Assembly: GCA_964566925.1 (NCBI GenBank)
Contig: CAZMIZ010000001.1
Span: 135,248 to 199,247, forward strand
Reading direction: 5' to 3'
Length of the DNA: 64,000 nt
Source of the DNA: an uncultured Gammaproteobacteria bacterium
GTDB taxonomy: Bacteria; Patescibacteriota; Microgenomatia; PFEM01; DATLAM01
This document shows positions 1 through 64,000 of the stretch, piece by piece; within the stretch, counting starts at the first letter, position 1; every line of letters starts with the position of its first letter. The notes under the pieces are model-generated. The model ran no database searches and was not told where the DNA came from. It saw nothing but the letters and a program-made list of their open reading frames with translations. The position numbers and the translations under genes are program-made.

Positions 1-2131
1 CAGCTAATCTCTTTTTTGGCTTCCCGATCACTTTTTCTCCTAAAACCTCAACCACAAACTGGGAAACTTTCTTTTCTCTTTTAGCCTCGCCATAATAATT
101 GGCAGCCGTTAAAAAAAGTTGGTCACAAGCTCGAGTCATCCCGACATAAAAAAGGCGTCTTTCTTCTTGCTCATGATGATCACCGACCGGCAGGATTTCT
201 TTAATTAATTCTTCAGGAAGAGGAATTTGCTCCCGCCTTTCCCGACTCGGAAACCGGGCTGAAACCAAATTAACCAAAAAGACCACGGGGAACTCCAAGC
301 CTTTGGCGGAATGAACAGTTAAAAGATTAACCCTGTTTTCCTCAACCCAATCAATATTACTGGCTAGCGGCGATTCGCCTAAATCCATGGAAAGATTAAT
401 CCAATCAACTACCGCTTGAACCGAAGCATCTTCATGATCAACTTCATAGGTTTTTAACCGATCAAAAAAGGCAGCAATATTCTGGGATCGTTTTTCTTCG
501 GTTGGGGTTTTATATTCGGCTAATTTCTTAAGCAGATCGGTGTCTTCCAGGAAATAATAAAGGATTTGGCCAGCCGTTTCTTTAGGAAGAAGCTTTAAAT
601 GGCGATTAATCATTTTCACCAACCATTTAATTTTTTCTTTAGTCTTTTGAGAAACAAAAATTTGGTCTACTTTTTCGCAGGCTTCAAAAAAAGATAAATT
701 CATTTTCCGAGCATAATTGTTGATCGCCGCCAAATCCCGGGCGGAAAGCGCAAAATGGTCCATCGATAAAACCCGGAAAAGGGCAACATTATCAGAGAAA
801 TCATAAAGAACTTTAAGATAGGCAATTAAATCCTTAACCTCGGCCTGGCGAAAAAGATGGCCTGGGCCTAGAAATTGATAGGGAATCCCGGCTCGAGCCA
901 GGGCCCGGACAAAAGGGTCAGCGTGGTTGTTAGCCCGAACCAAGATGGCGATATCTTTATACTGATAGTCATTACCGGTTAACTGTTTAATCTTCTTAGC
1001 CACGGCTTCGGCTTCATTTTCCACCCGGTCAAGGTGAATAAACTCAATTGGTTTCCCTTTCAACTCTCTAGTTGCCTTGAGTTTTTTTTCAATCTTCTCT
1101 TTAACTTCAAGCCTATCCGGGTTGTTGTTTTGAATCAGTTTATAGGCCTGGTCCAAAATCACCTGGGTAGAGCGATAATTCTTTACTAAAACCACAATCT
1201 TCGCTTGGGGATAATTTTTCCTAAACTGGATAATGTTGGAAATCGCTGCCCCGCGAAAGCGGTAAATTGATTGGTCGTCATCACCGGTAACCGTCAAATT
1301 CGCTTTTTTGCCTGCCTTGCCTGCCTTGTCGGCAGACAGGCCCACCGGCGGGGAAGCCAGGAGCATGGCCAGCTCGTTCTGGGCGTAATTGGTGTCCTGA
1401 AACTCATCTACCAGAACGTATTTAAATTGCTTCTGATATTGACGAAGGATGTTCTTTCGGGAACGAAAAAGCTTTAAAACATTAGAAATCAGATCCCCAA
1501 AATCCATGGCTCCCTCTTTAACCTTGAGCTCTTCGTAGGTTCGATAAGCGCTCGCTAGTTCTGAAGCTTTGCTCGCTTCATCTTTCTCTTCTTTAGTTTT
1601 TGCTTTTTTGACCAGCTTTTGGGCATATTTTAGATATTCTTTAGGGCTAACATCTTCATCCTTTAATCTAGAAAAGTGCTGAAGCATCCCTCTAATAAAC
1701 TTGGTGGGGTTACCCAAGGGGCGAAAATAGGTAAGTTTAAACTTAAAAAGATTTTTAATCAGGAATTGGGTTGTTTCTGCTTCATTCATCAATTTATAGC
1801 CTGGATCAAGGCCAATCTGAATGGCTTCTTGGCGCAGGACTCGGTCGCAAAAGGAATGGAAGGTAGAAATCCACATGTCGGTGTAGCCGTAAGGCATGGC
1901 GATATCAACTCGCTCTTCCATTTCCCGAGCCGCTTTATCAGTGAAGGTTAGGGCCAAAATTTCTGAAGGTTTAGCTTTTTTGGAAGCAACCAGCCATTTA
2001 ATTCGTTCAGTAATAACCGTGGTTTTACCGGTCCCTGCCCCAGCAATAATTAAAAGCGGCCCTTCCCCATGTTCCACCGCCTCTTTTTGCTCTCTGTTTA
2101 GCTTCTTTTCTCCCTGATCAGCCACAAATTT
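1..2131 (-). CDS. UvrD/PcrA-family ATP-dependent DNA helicase (3' end runs off window)
   Basis: Minus-strand translation gives Walker A GAGTGKT near 2030 and the UvrD motif DDQSIYRFRGA near 1290. The plus-strand ORFs at 1271-2117 are shadow ORFs of this gene. Start is probably the GTG near 2131. Confidence 0.8.
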
Positions 2132-2153
2132 ATTATAGTCTATCTTTAGGCAT

Positions 2154-2177
2154 AAAAAAAGCGCCAAACCAGGCGCT
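2154..2177 (-). terminator. Rho-independent terminator after the 2209..2676 gene
   Basis: On the minus strand this reads AGCGCC-tggttt-GGCGCT followed by a run of seven T. Confidence 0.45.
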
Positions 2178-2208
2178 GTTAAATTAAAAAGCTGGCAGAA
2201 GCCTAGAT

Positions 2209-2676
2209 TTATAAACCCTCTTTTTCTGCCCGTTCCTCGTAAGCCTCTGTATATGCTTGTAGTAACCTATCCATAGCCTCCCCTCTTTTAGAGGGCGATG
2301 TCGATATTCGATCAGCAGCTTCCTGTAATCCATGGAGGGCTCCTAATTGAGACCGGAATTCATCAACTGGCAATTCTTCAATCATTTCTATGAAACGGTC
2401 TTTAGCTGCCAAAATTTCTTTTTCAAGCTTCTCGGCTTCTAATCCGCTCCGTCGAATTGCTAGGTGAACAAAATGAATAAACCCTCCAGCCACTAAAACT
2501 GCCGTTGGCGAAACAATAGCTTTCTCTGGACCTAATACGGCTACGGCATGAATTCCCACTCCCCAAGCACCAAACAACACGACAGCGGCTGTAAGCTTTT
2601 GGCGCTTTTGAACCTCTGGTAGACTTAGGCTATCCAGAAAAACATCGCGAGCGAATCTTTCTTTTAATCTTCCCAT
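2209..2676 (-). CDS. hypothetical membrane protein
   Basis: 155-aa ORF with two central hydrophobic segments. No recognisable family. Confidence 0.45.
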   Translation of the reverse strand: MGRLKERFARDVFLDSLSLPEVQKRQKLTAAVVLFGAWGVGIHAVAVLGPEKAIVSPTAVLVAGGFIHFVHLAIRRSGLEAEKLEKEILAAKDRFIEMIEELPVDEFRSQLGALHGLQEAADRISTSPSKRGEAMDRLLQAYTEAYEERAEKEGL

Positions 2677-2729
2677 TATTTTAAAAACTGCCTCTTTTAA
2701 CCACGTTTGACGCGGAGGCAGTTAAGCTG

Positions 2730-2759
2730 ATTCTACCCTTCAATTAATTAGATTGTCAA
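2730..2759 (-). promoter_or_regulatory. sigma70-like promoter TTGACA-N18-TAGAAT for the 2209..2676 gene
   Basis: The minus strand reads TTGACA atctaattaattgaaggg TAGAAT. The -35 overlaps the stop codon of the upstream gene. Confidence 0.4.
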
Positions 2760-3736
2760 CTTTCCTTTATTTTTAGTTGTTTTCCCTCTTCTTTTGTCCC
2801 TTCACCCAGCGCCTGGGTAGAAGAAAGTTTTTGGCCGAGAAGGGTAAAGCCAGAAAGGACATTACTCATCTGGTTATAAGCGTTCTGGATGTGTTTACCA
2901 AGAACCGAAAGATTGTCCTCAACCTTGTTATAGTCTTTTTGAACCGCCCGAATCGCCGCCAAAATTTGCCGGGCTTTGGCCTCAATCTTTTGGCCTTCAA
3001 AACTCATCAAAATCGCCCGTAAATAGGCATAAAAAGTCATTGGCGAAACTGGGAGAACCCGTTTTTTGGCAGCGTAATCAAAAAGGGTGCTATTATTAAC
3101 GACCTCATAATAAACTGCCTCGCTGGGCAGATACATCAGGGCGTAATCAATCGTCCCCTCCTCGGTTAGAATATATTTAGCAGAAATAGCATCAATATGC
3201 CGCTTAACGTCTTTAACAAATTCTCTTTCGGCTGCCTTTTTCTCGGCGTCAGTTTTGGCTCCCATCATTTTCCGGAAGTTTTCCATCGGAAATTTAGCGT
3301 CAACTGGAATCATCCCGGCAGCGGTTTTAATGGCGGCGTCAACTTTAGCCCCAGATTTAAAGGAATACTGAAGATTAAAAGATTGTTTGGGAAGCATCTG
3401 GCCCAGCAATTCTTTTAGAACCTGCTCGCCAACATTGCCTCGCAGTTTTGGGCTCCTTAAAAACTCTTGAAGGTCCTTCATGCCCCGACCAATTTCGGAC
3501 ATCTCGCCAATGCTTTTCTGAACACCAGCAATTACTTGGGCCGCTCGATCAAGCCGCTCATTAATCGCTTTAGAGGTTGCCTGACTATCTTTTTGTTGAC
3601 TTTTAAGCCACTCCATTAGGGTAGCGTCTGGCTTAGTTTTTTCAGCAATCTCAGAAAGTTTTTTATTGATTAAAAAAACAGCTAGAGCCAAAGCTCCAAT
3701 AATTAAAGCAGTCAGAAGATAAAATTCGTTTGGCAT
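2756..3736 (-). CDS. rmuC: RmuC-like DNA recombination protein
   Basis: N-terminal TM helix, a coiled-coil region, and a C-terminal ALMYLPSEAVYYEV motif. This resembles the conserved RmuC VMFLPxE motif region. Confidence 0.5.
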   Translation of the reverse strand: MPNEFYLLTALIIGALALAVFLINKKLSEIAEKTKPDATLMEWLKSQQKDSQATSKAINERLDRAAQVIAGVQKSIGEMSEIGRGMKDLQEFLRSPKLRGNVGEQVLKELLGQMLPKQSFNLQYSFKSGAKVDAAIKTAAGMIPVDAKFPMENFRKMMGAKTDAEKKAAEREFVKDVKRHIDAISAKYILTEEGTIDYALMYLPSEAVYYEVVNNSTLFDYAAKKRVLPVSPMTFYAYLRAILMSFEGQKIEAKARQILAAIRAVQKDYNKVEDNLSVLGKHIQNAYNQMSNVLSGFTLLGQKLSSTQALGEGTKEEGKQLKIKES

Positions 3737-3738
3737 TG

Positions 3739-3767
3739 ATATTGGGTACTAGATATTGGATACTAGA
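3739..3767 (+). promoter_or_regulatory. 14-bp direct repeat (ATATTGGNTACTAG x2 plus a partial third copy) in a divergent promoter region
   Basis: GATATTGGGTACTAG ATATTGGATACTAG ATATC lies directly between the divergent rmuC-like start (3736) and the small membrane gene. A TTGGAT-17-TTATAA promoter-like pair overlaps it at 3757-3785. Confidence 0.4.
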
Positions 3768-3803
3768 TATCAAGCAGATTATAACACAGCCTGTTTCCGC
3801 ATG

Positions 3804-4127
3804 AAACAAAAATTACGGCTGAAAAAACGAAGAAATTTCTTTCCTACTTTGCTCTTAGCGTTTCTTTTCTGGCTACTGTGGGGAGGGCTGGTTTACTATT
3901 GGGCACCAATTAATGAGATTATTCTGATTACTTTCTTCTTCCTTTTATTTATGGCCTCCTTTTTCACTCTAGCCTTACTTTTGGCTAACAGTCGTCAAGG
4001 GCTAATCGCGGCCATCGGGACAACCTGTTTCTTCCTCCTCCGCTACCATCAGCTGGGTAATCCTCTTAATATTATTCTCCTGGTGGGCATCTTGATTTCC
4101 TTAAATCTTTATCTAACCAAGCGTTAG
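3804..4127 (+). CDS. small integral membrane protein (hypothetical)
   Basis: The track ORF begins at 3756, but a start at MKQKL (3804) better fits the divergent intergenic region. Three hydrophobic helices. Confidence 0.45.
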   Translation, partial: KQKLRLKKRRNFFPTLLLAFLFWLLWGGLVYYWAPINEIILITFFFLLFMASFFTLALLLANSRQGLIAAIGTTCFFLLRYHQLGNPLNIILLVGILISLNLYLTKR

Positions 4128-4156
4128 TTGACAAGCAGAAAGGTTTATGTTATTAC
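4128..4156 (+). promoter_or_regulatory. promoter-like TTGACA-N17-TATTAC upstream of the yerC-like gene
   Basis: Perfect -35 TTGACA at 4128-4133, a 17-nt spacer, then TATTAC. Confidence 0.35.
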
Positions 4157-4214
4157 TTTAATTAATCAAAGCGCTGCCCACTTTGCTGCCTAGCGAAGCG
4201 GGCTTTTTAAATTC

Positions 4215-4571
4215 ATGCAGGTTTCTAAAAAGAAAATCAATCCCAAAATCGAAAAACAAATTTTTGGCCTCTTTTTCCAGGCAATTAATGATCTCAAGAA
4301 CCCTCAAGAGGTTAAGGAGTTCCTAGAAGCCATTTTGACCAAAACTGAGCTTGAAGCGATTGTCAAGCGGTTAGCCGTAGCCCATTATCTGGAAAAAGGG
4401 AGAACTTACGAGAATATTAAAAAGTCTTTGGCTGTTTCCAGCGCCACCATTGCCGCTGTTCAAGAGCAACTAGGTAAGGGCAAAGGCTTCGATCTTGCTT
4501 TGGAAAAAATCCGCGCCGAAGAATGGGCTGACAAATGGGCAAAAAAAATTAGCCAGTTGGTAAAAAGATAA
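4215..4571 (+). CDS. TrpR-related YerC/YecD-family DNA-binding protein
   Basis: TELEAIVKRLAVAHYLEKGRTYENIKKSLAVSSATIAAV matches the YerC/YecD helix-turn-helix core. Confidence 0.6.
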   Translation: MQVSKKKINPKIEKQIFGLFFQAINDLKNPQEVKEFLEAILTKTELEAIVKRLAVAHYLEKGRTYENIKKSLAVSSATIAAVQEQLGKGKGFDLALEKIRAEEWADKWAKKISQLVKR

Positions 4572-4685
4572 CTTCTTCTGTTTTTACTTTCAGTTTCAGG
4601 CTAAATCGGGTATAATAAGAACCATCCGCCTTTGGCGGAGAACCTTGTTTCTCCTCGCCAGTGGGCGAGTCGAAACAACTGAAGT

Positions 4686-6122
4686 ATGGCCAAAAAATAC
4701 TTTATTACCACCACCACCCCATACGTTAATGCTGATCCCCATATCGGCTTTGCATTGGAGATCATTCAAGCCGATGTTTTGGCAAGGCATCACCGCCTCC
4801 TAGGTGAAGATGTTTTTTTTAATACCGGCACTGACGAACACGGTCTAAAAATCTATCGAAGGGCGGTTGAGGAAGGAAAAGAGCCGCAAAAATATGTTGA
4901 TGAATATGCCAAAAAATTTGATGATCTTAAAAAGGCTCTAAACCTAAGCTATAACAACTTTATTAGAACCACTGACCGGCACCATGTGGAGGCAGCCAAA
5001 GAATTCTGGCAAAGGTGCTTTAAGAATGGTGATATCTACAAAGACAAGCAAAAGATTAAATACTGCGTTGGCTGTGAATTGGAAAAAACAGAATCCGAAC
5101 TGGTAAACAACGTCTGTCCAATCCATCCCAATAAAAAATTAGAAATCATTGAGGAAGAAAACTATTTTTTTCGCTTCTCAAAATACCAAAAACCCCTTCT
5201 AGATCTTTACCAGAAAAATCCTGAGTTTGTGGTTCCTTCGACCAAGCTAAAAGAGATAAAAAGCTTCGTTTCCCGAGGCCTAAAAGATTTTAGCATTTCC
5301 AGGTTAAAGACCAAGCTACCATGGGGCGTTCCGGTTCCCGACGATCCGAACCACGTAATGTATGTTTGGTTTGATGCTTTAATTAATTATATTTCTGCTA
5401 TTGGCTGGCCCAAAAACGAAAAAGAATTTCGAAAATGGTGGCCTGGAGTTCAGGTCGCTGGAAAAGACAACCTACGGCAACAGTCAGCCATGTGGCAAGC
5501 AATGCTCATGTCCGCAGGATTACCTAATTCAAAACAAATATTTATCCATGGTTTTATCACCTCTAATGGACAGAAAATGAGTAAAAGCCTGGGTAACGTG
5601 ATTGATCCTTTTGAGGTGGTTAAAAAATACGGCACCGATCCTGTCCGCTATTATCTTTTACGCGAAATTCCTGCTTACCGAGGCGGTGATTTTTCAGTTC
5701 AGCGATTTAAAGAAATCTACAATGCAGATCTTGCCAACGGTTTAGGCAATTTAGTCGCTCGAGTGGCCAAACTGTGCGAAAAATCAGGCTTTGATTTCGA
5801 GGCGATAACGCCTAAAATTCTAAAAACCAATCGGGTTTCTAAGTACCTCGATGAGTTTAAATTTGATAGAGCACTAAGGTGGCTCTGGAGCGATGTAAAA
5901 TGGGGGTTAAGGTGGTTAGACCGAAGAATAAATGATGAGAAGCCATGGGAAATCAAGGATGAAAAACTCCTGGAACTCCGGTTAAATCTATATGTCTTAA
6001 ATATCCGAAAAATTGCCGAACTACTTAAACCTTTCCTTCCAGAAACATCGGAAAAAATCGAAAAACAATTTGTTGGGCCAAAAATCAAGGCCGAGAAGCC
6101 CTTGTTCCCCAGACTGAAATAA
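4686..6122 (+). CDS. metG: methionyl-tRNA synthetase (short form)
   Basis: HIGH-region PYVNADPHIGF, zinc knuckle CVGCELEK...CPIH, and KMSKS (NGQKMSKSLGN). Confidence 0.9.
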   Translation: MAKKYFITTTTPYVNADPHIGFALEIIQADVLARHHRLLGEDVFFNTGTDEHGLKIYRRAVEEGKEPQKYVDEYAKKFDDLKKALNLSYNNFIRTTDRHHVEAAKEFWQRCFKNGDIYKDKQKIKYCVGCELEKTESELVNNVCPIHPNKKLEIIEEENYFFRFSKYQKPLLDLYQKNPEFVVPSTKLKEIKSFVSRGLKDFSISRLKTKLPWGVPVPDDPNHVMYVWFDALINYISAIGWPKNEKEFRKWWPGVQVAGKDNLRQQSAMWQAMLMSAGLPNSKQIFIHGFITSNGQKMSKSLGNVIDPFEVVKKYGTDPVRYYLLREIPAYRGGDFSVQRFKEIYNADLANGLGNLVARVAKLCEKSGFDFEAITPKILKTNRVSKYLDEFKFDRALRWLWSDVKWGLRWLDRRINDEKPWEIKDEKLLELRLNLYVLNIRKIAELLKPFLPETSEKIEKQFVGPKIKAEKPLFPRLK

Positions 6123-6123
6123 G

Positions 6124-7608
6124 ATGCGCAATTTTATTCTTAAACACGAAAAAAAGATTCATCGTTTCCTGGAAATTCTGCCAGGGACCGTTTCCTGGAG
6201 CCTGATTTTGTTCTTTTTAGTTGGGGGTTTTATTATCCCGGTCACCATTGCCTACATTGTCCTGATCTTCGATGTCTTCTGGGTCTATAAATCCATTACC
6301 ATTGCCTTTATGGCGGTGGTTTCTTATCTGCGAATCAAAGCCTCGGAGAAAATGGATTGGCTGGGAGAGGTAAAATTCTTCCCAGAATGGAAAAAGATTC
6401 ATCACGTCGTTATTGTTCTCACTTACAAAGAGCCGCTTCATACTCTAGAGCGAACCCTAACTGCCATCGCCAATCAAGATTTCCCTTTAAAGCAGATCAG
6501 TGTCGTTTTGGCCACTGAAGATCGAGACAAAGAGGCTCCAGCCAAAGCCAGGGCTTTAAGAGAAAAGTTTGGTAAACAATTCGGCCATTTTTTCGTTACC
6601 CGCCATGTTTTAAAAAAAGGCGAAGTCGCCGGTAAATCTTCTAACGAACGCCATGCCGGCATTTGGGTTGAGAAAAAACTAGTCAATGAAAAAGGCTACA
6701 ACCTTAATTTTATGACCGTTACTAGCTGTGACGCCGACCATGTTTATCACCCGAAGCACTTTTCCTATCTCACTTATAAGTTTTTAGATAGCCCTCACCG
6801 CTATGAACGTTTTTGGCAACCAGCAGTGATGTTTTACAACAATTTTTGGAACCTACCGGCGCTAACCCGGGTCGCCAACACCTTTGCCACCATTTGGAAT
6901 ACGGCTCTTTTAGTGCGCACCGACCGCTTAATTAGCTGTCAAAATTATTCTGCCTCTTTTAAGATGATTCACGAGGCTGGCTATTGGGATCCAGATGTCA
7001 TCCCCGAAGACTACCGGATCTTTTTTAAGTGTTTTTATAAAACCGGCGGTAAGGTCGAAGTAGAACCGATTTATCTCCCCCTTCATGCTGACGCCGCCGA
7101 ATCAACCGGCACCTGGAAAACCCTGGTTAACCAATATGAACAATTCAAGCGTTGGGCCTGGGGGATTTCTGATGACCCCTATATCATTAAGCATTATTTT
7201 CTTTCACCTTATATTTCCTTTTGGAATAAAACCATCCGCATCTTAAGGATCGTTGAAGATCATTTTCTTTGGCCAGTCAACTGGTTTTTCATTACTTTGG
7301 GAGTGACCATTCCTTCAATTCTAAACCCTAATTTCTCTAGAACGGTAATTGGCTATACTTTGCCCCGAATGTCCTCTTTGATTTTAACTTTCTGTTTACT
7401 CTTTTTGGCGGTGATTCTGATTGTTGATGCCAAACAGCGGCCACCAAGACCCAAGCATGTTCCCAGATGGCGGGCCGCTTTAATTCCTTTAGAATTTATC
7501 CTGATGCCTGTGGCGGGCTTTTTATTCACCGCTCTGCCGGGCCTTGATGCCCATACCAGGTTGATGTTGGGCAAATACCTGGAATATCGAGTCACCGAAA
7601 AAGTTTAG
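6124..7608 (+). CDS. GT2-family membrane glycosyltransferase
   Basis: N-terminal TM helices, a GT-A core (VVIVLTYKEP ... SCDADH) and C-terminal TM helices. Resembles processive or polyprenyl-phosphate-sugar synthase GT2 enzymes. Confidence 0.7.
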   Translation: MRNFILKHEKKIHRFLEILPGTVSWSLILFFLVGGFIIPVTIAYIVLIFDVFWVYKSITIAFMAVVSYLRIKASEKMDWLGEVKFFPEWKKIHHVVIVLTYKEPLHTLERTLTAIANQDFPLKQISVVLATEDRDKEAPAKARALREKFGKQFGHFFVTRHVLKKGEVAGKSSNERHAGIWVEKKLVNEKGYNLNFMTVTSCDADHVYHPKHFSYLTYKFLDSPHRYERFWQPAVMFYNNFWNLPALTRVANTFATIWNTALLVRTDRLISCQNYSASFKMIHEAGYWDPDVIPEDYRIFFKCFYKTGGKVEVEPIYLPLHADAAESTGTWKTLVNQYEQFKRWAWGISDDPYIIKHYFLSPYISFWNKTIRILRIVEDHFLWPVNWFFITLGVTIPSILNPNFSRTVIGYTLPRMSSLILTFCLLFLAVILIVDAKQRPPRPKHVPRWRAALIPLEFILMPVAGFLFTALPGLDAHTRLMLGKYLEYRVTEKV

Positions 7609-7647
7609 GCTTGCTTAAAATAACCCCTCTTGATAAAGTAAAAATAG

Positions 7648-8940
7648 ATGAATCAATTTACGGTCAGCCTTTGGGGTGATGAGGCCTGGGCAGCCACTTT
7701 AGCGGTTAAGCCAATTGTCGATATCGTTCGGATTGTGGCTCGAGACACTTCGCCACCCCTATACTACCTTTGCCTTCACGCCTGGATGAAGTTTTTCGGT
7801 ACTTCGGAGGTGGCTATCCGCAGTCTCTCTTTCCTTTTCTTTTTAGGCACGGCAATTACCGCCTTCTTGATCGCCAAACATCTTTGGGACAAAAAAACAG
7901 CCCTTTTGGCTGCCTTTTTAACTTTTACTAATCCCTTTCTTTTTATCTATGCTTTTGAAGGCCGGATGTATGCCATCCTAGCCTTGACTTCCACCCTCTC
8001 TCTTTATTTTTTTCTTAAAAAGAATCGGCCTGGTTTTATCCTGGCCACTACAGCCGCTCTTTACAGCCATCATTTCTCAATTTTTGTGGTTATCTGGGAA
8101 GTAATCTGGATCCTGATGGAAAACTGGGGCCAGCCGGTTAAAAAAATTATTAAAAGCCTTGCTGATTTTTTCATTATTGGCCTTCTCTATCTTCCCTGGC
8201 TTTATCCTCTTTATTACCAAACTTCGCTTGTTGGCAGTGGTTTTTGGCTAGGGAAACCAACCATCTCAGTTCTCATAGGCACTATCCGAAAATTCTTGGT
8301 TGGACCAGAAGAAGAAATTAATCGCTATTTAGCTTATTTTTCGATTATTGCCGTTTTGATCTTAAGACAATGGTTAAAAGACAAAAAGAATTCTACCTTT
8401 CTTATTGGTTGGTTTTTAACTCCCCTCGCTTTAACCTTCTTAATTTCTCAGTTTTTCCAGCCCATCTTTTATGACCGCTACATGCTGATGGCCATTCCCG
8501 CCAGCTCGCTCCTAATTGCCTCTTTGAGAAGAAAACCCTCTGTCATCTTTATTATTTTGATCATCTTTCTATTAGGCTTCGTTGATTTCCAATACTTCAA
8601 TCATCCTACCAAAAGGCCTTTCCGGGAGTTGGCTAGTTTTATCAAGGCCGAAGCCCCAGATTTAACTTTGATCAACTACAATGCTGCCGCCCATCATCTT
8701 TGGGAAAGTAAATATTATGGTCTTGAGGCGCCAATTTACGCACCCGAACCCCTCCCCTTTTACACAGGGATTGCCTTAATGGAAGAGGGCGACGTGATTG
8801 AAAAGCTTCCTGATGAAGAAAAAATTGGCGCCATTAGTAGCGCTCCACCTAACGAAGTTCAAATCACCGGATTGGAGATTGAAAAGAGTAAACAATTCGA
8901 AAGTCTTTGGTTTTTATGGCTAAAAAGGAAAACAATCTAA
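7648..8940 (+). CDS. GT-C fold glycosyltransferase (ArnT/PMT-like, GT39/GT83)
   Basis: N-terminal WGDEAW (DE motif), PPLYYL, and FEGRMYA in loop 1. About ten TM helices. Confidence 0.7.
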   Translation: MNQFTVSLWGDEAWAATLAVKPIVDIVRIVARDTSPPLYYLCLHAWMKFFGTSEVAIRSLSFLFFLGTAITAFLIAKHLWDKKTALLAAFLTFTNPFLFIYAFEGRMYAILALTSTLSLYFFLKKNRPGFILATTAALYSHHFSIFVVIWEVIWILMENWGQPVKKIIKSLADFFIIGLLYLPWLYPLYYQTSLVGSGFWLGKPTISVLIGTIRKFLVGPEEEINRYLAYFSIIAVLILRQWLKDKKNSTFLIGWFLTPLALTFLISQFFQPIFYDRYMLMAIPASSLLIASLRRKPSVIFIILIIFLLGFVDFQYFNHPTKRPFRELASFIKAEAPDLTLINYNAAAHHLWESKYYGLEAPIYAPEPLPFYTGIALMEEGDVIEKLPDEEKIGAISSAPPNEVQITGLEIEKSKQFESLWFLWLKRKTI

Positions 8941-10382
8941 AAAAGTTTCTAAAATCTTATTGGCTTGTTTTTGTCTTTATCCTGGTTATTTTTCTCCGCC
9001 TGCCTTCATTGTTCGAACCTTTTACCTATGGTGATGAAGGAATTTATCTGACTTTAGGTCAGTCTTGGCGAAAAGGAGCCGTTTTCTATCGAGACATTCA
9101 CGATAACAAGCCACCCCTTTTATACCTCTTGGCTGGAGTTGCCTACAGCTTTGCTAATTATCGATTAATCCTTTTTTTCTGGAGCCTAATCACCGCCTAT
9201 TTCTTCTCCAAACTCGGCCGTTTCCTTTTTAAGAAAAACGGTTGGGCTGTTTTTTCTTCCACCCTTATTTTTGCTATTCTTAGCAGCATCCGCCTTTTTG
9301 AAGGTACTATTGCTAACGCCGAAAATTTTTTAATCGGAACCTCGATTCTTGGTTTCTATTTCCTCTTGACCGCTAAAAAGAATTATCAATTTTTTTTCGC
9401 CGGTCTTCTTTTTTCTCTTTCGACTCTTTTCAAAATCCCGGCGGCTTTTGATTTCGCTGCCGCCGTTACCTTTGGATTTTTGCTATTTATGCAAAACCGA
9501 AGAAATTATTCGCTATTCATTATTCGCTATTCATTATTCGCCCTGGGCTTTTTCCTCCCTATTCTCCTCTCGCTTCTCTACTATGCCTCTCAAAACGCTC
9601 TTAGCCAGTATTTAACCGCTGCTTTTTTTCAAAATATTCCTTACCTTGCCTCCTGGGCACCAGACAAGCCGCAGGCTGGAGGACTACCCATCCCTCTTCT
9701 TGGCCGAGCTCTTGGCATCTTGATTGTCTTTAGCCTTCTTTTTTCTTTAAGGAAAAGGCTTTCCTCTGCCGCCAAACTAACCACTCTCTGGTTTTCTTTT
9801 TCCCTTTTTGCCGCCCTTCTTTCCAGTCGCCCTTACCCTCATTATCTTCTCCAAACAATCCCGCCTTTAACTCTTTCTCTTGGTTTAATTTTGGCCAAAG
9901 AGAAGGAAAAAATTATTTCCCTCACAATGGTCGTCGTTCTCGTCTTCAGCATGGTCATTTTCAATTATTGGCATTACCCAACCGTTTCTTATCTTCAGAA
10001 CTTCTATTCGTTTGCTCTCAACTTAAAAACAAGAGATGACTATTTTGCTTATTTTGGTGGCCATACCCAAGATCTTTATCAGGTCGCCGCCTATCTTAAA
10101 ACCCACACCGAGGCCGAGGAGGAAATCTTTATTTGGAGTAACCATCCTTCGATTTACCCCCTCGCGGAGCGCTCTCCGGTTGGTCGCTATGCCACTGCCT
10201 ATCACATTATTGACTTTAACGGCTACGAGGAGACGATTAAAGCCCTCCAATCCTCTCTTCCTCGATATATTGTCCGCTCTCTGGAAGAAAAAAGAGCCTT
10301 TCCCTCTCTTGAGGCTCTGTTGGCCAACCAATACCTAAAAATAGAGACTGTCGGCCAGTTTGAGATTTACCGTCATCTTTGA
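8907..10382 (+). CDS. GT-C fold glycosyltransferase (ArnT/PMT-like), second paralogue
   Basis: TYGDEGIY ... NKPPLLYLL. Polytopic. Overlaps the previous gene by 34 nt. Confidence 0.7.
   Translation: MVFMAKKENNLKKFLKSYWLVFVFILVIFLRLPSLFEPFTYGDEGIYLTLGQSWRKGAVFYRDIHDNKPPLLYLLAGVAYSFANYRLILFFWSLITAYFFSKLGRFLFKKNGWAVFSSTLIFAILSSIRLFEGTIANAENFLIGTSILGFYFLLTAKKNYQFFFAGLLFSLSTLFKIPAAFDFAAAVTFGFLLFMQNRRNYSLFIIRYSLFALGFFLPILLSLLYYASQNALSQYLTAAFFQNIPYLASWAPDKPQAGGLPIPLLGRALGILIVFSLLFSLRKRLSSAAKLTTLWFSFSLFAALLSSRPYPHYLLQTIPPLTLSLGLILAKEKEKIISLTMVVVLVFSMVIFNYWHYPTVSYLQNFYSFALNLKTRDDYFAYFGGHTQDLYQVAAYLKTHTEAEEEIFIWSNHPSIYPLAERSPVGRYATAYHIIDFNGYEETIKALQSSLPRYIVRSLEEKRAFPSLEALLANQYLKIETVGQFEIYRHL
9507..9541 (+). 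repeat. 7-bp periodic tandem repeat (TATTCGC/TATTCAT x5) inside the GT-C gene
   Basis: Read directly from the sequence. Encodes the YSLFIIRYSLFAL peptide repeat. Confidence 0.8.
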
Positions 10383-10792
10383 ACCTAGGCTGTGGTATAA
10401 TTCGACTGATGGGAACCTTCCTTGACCAATTGACTGAAGAAAAAGGCAAGTTTAAGCTCTTAAGAGAGGACCGCCACCTCAATTTAAGCATCAGATTAAA
10501 TTTAATCTTTTTGGCTATCAGTTTTTTCTTTTTGATGCTTTTTTGGCAAAGACTGCCTCCCCGGGTGCCTCTTTTTTTCAGCCATCCCTGGGGAGAAAGC
10601 CAGCTGATTCCGCCCATCGGACTTTTTCTCCTACCTCTCCTCTGTCTTTTGGTTTGGGTCATCAACTTCTGTCTTCTCCTGAAAACTTTAAAAGAGGAAA
10701 AAATTCTTGCTTGGATTTTAGCGGGGACCAGCTTAACTTTTACTTTCCTTTGCCTTGTCGCTTTGTATCAGATTATTAGGCTTATTCTCTAA
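10379..10792 (+). CDS. small hydrophobic membrane protein (hypothetical)
   Basis: 137-aa ORF with three or four TM helices between the GT-C and WecA-like genes. Coding status uncertain. Confidence 0.35.
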   Translation: MNLGCGIIRLMGTFLDQLTEEKGKFKLLREDRHLNLSIRLNLIFLAISFFFLMLFWQRLPPRVPLFFSHPWGESQLIPPIGLFLLPLLCLLVWVINFCLLLKTLKEEKILAWILAGTSLTFTFLCLVALYQIIRLIL

Positions 10793-10799
10793 AACTAAA

Positions 10800-11906
10800 G
10801 TGATTTCTCTCGTCTTAATCAAAAAACTTATTGGTGAGCCTTTTCTGGCCGCCTTTATTATTTCCCTCCTGTCGACGCCTTTAACGATTAAGCTTGCCCG
10901 CCGTTTTCGCTTGGTTGACGACCCCGCCAACCGGCGTCATCCCGCCCATACCCATCAGGGAATTATTCCCCGAGCCGGAGGTCTCCCCATCTTTTTAAGC
11001 CTCACCTTTACCAGTCTTCTTTTCCTTCCTTTAGATAAACACTTAAAAGGGGTTCTCTTCGGAGCGGCTCTCCTGATCATTATCGGCCTTCTTGATGATC
11101 GCTTTGATTTAAACCCTTATCTTAGGCTTTTCACCTGTCTTCTCGCTGCCGGCATGGTGGTCGTCGCCGGCATTGGCATTGCTTTTATTAATAATCCCTT
11201 TAACGGCATCATTCATCTTGATCAACCTCAAATTTATTTTGAATTTTTAGGAAAAACTAGAAGCATTTGGGTGCTGGCTAGCTTTTTCGCCTTATTTTGG
11301 ATTGTCTGGATGGCTAATATCGTCAACTGGGCTAAGGGTTTCGACGGTCAGTTGCCGGGAATTGTCACCATCGCCGCCTTAACCATTGCCCTTTTGTCTT
11401 TCCGCTTTTCCGCTGACGTCACCCAATGGCCAGTGACCATTTTGGCCGCGATTACGGCTGGGGCTTATTTTGGTTTTTTACCTTTCAATTTTTATCCTCA
11501 AAAGATTATGCCTGGCTACGGCGGGGGAACCTTGGCCGGCTTCATGCTGGCTGTTCTTGCCATTCTTTCGACCACCAAAATTGGCACCGCCATCGTGGTT
11601 TTAGGGGTGCCGGTGATCGACGCGATTTATTCAATCGCCCGTCGACTGGCCGCCGGCCGCTCACCAGTTTGGGGCGACCGAGGCCATCTCCATCACAAAC
11701 TTTTAGACGAATGGCACTGGGGTAAACGTCGAACGGCCATTTTTTACTGGCTAGTGACCGCCCTTCTGGGAGCAGTGGCTTTAAGTTTGAATAGTCGCCA
11801 AAAATTTTATACAATCATTATGATCGCGGTAGCGATCGGAGGAGTTCTTTTGTGGTTAAACTTCTTTACAACCTGGCGCTCGCAGCCCGACCAAGACAGA
11901 CAATAA
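10800..11906 (+). CDS. polyprenyl-phosphate HexNAc-1-phosphate transferase (WecA/MraY family, GT4)
   Basis: RLVDDPANRRHPAHTHQGIIPRAGGLPIF and NIVNWAKGFDGQLPG are WecA/MraY-family motifs. The track ORF starts at 10755. An in-frame GTG at 10800 just after the upstream stop is the more likely start. Confidence 0.7.
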   Translation: MISLVLIKKLIGEPFLAAFIISLLSTPLTIKLARRFRLVDDPANRRHPAHTHQGIIPRAGGLPIFLSLTFTSLLFLPLDKHLKGVLFGAALLIIIGLLDDRFDLNPYLRLFTCLLAAGMVVVAGIGIAFINNPFNGIIHLDQPQIYFEFLGKTRSIWVLASFFALFWIVWMANIVNWAKGFDGQLPGIVTIAALTIALLSFRFSADVTQWPVTILAAITAGAYFGFLPFNFYPQKIMPGYGGGTLAGFMLAVLAILSTTKIGTAIVVLGVPVIDAIYSIARRLAAGRSPVWGDRGHLHHKLLDEWHWGKRRTAIFYWLVTALLGAVALSLNSRQKFYTIIMIAVAIGGVLLWLNFFTTWRSQPDQDRQ

Positions 11907-12784
11907 AAAATCTGGTTCTTTTTGCTGCTTTGATTTTCTCGGGCAACCTGCTGGTCACCGAAAAATTTTTAACCGTCGGTAAAGGTTTCCTTATTTTTTC
12001 TTTGCTCGCCTCCTCTAAATATATTTTTAATGATATTATTGATCTCCCTCTAGATCGACACCATCCCATCAAAAAGCACCGGCCAATTGCCACCGGTTCT
12101 CTGCCTATCCCCATTGCTCTTTTTGCTGTGATTGTTGGCGTTTTCACCAGCCTTTACTTGGCTGCCCAACTTTCTTTTTTCTTTTTTTTGACTTGCCTTG
12201 CCTATTTTCTGCTTCAACTAATTTACACTTTCTTTTTAAAGAACTTAGTTATTTTAGACGTTTTAGCCATTGCCGGCGGTTTTATCTTGCGGGTTTACGC
12301 CGGCGCTTTTGCGATCGATGTTCACCTTTCGGTTTGGTTCCTTCTTTGCCTTATTTCCCTTTCTCTTTTCCTGGCCGTAGGCAAGCGGCGAGCGGAATTA
12401 ACCATTCTTGCCTCCAGAAAAGCTCTTCACCCCAGAAAAACCCTGGCCTTTTATAAACCGGCTTTACTTGATTCTTATCTAGCCATGTTCGGCAATGCCG
12501 CCTGGCTTTCTTATGCTCTTTTTACCTTCTTCACCCCTAGCCCCCCAGTTGCCCAAAGATTTCCTTTCTGGGATCGGCTGCCCCTAACTCTGGCCGGGGT
12601 TAATAAATGGCTGATGTTAACCATTCCCATGGTTATTTTTGCCATTATGCGCTATATGCAAATCATCTATACTGGCTCAAAAGCCGAAGCTCCAGAAAAA
12701 GTCCTTTTGTCAGACAAATCACTCTTGACGGTAATCACTGTCTGGGGCATCATGGTAATTTTAATTATCTATGGCGTTAGATAA
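11852..12784 (+). CDS. UbiA-family prenyltransferase (decaprenyl-phosphate phosphoribosyltransferase-like)
   Basis: NDIIDLPLDRHHPIKKHRPIATG is the UbiA NDxxDxxxD signature. Eight or nine TM helices. N-terminal ARPRQTIKN. Confidence 0.7.
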   Translation: MVKLLYNLALAARPRQTIKNLVLFAALIFSGNLLVTEKFLTVGKGFLIFSLLASSKYIFNDIIDLPLDRHHPIKKHRPIATGSLPIPIALFAVIVGVFTSLYLAAQLSFFFFLTCLAYFLLQLIYTFFLKNLVILDVLAIAGGFILRVYAGAFAIDVHLSVWFLLCLISLSLFLAVGKRRAELTILASRKALHPRKTLAFYKPALLDSYLAMFGNAAWLSYALFTFFTPSPPVAQRFPFWDRLPLTLAGVNKWLMLTIPMVIFAIMRYMQIIYTGSKAEAPEKVLLSDKSLLTVITVWGIMVILIIYGVR

Positions 12785-13595
12785 AAACAAAAAGACTAGT
12801 CTGGCTGATATCAAAGCTCTCTATCAACCACCAGCCAATTCTCATAAAGGTCAAAACGGAAAACTAATCATCATCGGTGGCTCCCACCTTTTCCATGGGG
12901 CTTCGCTTTGGGCCTTGAAGGTGGCCAGTCGGATCGTGGACATGGTCTATTATTCTTCGATTCCCGAGAATCTTAAATTAACCCAAAAACTGAAAGCTAA
13001 TCTTTATGATTTTATTGGTGTGCCTAGAGAAGAGATTGAAGCCTATATCCAGGAGGCAGAAGCAATTCTTATTGGTCCGGGTTTAACCCGGGAAAAAGGA
13101 ACCAAGAGTTTAACAGAAAAGTTGATCAAAAAATTTCCTAAAAAGCAATGGGTGATTGATGCCGGCAGCCTCCAAATGATGTCTCAAAAATTGATTCCTA
13201 AAAACTCAATCCTTTTACCCCACAGAAAGGAATTCAAGCGGCTTTTTGGGGTTAAAGCTAATCCAGAAAACGCCGCCAAAATGGCTCAGAGATATGGTTG
13301 CGTCATTCTCCTGAAAGGCCCAACCGATTACATCTGTTCTTCTTCTAAATGTAAAATCAATCTCACTGGCAATGAAGGGATGACCAAAGGGGGAACCGGT
13401 GATGTTTTGGCGGGACTGGTGGCTGCTTTTGCTTGTAAAAACGATCCTTTTTTAGCCGCTTGCGCGGGGGCCTATATTAATGGCCTGGCTGGTGACCGAC
13501 TAAAAAAACGGGTGGGCATTTACTACAACGCCTCTGATTTAGCCGAAGAAATTCCAGCAACTTTAAAATGGTGCTTAGGTAATAAGAAGAACTAA
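12771..13595 (+). CDS. nnrD: ADP-dependent NAD(P)H-hydrate dehydratase (YjeF C-terminal domain)
   Basis: GKLIIIGGS ... ILIGPGL ... ILLKGPTDYI ... GNEGMTKGGTGDVLAGLVAAF. Confidence 0.75.
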   Translation: MALDKNKKTSLADIKALYQPPANSHKGQNGKLIIIGGSHLFHGASLWALKVASRIVDMVYYSSIPENLKLTQKLKANLYDFIGVPREEIEAYIQEAEAILIGPGLTREKGTKSLTEKLIKKFPKKQWVIDAGSLQMMSQKLIPKNSILLPHRKEFKRLFGVKANPENAAKMAQRYGCVILLKGPTDYICSSSKCKINLTGNEGMTKGGTGDVLAGLVAAFACKNDPFLAACAGAYINGLAGDRLKKRVGIYYNASDLAEEIPATLKWCLGNKKN

Positions 13596-13599
13596 GGAG

Positions 13600-14521
13600 C
13601 TACTCTACTAATTCTGAATAAACCCCGGAAACCCAACCTTCTTCTCCCTCTTCATATTCAATTTTATGCCAGCCACTTTCAGTTTTACCAAGATAAGGAT
13701 AGGTTTCGCCGGGATTAACCTTCGCTAGTTCAGTGGATTCATCATCAGTTGACGGTTCTTCTCTAACTCGCAACCAACCAGTAGGCGTCTCTTTGATGCG
13801 CACATAGGGCTTGTCAACCGAGGCAGTCGGGGTTGCCTCAGCCTTAGTTGTTGGTGTCGGGGTGGTTTCTTCCTCTTCAGCCTCTTCTTCCTCTTCTTTC
13901 TTTTCTGCGCTGGGTGTTGCCTCTTCCTCTTCCGTTCCTTCTTCCTCTTTAGCCAATTGAACTGCGACCGTCAATTTATAACCAGTAACCGTGTGCGCCG
14001 AAATAGATTTTTCTTGATAACCAGGAGCAGAAACAACCACCTGATAATCGCCAGCTGACAGATCTTCAATTAGAACCGGGGCAAACCCTTTTGGTTCTCC
14101 ATCAACTTTCACTACCGCCTGATCAGGAATAGAGATGACCTCTAAAGAAGCACTGTCTTTTTTGGCAATTTTTTCTAGAGATAATGTTTCGCCCGAAGAA
14201 GAGTCTTCGCTTGACCCAAGTGTTCGATTAATCACCGTTAATATATTAGCCACTAAAGTGACTTTACTTTCCCAGGAAACCAGCTGATCAGTGGTAGCTT
14301 CAGGGACGAGCTTAACCGTGTGTTCTCCAGGAGTGAGTTGATCATCAAAATAAGGTGTAATCCCCACACTGTTGCCATCCAGAAAAACCGTAGCCGTTGG
14401 GGTTGAGGAAATCTGAAGGGCGGCCGGGCCGCCTTGGTTAAGAAACTTTCCCCGAAAAATAAAAACGCCCAGAGCCAGGGCGAGAACAGCAACAATGGCA
14501 ATCAGCCAAGATTTCTTCATC
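13600..14521 (-). CDS. membrane-anchored PEGA-domain protein with acidic linker and C-terminal SH3b domain
   Basis: MKKSW start (the track ORF extends to 14601), one TM helix, PEGA-like ATVFLDGNSVGITPY, a Glu/Thr-rich low-complexity stretch, and a C-terminal GWLRVREEPS ... GWHKIEY SH3b-like domain. Confidence 0.55.
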
Positions 14522-14617
14522 AGGGATGAATGATACCATAAATTGTCAAAAAGGACAAGCATCTTATAGGGTAAAGGTTTTGCTTTTTTGAGGCCAGGCA
14601 TGATAAAATCAGAGTAA

Positions 14618-14689
14618 GGCCTGGTACTCGAGTAGCCCAGAGAGCTGTCTGCAAAACAGCTAACGCGGGTGCAAATCCCGCCCAGGCCT
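14618..14689 (+). tRNA. tRNA-Cys (anticodon GCA), candidate
   Basis: Hand-folded cloverleaf. 7-bp acceptor stem GGCCTGG/CCAGGCC. Anticodon stem GCTGT/ACAGC with loop CTGCAAA (U33, GCA at 34-36, A37). T arm GCGGG-TGCAAAT-CCCGC, 72 nt with discriminator T. Unusual G at position 55. No encoded CCA. Confidence 0.6.
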
Positions 14690-14706
14690 CAAAAAACTGA
14701 ACGTGC

Positions 14707-14735
14707 TTGACTTTTTGAGCCTAATTTGGTATACT
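14707..14735 (+). promoter_or_regulatory. sigma70-like promoter TTGACT-N17-TATACT upstream of the M23 peptidase gene
   Basis: Near-consensus hexamers with ideal spacing, 60 nt upstream of the ATG. Confidence 0.5.
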
Positions 14736-14743
14736 CTAGTCAA

Positions 14744-14763
14744 CCTATTGCAATTGCAATAGG
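14744..14763 (+). promoter_or_regulatory. perfect 20-bp palindrome CCTATTGCAATTGCAATAGG just downstream of the -10
   Basis: Exact self-complementarity read from the sequence. The position suggests an operator. Confidence 0.5.
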
Positions 14764-14797
14764 ATTTTTTATTTAGCGGGCTAAATTAACCCGCCAA

Positions 14798-15493
14798 ATG
14801 ACTACTTTAACCCTTTCGCTAGGAAGAAACCAAGTGTTGGTTTCTTTCGGCCGCAAATCGGGGCGACCCAAACGCACTCTTGCGGTTAAATTAGGCGAAA
14901 TCATTTCCTTTACTAAGAAGCTGGCCACCTCACGACGCTATGCTGGTCATCCGGTCAGTCGGGTTTTGCGTCGGGTTTTTGAGTTCCAAAAAATCAGGGG
15001 AATTCTAGGCTTAAACTTGGCTTTTATTGCTTTATTCTCTGGGGTTTTAATTCCCCCTATTTCGGCTCTGGATACTCAACCCGAAGAAGAAATCGTGGCT
15101 CTTTCTCCTGGTGAAACCCAGGTAATTACCCTGGAAGGGATTCAATCGCCTTTAAAGACTTTTAATGTCAGCCAGGGTTATAGTTTTTTTCACCCAGCCA
15201 TTGACCTTGATGAAGAGTTAGGCGCCGAAATTTACCCGATTATGAAGGGTCAAGTTGAAGATGTCTCCGAAGGCCGGTTTGGCTATGGAAAATCCATTCT
15301 AATTAACCATGGCAATAATCTGAAATCCTTTTATGCCCACCTCAACCAAATCAATGTTTACGAAGGTGAAGAAGTGAATATGGAGACTGTGATTGGGACT
15401 GTGGGTCGGACTGGTTGGGCAACTGGTACCCACCTTCACTTAGAGATCCGAGATAACGGCAAAAACATTAACCCTTTAACCTTGTTGCGCTGA
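14798..15493 (+). CDS. M23-family (LytM-like) peptidoglycan endopeptidase, membrane anchored
   Basis: HPAIDLD ... GWATGTHLHLEI, the classic HxxxD/HxH M23 motifs. N-terminal TM helix. Confidence 0.8.
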   Translation: MTTLTLSLGRNQVLVSFGRKSGRPKRTLAVKLGEIISFTKKLATSRRYAGHPVSRVLRRVFEFQKIRGILGLNLAFIALFSGVLIPPISALDTQPEEEIVALSPGETQVITLEGIQSPLKTFNVSQGYSFFHPAIDLDEELGAEIYPIMKGQVEDVSEGRFGYGKSILINHGNNLKSFYAHLNQINVYEGEEVNMETVIGTVGRTGWATGTHLHLEIRDNGKNINPLTLLR

Positions 15494-15535
15494 AGGGAAA
15501 AGCGCTAGTTTCAACACTAAGGTTTAAAGAGAATT

Positions 15536-15558
15536 AAAAAACCCGCTTCCGCGGGTTT
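15536..15558. terminator. bidirectional Rho-independent terminator between convergent genes
   Basis: AAAAAA-CCCGC-TTCC-GCGGG-TTT, a hairpin flanked by A and T tracts. Confidence 0.6.
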
Positions 15559-15587
15559 AATTTTGCGTTTTAAGTTTTAAGCCTCGC

Positions 15588-17231
15588 CTACATTCCCATT
15601 CCTCCACCGGGCATGCCGCCACCAGGCATACCTGGTCCGCCAGCTGGCGGATTTTCTTTTTCAGGAATATCGGTCACTAAACCTTCGGTTGTCAAAATCA
15701 TCATCGCCACCGAAACCGCGTTTTGAAGAGCGGTGCGGGTCACTTTGACTGGGTCAATAATCCCCGCCTTAATCATGTCCACATATTCACCAGTTAAGAC
15801 GTTAAAGCCAACGCCTTTTTCCTTTTTCTTGACATTGGAAACAACCACATTGCCATCTTCACCTGCGTTTTCAGCTAAAAGTCTCATTGGTGCTAGTAAG
15901 GCTTTTTGAATAATCTTTGCTCCAGTTAATTCGTCACCTTTCAAACCTTTAGTCTCAATTGTTTCCGAAGCAGCCAATAAAATTACCCCACCGCCAGGCA
16001 CAATCCCTTCTTCAATGGCTGCCTTAGTCGCTGCCACTGCGTCTTTAACTCTTTCTTGACGTTCTTTAAGCTCAACTTCAGTCGCCGCGCCAACTTCAAT
16101 TACCGCTACCCCGCCGGAAAGTTTGGCTAATCTTTCCTCAAGTTTTTCTCGATCAAATTCGCTGGTAGTCCGATTGATCTCAGCTTTAATTTGTTTAATT
16201 CTGCCCTGAATAGCTGATTTTTGGCCTTTACCGCCAACAATAATGGTTTTGTCTTTGTCGGTCGTCACCCGATCGGCTCGACCCAAATCTTCAACGGTTA
16301 CCTCCTCAAGTTTCCGACCCACGTCTTCGGAAATCACGACTCCCCCAGTAAGGATAGCGATGTCTTCAAGCATCTCTTTTCGCCGATCACCAAAACCCGG
16401 AGCCTCAACCGCTAAAACGTTAAAAGTGCCTTTAAGTTTATTGACTACTAGAGTCGCTAAAGCCTCGCCTTCAACCTCGTCAGCAATAATCACCAAATTT
16501 TTGGAAACTTTGACCAAGTTTTCTAAGAAAGGCAGCATTTCTTGAAGGGAAGAGATTTTTTTATCGGTCAGCAAGATATAGGGATTTTCAATCGTGGCTT
16601 CCATCGTGTCCGCATCAGTCACGAAATAGGGGGAAACGTAACCTTTATCAAATTCCATCCCTTCCTTATAATCAATTACCAATTCTAAACCTTTGCCTTC
16701 CTCAACCGTGACCACACCGTCGGCCCCGACTTTTTTCAGGGCTTCGGCAATCCTGGAGCCAATTTCTGCGTCTTGAGCCGAAATCGTGGCCACCTGAACA
16801 ATCTGGTCGGAATCATCCCGAACCGATTTGGCCTGTTTTTTGATAGCCGTCACCGCTTGCTCAGCGGCCTTTTCAATCCCCTTATTAAGAATCATCGGGT
16901 TGGCACCGGCGGTAATGTTTTTAATTCCCTCTTCAACAATTGCTTGGGCGAGAATTGTGGCTGTCGTTGTCCCGTCACCGGTGACATCATTGGTTTTGTC
17001 AGCCGCTTCTTTAACTAGCTGGGCCCCCATGTTTTCAAAAGGATCTTTAAGCTCAATTTCTTTGGCTACGGAAACGCCGTCGTGAACCACTGAAGGAGCA
17101 CCCCATTTTTTATCCAAAGCGATATTTCTCCCTTTGGGGCCCAAGGTAGTGCCCACCGCTTTAGCCACGGCATCAACGCCTTTTTTTAGTTTTTCCCTGG
17201 CCTCTTCGGCATATTTTAATTGTTTAGCCAT
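15588..17231 (-). CDS. groEL: chaperonin GroEL
   Basis: [15 protein letters not shown] ... GPKGRN. C-terminal GGM-type repeat [10 protein letters not shown]. Confidence 0.95.
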
Positions 17232-17256
17232 CCTTCGACTCCGCTCAGGATAAATT

Positions 17257-17574
17257 TTATTTAAGAACTGCTAGAACGTCCTCAAATTTAACAAAAACTA
17301 ATTCTTTCCCGGAAACATCAAATTTAACTTCATCCCCACCCCATTTTTTGAAAATTACCAGGTCGCCCACTTTAAATTCAGGCATCACTTTTCGGCCTGA
17401 ATCAGTAGTTTGGGGACCACCCAGGGCAATTACTTTTCCTTTTTGAGATTTTTCGTCATGAGTATCAGGAAGAACAATCCCGGCCGCGGTTTTTTTCTCT
17501 AAAGCCACCGGCTCCACCAAAGCATAACCGGCCGTTGGTTTCAATCTGGGTTTTATAGTTTTTGTTCGAGCCAT
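17257..17574 (-). CDS. groES: co-chaperonin GroES
   Basis: [12 protein letters not shown] ... GKVIALG is a typical GroES mobile loop and core. Confidence 0.9.
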
Positions 17575-17638
17575 CTTTTATTACAAAAAAAAGTTATACT
17601 TCGCAGTAACGCTCGTATAATTTTCGCTTTACTCAAAC

Positions 17639-17653
17639 TATCACTCAGTGATA
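17639..17653. promoter_or_regulatory. inverted repeat TATCACTcAGTGATA at the groES transcription start region
   Basis: Perfect 7-1-7 palindrome about 10 nt downstream of the -10. A second IR, ATTGCT-N11-AGCAAT, brackets the -10. Neither matches CIRCE. Confidence 0.4.
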
Positions 17654-17662
17654 ACGATTGCT

Positions 17663-17691
17663 ATTCTATCGCAAGCAATACCTTTTGTCAA
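17663..17691 (-). promoter_or_regulatory. consensus sigma70 promoter TTGACA-N17-TAGAAT for groES-groEL
   Basis: The minus strand reads TTGACA aaaggtattgcttgcga TAGAAT. Confidence 0.55.
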
Positions 17692-17698
17692 GGCTGAA

Positions 17699-18346
17699 TT
17701 AAATAACCTTAACCAAACAAACCGTCACATTGTCCTGACCACTGGCTTGACTGGCGGCCTTGACCAACTCTTTAGCTTTGATTTTCAGTGATTTTTTGGT
17801 TTTACCAACTTTCTTAAGTAGGGCCAAAATTTTCTCATCACTTAGGGATTGATAGAGCCCATCAGTACAAAGAAGCAGAAGGTTTCCTTTTTTGAGCTCG
17901 CCTTTAAAGATATCAATTTTAACCTCCGGTTTAATGCCTAAAACCCGAGTGACAATTCCCCCACCCAAGCCGTGATCAATCGAAACCTGGTTAAAAGCAC
18001 CGGCTTGAACCAAGTAGGCCCGGCTGTCCCCTACATTGGCAAAAGTCGCTTTCCGACCTTCAATCACCACCCCGACCAAGGTGGTGGCCATCCCAAAATA
18101 ATCAGCTTTTTCTCGAGACTGGCGATAAACTTCGTGGTTGGCCAGCTCAAAAGCTCTTTTTAAATTCCTAGTTTCTTGATAGGTTTCAATGGCGGTCTCA
18201 ATGGCTGTTTGAGCCGCCACCTCACCAGCCGGCAAACCGCCTAAACCATCGGCCACCAAAAAAAACTCCTCATCCACATAGCCAAAATCATCCTCGTTCT
18301 TCTCGCGGCCTTGACCAATATCGGTTGCAAATGCAGAAATCACCAT
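17699..18346 (-). CDS. PP2C-family Ser/Thr protein phosphatase
   Basis: FLVADGLGGLPAGEVAAQ, NVGDSRAYL, LLLCTDGL. Confidence 0.8.
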   Translation of the reverse strand: MVISAFATDIGQGREKNEDDFGYVDEEFFLVADGLGGLPAGEVAAQTAIETAIETYQETRNLKRAFELANHEVYRQSREKADYFGMATTLVGVVIEGRKATFANVGDSRAYLVQAGAFNQVSIDHGLGGGIVTRVLGIKPEVKIDIFKGELKKGNLLLLCTDGLYQSLSDEKILALLKKVGKTKKSLKIKAKELVKAASQASGQDNVTVCLVKVI

Positions 18347-18349
18347 AAT

Positions 18350-18682
18350 CTATTCCCCTTCCACTGACTCTAAAAACAATCTTCTCTTAAAACCGCCGCG
18401 CTTTTGGCGTTTTTTAGTTTGAAATTTAGCTAGCTTAGTTTTGCTGAAGCCTTTTAGTTTTAGAAGGGTATCAATAATCTCTTGAACATCCGCGATCTCG
18501 TTTAAAAGCTCGATTTCTTTTGCCTTAATCAACTCTTTGGCCTCCTCAACTAGTTTCTTCCTTAATTCTCTTTCGTATTCTTCTTTGCTTAAAACTCGCG
18601 TTTTAGATTTCAAGCCTTCCTTCTCAATGATTTCCGAAATTCTATCCCGAATAAGCTTTCGGTAAACTTTTTTCTTAGCCAT
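18350..18682 (-). CDS. all-alpha NTP pyrophosphohydrolase (MazG/HisE-like house-cleaning enzyme), predicted
   Basis: KLIRDRISEII ... ADVQEIIDTLL ... KRQKRGGFKRRLFLE matches the small KLVRDKIPEII-type NTP-PPase family. Confidence 0.5.
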   Translation of the reverse strand: MAKKKVYRKLIRDRISEIIEKEGLKSKTRVLSKEEYERELRKKLVEEAKELIKAKEIELLNEIADVQEIIDTLLKLKGFSKTKLAKFQTKKRQKRGGFKRRLFLESVEGE

Positions 18683-18712
18683 GATTTGAGCTTCCTATTC
18701 TGCTTTCAATTC

Positions 18713-19468
18713 CTAGCCATCAATGGTCAAAATTTGATCGCGAACTGCCCTTAAATCGGCTATTTCTTTTTTTGTGGGCGAAGGGTTTCTGCTGTGCTCG
18801 ACCGCTAAACGCCAATATTCCGCCCATAGCGCCTGACTGCCTTGCCTGTTTTGGCCCGCTTCTAATTTTAACTTGGCCTCCTCATAAAGCGGAAGGGCTA
18901 ACTCTCTTGCTTCTTTGATCTGAATTCTTTGATACATTAGATCAATTTTATCTTGAACTTCTTGAGAAGTCCTTTGATCAGAAATCATCTCAATAAAAAA
19001 ACCTACCCTTGTTTCAAGAAAAGACAGACTATCCGCTGCTTGAACCAGGCTCTGGCGATAATTACCGCCAGTTTCATGAGCTTGAATAAGGTATAAAATA
19101 TCAACAAGTTGTTCTTCAGGTAGTTTCAATTCTCTTCTTAGAAATCGACAGGCAATCCTGGCCGAACGCCGACTATGACCAGTGGAATATTCTTCGTATT
19201 CCTCCGGACTATAACCAGAAGGAGGATGGGAAGGATAATAAGGGTCAAGAAAGGCTCGGTCAATATCATGAAGTTGGGCGGCTAAAACTACATTTAAATC
19301 AGCCGCTGGATCAATTCCTCTTACCCAGTCAGCGGCTCGGTCAAGATGGGTTTGAAGATTTTCTCCGCCAGATGAGAACCGTTCACATCTCTCTTTTACC
19401 CATGCCCTTACTTGAGCAAAAATTTGCTCTTCACTTAATTCAGAATTAGGTGATCCTTCTGTGAGCAT
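18713..19468 (-). CDS. HD-domain phosphohydrolase-like protein (hypothetical)
   Basis: THLDR ... AAQLHDIDRAF gives an H...HD...D arrangement. Confidence 0.4.
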   Translation of the reverse strand: MLTEGSPNSELSEEQIFAQVRAWVKERCERFSSGGENLQTHLDRAADWVRGIDPAADLNVVLAAQLHDIDRAFLDPYYPSHPPSGYSPEEYEEYSTGHSRRSARIACRFLRRELKLPEEQLVDILYLIQAHETGGNYRQSLVQAADSLSFLETRVGFFIEMISDQRTSQEVQDKIDLMYQRIQIKEARELALPLYEEAKLKLEAGQNRQGSQALWAEYWRLAVEHSRNPSPTKKEIADLRAVRDQILTIDG

Positions 19469-19499
19469 CTTGAAAGGCAGTGCCTTGATTCTACCAAAT

Positions 19500-19775
19500 T
19501 TAGCCTTGGAAAACTAGAGGACTACGGGGGGTCGAGTCTGAGTTCACAGAATCAGGACTAACAAAAATATCAGTAACCATTGGTCCTTTATCCTGATGAA
19601 CGGAACCAATCGTAGCCTGTTGATTTTGAGAAAAAACTTCTATCAAAATTTCCCCATGGGCTGGGGTTTCGGTCTTAATGATCTTTGTTCCATCAGAGAA
19701 GGTTAGGCGGATTATTCCCTCGGCCGCAGAAAACATCCCGCCGCCAACAACCATTATTTCAGGGGTTTTACTCAT
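19500..19775 (-). CDS. hypothetical small protein
   Basis: 91-aa ORF only. Confidence 0.3.
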   Translation of the reverse strand: MSKTPEIMVVGGGMFSAAEGIIRLTFSDGTKIIKTETPAHGEILIEVFSQNQQATIGSVHQDKGPMVTDIFVSPDSVNSDSTPRSPLVFQG

Positions 19776-19866
19776 TATTTCTCCTTGAGAGAGAAATTCT
19801 AGCAGATTTAGGCTCGCGAAGCAACCATCTTAGACCGGAAAAAATTCTTAATCAACTTCTGAAGGC

Positions 19867-20604
19867 TCATCTCTGGACAATAATATACTTCTTCTCGGCT
19901 AAAACATCTAGAGCCATACGGATGGCTTTTTTAGTACCTGGCTCCATCTCATTAAGGGGCAAATTGCCTAAACTAAACCATTTAAACTCCGTGTTCTCGC
20001 CTGAATCTGGTTCTGCCTTGATTGTTTTTTTCCCTTCTAAAAGTTGCCACTCCTCAGATCTTCTCCCTTTTTGGCTAACTGCCTGAATGACTTCCACGAC
20101 GACATGAATTGTCCAACCCGTTTTTGAGTCTTTAAAGGGTTTTGCTCGTATTACCGAGACTTGGGTAGGCGTCCTTTTTGATTCCTCAAACCTCCCCCGA
20201 TAAGCGATTTCTTCGATAAAATCGCCATACGTAAACTCCCTCTTGTCTTTGGCTCTAGCTTTAGCTTTCTGATCTCCAGAATCAATATCTCTTTCTTCGA
20301 TCGTTTCCATCATTGGCGCCCAAGTTGTTTCCCCCCAAGGTTTTTCTTTTCTCCGAGCTCTTTTTCCTAACAAAATTTCCATTTCCACAAGGCTTGAAGG
20401 TTCTAAGATCGGCAAGCCTAATTGATTAAAGGAAACCAGCGCCACCGCCTCTTTTCCTTCTTTTAACCCCCTTCTAAGATTTTTCTTGATTAGCTGAAAT
20501 GGCGCCTGATAATCAAGCTGGAGATTTCTAAATCTCCCATTTACCTCAAGCTGAGAAAAAATTTCCTCTAAGCTGGTTACTGGTTTCCCTGCTTCTTCTA
20601 CCAT
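19867..20604 (-). CDS. hypothetical protein
   Basis: 245-aa ORF. No confident family assignment. A Nudix box was looked for and not found. Confidence 0.4.
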   Translation of the reverse strand: MVEEAGKPVTSLEEIFSQLEVNGRFRNLQLDYQAPFQLIKKNLRRGLKEGKEAVALVSFNQLGLPILEPSSLVEMEILLGKRARRKEKPWGETTWAPMMETIEERDIDSGDQKAKARAKDKREFTYGDFIEEIAYRGRFEESKRTPTQVSVIRAKPFKDSKTGWTIHVVVEVIQAVSQKGRRSEEWQLLEGKKTIKAEPDSGENTEFKWFSLGNLPLNEMEPGTKKAIRMALDVLAEKKYIIVQR

Positions 20605-20624
20605 AAAATCTCCCCTGGAATATT

Positions 20625-20855
20625 TTATCGCCCAATCCCTAATCTCTTCAATCTTTTTTGATACTCTGGTAAAACCCAGGTTCTGGCGTCTTGGGGATGG
20701 AAACGGAGCCGGCCTTTCTCAACCACTTCAGTGGTTCTTTTTTTGGCCATATATTTAAGCTGCACCCAACAAGCTAGGGCTTCCAGTTTGGCAAGTATTG
20801 CTTGACCCATTGATTCGCCTTTAAAAACTTTGGGTAGGTTCCGTCTTTTTCCCAT
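20625..20855 (-). CDS. hypothetical ORF overlapping the 3' end of the NTase gene (possible frameshifted continuation)
   Basis: 76-aa ORF in a different frame that overlaps 20774-20855. Confidence 0.25.
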   Translation of the reverse strand: MGKRRNLPKVFKGESMGQAILAKLEALACWVQLKYMAKKRTTEVVEKGRLRFHPQDARTWVLPEYQKRLKRLGIGR

Positions 20856-21424
20856 AAAACTTTCATTTGACCAACTTCGTGGGCAGAAAAAAGATCCCGT
20901 TCTTTCTTAGGAATGGCCAAATGAACCTCGTCTAAGAACATATTCAAACAAATTTTATCTCTTGCTTTTTGGTCGCCTGGTCGGCGGCGGGAGGCAACCA
21001 CTTCAATTAATAAAACCGCTAGCAATCTCGTTAACCAAAGCCGATTTTTAGTAGTCACGATCATTAAATCAATGTCATCTTCCTTATCTGTGTTGGCCAT
21101 GGCCAGAGCGCCTGTGACGGCCACCATTTTGATGGTCGGAATAAACTTCAGCCAATTGGCAACCCGCTGGCCAATCTTTAATTTTTCCCGGCTCCAGCGG
21201 GCCCGCTTTTGACGAAGAGAAACCAACCTCCTTCTTCCTCTTAGATAATAATAGCCTTCCTTTTTAGCAGTTCGGGGAAGTTTCTCTAATGCTTTTTCGA
21301 TATCCGATATCCGATATCCGATATCCGAAAGAAGAAATTGCCAGATTTCTTCTTTTTTCAACGGATAATCAAAAACATCAGCATAGGCAAGAGTGCGAAA
21401 AATTGCCTTTGATAAGGGCTTCAT
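20774..21424 (-). CDS. Pol-beta-superfamily nucleotidyltransferase-domain protein
   Basis: GALAMANTDKEDDIDLMIV fits the hG[GS]x9-13DhD NTase motif. Confidence 0.5.
   Translation of the reverse strand: MKPLSKAIFRTLAYADVFDYPLKKEEIWQFLLSDIGYRISDIEKALEKLPRTAKKEGYYYLRGRRRLVSLRQKRARWSREKLKIGQRVANWLKFIPTIKMVAVTGALAMANTDKEDDIDLMIVTTKNRLWLTRLLAVLLIEVVASRRRPGDQKARDKICLNMFLDEVHLAIPKKERDLFSAHEVGQMKVLWEKDGTYPKFLKANQWVKQYLPNWKP
21301..21328. repeat. heptanucleotide tandem repeat (TATCCGA)x4 inside the NTase-like CDS
   Basis: cgaTATCCGATATCCGATATCCGATATCCGAaag read directly. Confidence 0.85.
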
Positions 21425-21447
21425 GCGCCTATGATATCACAAGGAGC

Positions 21448-23172
21448 CTAGCGAGCGGTGTAACTCCCCAAGCCATATTGGGAAAGAAGCTGGGAAACCC
21501 CTTCCGAAGCAGTGAGCAAAGCTTCTGCCGAGGTGTCACCATCATTAACGGCATTAACCGCATCTTCAAAATATTTAATCATCCGGTCATTAATTCCGTT
21601 GTCAAAGGTTCGGGAAGCTAAATACCAAGATTGGGCCAAGGACGCTTGCTCAATGAACGGGGCGGCCATGGGGTCGCTTTTGATTAAATCGGCCATGTCT
21701 ATTCGAGAGAAGGGTTCGCCGAAAAGTCTAGTTTGGCTTTCGGCTTGATAAAGCTTTTGCATTACCTCTCGACTGGAAAGATATTTTAGAAATTCCCAGG
21801 CCTGTTCCTGGTTTTTACTTTTTTTCGAAACCCCCTCAACCCAATAAGAAGCCCAGTTTACTTCGGTGTCTGAAAGTTGGGGGGCGGCGACCACTTTGAA
21901 CTCAAGATCGGGATTAATGTTCTTAATCTCAAAAACGTCCCAGGAAAAGCCAAAATACATCGCCAGTTTTCCAGTAGCAAAAGCTAGCATTGAAGAGGGT
22001 AAAGTTTCATTCCAAACCCGATCGACTCGGCTAAAAAGAGTGAAGTAGGTTAAGGCGTCTTCAGCTAATTTTCCGGTGGGCGCCGCCAGATTAGCTCCGT
22101 TCTGGAGCATCATTAAACCCAAAATATCGCTCCAATGCTCTACGTTTCCGGTTAAACCTAGGGCCGCTCCGGCAGTCTTGATCTCCCCCTGTTCGTCTCG
22201 AACAGTTAAGGCTGAAGCTAAGGTTCGTAATTCATCCCAAGTAGTTGGTGGCGTTTTCCCAGCTGCCCTAAAAACCTCCTCATTATAAAAGAGAGTTAAG
22301 GTATCAATCTCGAGAGGAATGCCTAAATAGTCAGTTCCTGATCGAAGATCGGTTCTCGCTACCGGATAGTAGGTCGCCTCAAAAGAAGAAGCATCCATCA
22401 CTGAAGCGGGTACAGAATCAAGTTCATTCTTAAGCATCGGGATCCAGGTGTTGTGAAAGCGGAAAATATCTGGCCCTTCTCCTCGAGCTAAAGCGGATTG
22501 AAGCCGTTCCCGGTATTCATTTTTAGAGTTACGAACATAATTCACTTTAATCCCCGGATGATCATTCTCCCAGTCGGTGATGACTTGTTTCATCACCGTA
22601 TCTGGCTCCCAAAGCCCCCAATAGACCAAGGTCACTTCAGATGGTTTTTGGAGCCGAGGTAACCCAAAGCGAATCGCGGCAATAATTCCCCCAATAATCA
22701 GTAAAAGAACCAAAAAAGGCAAAATAATCTTTTTTAGCGAGCCAAACCTTGATTCATCTTCGAGCTGAAGAATTTCAGACTTCCCGGGTGGTGGTTCTGT
22801 TGGCGGCGGTTCTGGTGCTGGTGGTGAGGGCGGCGTTGATTCCGGTTGAGGGGAAACCATTGATGGCACCTCAGGCATTACTTCTACTTCAGGAAAAGGC
22901 GCTGGTGGTGGTTCGACTGGCGGTGAAGAAGGAGGCATTTCGGGGGTCGGACTCTCTGGAAGAGGCTCGGCTCCGCCTTCAGCAGAAGTTGGCGGCTCAA
23001 AAGGAGAAACTGGTTCTTGAACAGATGTTTTTTGATCCTCTGATAATGGATTATCGTTAGGCGGGACCGGCATAGATTTTACGCTTTTACTAATGTTATC
23101 ATACACAAGATGAATAAAACTTTGCAAGAACTCCAGAAACAGCTCAGAAAATTCACCAAAAAACTCCCTCAA
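21448..23172 (-). CDS. extracellular solute-binding protein (ABC sugar SBP family 1-like), membrane anchored with Pro-rich linker
   Basis: TLVYWGLWEPD ... DHPGIKVNYV SBP_bac_1-like core after a TM helix and PPxP-rich spacer. The real start may be at the internal Met near 23070. No cognate permease or ATPase genes are nearby. Confidence 0.6.
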   Translation of the reverse strand: MREFFGEFSELFLEFLQSFIHLVYDNISKSVKSMPVPPNDNPLSEDQKTSVQEPVSPFEPPTSAEGGAEPLPESPTPEMPPSSPPVEPPPAPFPEVEVMPEVPSMVSPQPESTPPSPPAPEPPPTEPPPGKSEILQLEDESRFGSLKKIILPFLVLLLIIGGIIAAIRFGLPRLQKPSEVTLVYWGLWEPDTVMKQVITDWENDHPGIKVNYVRNSKNEYRERLQSALARGEGPDIFRFHNTWIPMLKNELDSVPASVMDASSFEATYYPVARTDLRSGTDYLGIPLEIDTLTLFYNEEVFRAAGKTPPTTWDELRTLASALTVRDEQGEIKTAGAALGLTGNVEHWSDILGLMMLQNGANLAAPTGKLAEDALTYFTLFSRVDRVWNETLPSSMLAFATGKLAMYFGFSWDVFEIKNINPDLEFKVVAAPQLSDTEVNWASYWVEGVSKKSKNQEQAWEFLKYLSSREVMQKLYQAESQTRLFGEPFSRIDMADLIKSDPMAAPFIEQASLAQSWYLASRTFDNGINDRMIKYFEDAVNAVNDGDTSAEALLTASEGVSQLLSQYGLGSYTAR

Positions 23173-24933
23173 ATTTCGGCTGAAAGAATTGCCTTTTTAG
23201 TCCTCATTTTAGTTCTTGCTTTTTTATTTTTAGTCTTTCTCTCCTATCACCTTGCTTATTGGCAAAAAATTTATCCGGGAATAACCGTGCTGAAGGAACC
23301 AATAGGCAACCAAACTCTGGGAAAGGCAACAGAAAAAATTGAAGGGCAAATTGCCAAGATTGAATTAAAAACTCTTCCCCTGATTTACCAAGAACAGGCA
23401 TGGTCAGTGGATCTCCATCAACTTGATTTTAGCTATAACGCCACGGCCACGGCTCAGAAAGCTTACCAGGTCGGCCGAGCCGGCTCCTTAACTCAGAATC
23501 TCAAAGCCAAAACCGAGGCTTGGTTTAAGGGTATTAATCTCAATTTAAATTATCAACTCAGTCAAAATCTCCTAGAAAACCGAGTGGCCACTATCGCCGG
23601 AGAACTTTTTATCCCGGCGATCGAGCCAACAATTCAAGTCTTTGAGGCGACCCCAGCTGGCGCCTTAAGCCGAATCGCGATTGAAGCCGGCAAAGAGGGC
23701 CGAGAGCTAGATCAACAGAGACTTCTGTTAATTATTGATCAACGACTCTCGACCGCCGATTTTGATCCTCTTGAGCTACCAGTCATTATTCTCTCACCGA
23801 GTTTGACTGATGATCAAATCGCCAGAACGAAAACCAGGGCCGAAAAATTTTTAGACAAGAAATTAGTTTTTTCTCAAGATGAAGATCAATGGGAATTAGA
23901 TGAACAGGAATTGATCGGTTTCCTTTCTTTCACTGATCAATATGAAGAGGCAAAAATCGCCAGTTACACGGCTACTCTCGCCCAAAATATTGATCGTCCT
24001 CCTCAAAACGCTGCTTTCCAATTTGAAGGCGGTCGGGTCACTCAATTCCAGCCCGCCAAAGAGGGATTAACTTTAAAACAAGAAGAGACCATTAAGTCAA
24101 TTATCACCGCGCTTGAGAAAATTGAGGCCGGGGAAGGAAATCAGCCGATGATTAATCTTTCGGTTATTACCGCCTCTCCGGAGGTGACCGTCGAAGAAAT
24201 TAATGACCTAGGCATCAAGGAACTTTTAGGCCGGGGTGTTTCTTATTTTCGAGGTTCAATCACTTCCAGAATTCATAATATTCAGCTCGCTTCTTCCCGG
24301 TTCAATGGTCTTTTAATCCCCCCAGGAGAAACCTTTTCTTTTAACCAAGCCCTGGGTGAGGTCTCGCCGGCCACTGGCTTTCAACAGGCCTATATCATTA
24401 AAGAGGGCCGGACAATTCTTGGGGATGGCGGTGGGGTTTGTCAGGTCTCCACTACCTTTTTCCGAGCCGCTTTAGACGCTGGTTTACCGATTATCGAACG
24501 CCAGGCTCATGCCTATCGGGTGGCTTACTACGAACAAGGCTTTTCGCCTGGGCTGGATGCCACCGTTTGGGAACCAAGCCCAGATCTAAAAATTAAAAAT
24601 GATACTCCCGCCCACATTTTAGTCCAAGCTTATGCAAATGTTGGTGCCCGGAGTTTGACTTTTGAGTTTTATGGGACTTCAGATGGCCGCCAAGCCACGA
24701 TTGGTAAGTCCCGGATTTGGGATCAGGTTCCTCCCCCACCTGATCTCTATCAGGATGATCCTACCTTGCCAGCTGGCCAAATTAAGCAGATTGATTGGAA
24801 AGCTTGGGGTGCCAAAGTGGCTTTTGATTGGAAAGTGGTTCGCGGCGATGAAGTCCTTCAAGATCGAACTTTCTATTCAAACTACCGCCCCTGGCAAGCC
24901 GTCTTTTTACGAGGCACTGGTCCAGCTCAATAA
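23110..24933 (+). CDS. VanW-family protein
   Basis: LGDGGGVCQVSTTFFRAAL is the VanW signature. N-terminal TM helix. Confidence 0.75.
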   Translation: MNKTLQELQKQLRKFTKKLPQISAERIAFLVLILVLAFLFLVFLSYHLAYWQKIYPGITVLKEPIGNQTLGKATEKIEGQIAKIELKTLPLIYQEQAWSVDLHQLDFSYNATATAQKAYQVGRAGSLTQNLKAKTEAWFKGINLNLNYQLSQNLLENRVATIAGELFIPAIEPTIQVFEATPAGALSRIAIEAGKEGRELDQQRLLLIIDQRLSTADFDPLELPVIILSPSLTDDQIARTKTRAEKFLDKKLVFSQDEDQWELDEQELIGFLSFTDQYEEAKIASYTATLAQNIDRPPQNAAFQFEGGRVTQFQPAKEGLTLKQEETIKSIITALEKIEAGEGNQPMINLSVITASPEVTVEEINDLGIKELLGRGVSYFRGSITSRIHNIQLASSRFNGLLIPPGETFSFNQALGEVSPATGFQQAYIIKEGRTILGDGGGVCQVSTTFFRAALDAGLPIIERQAHAYRVAYYEQGFSPGLDATVWEPSPDLKIKNDTPAHILVQAYANVGARSLTFEFYGTSDGRQATIGKSRIWDQVPPPPDLYQDDPTLPAGQIKQIDWKAWGAKVAFDWKVVRGDEVLQDRTFYSNYRPWQAVFLRGTGPAQ

Positions 24934-24940
24934 AGGGAAA

Positions 24941-26353
24941 ATGAAAAACCAAAACCTGAACCGCCTCATTCTTGGTTTTCTGTTGGTGGGACTTTTTTTG
25001 CTCTTCTTCCTTCCCCCCACTGATCCGGATTTAGGCTGGCATTTGCGTTGTGGTCAGCAATTTTGGGAACAAGGAAAACTTTGTGCCCAAAATACTTTCA
25101 GCGTTCTCATGGCCGACTATTACTGGCCTGACGCCCGAACTTTTTATCAAGGTTCAATCTTTCCTTTTTATAAAATCTTTAATCTTTTCGGTTTAAGCAT
25201 GGTCAATAGTTTTTTGCTCTTGGCGACTTTCGTTCTCTGGCTTTCTTTATCAGGGAAAAGGGAAATTAAGGCGACACTTATGCCTTTAATTATTTTTCTT
25301 TCTTGGTCAGTTTTAGGCTTTGGTATTCGCAACCAGCTCATCAGCCTCTTTTTCCTCTTCGCCTTAATAAAAACCATTGAATTAACGGAAAAAAACCAAA
25401 AATGGGCTTTTCTCTTCCCTCTGATAATGTTTTTTTGGGCTAACAGTCACGGCGGGTTTGTGTTGGGAGTTTTTTTACTCTCAATCTTTCTCTTTGAAAA
25501 AACCCTCCGGCTCTTAACCAGGCCTCACCAGGACAAAAACTATCTCTTTTTTCTCATACCTGTTCTTCTTAGTCTTGGGGCGACTCTCTTAAACCCTTTT
25601 GGGATTAAAATTTATTTTGAAGGTTGGCGACACCTCATGATTGTCCCTCTTTCTCAGTTGATTGCTGAGTGGGTGCCCCCCCAACCTTGGCTCCAAATCA
25701 CGATTTTAATCTTCCTGGGATTGACTCTTGGGGTTCTTTACCAAAACCGAAAACAGCCTCTAACTCTCCTTAAAACCATCACCTTGATTTTCTTGGCTCT
25801 TTTAGCTTTAAGAGCCAGGCGAGATCTAGCCTTTTTCTTCTTTTTGGCGGGTTATCTTTTCTCCTCATTAAAAATTAAAACAAAAATATTTCCATCTTTG
25901 GCTCTACTTGCTGCCGCCTTTATTTTCGTTTTAGGTTTTTTCTTCCAGCTTCCAAGAACAATGATGATCGATGGGAGCTGGGATCAATTTTGTCAAATCA
26001 GATATGCCTGTGAGGGCGTCTCCTTTTTAAAAGAGCGGCCGGAAAAGGGCAATATTTTTAACACCTATGAACAAGGAGGTTTTTTAATCTGGCAGCTACC
26101 AGAATATAAAGTTTTTATTGACGGCCGAATGCCCGCCTGGCCTCATCCTTCGGGCAAAAGTCCCTATACTATCTACTTAGAAACTTTACAGACTCAACCG
26201 GGCTGGCAAGAAACCCTTCAGGATTATGATATCAATTGGCTTTTCATTGGTCCGGGGACTTTCATGGATCTGAAAATCCGAGATGATCCTCAAAGCCTTG
26301 GCTGGCAAGAAGTTTTTCGGGGAAAACGAGCCGTAATTTATCAAAAAATATAA
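24941..26353 (+). CDS. polytopic membrane protein (hypothetical; possibly glycosyltransferase-like)
   Basis: The track ORF starts at 24662 in a different frame and overlaps VanW. MKNQNLNRL at 24941 is the plausible start. About 12 TM helices. Confidence 0.5.
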   Translation: MKNQNLNRLILGFLLVGLFLLFFLPPTDPDLGWHLRCGQQFWEQGKLCAQNTFSVLMADYYWPDARTFYQGSIFPFYKIFNLFGLSMVNSFLLLATFVLWLSLSGKREIKATLMPLIIFLSWSVLGFGIRNQLISLFFLFALIKTIELTEKNQKWAFLFPLIMFFWANSHGGFVLGVFLLSIFLFEKTLRLLTRPHQDKNYLFFLIPVLLSLGATLLNPFGIKIYFEGWRHLMIVPLSQLIAEWVPPQPWLQITILIFLGLTLGVLYQNRKQPLTLLKTITLIFLALLALRARRDLAFFFFLAGYLFSSLKIKTKIFPSLALLAAAFIFVLGFFFQLPRTMMIDGSWDQFCQIRYACEGVSFLKERPEKGNIFNTYEQGGFLIWQLPEYKVFIDGRMPAWPHPSGKSPYTIYLETLQTQPGWQETLQDYDINWLFIGPGTFMDLKIRDDPQSLGWQEVFRGKRAVIYQKI

Positions 26354-26358
26354 ACTAG

Positions 26359-26904
26359 ATGAGAGCCTTCATTGCCCTAGAATTACCAGAAGAAATAAAG
26401 GACGAGATTAAGGCACTCCAAGATGAGCTTAAAAAAGCTGGGGTTGAGGCGCGGTGGGTTAAACCGGAAATCAGCCACCTAACCTTGGCTTTCCTGGGCT
26501 CAATTAGGCCTAATAAGGTGGAACTAATTGGCCAAATTCTTGATGAAGCAGCGGCTCAAGTTAAACCAATTAAACTCTCTTTTTCCAAAATTAATTGCTT
26601 TCCTAATCTGAATAAGCCCAGAATTATTTTTATTGATTTGGCTGGTGAAACAGATCAACTCCAGGCTTTAGCCCTTGAAATTCGGAAGAGGTTGAAAAAA
26701 CAAAAAATCTGGTTTGATGAAAAACCGTTTTCTTCTCATCTTACCTTAGGAAGAATCAAAAAAAGAAAAAACCTTACTAAAATTTTAAAAAGAATCACGT
26801 TTAAAAGAATTGAGTTCCAGGCCAAAGAAGTCGCCTTAAATAAAAGTGATCTTGGTCTAGTTGGCCCAACCTATATAAAACTTAAAAAAGTTTTTTTGGT
26901 TTAA
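26359..26904 (+). CDS. thpR: RNA 2',3'-cyclic phosphodiesterase / 2'-5' RNA ligase (2H family)
   Basis: Two H-x-T-x motifs, HLTLAFLG and HLTLGRI. Confidence 0.75.
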   Translation: MRAFIALELPEEIKDEIKALQDELKKAGVEARWVKPEISHLTLAFLGSIRPNKVELIGQILDEAAAQVKPIKLSFSKINCFPNLNKPRIIFIDLAGETDQLQALALEIRKRLKKQKIWFDEKPFSSHLTLGRIKKRKNLTKILKRITFKRIEFQAKEVALNKSDLGLVGPTYIKLKKVFLV

Positions 26905-26942
26905 GATTTGCTTTTTTCATGAAAAGGAATTAAAATCGAATC

Positions 26943-27572
26943 ATGGCTGAGGATAAAGCCAAAGAGGAAGGGCTAAAAGTTTCAAGAAGAGATTTCTTAA
27001 AAATAAGTGCGGCAGGGGCTGGCTTTTTGACTCTTGGCGGAGTTTTATCGAGCTGTGGCTTCAAACCTTCTGAAACAACTCCTCCTTCTGAATCTCTCGA
27101 AAATCAATTAGGATATCGCCTTAAAGAGGCCTTAAACAAAACCAAAGAAGCTAGCGAGGGTTTAGTGGTTGACGGCATCGCTAAAAAAACCGGCGATCTT
27201 TCTAGTTACGCCGTTGAAACCCCGGTTCTTTGCCTGCCTATCGGCGGAGACCAGCGAAATCAATTTCAGTTAGGCTTTCTCAAGGCAGGGGCTGAGGTTT
27301 CTTCTTCCTATTTGGCTTATCTTGTCAATCGTCAAGAAGGCAAAGAGAAATACGAAGTTTGGGATGTACTTTTGGTTGATTTAAAAGCAGACTTCAAAAA
27401 CTCTTGGGAATTTGGCAAAGTTGGTGGCTGGGATGAAAACCGATTGACAGAAGCAGTTGCCCAAAACAAGGATCACTTAGTTGAATTCGAGGGTCGAATA
27501 GCCCTCTTTTGCTTTAATGGAGAAGAAACCCAAAAGAAAAATGAAACGATCCCTTCTGGCCCGACTCCGTAA
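26943..27572 (+). CDS. Tat-signal lipoprotein (hypothetical)
   Basis: SRRDFLKISAAGAGFLTLGGVLSSCG is a twin-arginine signal with a lipobox Cys. Confidence 0.45.
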   Translation: MAEDKAKEEGLKVSRRDFLKISAAGAGFLTLGGVLSSCGFKPSETTPPSESLENQLGYRLKEALNKTKEASEGLVVDGIAKKTGDLSSYAVETPVLCLPIGGDQRNQFQLGFLKAGAEVSSSYLAYLVNRQEGKEKYEVWDVLLVDLKADFKNSWEFGKVGGWDENRLTEAVAQNKDHLVEFEGRIALFCFNGEETQKKNETIPSGPTP

Positions 27573-27614
27573 AACCTCGGAAAATCTTTAGTTATTAAAA
27601 GGTATAATTAATTC

Positions 27615-28604
27615 ATGCGAATTTTGGGAATTGAAACCAGTTGCGACGAAACCGCCGCCGCAATAGTTGAAAGTCCTTCGACAAGCTCAGGATCAAAAAT
27701 TATTACTAATGTGGTTGCTTCTTCAATTGCCCTTCATCAAAAAACCGGCGGGATTATCCCTGAAGTAGCGGCCAGAGAGCAAATAAAGTCCATCATTCCA
27801 ATGGTTGAGGAAGCCATTAAAGAGGGACAAGAGATTGAAGCGATTGCTGTCACTGTTGGCCCAGGCTTGATTGGCTCACTTCTGGTGGGAGTCGAAACCG
27901 CCAAAACCCTAGCTTATGTTTGGCAAAAACCAATTATCCCGGTCAATCATCTCCAAGCTCATTTATACGCCAATTGGTTTAATAACCAGCCGCCACAATT
28001 CCCTGCCCTTGGCCTAGTCGTTTCCGGTGGACATACCGAGCTAGTTTTAATGAAAAGCCATAAAGAGATGAAATGGTTGGGTGGGACGCGTGATGATGCC
28101 GCCGGCGAATGCTTTGATAAAACTGCCCGGCATTTGGGTTTAGGCTATCCCGGCGGTCCAGAAATCGCCAAACTAGCTAAAAAAGGCAATCCCCAAGCCT
28201 ATGATTTACCTCGACCAATGATTAACCAAAAAAATTTAGATTTCTCCTTTGCTGGTCTGAAAACCGCAGTCATCAACCTCACCAAAAAAGAAAACAAGAT
28301 TAAAAGGATCGATTTAGCCGCTTCAATCCAGGCCGCGATTATTGACGTTTTAGTTAAGAAAGCTCTTCAAGCAGCCGAAAAACACCAGGTTAAAAGCGTT
28401 CTCCTTGCTGGTGGGGTGGCCGCCAACCAATATTTACGCAAAGAAATGAAAAAAAGCCTATCAACTCTCCACTCTAAACTCTATATTCCCGAACCAAACC
28501 TTTGTACTGACAACGCCACCTATATCGCTGGTTGCGCTTATTTCAATTACCAACCGCTTGCTTGGCCAAAAATTCAGGCTGATCCCGGAATGAAAATATG
28601 CTAG
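27615..28604 (+). CDS. tsaD: tRNA N6-adenosine threonylcarbamoyltransferase
   Basis: MRILGIETSCDETAAAIV and a Kae1/TsaD fold throughout. Confidence 0.9.
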   Translation: MRILGIETSCDETAAAIVESPSTSSGSKIITNVVASSIALHQKTGGIIPEVAAREQIKSIIPMVEEAIKEGQEIEAIAVTVGPGLIGSLLVGVETAKTLAYVWQKPIIPVNHLQAHLYANWFNNQPPQFPALGLVVSGGHTELVLMKSHKEMKWLGGTRDDAAGECFDKTARHLGLGYPGGPEIAKLAKKGNPQAYDLPRPMINQKNLDFSFAGLKTAVINLTKKENKIKRIDLAASIQAAIIDVLVKKALQAAEKHQVKSVLLAGGVAANQYLRKEMKKSLSTLHSKLYIPEPNLCTDNATYIAGCAYFNYQPLAWPKIQADPGMKIC

Positions 28605-29254
28605 CTAAAGACATTACCTTGATCAACAAACCCAAAGGTATCTCTTCGGCTCAGGCAGTGACCATAATCAAAAAGAGGCTAGGGATCAAGAAAGCCGGCC
28701 ATGCCGGCACTTTGGATAAGGAAGCCTCAGGTTTATTAATTATTGGCCTAGGCAAAGGCACCAAAAAACTCTCCGATTATCAAAAACTACCTAAAGAATA
28801 TTGGGTTAAGATTAAATTGGGGGTTCAAACAGACACTGATGATCTTTCCGGAAGAGTAATTCAAAAAAAGTCAGTTAAAAACATTAGTTTGAAAAAAATT
28901 GAAAAAACTCTGAGAACTTTTTTAGGCAAACGAGAACAACTGCCTCCTGTTTATTCAGCCGTTAAAATCAAAGGCAAACCAGCTTACAAATTAGCCAGAA
29001 AAGGAAAAACGGTTAACCTTAAACCAAGAACAGTGGAGTTGATCGAGGCTGAAATAAAAAAATTTGAGCCTCCCTATCTGGTTTTAATAATCAAAACCAG
29101 TAAAGGCTTTTATGTTCGCAGTTTAGTTCGCGATCTCGGCGAAAAGCTTAGTTGCGGCGCGACCGTAGCCGCCCTTACTCGGACCGCTATTGGGCCATAT
29201 TTACTTTCTCGGGCTCAAGCAATCCTGGAAAAACCTGGCCAGTTTGAGAATTAA
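28598..29254 (+). CDS. truB: tRNA pseudouridine-55 synthase
   Basis: GHAGTLD catalytic motif and a PUA-less short TruB. Confidence 0.9.
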   Translation: MLAKDITLINKPKGISSAQAVTIIKKRLGIKKAGHAGTLDKEASGLLIIGLGKGTKKLSDYQKLPKEYWVKIKLGVQTDTDDLSGRVIQKKSVKNISLKKIEKTLRTFLGKREQLPPVYSAVKIKGKPAYKLARKGKTVNLKPRTVELIEAEIKKFEPPYLVLIIKTSKGFYVRSLVRDLGEKLSCGATVAALTRTAIGPYLLSRAQAILEKPGQFEN

Positions 29255-29272
29255 GCCCAGTTTAGGTATAAT
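29244..29272 (+). promoter_or_regulatory. promoter TTGAGA-N17-TATAAT inside the 3' end of truB, preceding a roughly 200-nt leader for valS
   Basis: Hexamers and spacing read directly. Confidence 0.45.
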
Positions 29273-29475
29273 CAGGCTATGTCTCACTTAGAAAGAAATC
29301 CGGGAATAACCTATTGCTTTAGTCATCCCCGTGAGGCACTGGTGGCAACCATGCTGAAGATTGGCGGTTCCTTACCTGAAGGACCAGGGGTTTCATTGGG
29401 CCGCAAAGAGGACAAAGAGTCTGCTTGCCAGCTTAGTATTCCAGAATTGACCCAAGGGCTAGTTCATAGAAAAAA

Positions 29476-31710
29476 ATGAAAAAAGCCTATCAGCCCCAAA
29501 AAACTGAACCAGAAATCTATCGCCTTTGGGAAAAAAGCGGTTATTTTACGCCCAAAAAAGATCCCAAAAAAAAGCCCTTTTCCATTCTTCTTCCTCTCCC
29601 TAATGCTAACGATCCCCTCCATGTAGGTCACGCTCTTTTTACGATCCAAGATATCCTGATCCGCTACCACCGGATGCTGGGTGATCCGTCCCTCTGGCTT
29701 CCTGGCGGTGATCATGCAGGCATTGAAACCCAGTTTGTTTTTGAAAAGGAGTTAACCAAAAAAGGCAAAAGTCGTTTTGATTTTGATCGGAAAACCCTTT
29801 ATCAAATGATCGTCAAGTTTACCGAGAAAAACAAAGACATTAACAAAGAACAATTAAAAAGAATGGGGTTTTCTTTAGATTGGACCAGATATCACTATAG
29901 TCTTGAGCCAGAAATTTTAAAAACTGTTTTGAATACTTTTAGACAGTTACATCAAGATGGACTGGTTTATCGCGGCGAGCGAATTGTTAATTTCTGCCCT
30001 CATTGCGGCACCGCTTTTTCCAATCTTGAGGTTAAATATAAAGAGGAAAAAGGGCGGCTTTATTTTCTTGATTATGGCCTCCTCCAGGTGGCCACCACCA
30101 GACCAGAAACAATTTTTGCTGACGTGGCGGTTGCCGTTAATCCCAAAGACAAGAGGTTTAAGGAGTTAGTTGGCCAAAAAGCAACTATCCCTTTAATTAA
30201 TAAAAAAGTGCCGATTATTGAAGACCACTTAGTGGACATTAAGTTCGGCACCGGTGCCCTAAAAATCACCCCTGGTCACGATCCAACCGACTTTGAAATC
30301 GGCCAAAAACACCAGCTCCCCATCATCAAAGTGATTGACACCAATGGTAAAATGATTAATCTGCCGAAAAAATATCTAGGCCTGGGCATCAACCAGGCGA
30401 GGAAAACCACTCTGGGTGGCTTGGAAAAAGAAGGCAAGCTAGTTAAAACCGAATCCTTCGAACATTCAGTTGGTTATTGTTATCGCTGTGGAACGACCAT
30501 CGAGCCCCTCACCATGCCTCAATGGTTTATTAAGATGAAACCCTTAGCTAAGCCGGCGATTGAGGTTGTTAAAAAAGGTAAAACTAAAATTGTCCCCAAG
30601 AAGCGGTTTGAAAAAATGTACTTTGACTGGCTGGAAAACATTCAGGACTGGAACATCAGCCGCCAAATTGTTTGGGGGCCCAGGATTCCAGCTTGGTATT
30701 GCCTGGAGTGTAATCCAGAAATCACCGTTAATTTTATTGATAAAAAGGGCAAAAAGGTCTCAGGAAAATATCGGGACTTGAAGAGCCAGTATGCTCTGGC
30801 TGAAATTGAAAAGGGATTGCAAAGTTTAACGGCTCCGATCAAAGCAGACTATTCTTTGGAAGAAAAGCGATGCCTAAAATGTGGCAACCAGCACCTTCTT
30901 CAAGAAACCGACACTTTTGATACTTGGTTCCTTTCCTGCCAATGGCCACTGACCACTTTAGGCTATCCTGATAAAAGCGACTTTAAATATTTCTATCCCA
31001 CCTCTGTTCTGGATACACTATGGGATATTCTTTTCTTCTGGGTGGCCCGGATGATGATTTTTGGCCTTTATTTAGCCAAAAACGTCCCTTTCAAAGTCAT
31101 CCACCTTCACGCTCGGGTGGTAGATCAACATGGCCAGAAGATGAGCAAAAGCAAAGGTAATGTTCTTAATCCGATGACCATGATCGAAAAATATGGCGCT
31201 GATGCCCTGAGGATGGCTTTAGTCATTGGTGTTTCGCCGGGCAGCGATATCGCCCTCTCTGATGATAAAGTTCGAGCGATGCGCAACTTTGGAAATAAAA
31301 TCTGGAATATCGGCCGGTTTATTCTCTTAAACCTTAAATCATCTAAACAGAAAGTGCCCTTTTATTCCCCTGAAATGAAGTCGCGGTTAACCAAGGAAGA
31401 CCAGAAAATTATCATGGAGTCAAACCAATTGATTAAGAAAACCAGTCTGTTCCTTAGTCGCTATCGGTTTGATCTAGCTGCCGATCAGATTTATCATTTT
31501 CTTTGGCATCGATTTGCCGATGAGTATCTTGAATCTTCTAAGAAGCGAATTAAGGAGGGCGACCTGGTGGTTCTTTCGGTTTTGCGCCATGTCTACCTTA
31601 ATAGTTTAAAGCTTCTTCATCCTTTTATGCCTTTTATCACTGAGGCAATTTGGCAGAAATTTCCCCGTAAATTTGATCAACCGCTAATCATCTCTAAATG
31701 GCCAAGGTAA
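29476..31710 (+). CDS. valS: valyl-tRNA synthetase (short, lacks C-terminal coiled coil)
   Basis: PLHVGHAL (HIGH), KMSKSKGNV, and YPTSVLDTLWDILFFWVARMM match the ValRS-specific region. Confidence 0.85.
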   Translation: MKKAYQPQKTEPEIYRLWEKSGYFTPKKDPKKKPFSILLPLPNANDPLHVGHALFTIQDILIRYHRMLGDPSLWLPGGDHAGIETQFVFEKELTKKGKSRFDFDRKTLYQMIVKFTEKNKDINKEQLKRMGFSLDWTRYHYSLEPEILKTVLNTFRQLHQDGLVYRGERIVNFCPHCGTAFSNLEVKYKEEKGRLYFLDYGLLQVATTRPETIFADVAVAVNPKDKRFKELVGQKATIPLINKKVPIIEDHLVDIKFGTGALKITPGHDPTDFEIGQKHQLPIIKVIDTNGKMINLPKKYLGLGINQARKTTLGGLEKEGKLVKTESFEHSVGYCYRCGTTIEPLTMPQWFIKMKPLAKPAIEVVKKGKTKIVPKKRFEKMYFDWLENIQDWNISRQIVWGPRIPAWYCLECNPEITVNFIDKKGKKVSGKYRDLKSQYALAEIEKGLQSLTAPIKADYSLEEKRCLKCGNQHLLQETDTFDTWFLSCQWPLTTLGYPDKSDFKYFYPTSVLDTLWDILFFWVARMMIFGLYLAKNVPFKVIHLHARVVDQHGQKMSKSKGNVLNPMTMIEKYGADALRMALVIGVSPGSDIALSDDKVRAMRNFGNKIWNIGRFILLNLKSSKQKVPFYSPEMKSRLTKEDQKIIMESNQLIKKTSLFLSRYRFDLAADQIYHFLWHRFADEYLESSKKRIKEGDLVVLSVLRHVYLNSLKLLHPFMPFITEAIWQKFPRKFDQPLIISKWPR

Positions 31711-32294
31711 AAAAAGACACTAGGATATTAAGATATAAGGAGATTCCGAGTAGGATTAGGCCGTGGCTGGAAAACAGAACCGCCACCGCCAGAAAGGTGG
31801 TCGAACATCCGGCAGCCAGAGCCGGGGCTCGTTTCGGTGGTCCGGCTGGGGTCGCCTTCTTGGTTTTTTTAGCAATCTCTTTTCTTTTTCTTCCTAAAGA
31901 TAAGTTCCAATTAGCCAAAGAGCGACTCATTAAAAATCCAGATGATTTTGAAGCCCACCTGATTCTTGCCGAAGAATACCTTGAGAATAATCAGGTTGAG
32001 GAAGCAGAAAAAGAGCTTCTGTTGGCCCAAGGAAATACTGACGAATCAGGCTTAAAATGGAAAGCACTTTGGCAAAAAAAACAAACAGTCAAACCCGAAG
32101 ATCTTCAAGAACTAATTAAAAAATGGGGAGAAATCGTAGCTGAAAAGCCTGATTATCGCGACGGCTATCTTCAACTGGCTTTTCTCCACTATAAACTTTT
32201 TGAAAACGAAAAAGCAAAAGAATATTTGGCAAAGGCCTTAGCGATTGATCCCAACCTTGAAGTAGCTAGAGAATTAGAGAAGCTCCTCCAGTAA
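31698..32294 (+). CDS. membrane-anchored TPR-like repeat protein (hypothetical)
   Basis: One TM helix followed by TPR-like helical repeats (AHLILAEEYLENNQVEEAEK ... AKALAIDPN). Confidence 0.45.
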   Translation: MAKVKKDTRILRYKEIPSRIRPWLENRTATARKVVEHPAARAGARFGGPAGVAFLVFLAISFLFLPKDKFQLAKERLIKNPDDFEAHLILAEEYLENNQVEEAEKELLLAQGNTDESGLKWKALWQKKQTVKPEDLQELIKKWGEIVAEKPDYRDGYLQLAFLHYKLFENEKAKEYLAKALAIDPNLEVARELEKLLQ

Positions 32295-32296
32295 GG

Positions 32297-33547
32297 CTAT
32301 TTAATTTCCATCTCGACGGTACCTTTAAAATTAATCTTCCATTGGCTAATTTTCGGATTAGTCCAATCCCCTTTCTCCCCAGCCACCCTTTTTTCGAAAA
32401 AAATCTCTTCGTTCTCTGCTTTGATTAGAGGATAATCTGTTTCTTCATCGGCTTGCTTCAGGAGCCAATATTTCTCCGCACTAGCATCAAAAGCAGCTAA
32501 ACTAACCCCTTCACCTCCTTCATATGGTCTTTCCGGCCCCACCTTTTCTGGTGCATTAAGGACTAACCGATGGCCATCAAGCCAAATCACTTTGCCATAT
32601 TCAGAAAGGTTGGCAATTGTTCTCTCGTCTTCTAAGTTAACAATCTCTAATTCTCCCAACAAACCAATCCCCTGGCTAATTGCCAAATATTGATTATTAA
32701 AAGAAGAGTAAAGTCGGCGAGCCGGGCCGCCATCTGGCCACTGGTATTCCCTTAAAACTCGCTCCTGGCCTTCTTTATCAACCAGAATTACTTTGGTAAC
32801 ATCGCCTTCTTTGTCGATTCTAAAAGAGATTTGTTTTTCATCGGATGTTAAAAACTTAAAAGTGGAAAGCATGAGATCAAAAATTTCTGCATATCCTTCG
32901 TTGTTTAAGTCGTCCTTATATTCCAAAACAATATGGTTAACCTCGCCTTCTTCTGGGAACACAATTAGCTCATAAAGGTTCGTATAAACTTCCTTGGTCA
33001 CCGCTAATCCCCCAACCGTTATAGATTCCGTTCCGGAAGGTTCTACTTGGGGGACTTTCGGAATAGCATTCCCTGAATAGATGCTCAGACTATTAAGATC
33101 TTTTTCAAAATTAACAATTCCTTGAGGCGTCTGTTCGTCGAGGTGTAAAATCCAATCACTGGGATGTTTGATTAAATAGCCATATTCAGAATTAACGTAG
33201 GTCTGCCAACTGGCGGTCGGATTCGGGGTCACGGTGGCTAACAATCCTGGAGTTGGAGTCAGATGAGGCTGAACGGAGGACCGAAACCAAATGCGGCCCC
33301 ACCAATAAGCGCGGGTGGCCACATTAACTAGAGCCCAAACAACTAGCAGGCCAATTAAGCCGAAAAAAATCTTTTGATGATGAAATTTAATTTGGCGGAT
33401 AATTTTACCAACTAAGCCTCTTTCCTCGATTTCCACTTCCGGAGGGACAGTTTGTTCATTAAGATTAGAAGTTTCCTGATGGGACGGTGACTCAGGCTTT
33501 TCTTCGGCCATCAAGCCAATTTTACTTTTCTTTTCCTGCCTTTGCAA
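32297..33547 (-). CDS. hypothetical membrane-anchored extracytoplasmic protein
   Basis: 416-aa ORF with an N-terminal TM helix. No family recognised. Confidence 0.45.
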   Translation of the reverse strand: MQRQEKKSKIGLMAEEKPESPSHQETSNLNEQTVPPEVEIEERGLVGKIIRQIKFHHQKIFFGLIGLLVVWALVNVATRAYWWGRIWFRSSVQPHLTPTPGLLATVTPNPTASWQTYVNSEYGYLIKHPSDWILHLDEQTPQGIVNFEKDLNSLSIYSGNAIPKVPQVEPSGTESITVGGLAVTKEVYTNLYELIVFPEEGEVNHIVLEYKDDLNNEGYAEIFDLMLSTFKFLTSDEKQISFRIDKEGDVTKVILVDKEGQERVLREYQWPDGGPARRLYSSFNNQYLAISQGIGLLGELEIVNLEDERTIANLSEYGKVIWLDGHRLVLNAPEKVGPERPYEGGEGVSLAAFDASAEKYWLLKQADEETDYPLIKAENEEIFFEKRVAGEKGDWTNPKISQWKINFKGTVEMEIK

Positions 33548-34316
33548 CCTTCTTTTCGGGGGATGGTTTCTTCGGTCTCTTTTCCTCAGGCGAGGTTTCA
33601 GCTTCTTTTTTCTCAGCTGGTTTTTCTTCTTTTTCCTCTGGTTTTGTCTCTTCGGCAGCCTCTTCTGGAGGAGCCTCTTCTGAGGGGGCTACTTCTTCCT
33701 CTTCGGCCGGAGGTTCAACTTTAACTAAAATCTGTTTGGCAGCGGTTAAGATCTCCACTCCCTCTGGAACTTTAAGATCACCGACAGTAACGGCATCATC
33801 AATTTCCTTCAGTCCGGTAACGTTAACCTCAAATTTATCAGGGAGCTCGGTTGGCAGGGCTTCTACTTCAACCTCAACTAAAGGTTGAATCAAGATTCCG
33901 CCTTTTTCTTTAACCGCGGCTGATTCGCCAGTAATCTCCACTGGAACCTCAGTCGTTACTTTTTGTTTAAGGTCAACCTGATAAAAATCAGCGTGGAGGG
34001 GTTGATCCGTCACCGGATCAAGCTGAACATTATGAATCAGAACTGGCCGAGCCTTAGTTTCACCCTTAAGATCTAAATTGACAATCCCTGTCTCCCCTGC
34101 CTCTTGATAAACCGGCAAAAAAGTTTTTAGATCAAGCTGAACCGCACAGGATTTTACCTTCTTACCATAAATATTGGCTGGCAAAATCTCTTTTCGGCGG
34201 AGCTGATTCACCTTTCGGCCGGCCACCTTCCGTTTTTCTGCTTTTAGCTTGGGTGTTTCTTTTTTTACTTTAGCCACAATGTTTCGTATCTTATCAGCTT
34301 CACTTAGCAAAATCAA
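33522..34316 (-). CDS. rplY: ribosomal protein L25 / general stress protein Ctc with Lys/Glu-rich C-terminal tail
   Basis: RKVNQLRRKEILPANIYGKK ... HADFYQVD is L25/Ctc. The start may be the GTG at 34277. The C-terminal KPEEKEEK tail is low complexity. Confidence 0.75.
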   Translation of the reverse strand: MILLSEADKIRNIVAKVKKETPKLKAEKRKVAGRKVNQLRRKEILPANIYGKKVKSCAVQLDLKTFLPVYQEAGETGIVNLDLKGETKARPVLIHNVQLDPVTDQPLHADFYQVDLKQKVTTEVPVEITGESAAVKEKGGILIQPLVEVEVEALPTELPDKFEVNVTGLKEIDDAVTVGDLKVPEGVEILTAAKQILVKVEPPAEEEEVAPSEEAPPEEAAEETKPEEKEEKPAEKKEAETSPEEKRPKKPSPEKKVAKAGKEK

Positions 34317-37194
34317 CCCTGAAGACCAGATCTCGGTTTAAAATTGGGTTGAAAAACAAAGTCTGTTGAGCTAGATTAGCTGATGGATAAGCCTTAAGAG
34401 GAGTGACGCTCGAGGGATAATTCAGCCAAAAATTAAAAGAATCTTGACTGCTACCAGATTGTCTTTGGATTAAAAGAAGATAGGTTGTTTTTGTCCTTGT
34501 CCAATCCATTTTCTTCCCAAGCTGATAGGTCACTTGAACTTTTTTCTTTTCTTTGATCGGCACCTCCACTAAAAATCCAAAAATCGTCTTTCCACTACTT
34601 TCTTTGACGTCAATCTTTTTCTCCCCTAGCGGCCTACCGTCAAAAGCCACTTGTTTAAGAATGGTCTCTTTAGGTAAATAGAGGCGAAGATAGTTTTTAT
34701 ATTGACCGGCGGGGAAATTTTCTGAAGGACTTTCGTTTTGATAAATAATTTGTAATGTCGCCTCAACTGTTCCGTCATCGGCAAGATTGACTTTATGGGT
34801 TAATTCTCTTTTAACAAAATAATTAACCTTGTTGACCCCAAAATTTGTTTCAACGATCATCAAATAATCGGCGAAGCAGGTTGTCTCTGGAATCTGGCAT
34901 TTAACCTCTTTGATCCCGCCATCCCATCCTAATTGACCCATTGTTTCGGCGGCTTTCTGATCGTGGAGATAGACCAAAAGATCTTTCTCGGAAAGACTGT
35001 TATAAACAGCCTTCCCAAGAAGGTACCAGTCAGACCTATGGCTATTTCTTACTCGGTCAAATAGAATCCGGGTGAGACTACCTAGAAAATCCTCTTTTTG
35101 GGTTGACCCCGGGAAAAAACCGACTTCTGCTTGATATTGGGCTCGTTCAAAAAAATTAACAGCGTTAATTTTTTCTTGATAATCTGGCAACTCTACTTCA
35201 CCGGCCACCTCTAAGATTTTACGAGCAAAATCGAGGTTAACCGCCAGGACACCGTCAACCGAACGACCAATTTCTTTTTCTAAAAACCACTCTGCTTTAA
35301 TCGCGCTGGTAGGAAAATCTGGATCAAAATTACTGTCCCGCAAATACCAGCCGGCTTCGCCTAAATATTTTTTAATTTCCGGGGGCGGCTCAACGTGACC
35401 TTTTAGTTGACCGTCAGCCGTGTAGACGTTCTGAACTTCAAAATCAATAAAATGGCCGTTTTCAAAAGTGACGAGAGCAAAAGAGCCAATAAAACCTCCG
35501 GTAGGCCGAAGTTCCATGTTATTTTGAAAAAGAACTAAATAAGTCCGCTTCTCTCTGACAGCAATCAATTCCGGTAGAATCTCTATGCCCTCTCTGGCTT
35601 CCAAGATCAGCGACCTTAATTGAGAAATTCGGCCTGTCAAATCTGCCTCTATTTGATTTAAACCTAAAAGATCTCTAAATAAGGAGTCCACCGGCGCCTT
35701 TTCAAGCCCTGCTTGGATTTGAGAAAGATCGGCGTAAGCCAAGTCAAGTTCGGTTTTAATCTGGCCGGTTAACTTTTGGGTTTCGCCTTCTTGATTCTGA
35801 AAAATAATCGCTGCCACCTCTTCTCCTGCTTGAGCCGCTAGCCCACCATGGTGAATTGCTCCGGCTAAGTTTTGACCAATCCCTAAATCTCTTTCGGCAC
35901 TAATTTTGACTCCCTCAAGACCAATCAGGTCAAAAAACCATTCAAACTGGTCAATTCTTTTTCGGGCCCGAGTAAACGAATTTTGAGCAGAACTCGAATA
36001 ATCAAGGCCTCGCTCCGATTGGGCCGAAAGGAGAGCTTCCTCGGCTTGCTTCAACCGACGAACTCCCCAAAGACAATCAAAACCTAAACTTAAAAGCGGA
36101 CAGGAGAGGACGGTTAAAATTAGAAAAAAAGCGCCAAAGACCATTAGCCAGGATGGGTGAAATCTGGTCGATTTTATCTCCTTCTTCGGTTTAGGAAGTT
36201 TTTCAATCGCTGGCGTTTTCGTTTTCGCCTTCTTCAAAAAAGAAGCCAGAGTTTTCTCGATCCCCTCCTTCAATTCTACTTTCGGTTGCCAGCCAAGAAA
36301 TTTTTGAGAAGTCAAAAACTTTTCTTTTTCCAGAGGAAATTTTTCTTCGTTATCTCCAGGGACAAATTCAATCGAAAGTGAGCCTGATGATTGCTTCTGA
36401 AGTTCGTGAGCAAAAAAAAGGAGGGTTGTTTCCTTTATATCAGCTAAAGAAAAAATCCGGCCGCTAGACCCAGAAATAAACATTGCCCGCAGAAGACCTT
36501 CAACGATATCAGTTACAAAGGTGGGGTGGTATTGAATTTTTCCTTTCCCGGGAATTTTTAGAGGACCGCCAGCCAACACTTCTTTAATTAAGCTAACAAT
36601 TTTTGTTCCCGCCCCTAAGTTCATTCTTGGCCCATAAACTTGACCAAGACGAACAATCCGAGCATCAACTTGATATTTTTTGGAATATTCAAAGACCAGA
36701 TTTTCGGCAAACCGCTTGGCTTCATGATAACTAAACTGTCCTTGATAGTCCTTAAAACTTAAACCAGGAAGGGCGGCCGAATAAATATCAAAGGAGGAGA
36801 TCAGAAGAAACTTTGCTTTATCTTGACGGGCCAACTCCAGAAGGTTGGTTGTCCCGGCCGCATTTACTTTAAGAAGGTTGAGGGAGGTATCTTCTTGACC
36901 GAAGTAAGCCTCAATTCCGGCTAAATGAAACAGATAGTCAATTTTTGGCAACCTTTTTTCCAGGGGCTTAGTCAGGTCGTGCTTAATAAAAGTGAAGTTT
37001 TGGTGATGATAACACTTAGCCAAATTCTCTTTTTTCCCGGTGAGAAGATTATCAAGACAAATTACTTGACATCGCTGGGTTAACAGCGATTCACAAAGAT
37101 AAGAACCGATAAAGCCGGCGCCGCCGGCCACCAAACAAACTGGTTTTTGAGAAGAAGAATCCAGTTGATGAAAAGGTGAAACCTTCTTTTTCAT
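34300..37194 (-). CDS. NAD-dependent sugar epimerase/dehydratase (extended SDR) fused to TM segment and large extracytoplasmic domain
   Basis: N-terminal VAGGAGFIGSYL Rossmann motif, a UDP-sugar epimerase/decarboxylase-like domain of about 320 aa, one TM helix, then about 600 aa of unknown domain. Confidence 0.6.
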   Translation of the reverse strand: MKKKVSPFHQLDSSSQKPVCLVAGGAGFIGSYLCESLLTQRCQVICLDNLLTGKKENLAKCYHHQNFTFIKHDLTKPLEKRLPKIDYLFHLAGIEAYFGQEDTSLNLLKVNAAGTTNLLELARQDKAKFLLISSFDIYSAALPGLSFKDYQGQFSYHEAKRFAENLVFEYSKKYQVDARIVRLGQVYGPRMNLGAGTKIVSLIKEVLAGGPLKIPGKGKIQYHPTFVTDIVEGLLRAMFISGSSGRIFSLADIKETTLLFFAHELQKQSSGSLSIEFVPGDNEEKFPLEKEKFLTSQKFLGWQPKVELKEGIEKTLASFLKKAKTKTPAIEKLPKPKKEIKSTRFHPSWLMVFGAFFLILTVLSCPLLSLGFDCLWGVRRLKQAEEALLSAQSERGLDYSSSAQNSFTRARKRIDQFEWFFDLIGLEGVKISAERDLGIGQNLAGAIHHGGLAAQAGEEVAAIIFQNQEGETQKLTGQIKTELDLAYADLSQIQAGLEKAPVDSLFRDLLGLNQIEADLTGRISQLRSLILEAREGIEILPELIAVREKRTYLVLFQNNMELRPTGGFIGSFALVTFENGHFIDFEVQNVYTADGQLKGHVEPPPEIKKYLGEAGWYLRDSNFDPDFPTSAIKAEWFLEKEIGRSVDGVLAVNLDFARKILEVAGEVELPDYQEKINAVNFFERAQYQAEVGFFPGSTQKEDFLGSLTRILFDRVRNSHRSDWYLLGKAVYNSLSEKDLLVYLHDQKAAETMGQLGWDGGIKEVKCQIPETTCFADYLMIVETNFGVNKVNYFVKRELTHKVNLADDGTVEATLQIIYQNESPSENFPAGQYKNYLRLYLPKETILKQVAFDGRPLGEKKIDVKESSGKTIFGFLVEVPIKEKKKVQVTYQLGKKMDWTRTKTTYLLLIQRQSGSSQDSFNFWLNYPSSVTPLKAYPSANLAQQTLFFNPILNRDLVFRVDFAK

Positions 37195-37306
37195 TAGGGC
37201 AGTCTTCCAAGACTCATCTTACCCTAAACGACTGGTTGTTTCAACCAAAGACCGATAGTAATTAATTATAAACATGAAAAGGAAAACAGTGGAGAAAAGG
37301 TGGATA

Positions 37307-37732
37307 TTAAGACAAAAATCGTTGGTCTAAAATTTCGTTAACTAATCGGTCGGCCTCCAGATTTTTTTCCCTTTTAATAAACTGGTAAACAACATTGCCG
37401 CCAATCATTTGTTCCAGCTGCCGAACTTCGATCACTAAACCTCTTAGATTCTCGTTCTTAATCTTAAAAAGGCCGTTGAGTTGATTGACTACCAAGCGAG
37501 AGTCAAGAAAGAAAGTGACCGCTGACCATTGATGACGGAAGGCCGAGGGCTGACTGAGCCACTTTAAAGCTTCAATCACGGCTTGATATTCGGCCACGTT
37601 GTTGGTAGTTTGACCAATAAACTTTCCCTTCTCTTTCAGGATTTTCCCTGAGCTGTCTTTAATAACAAAACCGATGGCGGCTGGGCCCGGATTGCCTCTG
37701 GCGCCCCCGTCACAAAAAACATCAAGTTGCAT
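37307..37732 (-). CDS. rnhA: ribonuclease HI
   Basis: CDGGARGNPGPAAIG and TTNNVAEYQAVIEAL. Confidence 0.8.
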   Translation of the reverse strand: MQLDVFCDGGARGNPGPAAIGFVIKDSSGKILKEKGKFIGQTTNNVAEYQAVIEALKWLSQPSAFRHQWSAVTFFLDSRLVVNQLNGLFKIKNENLRGLVIEVRQLEQMIGGNVVYQFIKREKNLEADRLVNEILDQRFLS

Positions 37733-38987
37733 AGCACCTCCAAAATAAAAGAATCAGAACAGCGGTTTCCGTGATCCCGGTATTAACCGCCGCCGCTAAA
37801 ACCCCAAACTGGGGGATAAAAATCAGATTTAAGACCAGGTTAATTACCAAACCGGCTCCGTAAATAAAGACCAACGACCGTTGTTGGTTTCTTAAAATTA
37901 AGTCCCACATCAAAAGAGCAGAAAGAAAAAAGAGTGGTAAAGACAAAAACAAAATTCGCAAAACCGAAACCGAAAGCGGCAGGTCTTGACCAGCAATGAT
38001 TTTAATTATCAACGGGCTGGCTGGAATTCCAATGAACATTCCCAAGAAAGAGGCCACTAAAAGGACCAACAGGGCTTTTTTAAAAACGCGCTGATATCGG
38101 TTTCGGTTTTGATCAGCTCTCGCCATGACCGGGTAAACAGCGTTCATAAAAAAAACAGGAAAAACTAAAGAGAGGTCAAAAACTTTATAGGCAGTTTCGT
38201 AAAAACCCAACTCCTGAAGGGAGCGAAGAACAGGAATCAGAAATTTATCAATCTTGAAATAGGCAAGGTTGAAAATTAAAGTCAATCCCAAGGGGGCGGT
38301 TAAGAAAAGGAGATCTTTGAAGATCTTTAGTTTAAAGACAAACCTCAGCTGAGGTAATTGCCTTTTAGCTAAAATCAGAGCGGTTAAGGCCAGGACTAAA
38401 GACCCAAGAGTGATCGCGACCACCAGAGACAAAAGAGAATAACCAAACCAAAGAAAAAAGCCAGCCAAGAAAAGGGTCGTTAGGCTGCTAATACCTAGGG
38501 CCACCATTGACTGATCATAGCGAAGGTTAAATTGGAAAATGGCGTTGGTTGAAGTCACCATTGCTTGGGCGAAGATGGTCATGGCTGCCAAAAGAATTCC
38601 TATTCTAATAGTCGGCTGGCTGTAAGGAGAAGGAAGAATAAGGAGAAGAAAGAGAGAAAAAATAATTAAACCAAGAGAAATCAAAAAGCGAAGAGAAAAA
38701 AGAGAGGAAAAAAACAAAGAGCGCCGCTCTTTGTTTTTAGCGGCCTCCCTGATCACGATGGCGTTAAAGCCGAAGTCCGCCAACAAATAAAAATAGGCTA
38801 CATAAGTAAGAATGGCTGTTAATTTACCAAAGTCTTCCACCCCGAAATAGCGAATCGTCACCATGGTGATGATGAGCATTGTCCCAGCGGAAAAAATTTT
38901 CCCTAAAATTTGGGCGAAGGTGTTAAGAGCGACTTTCTGCGAGAGTTTCATTTTTTCATTGTAGCACTTTATTGACGATTCGCCCAT
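37722..38987 (-). CDS. polysaccharide/oligosaccharide flippase (Wzx/MOP superfamily)
   Basis: About 12 TM helices. The N-terminus LNTFAQILGKIFSAGTMLIITMVTIRYFG is typical of Wzx-like transporters. Confidence 0.6.
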   Translation of the reverse strand: MGESSIKCYNEKMKLSQKVALNTFAQILGKIFSAGTMLIITMVTIRYFGVEDFGKLTAILTYVAYFYLLADFGFNAIVIREAAKNKERRSLFFSSLFSLRFLISLGLIIFSLFLLLILPSPYSQPTIRIGILLAAMTIFAQAMVTSTNAIFQFNLRYDQSMVALGISSLTTLFLAGFFLWFGYSLLSLVVAITLGSLVLALTALILAKRQLPQLRFVFKLKIFKDLLFLTAPLGLTLIFNLAYFKIDKFLIPVLRSLQELGFYETAYKVFDLSLVFPVFFMNAVYPVMARADQNRNRYQRVFKKALLVLLVASFLGMFIGIPASPLIIKIIAGQDLPLSVSVLRILFLSLPLFFLSALLMWDLILRNQQRSLVFIYGAGLVINLVLNLIFIPQFGVLAAAVNTGITETAVLILLFWRCYAT

Positions 38988-40213
38988 GAGAGTCCCAAAA
39001 CTATCGTCAATAATAATTGGGTTTGTTGGAGAGTTAGCCAGTAATGATCCACCATGCCTGTTAAGAAAATCGCTAGAAGAGAAATTGCCAGTTGCCAGTT
39101 GCCAGTTGCCAATAGTTTTTTAAAAGTTAAAATTAGAAGCCAAACAAAAATAACTAAACCAACTAGGCCGGTTTCGGCAAGAATTAAAAGGAAAATGTTG
39201 TGAACCGGCTGGAGAAAACGAATCGTTTCTGGTGCTGGCCAATAATAGGATAGCTGAGAGATAAAATTATTCAAACCAACGCCGGTCAGCAGTTGTGGTT
39301 GGACCATCAAGCTGGCCACTTTGGTTGATTGAAACCTTAAATTAAAAGTCTCTTCAGTTGAGAGTTTTGGACCCCAATAGAAAACTCCGCCAAGCAGGGT
39401 CAATAAGAAAACCAAAAAGATCCCCTGGCGAAATCTCTTCTTCTTTTTCCAGAGGCGAAGAACAACCAACAGAAGAATGATTAATAAGCCAACCACCCAG
39501 GTCGAACGAGAAAAGGAAATGGCGATTGCCGCTCCCCCGAAACCAATAGTCAACCATTTTAAAATCTTCCTGCTTGTTAATTCCCTTTTTGGCATTCCCA
39601 TTAAGGCTAGGGAAACCAGGATAAATCCAGCTAAAGCATTCGGGTGAGGAAAAGTAGCATAGGGCCTCATTAAGAGTTGGCCATTAACGATTGCCTTGGC
39701 AATTCCGGGAGTAGCAACGTTAAAGGTCCGCTCCCCCAACCACCAAAAAGAGCCGTTCAAAGATGATTGGTTAATGAATTGAGCTATTGCCAGAAAGGAG
39801 GTGTAAATAATCGGGAAGGGCAATATCTGGCGTAGAGCGGATGGCGTATAGCTATTTTTAGCAACATAAAGGCCCAGAAAGAAGAGCTCGATTATTTTAA
39901 TGAATTTATAAAGGGCGGCACCGGAATTCTGAGCTAAAAGCGAAGTGGTCAGCAAATAAAAAAGGATCGCTCCTACCCACCAAAATTTCCGAATTGTTAA
40001 TTGTAAATTGTTAATTGTCAGCTCGTTTAGCTTCTCTAAAAACCAGGAAACTAAAATTAATCCCACTAAAATATCCGTTAAGTAAAGGGTGGGTGAAAGA
40101 TAATCGATTTTTAATCCTAAAACGTAAGACCATTCTGGCCAGAAGTGACGTCCTAATTGAACAGGAAGAAGAATGATTAAAGCGTAAAAAAACGCTTGAT
40201 GAAGCTTTTTCAT
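38969..40213 (-). CDS. O-antigen ligase/polymerase-family membrane protein (Wzy_C domain)
   Basis: Polytopic, with an FSRSTWVVGLLIILLL-type O-antigen ligase core and a large periplasmic loop. Confidence 0.6.
   Translation of the reverse strand: MKKLHQAFFYALIILLPVQLGRHFWPEWSYVLGLKIDYLSPTLYLTDILVGLILVSWFLEKLNELTINNLQLTIRKFWWVGAILFYLLTTSLLAQNSGAALYKFIKIIELFFLGLYVAKNSYTPSALRQILPFPIIYTSFLAIAQFINQSSLNGSFWWLGERTFNVATPGIAKAIVNGQLLMRPYATFPHPNALAGFILVSLALMGMPKRELTSRKILKWLTIGFGGAAIAISFSRSTWVVGLLIILLLVVLRLWKKKKRFRQGIFLVFLLTLLGGVFYWGPKLSTEETFNLRFQSTKVASLMVQPQLLTGVGLNNFISQLSYYWPAPETIRFLQPVHNIFLLILAETGLVGLVIFVWLLILTFKKLLATGNWQLAISLLAIFLTGMVDHYWLTLQQTQLLLTIVLGLSWANRQ
39085..39111. repeat. heptanucleotide tandem repeat (TTGCCAG)x3.9 inside the O-antigen ligase-like CDS
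   Basis: Read directly. A second 13-14-bp repeat, aattgttaattgt x2, lies near 39990-40020 in the same gene. Confidence 0.85.
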
Positions 40214-40235
40214 TAATTCAATCCTCTTAAAATCC

Positions 40236-40649
40236 CTATTCTCCCACCACGACGATTTCTACTCGTCTTTGGCGACCCTCAAATAATTCCAGGAGAAAAA
40301 TCGATTGCCAGGTCCCCAGCTTCATTTTTCCGTTTTCAATTGGGAGCCAATGAGTGTGGCTGAGAAGTGAAACTATCTGATGGGCCCGAGCATTATCGAC
40401 TCCTTCGTAGCGATGAGCCCAAGGAAAATCATCAGGAAGAAGTTTTTTTAAGACGCCTTCAGTGTCTCTAAGGACGGCTTGATCATTCTCGTTGCAAATA
40501 ATAGTAGCAGTATTATGAGGCGAGCGAAGGAGAAGAAAACCTTGTTTAATCTTACTCTCGGTTATTGTTTTATCAATCTGGTTATCGATGACCACAAAAT
40601 CAAATGGGGCTCGGGTAGCCGCGGAAATTGTTTTCGAAAAAAACTTCAT
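40236..40649 (-). CDS. yjbQ: YjbQ/UPF0047 family protein (secondary thiamine-phosphate synthase-like)
   Basis: HNTATIICNEN ... GVDNARAHQIVS ... GTWQSIFLLE. Confidence 0.7.
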   Translation of the reverse strand: MKFFSKTISAATRAPFDFVVIDNQIDKTITESKIKQGFLLLRSPHNTATIICNENDQAVLRDTEGVLKKLLPDDFPWAHRYEGVDNARAHQIVSLLSHTHWLPIENGKMKLGTWQSIFLLELFEGRQRRVEIVVVGE

Positions 40650-40651
40650 TG

Positions 40652-41110
40652 TTAGCTTGCTTTAGGCTTCACCACTACCCGTCGGTCTCGACCCTCTCCC
40701 TCTGATTCGGTGATCACCTCAGAATCATTAACCAAAGATAGATGAATAATCCGCCGTTCAGAAGGAGACAAAAAAGGCAAAGCATAAGCTTCGCCTGAGA
40801 ATTTAACTCTTTTAGCGGCATTTAAAGCCATTGTTTGGAGGCGCTCTTGGCGTTGCTGACGGTAGTCCCCAACATCAACCAAAATTTTAGTCCACTCACC
40901 TAATTGTCGATAAGCAATCATTGATAAAATCAACTGAAGAGAGGCTAGGGTTCTACCATGATAGCCAATTAAAATCCCCTGGTCGTTTGATTCAAGGTTA
41001 ACATTAATCGCTCCTTCGTCCCCCTCCTCCACCTTGATTTTAGCCTTAATTCCTAGATGGCCAAAAAGCTCTTTGGTTATTTTCTCAATTAATTTTACTT
41101 TCCCCTTCAT
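40652..41110 (-). CDS. jag: KH/R3H RNA-binding protein Jag/KhpB
   Basis: C-terminal R3H (LSPSERRIIHLSL) and a position downstream of yidC. Confidence 0.75.
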   Translation of the reverse strand: MKGKVKLIEKITKELFGHLGIKAKIKVEEGDEGAINVNLESNDQGILIGYHGRTLASLQLILSMIAYRQLGEWTKILVDVGDYRQQRQERLQTMALNAAKRVKFSGEAYALPFLSPSERRIIHLSLVNDSEVITESEGEGRDRRVVVKPKAS

Positions 41111-41892
41111 TTTTTATTAATCAATGATTGCTGAACAGCGGTCAGAGCCGAAAAAACCAGCCAATAAAGCACCAGGCCTGACGGGAAACTAAAGCCGAAG
41201 AAAATGGTCATTAAAGGAAAAAGATAAATCATTTGGGTCTGCATCGCCGCCGCCATATCGTCAGCGGCTTCCGGTGTTTTTTTCGCCTCCTCCTGAGCTT
41301 TTTTAACCTGGGGCATCATCAACTTAGAAGAAAAAAACTGAACAGCGGCCGCTGCCAAAAGAAAAAAGCCAGGCAATCCAGGTAAAACTCCGCCCAAAAA
41401 GTTATCAGGTAAGGGGAAAATATCCGGCTTGGTTAAATCGAGATAAAAAAACCGGGTGTTGATTGCTGATTCTTGGGCAAAGCGCAGCGGAGAGTAAAGA
41501 ATCTCATTCAAACGGCTAATCGTCTCGCCATTAACAAACAAAACTTGCCGAAATGCCTGGAACAAAGCAATTAAAATGACTAATTGAATTATTTGAGGAA
41601 GACAGCCCGCCGCTGGGTTGGCACCGTGTTGACGATAAAGATCCATCTGCGCCTTAGTAAAAGCTTGCTTGTCATCTCCATGCCTTTTTTTTAAACGCTC
41701 GATCTCTGGGGCCAATTCCCGCATCTTTTTAGTGGCTTTCATTGAGGGGAGAGTTAAAGGAATCAATAAGCCGCGGATGACGGCTGTCAAAGCAATAATC
41801 GCCAGTCCTAAATTAGAAAACAGAAGCCGATAGAAAAAAATCAGGGCATTAACTAAGGGTTGATATAAGAGGATATGCCAAAGTTGAGCCAT
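41107..41892 (-). CDS. yidC: membrane protein insertase YidC (short Gram-positive type)
   Basis: GCLPQIIQLVILIALF and five TM helices. Gene context rnpA-yidD-yidC-jag. Confidence 0.85.
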   Translation of the reverse strand: MAQLWHILLYQPLVNALIFFYRLLFSNLGLAIIALTAVIRGLLIPLTLPSMKATKKMRELAPEIERLKKRHGDDKQAFTKAQMDLYRQHGANPAAGCLPQIIQLVILIALFQAFRQVLFVNGETISRLNEILYSPLRFAQESAINTRFFYLDLTKPDIFPLPDNFLGGVLPGLPGFFLLAAAAVQFFSSKLMMPQVKKAQEEAKKTPEAADDMAAAMQTQMIYLFPLMTIFFGFSFPSGLVLYWLVFSALTAVQQSLINKK

Positions 41893-41893
41893 T

Positions 41894-42130
41894 TTATTTT
41901 AGAGGATCGTTCCCTCCTTCTGCCCAAGGATGACAACGGAGGATTCGACCCAAACCTTTCCAACCTCCCAAAATTATACCATAGCGCTCGATGGCTTGAT
42001 AAGTGTACTCTGAACAGGTTGGTCTGAATCGACAAGCGGCGTCCGTCAAAAACAAGAATTTAAGAATTTTGGAACGAAAAAGGAAAGACTGCTGATAAAG
42101 CCGAATCATCTTTAAAACAAGCCTTCTCAT
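41894..42130 (-). CDS. yidD: membrane protein insertion efficiency factor YidD
   Basis: [19 protein letters not shown]. Confidence 0.85.
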
Positions 42131-42468
42131 ATTAAACTCGCTTTTTTAAAGATTCGTTCGGTAGATTCCTTTATTTCACTTAATTCTTTGCCAATAATCC
42201 TTTTCTTAACCAAAAAAACACTGTCAAAACCAGGCTTTAATTTTGGTAAAAGGGAACGAATCGCCTCGGTCAAGAGCCGATGGGCACGATTCCTTTTAAC
42301 GGCTCTTTTATGAATTTTCGCTGAAATAATAAAGCCAAAGCGCGAAGGCTGATAATCGCCTCTCTTTCTAACCAACAAGGAAAAGAGTTTTCCTTGAAAA
42401 AGCCTACCTCTTTTTTTAACCTGGGTTAAATCAGTTCTCAGGGGGAGTCTGTGTCGTTTTGATAACAT
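42127..42468 (-). CDS. rnpA: ribonuclease P protein component
   Basis: [18 protein letters not shown] ... [24 protein letters not shown]. Confidence 0.85.
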
Positions 42469-42606
42469 CTAAATACCAAGACGAGAACGTCCTTTGGCGC
42501 GCCGCCTTTTAATCGTTTTCCTCCCAGAAGAGGTCTGCATCCGTTTACGAAACCCATGGGTGCGAACTCTTTTTTTCTTTTTAGGTTGGTAGGTTCTTTT
42601 AGGCAT
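42469..42606 (-). CDS. rpmH: 50S ribosomal protein L34
   Basis: Not in the ORF track. Manual translation gives [45 protein letters not shown] (45 aa), ending one base before the rnpA start. Confidence 0.9.
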
Positions 42607-42664
42607 AGTCTTAGGATACTAGGAATAAAAGGGAAAAACAAGCCCCTTTTAGTACTTGACTTAT

Positions 42665-42673
42665 TGTGGATAA
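42665..42673 (-). promoter_or_regulatory. perfect DnaA box (TTATCCACA) in the dnaA promoter region
   Basis: tgtggataa read directly. It sits within the spacer of a TTGACT-N17-TTAAAT promoter-like pair at 42651-42679. Confidence 0.6.
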
Positions 42674-42737
42674 CTTTGTTAAATTGTCATTGGAGTCTTC
42701 TGCCCTCAACCTGCGTTTAGTTTATTATTCAACAATC

Positions 42738-44111
42738 ATGGACAAAAAAGCTCTATGGCAAACCGTACTTGAGAGTTTGAAAATATCCCTTTCTTCGGCT
42801 AACTTCGCGACCTGGTTCCCCCAAACTTTTATTATCCAAATTAAAAAAGTTGACCGAAGCCGGCAAATTGTGGAGATTGGGTGCCCTTCCAGCTTTGTTC
42901 GCGACACAATTGAAAACCGCTATTATGGTCAAATTAAGGAAAGCCTGGATCAAACGACTAAGAAAAAATGCGATTTGGTTTTTACTGTCAAAGCCCAAAA
43001 AAACAAAAAGTCAAAAGAAAAGGGAGGTAAAAAAGAGCCGCTTTTTGAACAAAAGAGAGAGGTCTCTGATTCTGAAGAATCAATTAGAAAAGCTGGTTTA
43101 AAACCTGATTTCAGCTTTGACACTTTTGCTGTTTCTTCCACCAATCAAATGGCCCATGCCGCTGCTTTAGCGGTGGCTAAAACGCCTGGAAAGGCTTACA
43201 ACCCCCTTTTCCTTTACGGCGGGGTAGGTGTAGGCAAAACCCACCTCGCCCAAGCCATTGCCCGAACCATTCTTTCTCGTAATCCTAGGGCTCGGATAAT
43301 TTATTGTATGGGCGAAGAATTTACTAACGAAATTGTTGATGCTATCCGTCAAAAAACAACTAAGGAATTCAAAGACAGGTATCGCTCAGCCCGAGTTCTC
43401 TTAATTGATGACATCCAGTTTATTGCCGGCAAAAACACAGTCCAAGAAGAGTTCTTTCACACTTTTAATGCTGTTTGGCGGGCCGGCGGCCAGATCGTTC
43501 TCACCTCTGACCGGCGACCTGACGAGATCAATCAACTTGAAGATCGACTTCGCTCCCGATTTGAAGGCGGTTTGACAATTGATATCCAACAGCCAAATTT
43601 CGAACTCCGGACCGCGATTTTATTGATCAAAGCCCAACAGCATAAAAAAGAGCTTCCCATGGATGTTGCTCAGTTAGTCGCCGGCAATATCACTTCTACC
43701 CGAAGGTTAGAGGGTTTTTTGATTAGGCTTCTTACTGAAGCGGAAACAAAAAACGAGCCTCTAACGCCAGAGCTGGTCTCCGCTTTATTAGGTCAAACCA
43801 ACCAAAACTCTATTCCCAGGCGCTTAGTTAAACCAAGAGAAATGCTAAAAGCGGTCGCCTATCATTACAGTCTAAAACCGACTCAACTAACCGGACCCCA
43901 ACGATCGAAACCAATCGTTGTTCCTCGTCAAATCCTAATGTATCTCTTACGAACCGAGCTGAAATTACCTTTAATGGACATTGGCCATCTTTTAGGGGAT
44001 AGAGACCATACCACAATTATGCACGGGGTAGATAAAATTACCAATCTATTACCTAGTTCTGAAGATTTACGGGTGGATATTGCGGGGATAAAACAAAAAC
44101 TTTATGGATAG
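42738..44111 (+). CDS. dnaA: chromosomal replication initiator DnaA
   Basis: Start at MDKKALWQTVLESLK (the track ORF begins at 42666). Walker A GGVGVGKTHL. C-terminal DnaA-box-binding helix-turn-helix. Confidence 0.9.
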   Translation: MDKKALWQTVLESLKISLSSANFATWFPQTFIIQIKKVDRSRQIVEIGCPSSFVRDTIENRYYGQIKESLDQTTKKKCDLVFTVKAQKNKKSKEKGGKKEPLFEQKREVSDSEESIRKAGLKPDFSFDTFAVSSTNQMAHAAALAVAKTPGKAYNPLFLYGGVGVGKTHLAQAIARTILSRNPRARIIYCMGEEFTNEIVDAIRQKTTKEFKDRYRSARVLLIDDIQFIAGKNTVQEEFFHTFNAVWRAGGQIVLTSDRRPDEINQLEDRLRSRFEGGLTIDIQQPNFELRTAILLIKAQQHKKELPMDVAQLVAGNITSTRRLEGFLIRLLTEAETKNEPLTPELVSALLGQTNQNSIPRRLVKPREMLKAVAYHYSLKPTQLTGPQRSKPIVVPRQILMYLLRTELKLPLMDIGHLLGDRDHTTIMHGVDKITNLLPSSEDLRVDIAGIKQKLYG

Positions 44112-44314
44112 GTTAGAACAAAGTAAAGAGGGTTTTAAACTTATCCACAAAAAGATGAAAATTATCAACCGATTTTTAGACAAAAATAAAATACGAAAAT
44201 CAAACTTAGCCGATTTAATTATTGCACTTATCCACAAGACTACTACCACTACTATAAATAACTATTTTAACGATTGCGGGTTGAGGATAAATAGTTTAGA
44301 ATAAAGGAGAGTCA
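44112..44314. other. oriC candidate (dnaA-dnaN intergenic)
   Basis: Perfect DnaA boxes TTATCCACA at 44141-44149 and 44228-44236, near-boxes at 44162 and 44282, and an A/T-rich candidate unwinding region (aaaaataaaatacgaaaatcaaac). The 66-aa track ORF here is likely spurious. Confidence 0.6.
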
Positions 44315-45439
44315 ATGAAACTTTCAATCCTCCAAGAAAATCTTGCCCATGGTTTGTCAATTGTTAGCCGATCGGTGGCTACCAGGGCTCAATTGCCAGT
44401 TTTAAGTAATGTTTTACTAGCTACAGATAAAGGCAGGTTAAAACTTTCAGCAACCAACCTGGAAACCGGGGTTAATCTTTGGTTGGGGGCAAAGGTTGGC
44501 AAAGAAGGCGCCCTTTCAGTCCCTGCTAAAATTTTAACTGAATTTGTTACTTCGCTCCCAGCTGGGAAAATTGAAATAAAGGCTCAAGAGAATAATCTCC
44601 ACCTGGTTAGTGGAACTTACGAAGCCAGTTTTGTCGGCATGGCCGCCAGTGAATTTCCCACCATTCCCAGTCTAAAAAAGAAAGCTGATTTGCAGTTTTC
44701 TAGTTCTCTTTTAGCCTCGGCAATTAACGAAGTGGCTTTTGCCGCTGCTCAAGATGAGGGGAGGCCGGTTCTCGCCGGGGTTCTTTTAAAAAGCCAGGAT
44801 AAAAAGCTAGTTTTAGTAGCCACAGACGGCTACCGATTAAGCATAAAGAAAATTAAAGAGACAAAAGGAGTTGACCGAATTAAAGACCTAAAGAAAGGCC
44901 TAGTTTTACCCGCCCGAACCCTTTTGGAAGTAGCCAGGGTTGTGGCTGAAAAAGAAGAGGAAAGTCTAGGCGTAAGTGTGGCTCCCGAAGCGAGTCAATT
45001 AATTTTTACCACCAGTGAAATAGAAATTGTTTCTAGATTGATTGAAGGCAATTTCCCAGATTTTGAAAAAATTATCCCCGGTAAAGGGAAAACCAAGGTT
45101 GTCCTTGACCGAGAAGAACTGACTCGGGCGGTGCGGATGGCCGCGATTTTTGCCAGGGAGTCAGCGAATATCGTTAGATTTCAAATTTCTGGAAACAGTC
45201 TTCAGATCAGCGCCAATACGGCCCAAGTGGGTGATAACCAGAGCGTGCTTGAAGCCAAGGTTGAAGGGGAGAAGAGTGAAATCGCTTTTAATTCCCGCTA
45301 TCTTTTAGATTTTTTAAATATTGTCAATTCAGACCAAATTGTCTTTGAGACGAGTGGGGCGCTTAACCCTGGGGCCTTCCGGCCAGTAGGTGAATCTTCC
45401 TATCTTCATATTATTATGCCTGTTCGGGTTCAGAAATAG
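44315..45439 (+). CDS. dnaN: DNA polymerase III beta sliding clamp
   Basis: MKLSILQENLAHGLSIVSRSVATRAQLPVLSNVLL. Confidence 0.9.
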   Translation: MKLSILQENLAHGLSIVSRSVATRAQLPVLSNVLLATDKGRLKLSATNLETGVNLWLGAKVGKEGALSVPAKILTEFVTSLPAGKIEIKAQENNLHLVSGTYEASFVGMAASEFPTIPSLKKKADLQFSSSLLASAINEVAFAAAQDEGRPVLAGVLLKSQDKKLVLVATDGYRLSIKKIKETKGVDRIKDLKKGLVLPARTLLEVARVVAEKEEESLGVSVAPEASQLIFTTSEIEIVSRLIEGNFPDFEKIIPGKGKTKVVLDREELTRAVRMAAIFARESANIVRFQISGNSLQISANTAQVGDNQSVLEAKVEGEKSEIAFNSRYLLDFLNIVNSDQIVFETSGALNPGAFRPVGESSYLHIIMPVRVQK

Positions 45440-45440
45440 C

Positions 45441-46517
45441 TTATTCAATCTTAAATTTAGAAGCGGGTGTAGGGCTGATTTGAATAAGCCATTCAGAGGA
45501 GATCGCTGGTAAGTAAAGCGAAACCTCTAAAAGAGTGTCATCTTCAAGGGTGGCTGTTCCTGAGAAAAGATAGAGGGGTTGGAAGTAGGCCTGTTTTTCA
45601 ACACTTTCATAGTAAACGAGTTTGACTGAGGTTAAATTAACCGTTTTTATAGGGTTATTCGGGGCGACGTTTGTTTCCACGCCATCTTGAGTTTTGGCAT
45701 TTAAAATCTGACCTTGGCCATTTTGGACCTCACCCAAGACCACATTCGCCGTCTTTACCGGATAGGTACCTATCTTTTCTTGGTCAAGCTGGCGGAGGAA
45801 ATAATTCAGTTTTATTAACTGACCTTCTTTAGTTACCCAAACCAAGACAACATCTTGAGCCGGGCCAAAACCAATCAAAGGGTAGCCGTCAATCGCTAAA
45901 GAAAAAACAAATTCATAGAGGGTAGCCAAATTGGGGTTGGTTACTGGTTCAAGTTCCATTCCAGTCATGGCGAAATAATTAATTGAGGTAGTAACATCTT
46001 TCTGAGTCAATTCCCAGCTGGCGAGTTTTTCCTTAATTAAACTTTCTGCCTCCTGAGGAGTGATTTCACCAAGAGCCAAAGGGAAGCTACCTTTGAGAAT
46101 AAACTGGCCTGTTTGGGAATCGACCTTAAGGTAATTATCTCCCTCTTGCCAAATGTAATAAGTAAAATCGCCGCTGGCCTGGATCGTGGGTTCGCTAGAA
46201 AAGCCGATTTCGGTGGCGAGCTTAGCAAAGCGATTAACGATCTCTTGGTCTGAGAGCACCTTTACTTGATAAACGCTTAACTGTTGAGGAAATTCATTAA
46301 AAGCCCCCTGAGGAAGAGAAAATTGAAAACTGATTTCCTCTTTGGTTTTAAGCTTATATTCGGTTTCCGGAGCAGGCAAAGGGCCAAAAACCGGGTTGGT
46401 GGGCGGCTCTTTGGTGGTCTGCCGCCAGATTAAAAGAAAGCCCAGGATGGGAATTAAAGCCGCTAAGAGGATAAAGATTTTATATTGACTGATGATCGTT
46501 TTCAACTTTTTTATCAT
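45441..46517 (-). CDS. single-pass membrane protein with extracytoplasmic domain (hypothetical, last gene of the T4SS-like operon)
   Basis: 358-aa ORF with an N-terminal TM helix. Confidence 0.45.
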   Translation of the reverse strand: MIKKLKTIISQYKIFILLAALIPILGFLLIWRQTTKEPPTNPVFGPLPAPETEYKLKTKEEISFQFSLPQGAFNEFPQQLSVYQVKVLSDQEIVNRFAKLATEIGFSSEPTIQASGDFTYYIWQEGDNYLKVDSQTGQFILKGSFPLALGEITPQEAESLIKEKLASWELTQKDVTTSINYFAMTGMELEPVTNPNLATLYEFVFSLAIDGYPLIGFGPAQDVVLVWVTKEGQLIKLNYFLRQLDQEKIGTYPVKTANVVLGEVQNGQGQILNAKTQDGVETNVAPNNPIKTVNLTSVKLVYYESVEKQAYFQPLYLFSGTATLEDDTLLEVSLYLPAISSEWLIQISPTPASKFKIE

Positions 46518-46532
46518 TCCCTTTTCCTTTTG

Positions 46533-49500
46533 TTAAAGGATTGGTGAGCCACTACAATCGCCATACGATTTAAAGAGACATTTTTGAGGGCAACCAGGTA
46601 AATAATTACAAGGATCCTCGGGACTGCCAAGAAAACAAGAAATCGTCCCGCAACTACTGACGCCAAAATGGAGATGGGTACCAGTTGAACGGCCTGAATC
46701 ATCCATGATCCCAATTATATCACTCGAAGAAACCTCGTCACCCTCGTTTTTAGGGAAATTGCAGCGGAACTCGTCTTCTAGATGGCCATAAAGGGTATAA
46801 AGATTCTCACGATGCTGGATAATCACGTAACAGCCATAGCCAGAATGGTACCCTTGTTGGGCAATGACCCCTCGAGTAGCCGGGTGGATATCCGTGCAAC
46901 CATCTGGGGGGATGTCAATTCCTTCATGAAATTCACATTCGTGGGGCGGGAGAGGATCAGCCCGCCAGCCGTAATTACTGGAACAATCATGATAACAAGT
47001 GGGCCAGCCAAAGATCCAGGTTTCGCCAGCGGCATTAATACAAACTGGAGGAGAGGAGGAAGAAAGGTTTTTCCCTGATTGGGTTGTACCCATAACAGTT
47101 AAATTATCACAAAGCATCTCTTCCCCTTGGAGATAGTTACTTAGAGGCGGATCTCTGAGGGCCAAATGGATGGTAATGGTTTGACTGCCACCCGGGCTTA
47201 AGGGGCCAAGTTGAGAACACTCTTCTTGGGTCCAGGCGAAGGTATTGGAAACATGAGTACTAGATGGTTGTTGGGTAGGGTCACACGGAGAAAAAGTTGA
47301 GGTGTCTGGGTCGTAGAGCATGATGAGGGAAACGAACCCGGGTTCTTCAAAACGATCAAAGACCTGGATGTTCCCCAGTAAACCGGCTGCTTCATCCTCA
47401 GGATTATAAGAGTAGGTTAAAGTGTAATCAAGGGCGATGATTTCTCCGTTCTGATCAAAGACAGGCGTGACTGTTTTTTCGATCGGTAATTCCGGCGAAA
47501 TAACATGAGATCTAATTGCCTGCTCTACAAAAAAGGCGCTGGTTATGACATAAAGAGTGAATACGGAAAGGAGAGCTAAAAGCCCAATGCCTGCTAGAGT
47601 GAGAATTGAGGCAGAGGTAATTGTCGCGACAATCATAGGAATAGTTTCGTAGAGCCAGTAAGCGACTGCGTCGGGAATAATAAAATTAATGGCGCTAATT
47701 AAACCAGCTTTTAGGGTGGGCCACCACAGAGGTCTGGTGAGGAAGGCGACGTCAATTAAAGTAAATTGGCCTAAATAAAGCGGCCCGGAAAACCAATTCT
47801 GAAGGGCGATTAGGGGTGGCGTGCCAGAGAGAAGATCCATAATTAAAGGGCTGGTTGTGACTATAGGGAAAAGCCAGGGAATAAATCTGCCTAAAAGGGC
47901 AGGGATCCGTCCTAGTTTAGCCAGAAGATTAAGAAATCTAAGAAAGCCTGGGATTTTGCTTAAACCAGTCCTGGCAAAAGGCCACCACCATTCTCGAGTA
48001 GCCCAAGCCCATTGGGCTAGGGCCGGGATGGGAATAGCCCAAAGAGGAATTAAGCCAGCCGTATAGAGAACATAGCCAAGAGCAAGGCCTTTGATGGGGA
48101 AGCGCGCATAAGGATGCTCAGTTAACCAAATAGCTGGTTTACCCACGATGCGCCGAATCCATTTACTGGTAAAATGAGTTGAAGGTTCTCGGAGCCAGGC
48201 AAGCCATCGATCATTTTTGCCAATATCCAGCCAAAATTGATAGAAGTGGCCACTTCCCCCACCAAGAATGATTCCTAGCTGGGGAAACCCAATCATTTCG
48301 CCAACAGCATAACCCAAGACTGTACCAGAAAGAGTATTGAAACTGAAAAAACTCCGAGCGAATTGACCACTAAAGCTAACGGTCATCCGCAGGCCCCTAA
48401 TGGCTGGTGCACCCAAAAATCTTTTTCCAAAAGAGGTTTCGGTTAAGCTTGTCCAAACTTTAGCAAGTTGGCCAAAAGCAAGCCTTTGGGTTAACCGGGC
48501 CACCGTACCCACAGTTAAATCAAGGCCGAGTTTAAGAAGAAGGACTAGGGGACTCCGATCCCAATCTTGTTCCCGCCGCCGGAAAGCCCGACTTAAGCCA
48601 AACCAGAATCTTTTCATAAAAAGACTTTTTGATTTTTGGCTACGGCCGAAGAAATAGTTAGCCCCTCGGCGGAAGGGGGCGGAGCTCGATTGTCCCAACC
48701 AAGCTAAAGGGCTGAAAACTGGTTTCGATTTTCCTGGAGCGTAGAACGCCTCTTTATAGAGGCCCAAACGACCACCAAGACGTCTTTTAACGGCTGTCCA
48801 AAACCGATAGTTAAGTTCAGGAGTGATGTAAATTTTACGAAGAAGCTCACCTTTTTTGAAAGTGTAATCAATGTATTTCAGATGAGCCCATTTTGCTCCT
48901 GGGACTAAAGCTTCCAGTGCTCCTCTAATTGGGTCGATGACGGTCAGGGAGATGGTCCCTCCAATAGGGTTGGTGGCGAAGTATTCGATTTGATTCTTTA
49001 AATAGATTGCTTCTGCGCCAAAGGGGCCCTTTAACGCCTGAATCGTTTGATTAATTGCCCCTTCTTCAGTAGGAATAGCCCAATAAGTAGTTTCCCTTTC
49101 CGGGTGGCCTAAGGGACGGACCTGTATTCGGGGGAGATTATTTTCGTCGACATCAAGAAAAACCTCTTTTGGCAAATTGGGAACCAAAGATTGAAGAAGA
49201 CGACGGTTGATCGGAATGACGGGATTAAGGTAGCGCGAGCCATGACTGAGAAGACTTTTCTTGATCTGGCCGATAAGCTTTGCTCTCTCGTTAGGAGTAA
49301 GGTTAAGAGGTTTAAAAATTTTTTTAACCGCATCTTCAACTCCACTTGCTTCCTCAAAAAGACGAATGGTTAAATCTTCGGCTGTTTTTTGAGCTTCAGT
49401 CTGGGCGGCAGCCATGCTACCTGTTTTTCCTAAAGTTTCGGTGTGCGTTTTATAGAACTGATCATTAACTCTTTGAGCATAATTTCTCCCTAATTTGATG

Positions 49501-50216
49501 GCCAGACGGCGGTGTCTTTCTGGGTAAAAAAGAAGGTCGGGAGTTGCCTCAAGCGCCCAATAAGCCTGGGTTGAATATTTTGTGGCCAGCTCATTAAAAT
49601 GAAGCAAGGGTCCAAGTTCCTCTTGGAGGGCAATTTTTTTAGCTTGTGATAATCCCTTCCAGGCTGATAGCCGGGGCTGGCCAGCCTCATCTAGAAGGTT
49701 TTCTTTTCTAAGGAGATGATAGACACGTTCTTGAATAAGTTCATTTTCTGGGATTTCTGGCTCAACCGGATCAGTAAAATCGGACAGGGCGGCTGATCTA
49801 GTTTTTTCTCTTTGGAAAAAATCTGTTTCGCCAGTTTTTTCCACCCCTTCCCAGCGGTGTTGGTGAGCTTTCTCAACCTGCTCCTCAACGGTCGATTCGC
49901 CAGCCTTTTTTAATTCCCCCTCAATTTTTTTAGCTAGGTGTTTCTGGTGGGCTTCAATCAGATTGCTCAGCTCAGGAGGAAGAGGGGGAAGACTGGGCAA
50001 GAACCCCTTTTTAAAAGAGGCGTCAAGGGCTTTTTCTAATTCTGGAAGAAACTCTGGTTTAATGACCGTAATCGGAGCTTTAATCCCCAATTCACGGGCC
50101 CAGAGGGCGAGATTGGCTTTTGCCTTATTTTCAATTTCTTTAGGAACATCTTTTAGCTGAAGACCTCTGATTAATCGCCAAAGGCGATAGTATTTTCCTA
50201 AGATTGCTTCATCCAT
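46533..50216 (-). CDS. giant polytopic membrane protein with C-terminal Cys-rich region and M23 peptidase domain
   Basis: 1227 aa. A soluble N-terminal region of about 600 aa, about 10 TM helices, then HEGIDIP ... HSGYGCYVIIQH ... GRSTGTHLHFG, which are M23 HxxxD/HxH motifs. Confidence 0.7.
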   Translation of the reverse strand: MDEAILGKYYRLWRLIRGLQLKDVPKEIENKAKANLALWARELGIKAPITVIKPEFLPELEKALDASFKKGFLPSLPPLPPELSNLIEAHQKHLAKKIEGELKKAGESTVEEQVEKAHQHRWEGVEKTGETDFFQREKTRSAALSDFTDPVEPEIPENELIQERVYHLLRKENLLDEAGQPRLSAWKGLSQAKKIALQEELGPLLHFNELATKYSTQAYWALEATPDLLFYPERHRRLAIKLGRNYAQRVNDQFYKTHTETLGKTGSMAAAQTEAQKTAEDLTIRLFEEASGVEDAVKKIFKPLNLTPNERAKLIGQIKKSLLSHGSRYLNPVIPINRRLLQSLVPNLPKEVFLDVDENNLPRIQVRPLGHPERETTYWAIPTEEGAINQTIQALKGPFGAEAIYLKNQIEYFATNPIGGTISLTVIDPIRGALEALVPGAKWAHLKYIDYTFKKGELLRKIYITPELNYRFWTAVKRRLGGRLGLYKEAFYAPGKSKPVFSPLAWLGQSSSAPFRRGANYFFGRSQKSKSLFMKRFWFGLSRAFRRREQDWDRSPLVLLLKLGLDLTVGTVARLTQRLAFGQLAKVWTSLTETSFGKRFLGAPAIRGLRMTVSFSGQFARSFFSFNTLSGTVLGYAVGEMIGFPQLGIILGGGSGHFYQFWLDIGKNDRWLAWLREPSTHFTSKWIRRIVGKPAIWLTEHPYARFPIKGLALGYVLYTAGLIPLWAIPIPALAQWAWATREWWWPFARTGLSKIPGFLRFLNLLAKLGRIPALLGRFIPWLFPIVTTSPLIMDLLSGTPPLIALQNWFSGPLYLGQFTLIDVAFLTRPLWWPTLKAGLISAINFIIPDAVAYWLYETIPMIVATITSASILTLAGIGLLALLSVFTLYVITSAFFVEQAIRSHVISPELPIEKTVTPVFDQNGEIIALDYTLTYSYNPEDEAAGLLGNIQVFDRFEEPGFVSLIMLYDPDTSTFSPCDPTQQPSSTHVSNTFAWTQEECSQLGPLSPGGSQTITIHLALRDPPLSNYLQGEEMLCDNLTVMGTTQSGKNLSSSSPPVCINAAGETWIFGWPTCYHDCSSNYGWRADPLPPHECEFHEGIDIPPDGCTDIHPATRGVIAQQGYHSGYGCYVIIQHRENLYTLYGHLEDEFRCNFPKNEGDEVSSSDIIGIMDDSGRSTGTHLHFGVSSCGTISCFLGSPEDPCNYLPGCPQKCLFKSYGDCSGSPIL

Positions 50217-50251
50217 CGTTATGAATAACTATAGCAGAAATTAATAGAGGC

Positions 50252-52177
50252 TTAAACTCCCCTAGCTTCGGCTGTTTCTGGGAATTTTTCTGGCTCAGAA
50301 GGAGTTTTCGCTTCTGAAGTCTGGACTGCTCCTGGCGCTTCTTTTGCGGCCTCAATTGCTTTTCTTTTGATTTCTCTCATCGCCAACAGCTCTTCTGGCT
50401 TAGAAGTAATCAATTGGTGTTCGTTGGGGGAGGCCACGACTCGGATCGCCACGTGGTTGGGTCCAGCAAAAAAGAGACCTTCGCCGATGTCCGCTGCTAA
50501 CAGAAGGTGTTTTTCTCCTTCAGAGAGATAGAAAACCTCGGCTACTTGGTCAATGGCGGCGGCCGACATTTTCATCAAGGTTTGGATTGAGGAGTTTTGG
50601 ACAATCGCCTTGCCGTACTCAGAAGCAAGAAAATCCTCAGCGTCCTGAGTGATGGTAGTTAAACCAAGATAATATTTCCTTGCCCTTTTAGCAATTGAAT
50701 AAAGGAAGTTAGCCGAATCCGGATACTTCATTAGATACCAAGCCTCGTCAACCACCAAAATCCGTTTCTTCATTTCTTTTTTGATTTTCGTCCAGATATA
50801 GTCGAGGATAATAAACATGGCAATTGGCCGTAAAGTATCTTCCAAGTCTTTAAGAGAAAAGACAGTAAAGGGGCTTTTAATATCTAGATTGGAGTGTTGA
50901 TCAAAAATGCCGGCGAAACTGCCTTTAACGAACTTTTCAATCCGATCAGCCAGGGAGATCGCTTCTGGTTCTTCCATCCCGCGCAGAGCCTTGTAGAGAT
51001 CCTCCATTAATGGCGGCTCATTTTTCTGGGTAGCTGGGTCCGGGGTGATCCCTTTCATTTTGTAAGTTAAAACTAGAGCTCGATCTAGAGTAGCCTCTTC
51101 GCTAGGCGAAAGCTGCCCCATAATTACTTTAAAAAGTGAATGAAGAGAAAGAATTTTCAGACCGAGTTCGTTTTCGCCTTCTTCATAAACAGCGGAAAGA
51201 TCAAAAGGGTTGATTTTGGCTTGGCTGCCAAAACCAAAACTAATAAATTCCCCACCCACCGCTTCAGCTAAGGGCTGATATTCGGCTTCAGGATCAATAA
51301 TGAGAATTTCACTATCAAACATCAGGGAGCGGAGGGCTTCTAGTTTAACCAGGTAAGATTTACCGGAGCCAGATTTGCCAAAAACAACCGCGTTGGCGTT
51401 TTCCATGGTGAAGCGATCAAAGATAATCAGCGAATCATTGTGCTCGTTAATGCCGTACATGATTCCCTCATTGGCGGTAAGCTCGCTTGAGGTAAAAGGA
51501 AAAGTGGTGGCCAAAGAGGTTGTGTCCATGTTCCGGGTGATCATCAGCCGATCATAACAAGTAGGCAGGGTAGCTTTGAAGCCCTCTTCCATCTGAAGAG
51601 TGGCTTTTTTAGAAATAATTAAGAGCGAACCTAAGGTTGATTCGACTTGTTTAGAAACCTGGTCGAGTTCTTCTAAGGTTCCAGCCGGGATGGTGATGTA
51701 AAGGCCGAATTGGAAAAAACGCTCCGCCCCTTTAACTAGCTGTTCTTGCAGTTTCCGGGCGTCTTCTAGTTTTGCTTTAGTGGCAGGATCAACAATTCTT
51801 CCTCTTTGGGTATCTGATTGGATTTCGGCTTCCATTTCACCAATTTTACGCCGCAGCTCATCTAAAATTGATCTCCCTTCAACCGGATAGACATACATCG
51901 AAATATCCAATGAGTGATCAAAATTGATTAAAGGGGCGAGCCAATTGGCGGAAACAAAGCGGGGATAGCCAGCCACGAAAAGGGTCCGGAAAAAAGTATT
52001 GCCGATTTTAACGTGATTAAAGTCCACCTCTAAAGCTGGCGGAGCAATCAAGTCCTGAATTTGGACCATTCCTTTGCCCAGGCTTTCCGTGGGAGGCAGC
52101 TTTCTCTCTCCATTAGGAGGGGTTCCGGCTGACTGGCCTTTTGGAGCGGTTTTGGTTTTTAGGAAAGGTAAGCGCAT
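50252..52177 (-). CDS. VirB4/TrbE-family type IV secretion ATPase (ATPase core)
   Basis: Walker A VVFGKSGSGKSY, Walker B RILVVDEAWYL, a TTITQDAEDF motif, and the N-terminal CagE/TrbE/VirB domain start FFRTLFVAGYP. Confidence 0.8.
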   Translation of the reverse strand: MRLPFLKTKTAPKGQSAGTPPNGERKLPPTESLGKGMVQIQDLIAPPALEVDFNHVKIGNTFFRTLFVAGYPRFVSANWLAPLINFDHSLDISMYVYPVEGRSILDELRRKIGEMEAEIQSDTQRGRIVDPATKAKLEDARKLQEQLVKGAERFFQFGLYITIPAGTLEELDQVSKQVESTLGSLLIISKKATLQMEEGFKATLPTCYDRLMITRNMDTTSLATTFPFTSSELTANEGIMYGINEHNDSLIIFDRFTMENANAVVFGKSGSGKSYLVKLEALRSLMFDSEILIIDPEAEYQPLAEAVGGEFISFGFGSQAKINPFDLSAVYEEGENELGLKILSLHSLFKVIMGQLSPSEEATLDRALVLTYKMKGITPDPATQKNEPPLMEDLYKALRGMEEPEAISLADRIEKFVKGSFAGIFDQHSNLDIKSPFTVFSLKDLEDTLRPIAMFIILDYIWTKIKKEMKKRILVVDEAWYLMKYPDSANFLYSIAKRARKYYLGLTTITQDAEDFLASEYGKAIVQNSSIQTLMKMSAAAIDQVAEVFYLSEGEKHLLLAADIGEGLFFAGPNHVAIRVVASPNEHQLITSKPEELLAMREIKRKAIEAAKEAPGAVQTSEAKTPSEPEKFPETAEARGV

Positions 52178-52180
52178 TGT

Positions 52181-53062
52181 TTATCTTTTTTTAACTGTTT
52201 TAATTAAATTGTCAATCTGCCGCTGAAGGGCCTCGCCTTCCAGAGGGGGTTGACCACTGGCCGGCGGCTCCCTTTTTTCTGGTTCAGAAGAAGGGTTGGG
52301 TGAAGATGGGGTTGGTTGAGGCGAAGGAGCTGGGGGTGTTGGGCTTAATGGTTGAGGCGGAGGTGATGATTCAGGCGAGGGAGCTTCTAAAGCTGGCTCC
52401 ACTAAAGGGGTTTTGTATTCAGAGGCAGCGGTAATTTTTTGTCCTTGAGTTTCCGGGTTATAAATAGAGAAGAAGAGCTCAATTAATTCCTGGCTGCTTA
52501 GCTGATGAGTTCTTAGACCTAATCGGCTGAGGAGGCGGATCAGGTGATCTCTTTTGGGGTAAAGATTGGTTTTGGCTCGCTCAAGGATATAGTCTTTAGG
52601 AAAAGGAAGGCCCTTTTTCTTTTTAAAAATGGAAGTGGCTGCTTTAGTGGCGCCTAGCTCCAGAGCAGTCATCGGAATGACAATATAGAACTTTTTATCC
52701 AAAACTTCATTTTGCTTCACGGTTTCTGCAACGAAGGCTCGATATTTTTGGATCTGTTCAGCCAGGAGGGGTTCCTTTTTTTTCTTTTCTTGTTCCTCCA
52801 AGAGCTTCAGATAGTTGGAAATATCTTTTTTAATGGAACGAATCACAATTTGGATCGGAAAGGTAAGTGAATTAAGAAGGCCAGCGTAAGCATAGATGGT
52901 GGCGTCTTGCTCTTTTTCCGAAAGCAAACCAAAATTGATGGCAGTCGTCGCCAAGACCAGACAGACACCACCGTCTTTAAGGACCACCAGGTCATCTTGA
53001 ATATCCTCAATATCCAAATGCTCTTGACTAGTCGCTCGAATAGGAATTTTGGTAGGATCCAT
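52181..53062 (-). CDS. VirB4 N-terminal-domain-like protein with Pro-rich tail (in frame with the downstream ATPase ORF across one TAA)
   Basis: DLVVLKDGGVCLVLATTAINFGLLSEKEQDATIYAYAGLLNSL resembles the N-terminal region of Gram-positive VirB4 homologues. Its stop TAA (52181-52183) and the ATG of the next ORF (52175-52177) are separated by one codon in the same frame. Confidence 0.4.
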   Translation of the reverse strand: MDPTKIPIRATSQEHLDIEDIQDDLVVLKDGGVCLVLATTAINFGLLSEKEQDATIYAYAGLLNSLTFPIQIVIRSIKKDISNYLKLLEEQEKKKKEPLLAEQIQKYRAFVAETVKQNEVLDKKFYIVIPMTALELGATKAATSIFKKKKGLPFPKDYILERAKTNLYPKRDHLIRLLSRLGLRTHQLSSQELIELFFSIYNPETQGQKITAASEYKTPLVEPALEAPSPESSPPPQPLSPTPPAPSPQPTPSSPNPSSEPEKREPPASGQPPLEGEALQRQIDNLIKTVKKR

Positions 53063-53063
53063 A

Positions 53064-53112
53064 ATTCTAGAATTTCTAATATCTAATTTCTAATCAATTT
53101 CTAATGATCAAT
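53064..53112. repeat. array of TTCTAAT-type short repeats, inverted relative to the ATTAG repeats at 53521-53552, bracketing the four-helix-bundle gene
   Basis: gaatttctaat atctaatttctaat caatttctaat on the left, and aattaggttaattagagattaggtc on the right (reverse complement of ctaat x3). Confidence 0.6.
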
Positions 53113-53144
53113 TCCTAAATTAAGCTAATTAATGTAATGTTTTA

Positions 53145-53519
53145 TTACTTTTTCTTTAGTTTATTTATTATCGAATTAAAAATTAAGTTTAGCTCTTTAG
53201 CTTCTTGCCATAATGTTTTTGCCTCTTCCTTTAGTTCTGGGACAGCAATAGGAATCATTCTTAACCAATGTTTTGACTCTCTTGATTCCTTTTTACATAT
53301 ACCGATTTTATGGCCAAAGTCTCGTTTAGACTCAGCGTCGTCGGCCTCACAGTAGTTAGCTCCAACACTGGTTCCTGCTTTAACAAGTTGAGTTATTAAC
53401 GGGGTCGTTATCGGCATCTTGGGTATTCTATTGGCAAACTTAATAATATTTTCGCCAAACCTGGCGGTTCTCTCTTCTAAATCGAATTTTTTACTTTTAG
53501 TTATTTTGTTATTAGTCAT
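53145..53519 (-). CDS. four-helix-bundle protein (23S rRNA intervening-sequence protein / Avd-like family)
   Basis: ARFGENIIKF ... QLVKAGTSVGANYCEADDAESKRDFGHKIGICKKESRESKHWLRM matches the TIGR02436/PF05635 family. Confidence 0.75.
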   Translation of the reverse strand: MTNNKITKSKKFDLEERTARFGENIIKFANRIPKMPITTPLITQLVKAGTSVGANYCEADDAESKRDFGHKIGICKKESRESKHWLRMIPIAVPELKEEAKTLWQEAKELNLIFNSIINKLKKK

Positions 53520-53552
53520 TTTTTAGAGCAATTAGGTTAATTAGAGATTAGG

Positions 53553-54581
53553 TCAATTCTGCTTGGCTTGAATTTCTATTGGCTGAGTAATTTCCCCTTT
53601 AAGAATAATTTGGATTAGGTCAAAGTGGAGGCCTTCCTTTTCCACCTCGATTTCGTAAGTCCCGTTTTTTAAAGGACTGGCGATTCTGAATTGGCCGAGC
53701 TTGTTGGTTTTTAAGGCTCGGACAGGCGAACCTTTCTCGTCTCTGATTTCAATGATGGCATTTTCAACCAGCTTGCCCTCTTGATCAATGACCATGCCCA
53801 CTAAAATATTGGGACGGTCTGGTGGAGCGGGAATGGGGAGATCAGGGGAAAGTCTGGGTTTAACCGTAGGCGATTTTACCCGGGCTGGTTTTTTGATTGG
53901 GGCAGCTTTTTTAACTACTTTCGGCTCTGGGGCCGGTTGGGGCATGGTTTTTTCGGCTGCCTTGGTGGGCGCTTTTTGGGGTTCAGCTAAGGGAAGGTGA
54001 AGTTTCCGGATTTTAATTCCCGGTTTTACCTCTTCAGCCAGGGCTGGCTTGACATTCGGGGTTAAGGTGGATGGGAGAGAAACCAGCTGGAAGAGATTGC
54101 CGATTTGGTTAAGGGCGCCCTCTTCCTGTTGATCTAGCGGACTGGATGGGGTAGTGGTGGGCAGTGTTTTGAGGTATTCCTCGAGCCGGGCTTGATCAAC
54201 CGGTGTGGCGGGGGCTTGTTTCTTTACTTTCGGCCGAGGGACAACCTTAAAGAATTCCGGCTTGACCGGTGTTTTCTTCCAAATAAACTGGGTGGGTGAA
54301 TAGATGGCTTTTGAAAAGGCGATAAACCAGCGGTCAAGTGGCCGTTCCTCAATCGGCATAAAAGCAAAAGCAACTCCGCTGAGACCAGAAAAGATGACTA
54401 GCGGCCATTTAAAATAAGAAGCCAAGGGGGCAGCGTAAAAAAGAAGAGCGACGAGACAGCCACCTGCCAGAAACCCAAACTGTTTAAGGGTCATGTCGCC
54501 GACCAGCCGAAACTGGTAGGCGGTGATATGTTGCGGGACAGGATGTTGTTCCATAAGCGCTTCGCGCAGGACAGAGCGCAC
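53553..54581 (-). CDS. PrgI/VirB3-like membrane protein with Pro/Lys-rich linker and C-terminal CarbopepD_reg-like beta domain
   Basis: N-terminal ITAYQFRLVGDMTLKQFGFLAGG plus two TM helices resembles the PrgI family. The C-terminal ILVGMVIDQEGKLVENAIIEIRDEKGSPV ... NGTYEIEVEKEG is transthyretin/CarbopepD_reg-like. GTG start. Confidence 0.4.
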   Translation of the reverse strand: MRSVLREALMEQHPVPQHITAYQFRLVGDMTLKQFGFLAGGCLVALLFYAAPLASYFKWPLVIFSGLSGVAFAFMPIEERPLDRWFIAFSKAIYSPTQFIWKKTPVKPEFFKVVPRPKVKKQAPATPVDQARLEEYLKTLPTTTPSSPLDQQEEGALNQIGNLFQLVSLPSTLTPNVKPALAEEVKPGIKIRKLHLPLAEPQKAPTKAAEKTMPQPAPEPKVVKKAAPIKKPARVKSPTVKPRLSPDLPIPAPPDRPNILVGMVIDQEGKLVENAIIEIRDEKGSPVRALKTNKLGQFRIASPLKNGTYEIEVEKEGLHFDLIQIILKGEITQPIEIQAKQN

Positions 54582-54626
54582 AGAACATAGAAATAGGCTT
54601 TATATGCTATGCGCTTATGCCTTAGA

Positions 54627-54998
54627 CTAAGATTTTTCTAAGTTCTTCATTAATGTTGTTAAAATTTTCATTAATTCGGTATTCCTGGTAAGAAAACCCT
54701 TAATCATTTGATTATCAAACTTTTTCGTTTCAAACATAACATCCAGCCAATAATCTGCCTCAAAGCTGGATCCTCGGGAAATTCCAAGAAACTGACGATA
54801 GCTTTTAGAATAGTAGCGACCATAACCTTCGGCAATATTCGCACCAATAGAAGACAGCGCCCTTATGAGTTGACCAGTAAGAATTTCAGCAACTCTATCT
54901 TTTCGTTGGATAGAGAAATATTTAATGGCATCAACTGTTAACAGTTTTGCCTTTTGGTAAGCAATTAAGTTTTTATAGGAAGCGGGCAGTTTTCGCAT
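54627..54998 (-). CDS. four-helix-bundle protein (23S rRNA intervening-sequence protein / Avd-like family), second copy
   Basis: YQKAKLLTVDAIKYF ... GQLIRALSSIGANIAEGYGRYYSKSYRQFLGISRGSSFEADYWL matches the canonical family signature. Confidence 0.75.
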   Translation of the reverse strand: MRKLPASYKNLIAYQKAKLLTVDAIKYFSIQRKDRVAEILTGQLIRALSSIGANIAEGYGRYYSKSYRQFLGISRGSSFEADYWLDVMFETKKFDNQMIKGFLTRNTELMKILTTLMKNLEKS

Positions 54999-55146
54999 TT
55001 TTCTATCTACTTTGCGCTATAAACTAAGTTTTATGGACTATGCGCTATGGACTATGATACTATCTCCTTAGGATTGAATTCAACCGTCTCAAAAGCGATC
55101 ATTTTACAGCCAAACTAGAACAGATTTTAAGATTGTGTTATGATAA

Positions 55147-58100
55147 TTGTTAGGAGAAGAAATGCCTGAGGAAAGTCAAGAAAAAGGAATGATGCCAGGA
55201 GAAAAAAGTTTTGGCCGTCCTCATCACCCAGAGGCGAAGCCCACCATGGGTCTCCCAGGCCAGCCTGAAAAAGGGGAAAGATACTTTGCTACCTTGAACG
55301 AATTTAGAGAGGCTCTTGAAGGAATTCCCGATGGGTTTAAAAAGAAAGCGAATCGTTTAAGAAGGAATCTTCGCTCAGCCATAAAAAAGAGTGAAGAAGA
55401 AAAGGTCGGGGATATTTTAAAAGAAGTAGACGGATTAGTAGAGAAAGAGCCAAAGCTGGTCCAGTGGTCAGAATTGATGGAACAAGAGGCCACCGGGGAA
55501 GTCCAACCAGGGGAATCAAGCGAAAAGTCGGTCGGAGAGATAGTCGAAGAGCCGCCCCAAAAAGCGAAACCAGAAGACATTCGGATGGTTCCGGACGCAA
55601 TCTCTGACGAAAGAATGGAAGACGATGAAGAGGTCCTAGTTGATCCGCGAACAGAAAAAATGAAGTTCGTTGAGAGATATCCTCTGTGGGTGGAAGAAAC
55701 AACCAGAAGCGTTGCCGAAATTCGGGGTCAATATTTCAGATTTTTAGCCGGCATTGGTGCCCGCCAGCCAGTTCCAGGTCAAGGAATTAATGATTCTGAA
55801 TGGGAAGAGATTGCCAGATATACTGCTGAAATAGATTCAATTATTCGGAAAATTGGGAGAAAGGAGAGAGGAGAAAGAACGGCTGAAGAAAAAGGAGAGC
55901 TTAAGAGGGCACAAAAGCTTAAACGGATGGCTGGCGCTTATTACCATGAGCTTGAGTTTTATCACCGATTTTGGTACGGAGAGGAATCAGGAATCGGTAA
56001 GGAAGTGAAAAGATCTAAAGAGGGATCAAGACTTCTTTTGATTGACCAAATGGCGGTTCTTTTTACTATTCCTGAAGTGGCGAAAGCCTTTAAAGAAGAA
56101 AAGGGCTATAAAAGTGATGCTGAGTTAGTTGATGAGGTTAATGATCCCTATGGCTGGCGAAGACTGGGACATCACCTTCGCCGTTATTCGTGCACCCCGA
56201 TGTATCGGGACGCTTATGAGGCGGGGGCGAAGACAGCTAAACCTGGTGAACCGATTAAACCGGGGTTTGGTCTTAGCTACGAGTATAGTCTTTTTGGCAT
56301 TTACTTTACTGGGAGATGGGCGGAAAAAAACAATGCCAAATACGCCAAAGTTCTTCGAGTAGAAGATGCTGATGGCAATCTGATTATTGATCTGGGGAAA
56401 TTAGGAGCCACCTATGATATGTGGACTACCCCTGCCAGACTAGAGTTGTATGTTCTTTTTTGGGAGCATTTAGGAAAAAGAAACCAAATTAGACTCTCTG
56501 CTGGGAGGGGAAGAGAATGGCTAAACAAGCACGAGGAGCAGCTTTATTCCAAAAAAGCAAGCGAAGGGCTGCGAGATCTTCTTTGGAATTATCGAGATAA
56601 AGAAAAAGTCCTTAGAGACCGGATTGGCGAAATTGATAAGAAAAAGGAATCAGAGGGGTTATCCGCTGAAGACGAAGAAGAGCTTCAACAGCTCCAATCT
56701 AGCCTTCAAGACCTTCTAGCGGAGCAGGAAAGGCTAGTTGGATTCTCAAATGAGGAGATTAAAGAGTTTCGGGAATTACTAATGAAAAAAGCAATTAATA
56801 GAGAACAACTAAGAGAAGATGAAGAGGAGAGCCTGGCAGAGCTTAAAAAGACAATCGGAAACGTGATGCTTAGAAATATGATTAATCGAGACTTAGGTTT
56901 TGACCCCTCTGAAAGAGACTTTAATCTGATTGCTATTTTTAGCGATCCCTTGAGTCGGCACGAAGAACTTACGCCCAATGATATTTTAACCAACCTCTTA
57001 GTGGATGTCCGGAGGATGGAACAAACCCAGGACGCTTTAACAGCCGGAAAAGAATGCTTTATCGCTAAACCTTCATTTGAAATGATTCTTGACATGGAGT
57101 CGGAGGTATATGCTCATCTTGGTTATTTTCCTTGGTTAAGGGAGAGACAGATATTTGCCCTGAGAGAGCTTGTTTCTAGATTATATTTAGCCGGGGTTAT
57201 TAACACGATCAGGTTAAGCGGTACTCACCTTTTTGAAGAAGAGAGTAAAAAAATTTATGATAGTTTGAAGGCAAAGGCTAATGTAGGTCTTCACGCCGAA
57301 GGTTTGAAAGCCACTTATGGAATAGATTTTACTGATCCCGACCTCAAAGACGGCGCATCGCTTGCTGAAGTAATCAGATGTCTTAAGCTAGTTCATAGAG
57401 GGAGGTTAAATGCAATTTATGAACAAAGAAGAGAGCAATGGGTGATCAATGTTTTAGAGAAAGGGGTGGCAGCAGAAGCCCACGAGAAGGTGCGATTTCT
57501 TAGCCGATTCAGATTTTCTGATTATGTCTCTTTTGAAGCGCGGATTATTGAAGAACCAGTGCTTAACGCTATGGGGTGGACCAGGGAAGAAAGTCTAGAG
57601 AAAGAAAAAGAACGGTTTCGAACTCGCGACCTTTGGTTAGCCAAAAAAGGCCAACTTCCTGGCGATGACGGCGTCTTTATATTTAGCCGTAATCAGGCGT
57701 TAAAACCGGGTTGGGAGAGGTTCGCGAGAGAGAAAGGGGAAAGTGATCGAAGGAAAGAAGACGGCAGGTGGATTTATGGTTATCGCTACGAAACCGATAA
57801 ATTTGAAAAGGTAGGCTATGTAACCGACGAAAACCACGTTTATCGAACTATCGCCTGGGAGGATCCAATCCAGAAAAGCTTATTTGAAGTGGAACAGCTG
57901 ATTTATTCCAAAAATTACGAGATTTTGAGTAAATATATTGATGAACACTCCCCGGAGATAATTGATGATCCCAACGAATGGTTAACCCCTCCTCAAAGGC
58001 AGAATCTGATTAAAGATCACCTCCGCCGGATCAGTATTGATCCTGACCGAGCCGAAGTTTTAATGAAGAAATATTCTTGCACCAATGCCGATTGCTGGAT

Positions 58101-58455
58101 TTGGACGGCCAAAAGGTTGACCTTTGGACGTCTGGCCCCCGAACTTATAGCTAAAATCCCGATTGTTGGTCCTCTTGCCAGAAATGTTAATATTGCCGGC
58201 ATTGGACTTTCTGGCTGGATTGGTGCGGTAGCCCAATTTGGCCTTCCCAGGGTCGCCACCTATTTGACCGGTAATCCTATCGCGATCGGCACCGGGGTTT
58301 ATTTTCTCCAGTTAGGGCTTATCTCTTTTGTTACTAGTCCTCTGGTGCGAAGAATGGCGTGGCTTAGCACCATTCCAGGGACAAATTTTAGGTTAAAAGG
58401 CCTCCTCCCAATTTATTGGGAGCCTAAAGGAAAGGTAAAAGAATATGAGGGTTAA
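55147..58455 (+). CDS. large hypothetical protein with C-terminal TM hairpin (divergent from the T4SS-like genes)
   Basis: 1102 aa, Glu/Lys-rich, with no recognisable catalytic motifs. Two C-terminal hydrophobic helices. Confidence 0.5.
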   Translation: MLGEEMPEESQEKGMMPGEKSFGRPHHPEAKPTMGLPGQPEKGERYFATLNEFREALEGIPDGFKKKANRLRRNLRSAIKKSEEEKVGDILKEVDGLVEKEPKLVQWSELMEQEATGEVQPGESSEKSVGEIVEEPPQKAKPEDIRMVPDAISDERMEDDEEVLVDPRTEKMKFVERYPLWVEETTRSVAEIRGQYFRFLAGIGARQPVPGQGINDSEWEEIARYTAEIDSIIRKIGRKERGERTAEEKGELKRAQKLKRMAGAYYHELEFYHRFWYGEESGIGKEVKRSKEGSRLLLIDQMAVLFTIPEVAKAFKEEKGYKSDAELVDEVNDPYGWRRLGHHLRRYSCTPMYRDAYEAGAKTAKPGEPIKPGFGLSYEYSLFGIYFTGRWAEKNNAKYAKVLRVEDADGNLIIDLGKLGATYDMWTTPARLELYVLFWEHLGKRNQIRLSAGRGREWLNKHEEQLYSKKASEGLRDLLWNYRDKEKVLRDRIGEIDKKKESEGLSAEDEEELQQLQSSLQDLLAEQERLVGFSNEEIKEFRELLMKKAINREQLREDEEESLAELKKTIGNVMLRNMINRDLGFDPSERDFNLIAIFSDPLSRHEELTPNDILTNLLVDVRRMEQTQDALTAGKECFIAKPSFEMILDMESEVYAHLGYFPWLRERQIFALRELVSRLYLAGVINTIRLSGTHLFEEESKKIYDSLKAKANVGLHAEGLKATYGIDFTDPDLKDGASLAEVIRCLKLVHRGRLNAIYEQRREQWVINVLEKGVAAEAHEKVRFLSRFRFSDYVSFEARIIEEPVLNAMGWTREESLEKEKERFRTRDLWLAKKGQLPGDDGVFIFSRNQALKPGWERFAREKGESDRRKEDGRWIYGYRYETDKFEKVGYVTDENHVYRTIAWEDPIQKSLFEVEQLIYSKNYEILSKYIDEHSPEIIDDPNEWLTPPQRQNLIKDHLRRISIDPDRAEVLMKKYSCTNADCWIWTAKRLTFGRLAPELIAKIPIVGPLARNVNIAGIGLSGWIGAVAQFGLPRVATYLTGNPIAIGTGVYFLQLGLISFVTSPLVRRMAWLSTIPGTNFRLKGLLPIYWEPKGKVKEYEG

Positions 58456-58475
58456 AATAGAAAGAGGAGGTTTCA

Positions 58476-59561
58476 ATGGCTGAAGCAATTACCGAAACAA
58501 TGGGGCCAGGTCTGGCTTTTAGAAGAGAGACTCCGGAGAGTCAGGCCCTTAAAGGTTTAGAAGCGAAGATTGGGAGAATAAAAGAAAGAGTTTCTTTTTC
58601 AGACCTGCAACAAAGACTAAAAAGTTTTATTAAAAAAGATATCAGCAATGATCCGGAGATAGAAGGCATAAGTCAACAATTATGGGAAGTAGTTGATGCC
58701 AGGCTTAGGAAAGAGGAAGATCATTTAAAGACAAATGATCTTCCCAGGGTGTTTCGAGAAATGGTAGGAAGTCTTTTGCCCGGAGCCTCTCTCGAAGGTA
58801 AAGAGCAACTCCAAGAATTATTGGTTAAACTTTCTGAGTTTGAAGCAAGGGGAGTTATGGGAGAATTAAGCCCCGATCCTCAAAAAGCTTTTGAACAACT
58901 TTCAGGTTTAATTTTAGGAAAAGAAGATGGAGAGCAATTCGTTAACACCATGACAGAGGTGGCCGCTGCAACAGAAAAGCCCTATCCAAAACCGAAACCA
59001 CCCAGTCTTCCTACCGGAGAAAAAGGTTTTTTTGGGAAAGGTAAGGGCCCGGGTCTTAGATATTATAGATTGATGGTTATAGGGATTGCTCTGATGACCT
59101 GTTGCGCCGCTCAAGGAGCTTGTCCTGGTCTAAAGATGTATCTTGATGTTCGAGGAAGAACGGAGGCAGATTCGGGTACCGAGGCCCAAGAACAAGCCGG
59201 GATTAACCAGGCGGCCCTAGATGTAGTTGATGGAAGATATCCTTATGAATGGCTAGAAAGAAGTGAAACCTTAAGGGGAGAAGAAGGAGAAGAGTTTGCG
59301 AGAAGTGTTCTCGAAAGAACTCGAGACTTGGTCATGGCGGACCCAAATCGGTTAGACCAAATGGATGCCGCCTGGATTGGCCGCCTCATCCATGAGTACG
59401 GGGAAGAGGAAGGCTATAATCTAATTTTTAATCTTGATCAGGTTGATGATTTAGAAAAACGGGATCAAGTAAGCCAATATTTATCTAGTGGGCGGTACGA
59501 AAGTTCTTCTCCTCCAGGCGGTAGCAGAGAAGCAAGCCAGGGAAGCAATGGCAGCGGTTGA
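58476..59561 (+). CDS. hypothetical protein with central TM helix
   Basis: 361-aa ORF, 20 nt downstream of the previous gene. Contains CCAAQGAC next to its TM helix. Confidence 0.45.
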   Translation: MAEAITETMGPGLAFRRETPESQALKGLEAKIGRIKERVSFSDLQQRLKSFIKKDISNDPEIEGISQQLWEVVDARLRKEEDHLKTNDLPRVFREMVGSLLPGASLEGKEQLQELLVKLSEFEARGVMGELSPDPQKAFEQLSGLILGKEDGEQFVNTMTEVAAATEKPYPKPKPPSLPTGEKGFFGKGKGPGLRYYRLMVIGIALMTCCAAQGACPGLKMYLDVRGRTEADSGTEAQEQAGINQAALDVVDGRYPYEWLERSETLRGEEGEEFARSVLERTRDLVMADPNRLDQMDAAWIGRLIHEYGEEEGYNLIFNLDQVDDLEKRDQVSQYLSSGRYESSSPPGGSREASQGSNGSG

Positions 59562-59642
59562 AGGGCAACGCCAAGTTAGAACCAAGGTAATGGCCAAGAA
59601 AGCAGATTTGAGAAGGAAAACTTCTTTTGGACAGAAAAGGGT

Positions 59643-61034
59643 TTAAATTCCCGCCGCTAAACCGCCAATAAGTGGTAATCTCCCAATCACTCCGCGCAGA
59701 GTTTGACCAGCCGCGGCAAACATTGGTGGACCAGGCCTTTTTTCAAAAGCCTGATCAATCATGTCGGGGACAGAGGGAGAGATTAAAAGAATTCCTAACC
59801 CAATAATATTAGGAATAATGCTTGGGTCTGTAAAGATATCAGCAATCATTCTCGGAGCCTGGAGGTCGCTCATGGTAACCTGAACATTCCAAGAAGGCGC
59901 CTGACTTATAATTGCCCCTATGGCTAAGACTCCATAAACAGCTGGAAAGGCCAAAACCGATTTGATTAAAGTTTTAAGCCACATCCAGGTCACATTGCCT
60001 CTTCCCGGAATGGCTGAAAAAAGGAGCAAAATGGGCCCAAAAATCGTGGCTAAAAGAAAAGTCACGTAGCGGCTCAAAAGGGCGAAGAAAAGTTTAAACA
60101 TGGTAAAAACCACGACCAAGGCAATAATAAAAGTAAAAATAGAACCACCGCCACCCGGTATGATGGAAAGAATGCCCTCAACCAGCCTGACTAGCGCTAA
60201 AAGTCCTGTTGGCGGGATTGAGATTTGTTGGGGATTAAAACTTAAACCGCCAAAGGCATCATTAAGGAGCTCAAAAAGATTATAATTCCCTGGCGGGTAA
60301 GCAAGAGCCGCACTTTTAATTAAAGTGTTAATCAAGGCCAGCCCAAACTCCATCAGATCGAACATTAGTCCAGCCAAAGCGTAACTGAAGGTAATCAAAA
60401 GAAGAGCAATTACTAGTTGAGGTAGGGCACTTTGAATTGAAGCTACCGTTTGAGGATCAATTTTGGCCCGAAACATAATCATAAAACCGACGGCAACGAA
60501 GATGATAACCAAAAAGAGATAAGCTAGGCTTCGGAAAAGTTTCCAAAGATCAAGGATGGGTTCAAGAGCATGCCAGCCTGTCCCCTGAGCGTAGGCTGGC
60601 TTGACTAAACCTAGATTTTGACCCAGATCAGCTAAATAATCAACCGATGAAGCCGGAGGAGAAGAATAAAGTCCATTAACCAAGGCGATGGTTCCATCTA
60701 AAGCACTAGTGCCCGAAGCTTGTCCTTCAAGAAGCGGAACACCTGTCAGGGCATGAGTGCCGGCATTTCCCGCCTTGTCTACCAAAAAACGAGTAAATTG
60801 ACCGAGATTGATGTCTTCTGCTTCGTACTCTTCTTTTATTTCTTGGAGAAAAGTTGGTAATTGGCCTTCAGAGGGAACATCAACCGGACTTGGAAGATAG
60901 GCGGCCTGAGCGATTTTAACCAAAGGAATAATTAAAAGGAAAAGGAGAAGAGAAACAAAAACTATTTTTCGGTTGAAATTTTTGGGCAGCGACATAACTG
61001 CTTTTAAGTTAACATCATTGACTGTTTTTTGCAA
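59643..61034 (-). CDS. polytopic membrane protein, VirB6/TrbL-like candidate
   Basis: 463 aa with a signal-like N-terminus and about 8 TM helices. The size, topology and T4SS gene neighbourhood suggest a VirB6/TrbL analogue. The assignment rests on topology and context and carries no sequence-family evidence. Confidence 0.4.
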   Translation of the reverse strand: MQKTVNDVNLKAVMSLPKNFNRKIVFVSLLLFLLIIPLVKIAQAAYLPSPVDVPSEGQLPTFLQEIKEEYEAEDINLGQFTRFLVDKAGNAGTHALTGVPLLEGQASGTSALDGTIALVNGLYSSPPASSVDYLADLGQNLGLVKPAYAQGTGWHALEPILDLWKLFRSLAYLFLVIIFVAVGFMIMFRAKIDPQTVASIQSALPQLVIALLLITFSYALAGLMFDLMEFGLALINTLIKSAALAYPPGNYNLFELLNDAFGGLSFNPQQISIPPTGLLALVRLVEGILSIIPGGGGSIFTFIIALVVVFTMFKLFFALLSRYVTFLLATIFGPILLLFSAIPGRGNVTWMWLKTLIKSVLAFPAVYGVLAIGAIISQAPSWNVQVTMSDLQAPRMIADIFTDPSIIPNIIGLGILLISPSVPDMIDQAFEKRPGPPMFAAAGQTLRGVIGRLPLIGGLAAGI

Positions 61035-61043
61035 GTGGTTTAT

Positions 61044-63851
61044 TTATTCCTCCTCTGGATTTAAGGCTTCCAAAACCCATTCTTTTGCCTTTTGAATGCC
61101 GCCTAAATGAGGGAAATAGAATTTCCAGGGTTCGCCTGGGGTGATCGAACCCCCAGTGTAACTGTAGTTAATGTAGCTATGGGCATCAAGGTCTTCAAAA
61201 GTTGACTCGGTTTCCGGCCGGAAAATGTTAAAAAGCCCCTGGAAAGAATCGGTAGTCTGTTCCCAGATTTGGTCAAGATAAGGATGAAGAAGGTCGACCT
61301 TAACATCCCGGTGAACATGGCGGGTTTCGACATTGCGACATTCAGGGTTAAGGAGGTCTCTTTCGCCAGTGGCCGGATCAGTAAACCAAACACAAGGGCC
61401 GGTGTAGTTTGGGTTTTCGAACTGATCAACCGCCTTCAGGTCAATAAAAATCGGATCACAGCAGATGGTGTCATTCGGATTATTATCGCTGACACTTTCA
61501 TATTCACAGGCTGGATAAGGTATTGGTTCGGCCAGACCGCATTCACGTGGCTCAGGCATTGGCCCAAGACTGCCACAGCAGGCGGTTCCATTTTCATCTA
61601 AGGTCATAGAGCAACCACCCGAGACAACATAATGAAGATTAATATTCTCTGTAGTTACAGAGACATTGACGTTAGCACCTGGATCGGTGGGACAGCTAAA
61701 ATAATAGGTCATGCTTGGACCAAGAACATTCATAAACCCAACTTGCTGGCCGTTAATATAGGTGTGGAGGTGACCACAGCCGTGGGCGTCGATAACCACT
61801 GTTCCTGATCCTCCAGAACAACAGATAGCCCTAATGGCTAAGTTGCAACAACAGTCGCCATCGGGGTCGCAAGCATCCCATTCTCCCTGGGCCAAAAGGG
61901 TTTTTTCGCCTAGAACCTGAGGATTGCTCGAAGCTAGAAGAATTTTTTCTGATGCTTCCTCTTCCTCCTCCTCCACCCAAGGAAAGAGCAGTTTTTGAAG
62001 CTCTTGGGTGACTTCAAAAAGTCGGGCGAGATGGGGCACTTTTTCTTCCTGGACAGGCGGAATGACGTCAGCAATATCCTTTCTTTTGACATTAACCGAG
62101 GCAATGACTTGACCAGGGGAATCTTCCCGGGTAAACATCGGGACGGCCGCCCAAAGTTTTCCAGAAGGAGTTCTTTTCCAGCTCTCATAAGCTTTTTTCC
62201 AGTCTTCGTAGTCGTCTGGCTTGGCTTTAACCGGTAGTTCAGGCGGAGGCTGGATTTCACTTAATTGCATTGAATAACCACCATGTTCGATGAGGTAGTC
62301 ATGGATAATCTCGGTGCCTTCTTTAATGTTGCCAGAGAGACTCTTTTTAGCCCGGTCAATCATTTCGTTTTTAAGCTCATCTTGGAGTTCTTTAGGCGCG
62401 AGTTTTCTGAAAACGCCTCCTTCCATCACTGAGCGCTCAACTTCTTCTTGACAAGTTCCTTTTTCTTCACAACTCTCAAGATCGATATCTTGACCATAGT
62501 AGAAGGCAGTACCCTCAAAATAGTCAGCTAAATATTTTTGAACATCCTCTTCGCCCTTTTTACCCACAAAAGGAACGGTGACATCATTGGCATCAATGGT
62601 AATAATGCCGCCCCAGTCTTTTTCAACCCAATGTTCACCAGTTGGTTCACAAACAAAGTCCGAGTCCTCCCATTTCCAGCTGACGGTATCATGGACCGCA
62701 AAAGTGGTGGCGCAGGCATAGGTTAAAGGCGGCTCTAAAATACAAGCATCACAAGGGAGTGGACGGGAATCAGAGTCGCCTCCTTCAGAGGGGGTACAGG
62801 TCATCCCAAGAGCCCCTCCATCATACATGTAAATGGTTCCCCCGCCAAAAGTACTTAGTTCTAAGATGATGATTTTCCCGTCGGCGGTGATGATGACCAA
62901 AAGGGTAATGTCTGGGTGGCCATCACCATCCAAGTCAAGGAAAAAAGAAGTGGTGATAAATTGAACGTCAGGGAAAAGGTCGTGGTTAGCCATAAACTCC
63001 TGAATAATCCCTTCCATAATTTTGACCCATTGCTTTAGATCTTCTTTATCTTGGAGTAACCCACCATGATAAAGAGGGCCCAATTCGGTGATGATGAAAT
63101 TGTTGGGAACCCCTCTTTCTACTAAAAAATCAATCAATTTTTGGTATTGTTTAGAGACCGCTTGGGCATTTTCGCCATAGATGGTTAAGGCGGCTCCATC
63201 AACCAGATCAGCGATAGTCAGATTACCGGAAACCACGGTATTCAAGATGGTATCCAAAAAAGGAAAATCTACTTGGCCTGTGTGGGTAGCCATTGGCGGA
63301 ATTAAGATATTAAAATTTCGATCTGAAATACCCGCGCCCAAAATAAAAGAGGCTAAGCTGTTAGCGAAACTCTTAGCATCAGCCGAACCACCCCACTCAT
63401 AAGAAAGATCCGGCTCATTACCAAAATAAACATTGACTGGTTCGGAAAACTGGATTTGGCTGAGGGCCCAGGCTAGGGTTTCGCCTGCCACTTGAGCTTT
63501 TTGGGGGGAAATTCTCGTCCAACCTTGGCTGGGGCTAAAGTAATCAGAGGAAACCCTGATAATGGGGATGAGATTGTTTTCTTTCATTGCCTGGAGGTTT
63601 TTGAGAAGACTTTCTCTATTCTGAGGGCTAAGATCGGCCGTGCTATAGATAATGGTAACCGGGATTGAATAACCAGCACAACCGTATTGGTCATATTGGT
63701 TTCTAATTTGATCGTAATTTGAGGGATCAATATTGCCGGCAATCTTGGGGCCGACAACACCGCAAGTTTGGGCCAAAACTGGAGAGGGGATAAGCTGCCA
63801 ACCGAAGAAAAAAACGAAAACGAAAAAGATAGTTAGGCAGGGTTTTTTCAT
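61044..63851 (-). CDS. secreted large Cys-rich protein with N-terminal glycoside-hydrolase-like (NEPD motif) domain
   Basis: Signal peptide MKKPCLTIFFVFVFFFGW...A, VYFGNEPDL (a clan GH-A-like acid/base motif), and C-terminal Cys-rich modules (CDPDGDCCCNLAIRAICCSGG). Confidence 0.5.
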   Translation of the reverse strand: MKKPCLTIFFVFVFFFGWQLIPSPVLAQTCGVVGPKIAGNIDPSNYDQIRNQYDQYGCAGYSIPVTIIYSTADLSPQNRESLLKNLQAMKENNLIPIIRVSSDYFSPSQGWTRISPQKAQVAGETLAWALSQIQFSEPVNVYFGNEPDLSYEWGGSADAKSFANSLASFILGAGISDRNFNILIPPMATHTGQVDFPFLDTILNTVVSGNLTIADLVDGAALTIYGENAQAVSKQYQKLIDFLVERGVPNNFIITELGPLYHGGLLQDKEDLKQWVKIMEGIIQEFMANHDLFPDVQFITTSFFLDLDGDGHPDITLLVIITADGKIIILELSTFGGGTIYMYDGGALGMTCTPSEGGDSDSRPLPCDACILEPPLTYACATTFAVHDTVSWKWEDSDFVCEPTGEHWVEKDWGGIITIDANDVTVPFVGKKGEEDVQKYLADYFEGTAFYYGQDIDLESCEEKGTCQEEVERSVMEGGVFRKLAPKELQDELKNEMIDRAKKSLSGNIKEGTEIIHDYLIEHGGYSMQLSEIQPPPELPVKAKPDDYEDWKKAYESWKRTPSGKLWAAVPMFTREDSPGQVIASVNVKRKDIADVIPPVQEEKVPHLARLFEVTQELQKLLFPWVEEEEEEASEKILLASSNPQVLGEKTLLAQGEWDACDPDGDCCCNLAIRAICCSGGSGTVVIDAHGCGHLHTYINGQQVGFMNVLGPSMTYYFSCPTDPGANVNVSVTTENINLHYVVSGGCSMTLDENGTACCGSLGPMPEPRECGLAEPIPYPACEYESVSDNNPNDTICCDPIFIDLKAVDQFENPNYTGPCVWFTDPATGERDLLNPECRNVETRHVHRDVKVDLLHPYLDQIWEQTTDSFQGLFNIFRPETESTFEDLDAHSYINYSYTGGSITPGEPWKFYFPHLGGIQKAKEWVLEALNPEEE

Positions 63852-63854
63852 TTA

Positions 63855-64000
63855 TTTAGGAATTTCGAACTCCGTGACCTCAACTCCAGTAAACTCTTTA
63901 ATAAATTGAAGAATAAACCAGGCAATGATTACCAAAACTAATCCTAAAATTGCGTAGGTGATGGTGTTTTTGGCTGATTCGGTTCCTTTCGGGTCGCCGG
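63855..64000 (-). CDS. small membrane protein, C-terminal fragment (pilin/VirB2-like?) running off the window
   Basis: The minus-strand frame ends ...AKNTITYAILGLVLVIIAWFILQFIKEFTGVEVTEFEIPK*, a hydrophobic helix plus a short tail. Confidence 0.3.

Follow-up and report, generated by a model that had tools for sequence, protein, structure and literature searches.

A conserved six-gene cluster of Microgenomates that may use a lipid-linked pentofuranose in envelope glycosylation

A compact group of membrane glycan enzymes that includes a member of the UbiA family raises the question of which lipid-linked sugar such a group makes and where that sugar is used. In the window analyzed here, a 64-kb stretch of DNA, six tightly packed genes occupy positions 6124-12784, all on the + strand and separated by gaps of no more than 39 nt or overlapping, and all six encode integral membrane proteins. 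ORF calling located the ORFs at exactly the coordinates given in the first-pass annotation, and the five identities that it had proposed (a GT2, two GT-C enzymes, a WecA-like enzyme and a UbiA-family enzyme) all proved correct by Pfam, NCBIfam and AF2/Foldseek comparison. A sixth gene at 10379/10409-10792, whose position is conserved and which encodes a small protein with three TM helices, had been overlooked. With a probability of about 55%, we read the cluster as an envelope-glycosylation operon, conserved in Microgenomates (CPR/Patescibacteria), that is built on a lipid-linked pentofuranose donor.

The last gene of the cluster (11852..12784, + strand, GTG start) encodes a 310-aa UbiA homologue, which had been likened to decaprenyl-phosphate phosphoribosyltransferase, a resemblance that is borne out by model scores, PDB matches and PRPP contacts. 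The protein matches the Pfam UbiA family (57.3 bits; cut-off 34.2) and displays eight hydrophobic peaks in its hydropathy profile, which fits the multi-TM fold of the superfamily. Against the NCBIfam decaprenyl-phosphate phosphoribosyltransferase models NF008977 and NF008978 it scores 204.4 and 201.9 bits, slightly under the curated equivalog cut-offs of 234 and 207, respectively, and models for other UbiA subfamilies give 35 bits or less, ∼170 bits below the phosphoribosyltransferase models. In the PDB, the Mycobacterium tuberculosis Rv3806c structures 8J8J and 8J8K were the only matches at E < 0.01 (best E = 6e-34). Rv3806c contacts PRPP through 12 residues, whose roles are taken from the structural study (PMC10994848), and none of them is lost here, 11 being identical and one changed from Tyr to Phe. 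The Mg2+/pyrophosphate site formed by Rv3806c N73, D77, R22, K87, R90, K143 and Y138 is complete as N60, D64, R13, K74, R77, K130 and Y125, and the phosphoribose-specific contacts K28, Y70, Q135 and Y157, together with K208, which are absent from prenyltransferase UbiA enzymes, are present as K19, Y57, Q122, F144 and K196. Contacts to PRPP, ribose and the 5′-phosphate were reported to be non-conserved across the wider UbiA superfamily (PMC10994848). Across 20 CPR homologues most of the mapped residues do not vary, and the Mg2+/pyrophosphate set is invariant or nearly so.

Membership of the UbiA superfamily, and the name "4-hydroxybenzoate polyprenyltransferase" that homologues carry in some sources, would suit an aromatic or quinone prenyltransferase of the MenA, UbiA or heme O synthase type, but the protein scores only 25 bits against ubiA_proteo (cut-off 275) and 28 bits against heme O synthase, MenA was undetected by NCBIfam, no UbiA-type structure other than Rv3806c was matched in the PDB and the PRPP-specific residues are conserved throughout. 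There is thus next to no chance that this identity is right, and the HMM scores, PDB matches and PRPP residues effectively refute it; the first-pass annotation had named a place in a menaquinone or ubiquinone clade as the outcome that would count against its proposal, and the homologue groups with the Rv3806c type and not with MenA or UbiA. The protein is a predicted PRPP-using phosphoribosyltransferase of the Rv3806c type (polyprenyl-phosphate 5-phosphoribosyltransferase, PPPRS) and not a quinone prenyltransferase. A database protein (P0001) is 100% identical to it over 310 aa, homologues are found at 498 species-level loci in the genome_contigs database, and some of those from CPR bacteria have already been auto-annotated as decaprenyl-phosphate phosphoribosyltransferase.

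The two GT-C enzymes had been described as ArnT/PMT-like, and this description holds for both, via a Pfam match for GT-C1 and an AF2 model searched with Foldseek for GT-C2. GT-C1 (7648..8940, + strand, 430 aa) matches PMT_2 with 37.4 bits (cut-off 26.1), and GT-C2 (8916..10382, + strand, 488 aa, from an ATG at 8916 in an ORF that opens with TTG at 8907) has no Pfam match of its own, 11 of 30 homologues matching PMT_2. The GT-C2 model (pLDDT 89.5, pTM 0.88) has STT3, ArnT, AglB, PglB and DPY19 as its top PDB matches (E = 3e-7 to 1e-4), with Pmt, PimE and AftA also among the structures matched; the GT-Cs are structurally closest to STT3 and ArnT and not to arabinofuranosyltransferases. A YGDEG motif, including D40 and E41, is invariant after TM1, and an alpha/beta domain lies at the C-terminus; a protein in the database, P0121, matches GT-C2 with 100% identity across 488 aa. 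Alignment of GT-C1 to the GT-C2 profile with hhalign (E = 4.9e-5 over 373 columns, residue 9 falling at column 39) indicates a paralogue that lacks the first TM helix and carries its GDE motif at residues 10-12, and the N-terminus cannot be extended in frame, the 39-nt spacer containing three stop codons. The multi-TM fold and the acidic motif in the first extracytoplasmic loop that define the GT-C superfamily were thus found in both proteins, in GT-C1 without TM1. Of the two, GT-C2 is the conserved one, being present in 55 of the 61 related loci with sufficient upstream flank; GT-C1, found in 19 of these 61, is an optional member.

The first gene (6124..7608, + strand) encodes a membrane-embedded GT2 of 494 aa that matches Pfam Glyco_trans_2_3 (E = 2.9e-9, 37.5 bits; cut-off 27) and, like cellulose and hyaluronan synthases, has TM helices on both the N- and C-terminal sides of its GT-A domain. 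DxD (D203/D205), ED (E295/D296) and QxxRW (Q340-W344) motifs were located, as was the D motif, and the motif residues are invariant across 25 homologues. The AF2 model (pLDDT 79.8) yielded Chlorella and Xenopus hyaluronan synthase, BcsA, chitin synthase and PcManGT as top Foldseek PDB matches, at E-values of 1e-10 to 1e-6. By predicted fold and motifs the protein is a membrane-integrated synthase-like GT2 of the BcsA/HAS/chitin synthase type; its processivity is only putative, and the D, DxD, ED and QxxRW set is also common to non-processive lipid glycosyltransferases. The gene is present in 55 of the 61 loci. The WecA/MraY-family phosphotransferase (10755..11906, + strand, 383 aa, start codon uncertain) occurs in 60 of them. 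It matches Pfam Glycos_transf_4 with 88 bits (cut-off 27) and the PDB entry for MraY at E = 1.6e-12, and exhibits DDxxD, NxxNxxxGxDG and HLHH motifs. The closest NCBIfam model is WecA (97.9 bits; equivalog cut-off 326), with MraY at 52.8 bits (cut-off 192), and the enzyme is assigned from its sequence, at family level, to the PNPT superfamily of polyprenyl-phosphate N-acetylhexosamine-1-phosphate transferases.

Between GT-C2 and the WecA-like gene lies the gene for the small protein (10409..10792, + strand, 127 aa, from an ATG at 10409 in an ORF that opens with TTG at 10379), with three predicted TM helices and the conserved loop LPPxxPLFYSRPWGEeQL. In 73 of 80 related loci, the WecA gene is directly preceded by a small + strand ORF. 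Weak similarity to DUF1648 was detected in 11 of 36 family members (best E = 4e-4), none of which matched GtrA, SMR or MATE. Relatives at E ≤ 1e-3 fall into 854 representative clusters, and the 150 of these that were listed are all stand-alone proteins of 75-171 aa. The protein may act as a flippase or as an accessory subunit; no other membrane protein of the operon is without an assigned role.

The clustering of the six genes is not due to chance: this gene order is found again in Microgenomates-type genomes, although their proteins have a median identity to those of the cluster of only about 40-57%. GT-C2 lies within 7.5 kb upstream of the PPPRS gene in 55 of the 61 loci, and here the two share an operon. 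GT2 and GT-C2 adjoin in most loci, and some loci (e.g., L004, L042, L054, L069, and L078) keep the trio of small protein, WecA-like enzyme and PPPRS without GT-C2 or GT2. Synteny alone is weak evidence of functional coupling, because the order of plainly unrelated neighbors (MetRS, TatD, a PEGA/SH3 protein, an M23 peptidase, and GroES/EL) is equally conserved. The locus appears to be core and lineage-wide rather than a serotype-variable side-chain module.

It is proposed that the PPPRS would transfer 5-phosphoribose from PRPP onto polyprenyl phosphate at the cytoplasmic face, a step to which the conservation of the PRPP contacts points, and that removal of the 5′-phosphate by some phosphatase may then give polyprenyl-phosphate-ribofuranose. 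The lipid would be flipped to the outer face, speculatively by the small 3-TM protein, and GT-C2, joined by GT-C1 in some genomes, would pass the pentofuranose on to an extracytoplasmic acceptor, as suggested on the GT-C side by fold and acidic motif. The likeliest acceptor may be a glycan for which the WecA-like enzyme provides polyprenyl-PP-HexNAc as primer and which the synthase-like GT2 would extend or export; it is from linkage that we infer this coupling of WecA-like enzyme and GT2 to the pentose branch. The first-pass annotation had allowed for either a polyprenyl-phospho-pentose or a -hexose donor. A pentose donor for the GT-Cs is the most economical reading, and no polyprenyl-phosphate-hexose synthase of the GtrB/DPM1/ArnC type was detected in the cluster to sustain the hexose. 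Weighing against the pentofuranose operon as proposed are PPPRS scores slightly short of the equivalog cut-offs, the structural nearness of the GT-Cs to STT3 and ArnT instead of arabinofuranosyltransferases, the loci that keep the trio without GT-C2 or GT2, and a search of cluster and window that yielded neither a 5′-phosphatase (HAD PRP domain or PAP2) nor a flippase of a known family (GtrA, SMR, MATE).

The best reading of the cluster is as a variant of known pentofuranose systems that combine a PPPRS with a GT-C, namely those of Kelly et al. (2024) and the mycobacterial DPA pathway. "Three-component" systems of PPPRS, flippase and GT-C were described as widespread; they add Ribf, with an extra epimerase leading to Xylf or Araf, and are exemplified by Citrobacter youngae O1/O2, in which ORF15 is a PPPRS-PRP, ORF14 a MATE flippase and ORF12 a GT136 GT-C (Kelly et al., PNAS 2024, PMC11127046). 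As in those systems, a UbiA-type PRPP-dependent PPPRS is here genetically linked to GT-Cs, the N/D motif residues found to be essential (PMC11127046) correspond to N60, D61, D64, and D68, and the donor expected where an epimerase is lacking is polyprenyl-phosphate-ribofuranose. In contrast, the PPPRS, at only 310 aa, has no fused HAD phosphoribose-phosphatase (PRP) or other extra phosphatase domain, and no separate phosphatase was found in the cluster or window: no window ORF matched PAP2 or HAD, and a PAP2 motif occurred in one of the 80 related loci. Likewise, no MATE, GtrA or SMR flippase was found in the cluster, the window or the 80 related loci, the conserved DUF1648-like 3-TM protein standing in place of one; there is a Wzx-like MOP protein 25 kb from the cluster, unlinked to it. 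The GT-Cs are two PMT_2-like paralogues, and one operon also holds the WecA-like initiator and the synthase-like GT2.

The cluster likewise shares with the mycobacterial DPA pathway an enzyme whose closest solved homologue is Rv3806c, with its PRPP contacts complete, and with arabinogalactan assembly a logic of PNPT initiator, GT2 polymerase, GT-C enzymes and PPPRS. It resembles, in compact form, the mycobacterial arabinogalactan locus, in which the UbiA-like Rv3806c is found alongside a GT2 polymerase and GT-C enzymes, the members of the full system being Rv3806c, Rv3807c, DprE1/DprE2, Rv3789, the AftA/Emb GT-Cs, the GT2 GlfT2 and WecA. Unlike that system, no DprE1/DprE2, Rv3807c-type PAP2 or GtrA-like Rv3789 was detected in the window and related loci, the GT-Cs are nearer ArnT and STT3 than AftA/Emb (Foldseek E = 3e-3 or weaker), and the host is a small-genome CPR bacterium. 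GlfT2 is a soluble membrane-associated enzyme, whereas the GT2 here is cellulose/hyaluronan-synthase-like with QxxRW. In the GtrA/GtrB/Gtr(type) and CsbB/GtcA/YfhO systems, too, a lipid-phosphate sugar of cytoplasmic origin is flipped and then serves as donor for a GT-C on the outer side, although their donor synthase is a small UDP-hexose GT2 and not a UbiA-type PRPP enzyme, and the sole GT2 of the present cluster has synthase architecture. WecA-primed synthase-dependent glycans, such as Salmonella O:54 (WbbE/WbbF), rely on a WecA-family initiator and a membrane-embedded HasA/BcsA-like GT2 with QxxRW, a pairing seen here by linkage; no adaptor glycosyltransferase was seen, and priming and processivity are only putative.

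A true arabinofuranose pathway like those of Corynebacteriales and of pilin glycosylation in Pseudomonas, with DprE1/DprE2-type epimerases encoded elsewhere converting polyprenyl-phosphate-ribose to polyprenyl-phosphate-arabinose before the GT-C acts, is quite improbable. PPPRS catalyzes the first committed step of the DPA pathway, Rv3806c is the only solved relative, Araf requires just added DprE1/E2 homologues in known systems (PMC11127046), and the window represents merely about a fifth of its ∼298-kb contig, such that epimerases, the phosphatase and PRPP synthetase may be encoded elsewhere. In characterized systems, however, the epimerases cluster with PPPRS and GT-C (PMC11127046), and tblastn and phmmer with a DprE1 query checked beforehand against the PDB detected no homologue in the window and the 80 related loci (1.34 Mb in total, ±10 kb around the gene in each genome). 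No FAD_binding_4 protein was found among the window ORFs, nor a conserved SDR epimerase in the window or the 80 loci, SDR-like ORFs occurring in just two. Ribofuranose is taken as the default sugar because no epimerase is linked, and the arabinose (DPA) flavor of the first-pass annotation was overstated, with neither a DprE1 homologue nor a conserved SDR or PAP2 phosphatase in the window or at these loci.

Use of the same donor by the GT-Cs as protein O-glycosyltransferases (PMT/TfpW type) on pilins, S-layer or other surface proteins, with WecA and GT2 making a separate polymer, is unlikely. It would be in keeping with the PMT_2/PMT sequence neighborhood of both GT-Cs, with STT3, PglB and Pmt among the structural matches, with the fact that GT-C2 and GT2 can part, at some loci, with the WecA-PPPRS core and with the proposal that in P. 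aeruginosa a DPPRS orthologue supplies the GT-C by which pilin is arabinosylated (PMC11127046), but the cluster has no linked gene for a pilin or S-layer protein and GT2 and GT-C2 are mutually adjacent in most loci. General stasis of CPR genomes could also have kept the genes together without a shared pathway, the GT-Cs using a polyprenyl-phosphate-hexose from elsewhere, GT2 making its own exopolysaccharide, WecA priming a Wzx/Wzy glycan and PPPRS feeding something else. The equal synteny of MetRS, TatD, and GroES/EL is what such stasis predicts, neither phosphatase nor flippase was found in the cluster or window, and a Wzx/Wzy-type glycan region at 34.3-40.2 kb contains the Wzx-like protein and a Wzy_C protein with no initiating transferase nearby. 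Against it, five of the six membrane products belong to families that use polyprenyl-phosphate-linked or membrane-associated glycan substrates, gene overlaps suggest translational coupling, no alternative donor synthase was seen in the window and PPPRS has no known use besides the supply of GT-C enzymes (PMC11127046, PMC10994848), and we accord this explanation little probability.

The reading of the cluster as a pentofuranose-based envelope-glycosylation operon thus concerns a lineage in which the first-pass annotation had held such pathways to be undescribed. This is upheld in that a full-text literature search found no description of one in CPR, Patescibacteria or Microgenomates, although the concept is known (PMC11127046) and auto-annotation already names some of the CPR proteins. 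The kinds of enzyme are familiar and it is the lineage that is new, the cluster probably decorating the cell surface with a five-carbon sugar.

Between window positions 6124 and 12784, six plus-strand ORFs are closely packed or overlapping, directly downstream of a methionyl-tRNA synthetase gene (MetRS; 4686–6122) and followed by an NAD(P)HX dehydratase gene (12771–13595). They encode a GT2 enzyme (6124–7608; Pfam Glyco_trans_2_3, E = 2.9e-9), GT-C1 (7648–8940; PMT_2, 37.4 bits against a cut-off of 26.1), the 491-aa GT-C2 (8907–10382; no Pfam or NCBIfam match), a small protein with three predicted transmembrane (TM) helices (10379 or 10409 to 10792), a WecA/MraY-family enzyme (10755–11906; Glycos_transf_4) and a UbiA-family protein (11852–12784). 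The first-pass annotation had named five of these genes, all of which are present, and overlooked the ORF for the small protein. The organism belongs to the Microgenomates group of CPR bacteria, and every gene of the cluster has its closest homologues in MAGs of Shapiro-, Blackburn-, Beckwith-, Woese- and Amesbacteria. Microgenomates gene order is also found in many MAG records titled 'uncultured Gammaproteobacteria', 'Pseudomonadales', 'Nevskiaceae' or 'Candidatus Bathyarchaeia' (e.g., the related loci L001, L003, L007–L010, and L019), one of them being the complete 615-kb chromosome OZ246397.1; the taxonomic labels of these records are probably wrong.

The subfamily of the UbiA homologue was placed by HMM subfamily scores and residue mapping. 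Two NCBIfam models for decaprenyl-phosphate phosphoribosyltransferase give it 204.4 and 201.9 bits, just short of their curated cut-offs (234 and 207), and the HAD-UbiA fusion model PRK08238 gives it 160 bits, while the prenyltransferase, heme O synthase and 4-hydroxybenzoate models of NCBIfam give at most 35 bits and the MenA model gives no match. In the PDB, sequence matches at E < 0.01 are limited to the two entries of Mycobacterium tuberculosis Rv3806c (best E = 6e-34). In the cryo-EM structure of that enzyme, PRPP is contacted by N73, D77, and Q135 (Mg2+/ribose), K28, Y70, and Y157 (5′-phosphate), and R22, K87, R90, K143, and Y138 (pyrophosphate), with K208 nearby, and the wider UbiA superfamily does not retain the phosphoribose-binding sites (PMC10994848). 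In the PDB-search alignment these residues correspond to N60, D64, and Q122, to K19, Y57, and F144, and to R13, K74, R77, K130, Y125, and K196 of the UbiA homologue, so that 11 of the 12 residues are identical and the remaining one has changed from Tyr to Phe, as it also has in some mycobacteria (PMC10994848). Most of these positions are invariant among 20 CPR homologues. Some database pipelines already give homologues the name decaprenyl-phosphate phosphoribosyltransferase. The model scores, the Rv3806c matches and the retained PRPP contacts together indicate that the protein is very probably a PRPP-dependent polyprenyl-phosphate 5-phosphoribosyltransferase (PPPRS), as its resemblance to the decaprenyl-phosphate enzyme had suggested at first pass; the low scores on the other UbiA models and the conservation of the PRPP contacts argue against a place in a quinone clade with residues for aromatic substrates.

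Searches of the PDB by sequence or profile alone returned nothing meaningful for GT2, GT-C1 or GT-C2, and structure prediction was needed. An AlphaFold2 model of GT-C2 built from 30 homologues (pLDDT 89.5, pTM 0.88) has STT3, ArnT, AglB, DPY19, and PglB as its best Foldseek PDB matches (E = 3e-7 to 2e-4), followed by PimE, ALG12, Pmt4, and AftA. An invariant YGDEG motif lies after the first TM helix (TM1) of GT-C2, and 11 of 30 homologues match PMT_2. GT-C1 aligns with the GT-C2 profile over 373 columns, including the GDE motif (E = 4.9e-5), and since this alignment begins at column 39 the protein lacks TM1, its GDE catalytic motif being located at residues 10–12. An N-terminal extension is ruled out by three stop codons (window 7606–7650) between the GT2 stop and the GT-C1 ATG, which lies 39 nt downstream in the same frame; GT-C1 homologues in other genomes are of equal length. 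The missing TM1 is unusual for a GT-C. Both ORFs almost certainly encode GT-C enzymes, and their earlier description as ArnT/PMT-like is borne out by the PMT_2 matches and by the presence of ArnT among the structural matches of GT-C2.

The AF2 model of GT2 (pLDDT 79.8) best matches the Chlorella and Xenopus hyaluronan synthases, BcsA, chitin synthases, and PcManGT, a minimal cellulose-synthase-like enzyme, and the motifs D203xD205, E295-D296, and Q340-F-K-R-W344 are invariant among 25 homologues. These matches and motifs identify GT2, as modelled, as a membrane-integrated, synthase-type enzyme, and a GtrB/DPM1-type polyprenyl-P-hexose synthase was rejected on the same grounds. Processivity can only be inferred, since some lipid glycosyltransferases have the same motifs. 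The core of the small protein spans ∼100–130 aa and contains three TM helices; its loop LPPxxPLFYSRPWGEeQL is conserved. Its sole Pfam signal is a weak similarity to DUF1648 (11 of 36 members, best E = 4e-4), and an identity as GtrA, SMR or MATE was not supported. An exhaustive HMMER search of a global protein library assigned 854 representative clusters to the family at E ≤ 1e-3, and the 150 homologues among the matches listed are all stand-alone proteins of 75–171 aa; apparent fusions to WecA or PPPRS, where ORFs are over-long, were rejected as upstream ORF-extension artefacts.

A scan of one genome per species detected 498 loci with this PPPRS subfamily, the best 80 of which (L001–L080) were used for neighbourhood counts. 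The recurring order is Trp-repressor-like – MetRS – (TatD-like) – GT2 – (GT-C1) – GT-C2 – small protein – WecA-like – PPPRS – PEGA/SH3 protein (opposite strand) – M23 peptidase – GroEL/ES, at a median identity to the window proteins of only 37–57%. Where at least 6.5 kb of upstream flank was available (61 loci), WecA is found in 60, GT-C2 and GT2 in 55 each, and GT-C1 in 19, and a small plus-strand ORF lies directly 5′ of the WecA-like gene in 73 of the 80 loci. The tightest unit, small protein – WecA-like – PPPRS, is kept at loci without GT2 or GT-C2 (e.g., L004, L042, L054, L069, and L078). The TatD-like ORF, of 255–280 aa and frequent between MetRS and GT2 in relatives, is missing from the window; it was considered as a DprE2-like SDR or a phosphatase, and its N-terminal motif looks, by eye, TatD-type. 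Because the plainly unrelated MetRS and GroEL genes are nearly as syntenic as those of the cluster, the conserved order is only moderate evidence for one shared pathway. In the window, a PEGA and SH3_3 protein (opposite strand), tRNA-Cys (14618–14690) and an M23 peptidase lie 3′ of the cluster (13600–15493), and in relatives the PEGA protein is found downstream at 70 of 80 loci and the M23 peptidase at 49; the two may be cell-wall associated partners or represent mere conserved synteny.

Elsewhere in the window, a second glycan gene set on the minus strand (34300–40213) encodes a 964-aa protein in which an NAD-dependent epimerase/dehydratase is fused to DUF4012, an RNase H-like protein, a Wzx-like flippase (Polysacc_synt) and a Wzy_C/O-antigen-ligase-like protein; the set has no initiating transferase in its vicinity and could therefore be served by the WecA-like enzyme at 10755. 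The replication-origin region (41107–45439) contains yidC, a gene for a KH/R3H-domain protein (KhpA-B KH and R3H Pfam matches), rnpA (minus strand), and dnaA and dnaN (plus strand), and coincides with the cumulative GC-skew minimum at ∼42–44 kb. Adjoining it is a type IV secretion-like block (45441–54998, minus strand) encoding a 1227-aa protein with a C-terminal M23 peptidase domain, a VirB4/TraG-like ATPase (50252–52177), a PrgI-family protein that carries a CarboxypepD_reg domain, and two 23S_rRNA_IVP four-helix-bundle proteins. Large ORFs (416–1102 aa) that match no Pfam family at E ≤ 1e-3 are located at 55147–58455 (plus), 59643–61034 (minus), and 61044–63851 (minus), with others at 24662–26353 (plus) and 32297–33547 (minus); the TTG start of the ORF at 24662 is probably wrong, since it overlaps the preceding VanW-domain gene by ∼270 nt. 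At the left end, a UvrD/Rep-type helicase gene (2–2266, minus strand) runs past the window and is therefore absent from the ORF list; it overlaps a listed 155-aa ORF (2209–2676), which is thus probably spurious or mis-started.

It is proposed that PPPRS would make polyprenyl-P-ribofuranose-5-P from PRPP, that a phosphatase and a flippase would bring polyprenyl-P-ribofuranose to the outer face, and that GT-C2, together with GT-C1 where present, would move the pentofuranose to an extracytoplasmic acceptor; we put the probability that the GT-Cs are fed by PPPRS at roughly 0.6. The small protein is the only flipping candidate, being the only unassigned membrane component of the cluster. No FAD_binding_4/DprE1, PAP2, HAD-phosphatase, GtrA, SMR or PRPP-synthetase domain was found in any ORF of the 64-kb window, and motif scans of the 80 neighbourhoods gave only sporadic SDR-like ORFs (2 loci) and a PAP2 motif (1 locus). 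A DprE1 query, confirmed against the PDB before use, likewise detected no homologue in the window and 80 related loci (1.34 Mb in all). With no epimerase linked to the cluster, ribofuranose is the default sugar and is somewhat favoured over arabinofuranose as the one transferred; for arabinose, DprE1/E2 would have to be encoded elsewhere in the genome. The first-pass interpretation was largely right, and its arabinose analogy found no support.

As to the acceptor, linkage to the WecA-like initiator and to the synthase-type GT2 points tentatively to a glycan primed on polyprenyl-PP-HexNAc; the acceptor may instead be a protein, of the pilin, PMT or TfpW type. Taken jointly, the components could describe a lineage-wide core wall glycopolymer of Microgenomates, and perhaps other CPR, that follows arabinogalactan-like logic and involves lipid-linked ribofuranose and a new family of flippases or accessory proteins, although we regard this as rather unlikely. 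The WecA-like enzyme would prime such a polymer, GT2 would make it, the GT-Cs would add ribofuranose from polyprenyl-P-ribose to it outside the membrane, as decoration or extension, and the previously unrecognised DUF1648-like protein would be a flippase or coupling subunit. CPR cells are believed to be host-attached, and to our knowledge their envelope chemistry is essentially uncharacterised; if it exists, this would be the first defined CPR envelope polymer and might help the cells to attach to their hosts.

Among described concepts, the nearest is the three-component pentofuranose system, in which PPPRS fused to a HAD phosphatase acts with a MATE flippase and a GT136 GT-C, and optional epimerases set ribo-, xylo- or arabinofuranose (Kelly et al., 2024; PMC11127046); CPR are not mentioned in that study. 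The mycobacterial decaprenyl-phospho-arabinose/arabinogalactan locus combines genes on a similar logic, with a GT2 polymerase, GT-Cs and Rv3806c. What sets the present cluster apart is the lack of a recognisable phosphatase, flippase and epimerase, a new small-protein partner, PMT_2-like GT-Cs of which GT-C1 lacks TM1, a WecA/MraY-superfamily enzyme and synthase-type GT2 in one operon, and a lineage-wide location close to the replication origin. Full-text literature searches found no paper on this enzyme or pathway in CPR, Patescibacteria or Microgenomates, nor any on lipid-linked glycan pathways in CPR bacteria, consistent with the earlier view that the pathway is undescribed in this lineage. 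Since the enzyme families are already known, the cluster extends a known kind of system to CPR and introduces no new principle. The pentofuranose three-component concept would nevertheless reach a very different lineage, and the small-protein family is flagged as a candidate for the missing flippase or an accessory factor. The operon predicts a PRPP-derived, lipid-linked pentofuranose donor and its transferases, a concrete and testable hypothesis for a surface polymer or glycoprotein modification in these bacteria, whose enzymes are open to heterologous assay so that no CPR culture is needed.

What the first reader, a model, noticed from the sequence alone, without database searches (positions are those of the whole stretch)
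9507..39111. Heptanucleotide tandem repeats inside three genes, two of them surface-glycan genes: candidate phase-variable contingency loci
A 7-bp tandem repeat occurs in the second GT-C gene (9507-9541, 5 units), the NTase-like gene (21301-21328, 4 units) and the O-antigen-ligase-like gene (39085-39111, about 4 units). A repeat unit length that is not a multiple of three means slipped-strand copy-number change would shift the reading frame. Two of the three loci make envelope polysaccharide, which is the classic target of phase variation.
Basis: seen in the sequence. Interest (0 to 1): 0.55.

Follow-up and report, generated by a model that had tools for sequence, protein, structure and literature searches.

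The report
Slippage-prone heptanucleotide repeats inside CPR genes
The three 7-base repeats are real and can knock genes out by losing a unit, as seen in related bacteria, but they belong to a lineage-wide class of short coding repeats that also sits in essential genes, so they are not proven dedicated surface-variation switches.

Summary
Perfect tandem arrays lie at 21298-21328 (CGATATC x4.4) and 39085-39111 (TTGCCAG x3.9). The array at 9505-9541 is really a 14-nt unit x2.6, two alternating heptamer variants. All are far beyond chance.

The organism is a Shapirobacteria-like Microgenomates (CPR) bacterium. In its relatives, heptamer arrays of 3 or more copies are about 36 times denser than in other phyla. 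Most lie inside ORFs and none exceeds about 5 units.

All three window sites carry homologous "five-slot" arrays in orthologs, in frame. Their unit sequences have changed in concert, for example TCGGATA against TCGAATA in every unit.

The same arrays occur in essential genes (ValRS, TsaD, TopA). Copy number is invariant in most comparisons.

I found two natural slippage alleles on otherwise 100% identical DNA. One is -7 nt in an orthologous Wzy_C gene. The other is -14 nt at the site orthologous to the window's NTase-like repeat. Both split the gene.

Verdict: these are slippage-prone coding microsatellites that can switch genes off at low frequency. Adaptive contingency-locus status is unproven. 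The window's own strain could not be tested.

The parts
21298..21328 (-). rpt2: perfect heptanucleotide array, (TCGGATA)x4.4 on the coding strand, encoding SDIGYRISDIE (codons 33-43 of 216). It occupies five 7-nt slots between ..TTTCTT and AAAA..
   Evidence: Orthologous five-slot arrays with other units.
20774..21424 (-). Host gene of rpt2: a 216-aa protein conserved in Microgenomates, weakly nucleotidyltransferase-like.
   Evidence: Pfam Polbeta E=0.0064, below cut-off. Homologs are 67-68% identical; JGI names them 'predicted nucleotidyltransferase' and UniRef 'Polymerase nucleotidyl transferase domain-containing protein'.
39085..39111 (-). rpt3: perfect array, (CAACTGG)x3 plus partial flanking slots on the coding strand, encoding ATGNWQLA (codons ~366-375 of 414).
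   Evidence: Orthologous arrays in L081 and L174.
39992..40018 (-). Degenerate heptamer array in the same gene (coding strand CAATTAA CAATTTA CAATTAA CAATTCG, peptide LTINNLQLTIRK, codons ~64-75).
   Evidence: period 7, 90%; period 14, 100%. Homologous arrays: L174 (5 units) and L081 (CAATTTC x4.7).
38969..40213 (-). Host gene of rpt3: a 414-aa O-antigen-ligase-like (Wzy_C) membrane protein. It overlaps the start of a Polysacc_synt flippase gene (37722-38987).
   Evidence: Pfam Wzy_C E=2.3e-14. Orthologs are 50-61% identical.
9505..9541 (+). rpt1: perfect 14-nt unit x2.6, that is five heptamer slots alternating ATTATTC/GCTATTC, encoding YSLFIIRYSLFA (codons ~200-212 of 491).
   Evidence: Orthologous arrays: L171 (TCATTAT-type) and L173 (ACGCTAG-type).
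8907..10382 (+). Host gene of rpt1: a 491-aa polytopic membrane protein of the ArnT/PMT-like (GT-C) kind. The database copy starts at the ATG three codons in (488 aa).
   Evidence: homolog names 'ArnT family glycosyltransferase'; precomputed PF13231 and PF02366 in some homologs. The upstream paralogous neighbour 7648-8940 hits PMT_2. The protein itself has no Pfam or NCBIfam hit.
55032..55063 (.). Intergenic five-slot heptamer array (CTATGGA CTATGCG CTATGGA CTATGAT ACTATCT) between divergent genes. It belongs to the same repeat class but is outside coding sequence.
3738..3770 (.). Intergenic 14-nt x2.4 array (GATATTGGxTACTA), immediately 5' of the RmuC-family gene 2756-3736(-).
53071..53118 (.). 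Imperfect AATTTCT-type array (about 5-7 slots with indels) directly upstream of gene 52181-53062(-).

Best explanation
The three repeats are slippage-prone coding microsatellites of a class that is common in this bacterium's lineage (Shapirobacteria-like Microgenomates, CPR).

Each array fills about five 7-nt slots in a sequence-variable, indel-tolerant stretch of the protein.

Slipped-strand mispairing adds or removes whole units. Any change that is not a multiple of three units shifts the frame. The predicted products are 43-55 aa for the NTase-like gene, 226-241 aa for the GT-C gene, and 377-384 aa for the Wzy_C gene. In the other shifted frame, the Wzy_C ORF fuses in frame to the downstream flippase ORF.

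Such alleles do arise in natural populations of relatives. They are rare and short-lived, so purifying selection keeps nearly all genomes at the in-frame five-slot state.

Over longer times, unit turnover homogenises each array, which shows up as concerted evolution.

The arrays therefore behave as weak, potentially reversible OFF switches for dispensable genes. Their presence is most simply a by-product of a lineage-wide mutational bias toward 7-nt tandem duplication, not a dedicated adaptation of surface-glycan genes.

Shown: the arrays exist, the class is lineage-wide, the concerted changes occur, the arrays sit in essential genes, and two natural unit-loss frameshift alleles exist in orthologs.

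Inferred: that the window's own arrays slip, that OFF alleles revert, and that the origin is mutational rather than selected.
For: - Arrays are real and beyond chance.
- The class is lineage-wide. Perfect heptamer arrays of 3 or more copies number 20 in 659 kb of non-redundant clade DNA, against 1 in 1.19 Mb of other phyla. Periods 5, 6 and 8-12 are almost absent at that copy number.
- 65 of 72 non-redundant arrays lie inside ORFs of at least 100 aa, and none exceeds 5.1 units.
- At the rpt2 site, orthologs carry in-register five-slot arrays with different units: TCGGATA (window), TCGAATA (L090, L131, L170), TCCAATT (L095), ATCAATT (L097), GAATTCA (L136) and AAATCTC (L104, L120-122). All are in frame.
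- The window and L090 are about 84% identical in DNA, yet all four units differ by the same G/A change.
- The same pattern holds at the rpt1 site and at both Wzy_C sites.
- There is a three-unit in-frame loss in L093 relative to L095.
- Arrays occur in TsaD (four in L126), ValRS (x4.9), TopA (x5.0) and ATP-dependent DNA ligase.
- An 8-mer array sits at the same site as 7-mer arrays (L134), and 7- and 8-mer arrays share one TsaD loop. This indicates recurrent origin at permissive sites.
- Natural slippage alleles: L187 against L177 shows 5336 nt, 0 mismatches and one 7-nt gap in the (TACTGTC) array, with Wzy_C split into 284+111 aa. L189 against L101 shows 2755 nt, 0 mismatches and one 14-nt gap in the rpt2-site array, with the gene called as 170 aa.
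Against: - No second assembly or reads of the window's species were available, so slippage at these three arrays is extrapolated from orthologs.
- Both variant alleles are contractions in MEGAHIT-style (k141) contigs of one ENA series. Repeat collapse by the assembler cannot be excluded, although sister assemblies of the same series keep the full arrays.
- Simple slippage does not explain why 7 nt is so strongly preferred over 4, 5 and 8-12 nt.
- It also does not explain how in-frame arrays become established in essential genes, where single-unit intermediates should be lethal.
- The persistence of arrays at the same sites across lineages could instead reflect selection for mutability.
Confidence: 0.6

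Rival explanations
1. These are true contingency loci. On this view the arrays in the GT-C, NTase-like and Wzy_C genes are maintained by selection for mutability. They would switch envelope-glycan functions ON and OFF at high frequency, for example to escape phage or to change host attachment.
For: - The unit is not a multiple of three and the arrays are perfectly homogeneous.
- Arrays persist at the same sites across lineages with concerted unit change.
- Frame-shifting periods (7, 8) are enriched while 6- and 9-nt arrays are nearly absent in the clade.
- Two natural OFF alleles were found, in an orthologous Wzy_C gene and at the orthologous NTase-like site, on zero-divergence backgrounds.
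- Three contigs end at or inside arrays (L105, L160, L188).
Against: - Equally long and perfect arrays occur in ValRS, TsaD and TopA, and shorter ones (x2.7-2.9) in DNA ligase.
- There are only about 4-5 units and never more.
- OFF alleles are rare: about 1 of 50 or more contigs for Wzy_C of the P0013 species, 1 of 12 for the P0202 species and 0 of 80 NTase-like loci. For neuO, 65.6% are OFF and copies range 3-53.
- Ten strains at 99.2-99.9% identity show no array change.
- rpt3 lies near the 3' end and rpt1 mid-gene, not in the 5' region.
Confidence: 0.25
2. These are inert relics. The arrays would be fossils of past 7-nt duplications that no longer change at a meaningful rate, and the two variant contigs would be assembly artefacts.
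For: - Copy number is identical at 20 of 22 array sites seen in two or more loci and in 10 strains of one species.
- All 80 NTase-like loci are in frame.
- Both variants are contractions from one assembly series.
Against: - Concerted unit changes between lineages require repeated unit turnover.
- Arrays remain perfect although the surrounding DNA has diverged by about 16% or more.
- Sister assemblies made the same way keep the full arrays.
- Arrays of 27-36 nt are far shorter than the final k-mer of 141, so collapse is not expected.
Confidence: 0.1
3. A lineage-specific, length-neutral homogenising process is at work. Examples would be out-of-register pairing with mismatch correction, or an unknown enzyme with a 7-8-nt step. 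It would 'paint' a local heptamer over about 35 nt without changing length, which would explain arrays in essential genes and the constant five slots.
For: - There is no length difference between array-bearing and array-poor orthologs at the three window sites.
- Intergenic arrays also have about five slots.
- The specificity for 7 nt, and to a lesser extent 8 nt, is strong.
- Units containing AATT or CAATT are over-represented: 9 of 29 against 8% background, and 6 of 29 against 3%.
Against: - No enzyme or precedent was identified.
- In TsaD and ValRS the arrays coincide with loop insertions of 4-9 aa relative to the window's proteins.
- Real length changes of -7, -14 and -21 nt are observed.
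- The AATT enrichment is confounded by homologous sites.
Confidence: 0.1

Closest known systems
neuO of E. coli K1 (CUS-3 prophage O-acetyltransferase), a coding heptanucleotide (AAGACTC)n phase-variation switch
   Same: It has a heptanucleotide tandem repeat inside the ORF of a surface-glycan-modifying gene. Slippage changes the frame, and the protein is full length only when the unit number fits the frame (PMC13001214).
   Different: neuO carries 3-53 units (mode 20), and 65.6% of 64 genomes are OFF. Here there are 4-5 units, almost all genomes are in frame, and only two OFF alleles were found in relatives. neuO is a single mobile cargo gene, whereas here the arrays are scattered over many chromosomal genes, including essential ones.
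Classical SSR contingency loci of Haemophilus, Neisseria and Campylobacter (1-5-nt units, plus the heptanucleotide repeats tied to HMW1A phase variation)
   Same: The proposed mechanism is the same: slipped-strand mispairing at a simple repeat, giving reversible loss of expression of envelope functions (papers listed).
   Different: From general knowledge, those tracts are long, highly polymorphic between strains, concentrated in surface and restriction-modification genes, and found in host-adapted pathogens. Here the tracts are short, mostly invariant and not restricted to such genes, in an uncultured groundwater-type CPR lineage.
Over-represented heptameric SSRs of Xanthomonas (GGGAATC) and Nostoc or Calothrix (GGGGAYT; STRR), and TAACTGA repeats of Beggiatoaceae
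   Same: Heptamer is the favoured SSR unit genome-wide, and about four units is the preferred copy number (PMC4692102; PMC4679880).
   Different: [quoted passage not shown] G-quadruplex or RNA-level roles are proposed for them. Here every array has its own locally derived unit, and about 90% lie inside ORFs.
Concerted evolution of tandem repeats (general principle)
   Same: Units within a lineage are identical while they differ between lineages. One example is TCGGATA against TCGAATA in all four units.
   Different: Copy number stays fixed at five slots across lineages, presumably because of reading-frame and protein-length constraint. In typical microsatellites it drifts.

Membership tests
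SSR-mediated phase-variable contingency locus (neuO-type coding repeat) | Tandem repeat with a unit length not divisible by 3, located inside the ORF | tested here: met
   The 7-nt (and 14-nt) arrays lie inside three long ORFs.
SSR-mediated phase-variable contingency locus (neuO-type coding repeat) | Gain or loss of one unit abolishes the full-length product, and a compensating change restores it | tested here: met
   In-silico +/-1 or 2 units gives 43-55 aa (NTase-like), 226-241 aa (GT-C), and 377-384 aa or a read-through fusion (Wzy_C). A change of +/-3 units restores the frame.
SSR-mediated phase-variable contingency locus (neuO-type coding repeat) | Copy number differs between closely related strains, or within a population | tested here: inconclusive
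   The window's species has no second assembly on record. In relatives, two unit-loss alleles sit on 100% identical backgrounds. However, 20 of 22 shared array sites and 10 strains of one species are invariant.
SSR-mediated phase-variable contingency locus (neuO-type coding repeat) | Long tract with a wide range of unit numbers and a large fraction of OFF genotypes among genomes | tested here: not met
   The maximum is 5.1 units in 40 non-redundant arrays. None of 80 NTase-like loci is frameshifted. OFF alleles run at roughly 2-8% where seen, against 3-53 units and 65.6% OFF for neuO.
SSR-mediated phase-variable contingency locus (neuO-type coding repeat) | Repeats concentrated in dispensable surface or contingency genes rather than essential housekeeping genes | tested here: not met
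   Equivalent perfect arrays occur in ValRS, TsaD and TopA of relatives, with shorter ones (x2.7-2.9) in ATP-dependent DNA ligase.
SSR-mediated phase-variable contingency locus (neuO-type coding repeat) | High-frequency, reversible switching measured in a population | not testable with these tools
   This needs raw reads or cultures, and neither was available.
Genome-wide consensus heptamer repeats (STRR, Xanthomonas GGGAATC type) | One shared unit sequence across the genome, with a mainly intergenic location | tested here: not met
   There are 29 distinct units among 40 arrays, and 65 of 72 arrays are inside ORFs.
O-antigen ligase / Wzy_C family (host gene of rpt3) | Significant match to the Wzy_C domain in a polytopic membrane protein | tested here: met
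   PF04932 gives E=2.3e-14 and 53.9 bits against a cut-off of 31.7. No substrate or ligase activity was tested.

The most novel reading that the evidence does not exclude
Microgenomates (CPR) genomes carry a previously undescribed class of coding heptanucleotide microsatellites. Each has about five slots and a locally derived unit, sits at a conserved position across species, and is homogenised in concert. These arrays would act as low-frequency reversible frameshift switches for dispensable envelope genes. This would be the first evidence of SSR-mediated phase variation in candidate phyla radiation bacteria. It would also imply a lineage-specific replication or repair property that favours 7-nt slippage.
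Probability: 0.3. Interest if true: 0.75.

Novelty: new variant of a known kind. Interest (0 to 1): 0.6.

Why it matters
CPR bacteria are tiny, mostly uncultured episymbionts, and their cell-surface glycans probably govern host attachment and phage susceptibility. I found no report of phase variation or of coding microsatellites in them.

Suppose these arrays do toggle envelope genes. Population heterogeneity of CPR surfaces would then be readable directly from metagenomic reads at defined loci.

There is also a separate point. A strong lineage-specific excess of 7-nt coding repeats extends even into essential genes. That excess marks an unusual replication or repair regime. It also warns annotators that split genes at such arrays may be natural alleles rather than errors.

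Tried and rejected
- Exact look-ups of the window's own three proteins found no contig, so the strain's heterogeneity could not be tested. Their 90% clusters are single-member clusters on one 297,704-bp contig.
- P0211, a 182-aa NTase-like homolog, looked like an OFF allele. Its truncation comes from a 13-nt deletion elsewhere in the gene, with the array intact.
- The apparent frameshift in L131 is a 16-nt duplicated stretch that contains Ns, which is a scaffolding artefact.
- The truncated cluster members P0381, P0441, P0444 and P0437 do not begin or end at array sites.
- I checked whether the units are palindromic or restriction-site-like. On inspection only short 4-6-nt palindromes occur, so I dropped the idea.
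- An AATT/CAATT core is enriched among units. The sample contains homologous sites, so I treat this only as a lead.
- The genome-contig scan with ValRS found relatives only up to 61% identity. L001 and L002, 40 kb together, contain no heptamer arrays.
- Literature searches found nothing on SSRs or phase variation in CPR.
Full report
**Observation**

Reading the three places directly, and running Tandem Repeats Finder and an exact-run scan, confirms the repeats.
- 21298-21328 is CGATATC x4.4, perfect.
- 39085-39111 is TTGCCAG x3.9, perfect.
- 9505-9541 is a perfect 14-nt unit (ATTATTCGCTATTC) x2.6, that is five heptamer slots alternating two variants. As a 7-mer it matches only 71%.

These are the only perfect arrays of at least 2.5 copies with a unit of 7 nt or more in the window.

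TRF reports 11 period-7 and 6 period-14 rows, against 1.3 and 0.4 in dinucleotide-preserving shuffles. No shuffled period-7 or period-14 array scored above 49, against 62, 54 and 74 here.

**Host genes and organism**

The arrays are in frame inside three ORFs:
- 8907-10382(+), 491 aa;
- 20774-21424(-), 216 aa;
- 38969-40213(-), 414 aa.

The third is a Wzy_C (O-antigen-ligase-like) protein (E=2.3e-14). The second has only a sub-threshold Polbeta nucleotidyltransferase hit. The first has no Pfam or NCBIfam hit of its own, but its homologs are named ArnT-family glycosyltransferases and its upstream paralog hits PMT_2.

Homolog names place the organism among Candidatus Shapirobacteria / Microgenomates (CPR). 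Its own proteins form single-member clusters on one 297,704-bp contig. The nearest relatives are only 58-69% identical. The nearest ValRS in the species-representative genome set is 59-61% identical.

The window also contains dnaA and dnaN at the GC-skew minimum, as well as many envelope genes.

**A lineage-wide class, not three special loci**

A metagenome scan with the NTase-like family returned 80 related loci. The counts of perfect arrays with at least 12 matched positions were as follows:

| Data set | Period 7 | Period 14 | Period 16 | Period 8 | Other periods |
|---|---|---|---|---|---|
| Clade loci, 677 kb | 36 | 13 | 12 | 8 | 0-5 each |
| Other phyla, 1.19 Mb | 6 | 7 | 2 | 2 | multiples of three dominate (period 15: 25; 18: 19; 12: 14) |

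After removing redundancy (659 kb including the window), the counts of arrays with 3 or more copies were as follows:

| Period | Arrays of 3 or more copies |
|---|---|
| 7 | 20 |
| 8 | 2 |
| 6 | 1 |
| 5 | 2 |
| 9-12 | 0 |

Period 4 gives 20 arrays of 3-3.9 copies, close to the 13.6 expected from shuffles, and none longer. Heptamer copy numbers are distributed 383 / 7 / 11 / 2 for 2-2.9, 3-3.9, 4-4.9 and 5 or more copies. The control set holds a single heptamer array of 3 or more copies.

Sixty-five of 72 non-redundant arrays lie inside ORFs of at least 100 aa. The rest sit in short intergenic spacers and do not interrupt genes. No array exceeds 36 nt, or 5.1 units.

**The same sites carry arrays in orthologs, with different units**

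Protein alignments show no length difference at any of the three window sites. At the DNA level, the rpt2 site is a five-slot array in register in many lineages, always directly after ..TTTCTT/TTTCTA and before an A-run:

| Locus | Slots |
|---|---|
| window | CTTTCGG ATATCGG ATATCGG ATATCGG ATATCGA |
| L090 | CTTTCGA ATATCGA x4 |
| L091 | CTTTCAG ATATTAG ATATCAG ATATTAG |
| L095 | ATTTCCA x5 |
| L097 | ATTATCA x4 |
| L101 | ATTTCCA AAATCCA AATTCCA AAATCCA AATTCCA |
| L136 | TCAGAAT x4 |
| L104, L120-122 | TCTCAAA x3 |

The window and L090 share about 84% DNA identity, yet all four units differ by the same G/A change. Together with the ABAB patterns, this is the signature of unit turnover, or concerted evolution.

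The rpt1 site carries TCATTAT-type units in L171 and ACGCTAG-type units in L173. The two Wzy_C sites carry CAATTAA/CAATTTA, CAATTTC, CAACTGG, (A/C)AATTGG and CAATTAA/TAATTTA units in the window, L081 and L174.

On a neighbour-joining ordering, arrays at the rpt2 site are concentrated in the window's subclade but also occur in distant branches. L134 has an 8-mer array at the same site. L093 has lost exactly three units (21 nt, in frame) relative to L095.

**Arrays in essential genes**

Pfam annotation of array-rich ORFs in the related loci gave the following:
- TsaD: four arrays in L126, 8-mers in L134 and a 16-mer in L122;
- valyl-tRNA synthetase: L143, ACTTTGA x4.9 plus a second array;
- topoisomerase I: L146, CAAATCT x5.0;
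- ATP-dependent DNA ligase: L148;
- VanW, DUF4012 and TPR proteins.

In TsaD and ValRS the arrays coincide with lineage-specific loop insertions of 4-9 aa relative to the window's proteins. Seven- and eight-nt arrays share one TsaD loop.

From established knowledge, ValRS, TsaD and TopA are essential in bacteria, so their arrays cannot be ON/OFF switches. Having a perfect heptamer array is therefore not in itself evidence of a contingency locus. Shared sites are at least partly explained by recurrent origin in permissive loops.

**Is copy number variable?**

Mostly it is not.
- All 80 NTase-like loci give single-frame tblastn matches, apart from contig-edge truncations and one N-containing scaffold artefact.
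- Ten contigs of one Shapirobacteria species from ten samples (99.2-99.9% identical) have identical lengths and sequences at all seven arrays. Their real indels lie elsewhere, as 96-nt and 33-nt in-frame differences in a DUF4012 gene.
- Of 22 array sites seen in two or more loci, 20 are invariant.

However, truncated members of 90% protein clusters led to two genuine exceptions.
- L187 (ENA ERZ27293391) matches L177 over 5336 nt with 0 mismatches and one 7-nt gap. The (TACTGTC) array in the Wzy_C ortholog has 2.9 instead of 3.9 units, and the gene is split into 284 and 111 aa.
- L189 (ENA ERZ27293400) matches L101 over 2755 nt with 0 mismatches and one 14-nt gap, inside the array at the site orthologous to the window's rpt2. 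The gene is called as a 170-aa remnant.

Both arrays have the size and architecture of the window's rpt3 (27 nt, x3.9) and rpt1 (14-mer x2.6). A unit indel as the only difference on a mismatch-free background is what a mutational hot spot predicts.

It is also what an assembler collapse would look like. Against collapse, the arrays are far shorter than the final k-mer, and sister assemblies of the same series keep them intact.

Three contigs end at or in arrays (L105, L160, L188), which is only weakly suggestive.

From contig counts, OFF alleles are about 1 of 50 or more (Wzy_C, P0013 species) and 1 of 12 (NTase-like, P0202 species).

**Consequences in the window**

| Array | Result of +/-1 or 2 units | Wild type |
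|---|---|---|
| rpt2 | 43-55 aa | 216 aa |
| rpt1 | 226-241 aa | 491 aa |
| rpt3, -1 or +2 | 377-384 aa, losing the invariant DHYWLTLQQ block | 414 aa |
| rpt3, +1 or -2 | reads on in the frame of the downstream flippase ORF | 414 aa |

A change of +/-3 units restores the frame, with 7 aa more or fewer.

**Mechanism and rivals**

The best-supported reading is that these are slippage-prone coding microsatellites of a lineage-wide class. Purifying selection holds them at the in-frame five-slot state, and unit turnover homogenises them. They occasionally produce frameshift nulls in dispensable genes.

It is weakened by four findings:
- the essential-gene arrays;
- the low unit number;
- the rarity of OFF alleles;
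- the invariance among strains.

For comparison, neuO, the textbook coding heptanucleotide switch, has 3-53 units and 65.6% OFF genotypes among 64 genomes (PMC13001214).

Two points remain unexplained: why 7 nt is so strongly preferred, and how in-frame arrays arise in essential genes. A possible simple account, which is inference only, is that 7-8 nt is where the supply of chance two-copy proto-repeats and the stability of a one-unit misalignment multiply to a maximum in a repair-poor genome. A length-neutral homogenising process is an alternative that I could not test.

**Relation to known work**

[quoted passage not shown] It has been studied for Xanthomonas and Nostoc, where one consensus unit is repeated mostly between genes, with a preference for four units (PMC4692102).

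The present arrays differ. They are coding, each has its own local unit, they are conserved in position across species, and they occur in CPR. I found no report of SSRs or phase variation in CPR.

I therefore rate this a new variant of a known kind.

**Limits**

The window's own strain could not be examined at read level. The two variant alleles come from one assembly series. Frequencies are rough contig counts. Essentiality is inferred from general knowledge, not tested in these organisms.

Noticed in passing
window 42127-45439: dnaA (42666-44111) and dnaN (44315-45439) coincide with the minimum of the cumulative GC skew at about 42-44 kb. The window therefore probably spans the chromosomal replication origin.
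   Followed up: partly
window 39085-39111 and 37722-38987: Adding one unit to rpt3, or removing two, puts the Wzy_C ORF into the frame of the overlapping downstream Polysacc_synt flippase gene with no intervening stop. That predicts a Wzy-flippase fusion rather than a simple truncation.
   Followed up: partly
window 3738-3770, 15556-15581, 53071-53118, 55032-55063: Heptamer or 14-mer arrays of about 4-7 slots also lie in intergenic spacers. Three are directly upstream of gene starts or between divergent genes, and one is just after a terminator-like hairpin. They might affect promoter or 5'-UTR spacing.
   Followed up: partly
L177-L186 (about 13223-13313 and 14268-14299 in L177 coordinates): The DUF4012 gene next to the Wzy_C/flippase/RNase H cluster varies among strains of one species (843, 832 and 811 aa; 834 and 802 aa). 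The 811- and 832-aa forms trace to in-frame indels of about 96 nt and 33 nt that are not heptamer arrays.
   Followed up: partly
clade loci, 29 distinct units: Array units containing AATT (9 of 29 against 8% background) or CAATT (6 of 29 against 3%) are over-represented. The same CAATTxx unit family occurs at two different sites of one Wzy_C gene (L174). The signal is confounded by homologous sites.
   Followed up: partly
L105:1-30, L160:1-30, L188:1-40: Three metagenome contigs begin inside or within 8 nt of a heptamer array. This could reflect assembly-graph breaks caused by copy-number heterogeneity.
   Followed up: no
L170:600-640 (P0211): An NTase-like ortholog with an intact (TCGAATA)x4 array carries a 13-nt deletion elsewhere in the gene that truncates it to 182 aa. 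It is either a pseudogene or an assembly error, and it is unrelated to the repeat.
   Followed up: yes
L130, L145, L148, L150, L151, L154, L158 (3' extension of ~310-aa NTase-like variants): A second recurrent array site lies in or beside the NTase-like ORF of several loci. It carries 8-nt or 16-nt units of the CAATTTCT type, another frame-shifting period. In L151 it sits in the C-terminal extension.
   Followed up: no
L001, L002: The closest ValRS relatives in the species-representative genome set (59-61% identity) are labelled 'uncultured Gammaproteobacteria' MAGs, and they carry no heptamer arrays in 40 kb. The label looks doubtful, and the array phenomenon may be confined to a subclade.
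   Followed up: no
window 46533-52177: A 1227-aa protein with a C-terminal M23 peptidase domain lies next to a TraG/VirB4-like P-loop ATPase. The same pair is conserved next to dnaN in the P0013 species (L177).
   Followed up: no

Follow-up and report, generated by a model that had tools for sequence, protein, structure and literature searches.

The closest described relatives of the locus considered here are the type IV secretion systems (T4SS) of the Patescibacteria clade, which derive from monoderm conjugation machinery, lack a relaxase and lie close to the replication origin (PMC10633639; PMC12102498). One such system has been described in Southlakia epibionticum (SEML1_0006-0019; Wang et al., 2023, PMC10633639), where the cluster contains neither a relaxase nor a coupling protein (T4CP) and is essential for growth on the host. 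A survey of the phylum, including the class Microgenomatia, reported proximity to dnaA/dnaN, the presence of TrsD and PrgI, and pilin arrays that are abundant in Microgenomatia, with VirB6 scarce in that class and VirB8 almost unfound; most Patescibacteria genomes were reported to have VirD4-like genes, but at a great distance from virB4 (Quinonero-Coronel et al., 2025, PMC12102498). The T4SS of Patescibacteria have also been reviewed (PMC12857230), and possible T4SS pili have been described at the parasite-host interface (bioRxiv 10.64898/2026.06.21.733656).

The window, i.e. the whole stretch of 64 kb that was analysed, carries at positions 45441-64000 what is very probably a chromosomal pilus-type type IV secretion cluster of Microgenomates (ultrasmall Patescibacteria). 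The initial annotation had proposed a T4SS-like membrane apparatus next to the replication origin, and every ORF that it named is present, in its place, in the ORF list. The adjacency to the origin was borne out as well. The gene order rnpA-yidD-yidC-jag leads to dnaA (42666-44111, forward strand; Pfam Bac_DnaA, E 2.3e-64) and then to dnaN (44315-45439, forward strand; three Pfam DNA_pol3_beta domains), which abut the locus, and the cumulative GC skew reaches its minimum at 42-44 kb of the window. The intergenic region between dnaA and dnaN (44112-44314, no strand assigned) is a candidate oriC on the basis of its DnaA boxes and of the skew minimum: perfect boxes (TTATCCACA) are found at 44141 and 44228 and a box with one mismatch at 44282, while a third perfect box lies at 42665. 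The stop codon of dnaN is 1 nt from that of a gene of the locus that encodes a 358-aa protein, so that the two genes converge. At its other side the locus extends past the window end (64000). The ORF at the window start resembles a UvrD-type helicase.

The locus shares with the Patescibacteria-clade T4SS a VirB4 that appears to be of the monoderm (MPF-FATA) type, a separate TrsD and a PrgI/VirB3 protein, divergent VirB2-like pilins encoded in tandem, a peptidoglycan hydrolase gene that directly follows virB4, the absence of an adjacent relaxase or T4CP, and the dnaA/dnaN neighbourhood. Of the features looked for as marks of the MPF-FATA class and of the Patescibacteria clade, PrgI beside virB4, a TrsD-like gene and several VirB2-like pilins in an array were found. 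The locus is likely to be a vertically inherited 'Patescibacteria-clade' T4SS that originated from monoderm conjugation machinery (MPF-FATA class), that has probably lost the relaxase and coupling protein once next to it and that encodes its VirB2-like pilins in an array.

The signature motor of the system is a VirB4 ATPase of 641 aa (50252-52177, reverse strand) with intact Walker A (GKSGSGKS, residue 267) and Walker B (ILVVDE, residue 473) motifs, as expected for a VirB4-based type IV secretion system. It scored 400.9 bits against the NCBIfam CD1110 family (NF045971; curated cut-off 325), which settles the HMM check suggested for its classification as VirB4, and it also matched Pfam P-loop_TraG (E 5.6e-28), AAA_10 and CagE_TrbE_VirB. 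With NCBIfam HMM scores taken as a proxy for its grouping, the CD1110 model, which is of monoderm type, and the Mbov_0397 model far outscore those of TraC, VirB4/CagE and TrbE (CD1110 400.9 bits versus 169.8 for TraC-F and 131.2 for VirB4/CagE). The protein is 65-85% identical to the VirB4 of 80 Patescibacteria loci, and its best plasmid relatives (31-39% identity) all belong to Bacillota or Actinomycetota. The adjacent gene (52181-53062, reverse strand), which does not appear in the initial annotation, encodes a TrsD-like protein, in which the N-terminal domain of VirB4 stands alone and is followed by a tail rich in Pro and Ser; its match to TrsD/TraD (NF041427, E 2.8e-6) is under the curated cut-off. 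Positions 129-292 of the Mbov_0397 VirB4 model correspond to this gene and positions 294-893 to the 641-aa VirB4, which suggests that VirB4 is split and that the TrsD-like gene supplies its missing N-terminal domain. The predicted PrgI/VirB3-like protein (53553-54581, reverse strand) was likewise upheld, matching PF12666 above the gathering score (31.5 versus 27 bits). It has transmembrane segments at residues 35-53 and 59-77, a long linker rich in Pro and Lys and, at the C-terminus, a CarboxypepD_reg-like domain, for which the PF13620 score (32.2 bits) is just short of the gathering score (32.3).

This organization is confirmed to be real and well conserved by comparison with at least 80 related Microgenomates loci, out of 331 matches. 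The syntenic homologues whose existence had been named as a check are thus found in at least 80 Microgenomates genomes: VirB3-TrsD-VirB4 are contiguous in 71 of 81 loci, the TrsD-like gene is found in 75 and the PrgI/VirB3-like gene in 73 of 80, and VirB4 converges on dnaN in 51 of 57.

Outside the phylum, the MPF-FATA prototype, the Prg/Pcf system of the Enterococcus faecalis plasmid pCF10, has the order prgH (VirB6)-prgI (VirB3)-prgJ (VirB4)-prgK-prgL (VirB8-like), with which the order in the window (463 aa-PrgI-(TrsD)-VirB4-1227 aa-358 aa) is collinear. The pCF10 gene prgK encodes a large membrane-anchored wall hydrolase and occupies the same position as the gene for the 1227-aa protein. 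VirB4 is 25% identical to PrgJ (E 3e-44), its residues 43-572 aligning with PrgJ residues 227-772, in keeping with the split of VirB4 in the window, whereas PrgH, PrgK and PrgL show no detectable sequence similarity to their counterparts. Moreover, pilins are absent from pCF10, which carries the PcfC coupling protein, a relaxase and adhesins, while the window carries pilins and none of the other three. Among plasmids, VirB4 finds its best match (38.8% identity, E 2e-130) on a megaplasmid of Pontibacillus sp. ALD_SL1 (NZ_CP062975.1), whose record is typed as non-mobilizable. That cluster has the same module as the window, with two pilins homologous to those of the window strain, a 779-aa protein with nine transmembrane segments, a 116-aa VirB3-like protein, a 274-aa TrsD-like protein (E 2e-30 to that of the window), VirB4 and a 1050-aa M23 protein; unlike the locus in the window, it lies on a Bacillota megaplasmid and away from an origin. 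No homologues of the 463-, 935-, 358- and 1102-aa proteins were detected there by phmmer.

With respect to the survey, the window is distinguished by two protein families in the positions of VirB6 and VirB8, i.e. the 463-aa family with a VirB6/DotA fold and the 358-aa PepSY/YycI-like family. The polytopic membrane protein encoded at 59643-61034 (reverse strand; 463 aa, or 450 aa if the gene-caller start, 13 codons later, is used) had been called VirB6-like, a description that holds for its predicted fold and not for its sequence. DotA and TrwI/VirB6 were the top fold matches of its model in two programs, and a polytopic protein with a VirB6-type helical fold is encoded beside virB3/virB4; the TM-scores were 0.24-0.44 and the sequence identity to TrwI/VirB6 and DotA was 10-16%. 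There was no Pfam or NCBIfam match and no sequence homology to VirB6, TrbL or PrgH (hhalign probability 0.9% with pCF10 PrgH), a profile search of the PDB gave nothing relevant, and the comparison with the solved translocon subunits, R388 TrwI/VirB6 and Legionella DotA, gave low TM-scores and no HMM-level homology. Judging from the structural model, the protein is probably a translocon or pilus platform.

The large gene directly after VirB4 (46533-50216, reverse strand) encodes a membrane protein of 1227 aa whose soluble N-terminal portion (about 550 aa) is followed by a polytopic membrane region rich in Gly, an extracytoplasmic Cys-rich region (all 16 Cys lie beyond residue 978) and an M23 endopeptidase domain (PF01551, E 7.5e-19, residues 1096-1187) whose catalytic motifs are intact (HxxxD at 1097, HxH at 1181). 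A large hydrolase gene stands directly after VirB4 in 42 loci, and in relatives the large proteins carry M23 (14 of 25) or CHAP (5 of 25) domains; the hydrolase domains are exchangeable among them. Because the large protein following VirB4 bears peptidoglycan-hydrolase domains, it behaves like the multidomain VirB1-type hydrolases (PrgK/TrsG/CD419-like) of monoderm systems and is their counterpart here, although it has no sequence similarity to PrgK. The proposal that it replaces VirB1 is thus supported by the PF01551 match, by the motifs and by the M23 and CHAP domains of the relatives. The gene for the 358-aa protein (45441-46517, reverse strand) forms a conserved pair with the hydrolase gene. 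It stands in the PrgL/VirB8 position and encodes a bitopic protein with three tandem PepSY/YycI-like alpha-beta domains. An assignment to VirB8/PrgL/TcpC was considered and not upheld: the NTF2-like VirB8 fold was not found in this bitopic protein, which is not clearly VirB8-like.

The pilin-like fragment noticed at the window end (63852-64000, reverse strand; translation ending ...ITYAILGLVLVIIAWFILQFIKEFTGVEVTEFEIPK*) proved to belong to a VirB2-like T4SS pilin gene that the window end truncates, leaving its 48 C-terminal codons. The fragment is identical to the gene at 2317-2694 on contig L081 of the same strain, which matches PF18895 (T4SS_pilin); five more PF18895 genes precede it there, so that the pilin of the window is the last of six in tandem, and all six stand upstream of the gene for a 935-aa protein. 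This protein (61044-63851, reverse strand), whose gene is flanked by the pilins and by the VirB6-like gene in seven close loci, had been described as secreted, Cys-rich and glycoside hydrolase (GH)-like. The first two attributes stand, as it has a signal-like N-terminal hydrophobic segment and 27 Cys; the third does not, in that no Pfam or NCBIfam model matched. About 340 aa at its N-terminus form a variable domain and about 575 aa at its C-terminus a conserved module, and its residues 362-930 align with P0151 (E 1e-92), the only homologue that has a GH5 domain. This domain (PF00150, 32.1 bits, gathering score 23.5) takes the equivalent place at the N-terminus of P0151, which cannot be aligned with that of the 935-aa protein, where residues 29-335 gave no match to GH5, clan GH-A or any other family even at E values up to 10. 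As a guess, the protein may be an adhesin associated with the pilus or an enzyme that acts on the host wall.

The VirB6-like and VirB3-like genes flank a slot that in 28 of 29 loci contains an opposite-strand ORF of 587-1385 aa. In the window it is occupied by the gene for a highly charged protein of 1102 aa with C-terminal hydrophobic segments (55147-58455, forward strand), which has no family match (Pfam, NCBIfam), only seven homologue clusters among 1.84 billion representatives and, in a profile comparison, no resemblance to the Curtissbacteria slot family. Among 39 ORFs sampled in or beside the slot in 37 loci, D/E/K/R residues account for 20-37% of the sequence; the slot is a hypervariable one for large charged proteins. 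Downstream follows a gene for a 361-aa lineage-specific protein with one weak hydrophobic segment (58476-59561, forward strand), with no family match and no homologue in 80 related loci. It should be noted, as a correction to the initial annotation, that these two genes are lineage-specific and lie on the strand opposite to the rest; any role for their products would be a guess. Two genes that it did not mention encode four-helix-bundle proteins of the 23S rRNA-intervening-sequence family (PF05635), at 54627-54998 (E 7.1e-23) and 53145-53519 (E 4.7e-11), both on the reverse strand, with 30% identity to each other. The family occurs in 10 related loci at varying positions, and the gene at 54627-54998 is a sporadic passenger. 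Neither the 935-aa protein nor the hypervariable slot is apparently discussed in the two earlier studies (PMC10633639; PMC12102498).

In the working model, gene identities are based on homology, and we infer the following mechanism. The VirB3-like protein would tether the VirB4 ATPase, whose N-terminal domain would be given by the TrsD-like gene, to the membrane, and VirB4 would power the extraction and polymerization of the six pilin paralogues on the 463-aa VirB6-type platform. The outward-facing M23 endopeptidase of the 1227-aa protein would cut peptidoglycan cross-links, of the cell's own wall, the host's, or both, and so let the apparatus pass the wall, with its 358-aa PepSY/YycI-like partner holding or regulating it, while the 935-aa Cys-rich protein would work outside the cell at the pilus or the host interface. 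By analogy with Southlakia epibionticum, the machine would serve host attachment and macromolecule exchange and not conjugation; function is here extrapolated from one Saccharimonadia species.

Type IV secretion machinery can also import nucleic acids, as do the Helicobacter ComB and the archaeal Ced systems, and the apparatus might likewise run 'backwards', taking up host DNA or RNA for nucleotide scavenging. Patescibacteria lack nucleotide synthesis. In the class ABY1 the system is co-located with comF, recG and radA (PMC12102498), and a 2026 preprint reports a cultivated relative that feeds on the RNA of its host and shows tubular structures where the two meet. VirB4 does match the Ced import ATPases weakly (CedB, E 3.2e-15; CedD, E 1.9e-5), but with scores far under that of CD1110 and far under the models' own cut-offs. 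Moreover, the window contains no competence genes, and deletion of comEC in Southlakia ended competence but not viability, whereas the T4SS is essential (PMC12857230). An import machine is therefore an unlikely reading of the locus.

A family search of the ORFs of at least 100 aa found no relaxase, VirD4, VirB11 or integrase in the 64-kb window, within which their reported absence was thus confirmed; no break in GC content or composition and no flanking repeats surround the locus. Neither a module of relaxase and coupling protein nor an integrase or mobile-element borders are therefore adjacent within 64 kb. A genuine conjugative system with relaxase, coupling protein and oriT elsewhere on the chromosome would be compatible with this, as the window covers 64 kb of a contig of about 300 kb (297,704 bases), VirD4-like genes are common yet distant in Patescibacteria (PMC12102498), and in the closest actinobacterial relative, an Embleya plasmid (36% identity), virB4 is immediately followed by a T4CP gene and a replication-relaxation gene. 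Relaxases, however, were found in Patescibacteria only rarely (103 of 3,035 genomes) and the distant T4CP is dispensable in Southlakia (PMC12102498), and the fixed core-genome position beside dnaN (51/57 loci), together with the lack of integrase, flanking repeats and composition break, makes such a system very improbable. The loss of relaxase, T4CP and integrase is also what would be expected of a degraded integrated conjugative element; nevertheless, the genes are all long, uninterrupted and closely spaced ORFs, their catalytic motifs are preserved, and the orthologous cluster is essential in Southlakia (PMC10633639). The class-wide conservation of VirB4 (65-85% identity) and of the gene order largely refutes decay, and a functionless remnant is extremely unlikely. 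The original proposal of a reduced, non-conjugative T4SS-like machine is instead supported by the VirB4 class, the syntenic loci, the lack of an adjacent relaxase or T4CP and the hydrolase domains.

This interpretation, while supported, is already published for the T4SS of Patescibacteria (PMC10633639; PMC12102498; PMC12857230), the first T4SS shown to be essential for its own bacterium. The locus brings no new principle, but is a clean, fully syntenic Microgenomates example, with small additions: fold evidence for the 'missing' VirB6 of Microgenomatia, the conserved pairing of the hydrolase gene with its partner, and the hypervariable slot for large charged proteins. It is doubtful, though conceivable, that the Microgenomates system is a distinct architectural variant, defined by the divergent VirB6/DotA-fold protein, by a PepSY/YycI-like stand-in for VirB8 that is paired with the wall hydrolase, and by a conserved opposite-strand slot between VirB6 and VirB3 for very fast-evolving, giant, highly charged and partly tail-anchored proteins. 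If this were true, the slot proteins (here the 1102-aa protein) could be delivered to the host cell as T4SS substrates particular to the lineage or as determinants of host specificity. The VirB6-type platform and the hydrolase-partner pair are candidate identities for parts that the 2025 survey did not find in the class; together with the hypervariable slot, which could hold substrates or specificity factors, they are targets for complex-structure prediction and for genetics in cultivable relatives.

The window comes from the chromosome of a Microgenomates bacterium (Patescibacteria/CPR), and its last part (45441-64000) is very likely to encode a type IV secretion system (T4SS) of the Patescibacteria type. 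ORF calling recovered every ORF named in the initial annotation at the position it had been assigned. Along the main (minus) strand, in the order in which its genes are transcribed, the locus opens with the C-terminus of a pilin (63852-64000), followed by the gene for a secreted Cys-rich protein of 935 aa and by that for a VirB6-like protein of 463 aa (59643-61034). After two plus-strand genes, encoding proteins of 361 and 1102 aa (55147-59561), the minus strand resumes with a gene of the 23S rRNA-intervening-sequence protein family (IVP; 54627-54998), a PrgI/VirB3-like gene (53553-54581) and a second IVP gene (53145-53519). The order ends with the TrsD-like gene, virB4, the gene for a 1227-aa M23 membrane protein and that for a 358-aa protein, whose stop codon lies 1 nt from that of dnaN (45439-45441). 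Both dnaN and dnaA were identified with Pfam, and rnpA-yidD-yidC-jag lie on their far side.

Clustered perfect DnaA boxes (42665, 44141 and 44228; a further box, at 44282, has one mismatch) and the minimum of the cumulative GC skew at 42-44 kb place the replication origin at dnaA, with the dnaA-dnaN spacer as its probable site. The number of boxes does not enter this argument, as 16 matches with at most one mismatch were found window-wide against 12 expected, i.e. no enrichment. The T4SS operon reads towards the origin, with virB4 convergent with dnaN, as it is in 51 of 57 related loci (median distance 3.1 kb); a fork that sets out from dnaA-dnaN would meet the operon head-on. Scans for promoters and terminators gave no excess over the shuffled expectation.

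The ATPase, first called VirB4 from the sequence alone, was classified as such by HMM: the 641-aa protein has Walker A and B motifs and scored 400.9 bits with NF045971 (CD1110 family), for which the curated threshold is 325. The 293-aa TrsD-like protein matched TrsD/TraD with an E-value of 2.8e-6. On the full-length mycoplasma VirB4 model, the TrsD-like protein covers positions 129-292 and the 641-aa VirB4 those from 294 on, and the alignment of the latter with PrgJ of pCF10 begins only at PrgJ residue 227; from this complementary coverage and alignment start, VirB4 is split into two genes, as has been described for TrsD. Exact-sequence look-up returned no record for the 641-aa VirB4 ORF, whose true start may for this reason differ from the ORF start, nor for the 358-aa protein, unlike the 935-aa protein, which had one. 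The PrgI/VirB3-like protein (342 aa) scored above the PrgI gathering score and has a two-TM hairpin. Further parts of it are a long linker rich in Pro and Lys and a CarboxypepD_reg-like domain (32.2 bits, gathering score 32.3). Since the length of this ORF ranges across loci from about 190 to 1015 aa (some of the shortest being cut or split), its C-terminal extension is highly variable.

The best 80 of 331 matches to VirB4 are on MAG contigs and are 65-85% identical. About half of these 80 contigs are named Shapiro-, Curtiss-, Chisholm-, Woyke-, Beckwith-, Gottesman- or Amesbacteria, Microgenomates or 'Patescibacteria group'. Many of the other titles read 'uncultured Gammaproteobacteria', 'Pseudomonadales', 'Clostridia', 'Nanoarchaeia', 'Bathyarchaeia' or 'Nevskiaceae'; these appear to be mislabelled, because the gene content, namely the 65-85% identical VirB4 and the same synteny, indicates Patescibacteria. 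ORFs were called and clustered in these 80 loci plus the window. The gene order that recurs starts with the pilin array, the Cys-rich protein, the VirB6-like protein, a large opposite-strand gene, VirB3, TrsD and VirB4, and continues with the large hydrolase, the 358-aa family, dnaN and dnaA (opposite strand), rnpA, yidD, yidC and jag. VirB3-TrsD-VirB4 form an uninterrupted run in 71 of the 81 loci. Relatives thus do carry homologous, syntenic loci, at least 80 of them among the 331 matches.

A Logan contig (run SRR14817123), which encodes an identical 935-aa protein and runs beyond the end of the window, has six tandem PF18895 (T4SS_pilin) genes directly upstream of the 935-aa gene, the sixth of which ends in what had been described as a pilin-like fragment. 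In the 935-aa protein, a variable N-terminal domain precedes a conserved C-terminal module that is rich in Cys (residues 362-930; E 1e-92 to the homologue P0151). Its description as GH-like was not borne out by any HMM match; instead, a GH5 domain is found at the N-terminus of one homologue. As regards the VirB6-like protein, the mechanical ORF has 463 aa, while the gene call on a contig of the same strain and the protein P0001 both have 450 aa, so that translation probably starts 13 codons further on. Comparison of this family with PrgH of pCF10 by hhalign was negative, as were PDB profile searches with three alignments (A1, A2 and A3) of the unknown proteins of the locus.

At the C-terminus of the 1227-aa protein lies an M23 domain with the motifs HxxxD and HxH. 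This domain sits within the region bearing all 16 cysteines, which fits an extracytoplasmic location. Among 25 large hydrolase proteins of relatives, M23 was found in 14, CHAP in five and YkuD in one; the membrane body is divergent, and the wall-hydrolase head that it bears can be exchanged. Next after the hydrolase gene comes, in 31 of 34 loci, a member of the 358-aa family (counting short forms detected with an iterated HMM), and the pair relocates jointly to upstream of VirB3, e.g. in the related loci L037, L043 and L057. BLASTP of the 1227-aa protein against PrgK and hhalign of the 358-aa family against PrgL were both negative.

Between the VirB6-like and VirB3 genes is a slot (55147-59561, plus strand; counterparts e.g. 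L015:2349-5660 and L003:5527-7761) that in 28 of 29 loci is occupied by an ORF of 587-1385 aa on the opposite strand. The 39 ORFs in or beside the slot (37 loci sampled) have 20-37% charged residues, and their sequence is hardly conserved between genera. Among 1.84 billion representatives, only seven clusters are homologous to the 1102-aa protein. Homology to its positional counterparts was rejected, as phmmer against all ORFs of the loci matched only the protein itself, and so was a relationship to the Curtissbacteria slot family (hhalign probability 0.2%). Two slot families (clusters 18 and 48) have in common a C-terminal module ('IPGIGPxR ... hydrophobic helix ... F.KQ'), whose HMM gave no detectable match in the 1102-aa protein. 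A Pfam scan of ten slot proteins found no domain save PP2C in one.

The IVP genes on either side of the VirB3-like gene are PF05635 four-helix-bundle paralogues, 30% identical; the family is sporadic in 10 related loci, at differing positions. They belong to the same family as the Avd proteins of diversity-generating retroelements. A retroelement of this kind was ruled out, as the window contains no reverse transcriptase and no template/variable repeat pair; its sole 'RVT_3' match comes from an RNase H domain.

Pfam scans of every ORF of at least 100 aa in the rest of the window found no conjugation genes and only housekeeping genes, including those for Met- and Val-tRNA synthetases, glycosyltransferases, GroEL/ES, TsaD, TruB, L25 and envelope polysaccharides, in agreement with the initial annotation, which had seen neither a relaxase nor a coupling protein. 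The ORF at the window start resembles, by its motifs, a UvrD-type helicase. There is no composition break in the window, and repeat searches found no element borders in it. A PEGA plus SH3 domain protein (13600-14601, minus strand) and a small second M23 peptidase (14798-15493, plus strand) flank tRNA-Cys and are by position unrelated to the T4SS locus.

The locus is collinear with prgH-prgI-prgJ-prgK-prgL of pCF10; pCF10 additionally has the VirD4-like PcfC, a relaxase and adhesins, and lacks pilins. The T4SS cluster of Southlakia (genes 0006-0019), which is essential, has pilins and no recognizable coupling protein or relaxase (Wang et al., 2023, PMC10633639). In a survey of 3,035 genomes, Patescibacteria VirB4 formed a monophyletic clade nested in MPF-FATA; TrsD and PrgI were abundant, VirB2 arrays were particularly common in Microgenomatia and Saccharimonadia, VirB6 was scarce in Microgenomatia and VirB8 nearly undetected (Quinonero-Coronel et al., 2025, PMC12102498). 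No more than 103 of the 3,035 genomes had relaxases, VirD4-like genes were mostly distant from virB4, and virB4 was near dnaA/dnaN in Paceibacteria and Microgenomatia (PMC12102498). A FEMS review gives the same picture (PMC12857230).

The best plasmid match to VirB4 (38.8% identity) is on a non-mobilizable Pontibacillus (Bacillota) megaplasmid, whose locus (NZ_CP062975.1 344319-370094) shares the module with VirB2-like pilins, a polytopic protein, VirB3, TrsD, VirB4 and a giant M23 protein, here of 1050 aa. That this 898-kb plasmid is a misassigned small genome was rejected, since its first 40 kb resembles an ordinary Bacillota megaplasmid. The other of the two closest plasmid relatives, on a non-mobilizable megaplasmid of Embleya (Actinomycetota; NZ_CP108778.1 269283-288992; VirB4 36% identity), retains a T4CP and a replication-relaxation gene directly after virB4. 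This would fit an origin of the system in the conjugation machinery of monoderms, the DNA-processing part having been lost later, and the Pontibacillus and Embleya relatives may stand for the donor lineage or stem from a transfer out of CPR.

In our working model, which we infer from homology, fold, gene order and Southlakia genetics, VirB3, TrsD and VirB4 would drive the assembly of pilins on a platform of the VirB6 type, the wall would be opened by the M23 protein together with its PepSY/YycI-like partner (358 aa), and the secreted Cys-rich protein would act at the host interface. The apparatus could export proteins or serve pilus-mediated contact only; import of host material by the T4SS is a rival reading.

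The initial interpretation of the locus as a reduced, non-conjugative T4SS-like machine of the kind implicated in episymbiotic lifestyles is correct, and it is not new, because three papers describe such loci (PMC10633639, PMC12102498, PMC12857230). The locus is real and well conserved, one more example of a system described before, and its interest is confined to the class-specific parts, i.e. the VirB6-fold protein, the hydrolase-partner pair and the hypervariable slot.
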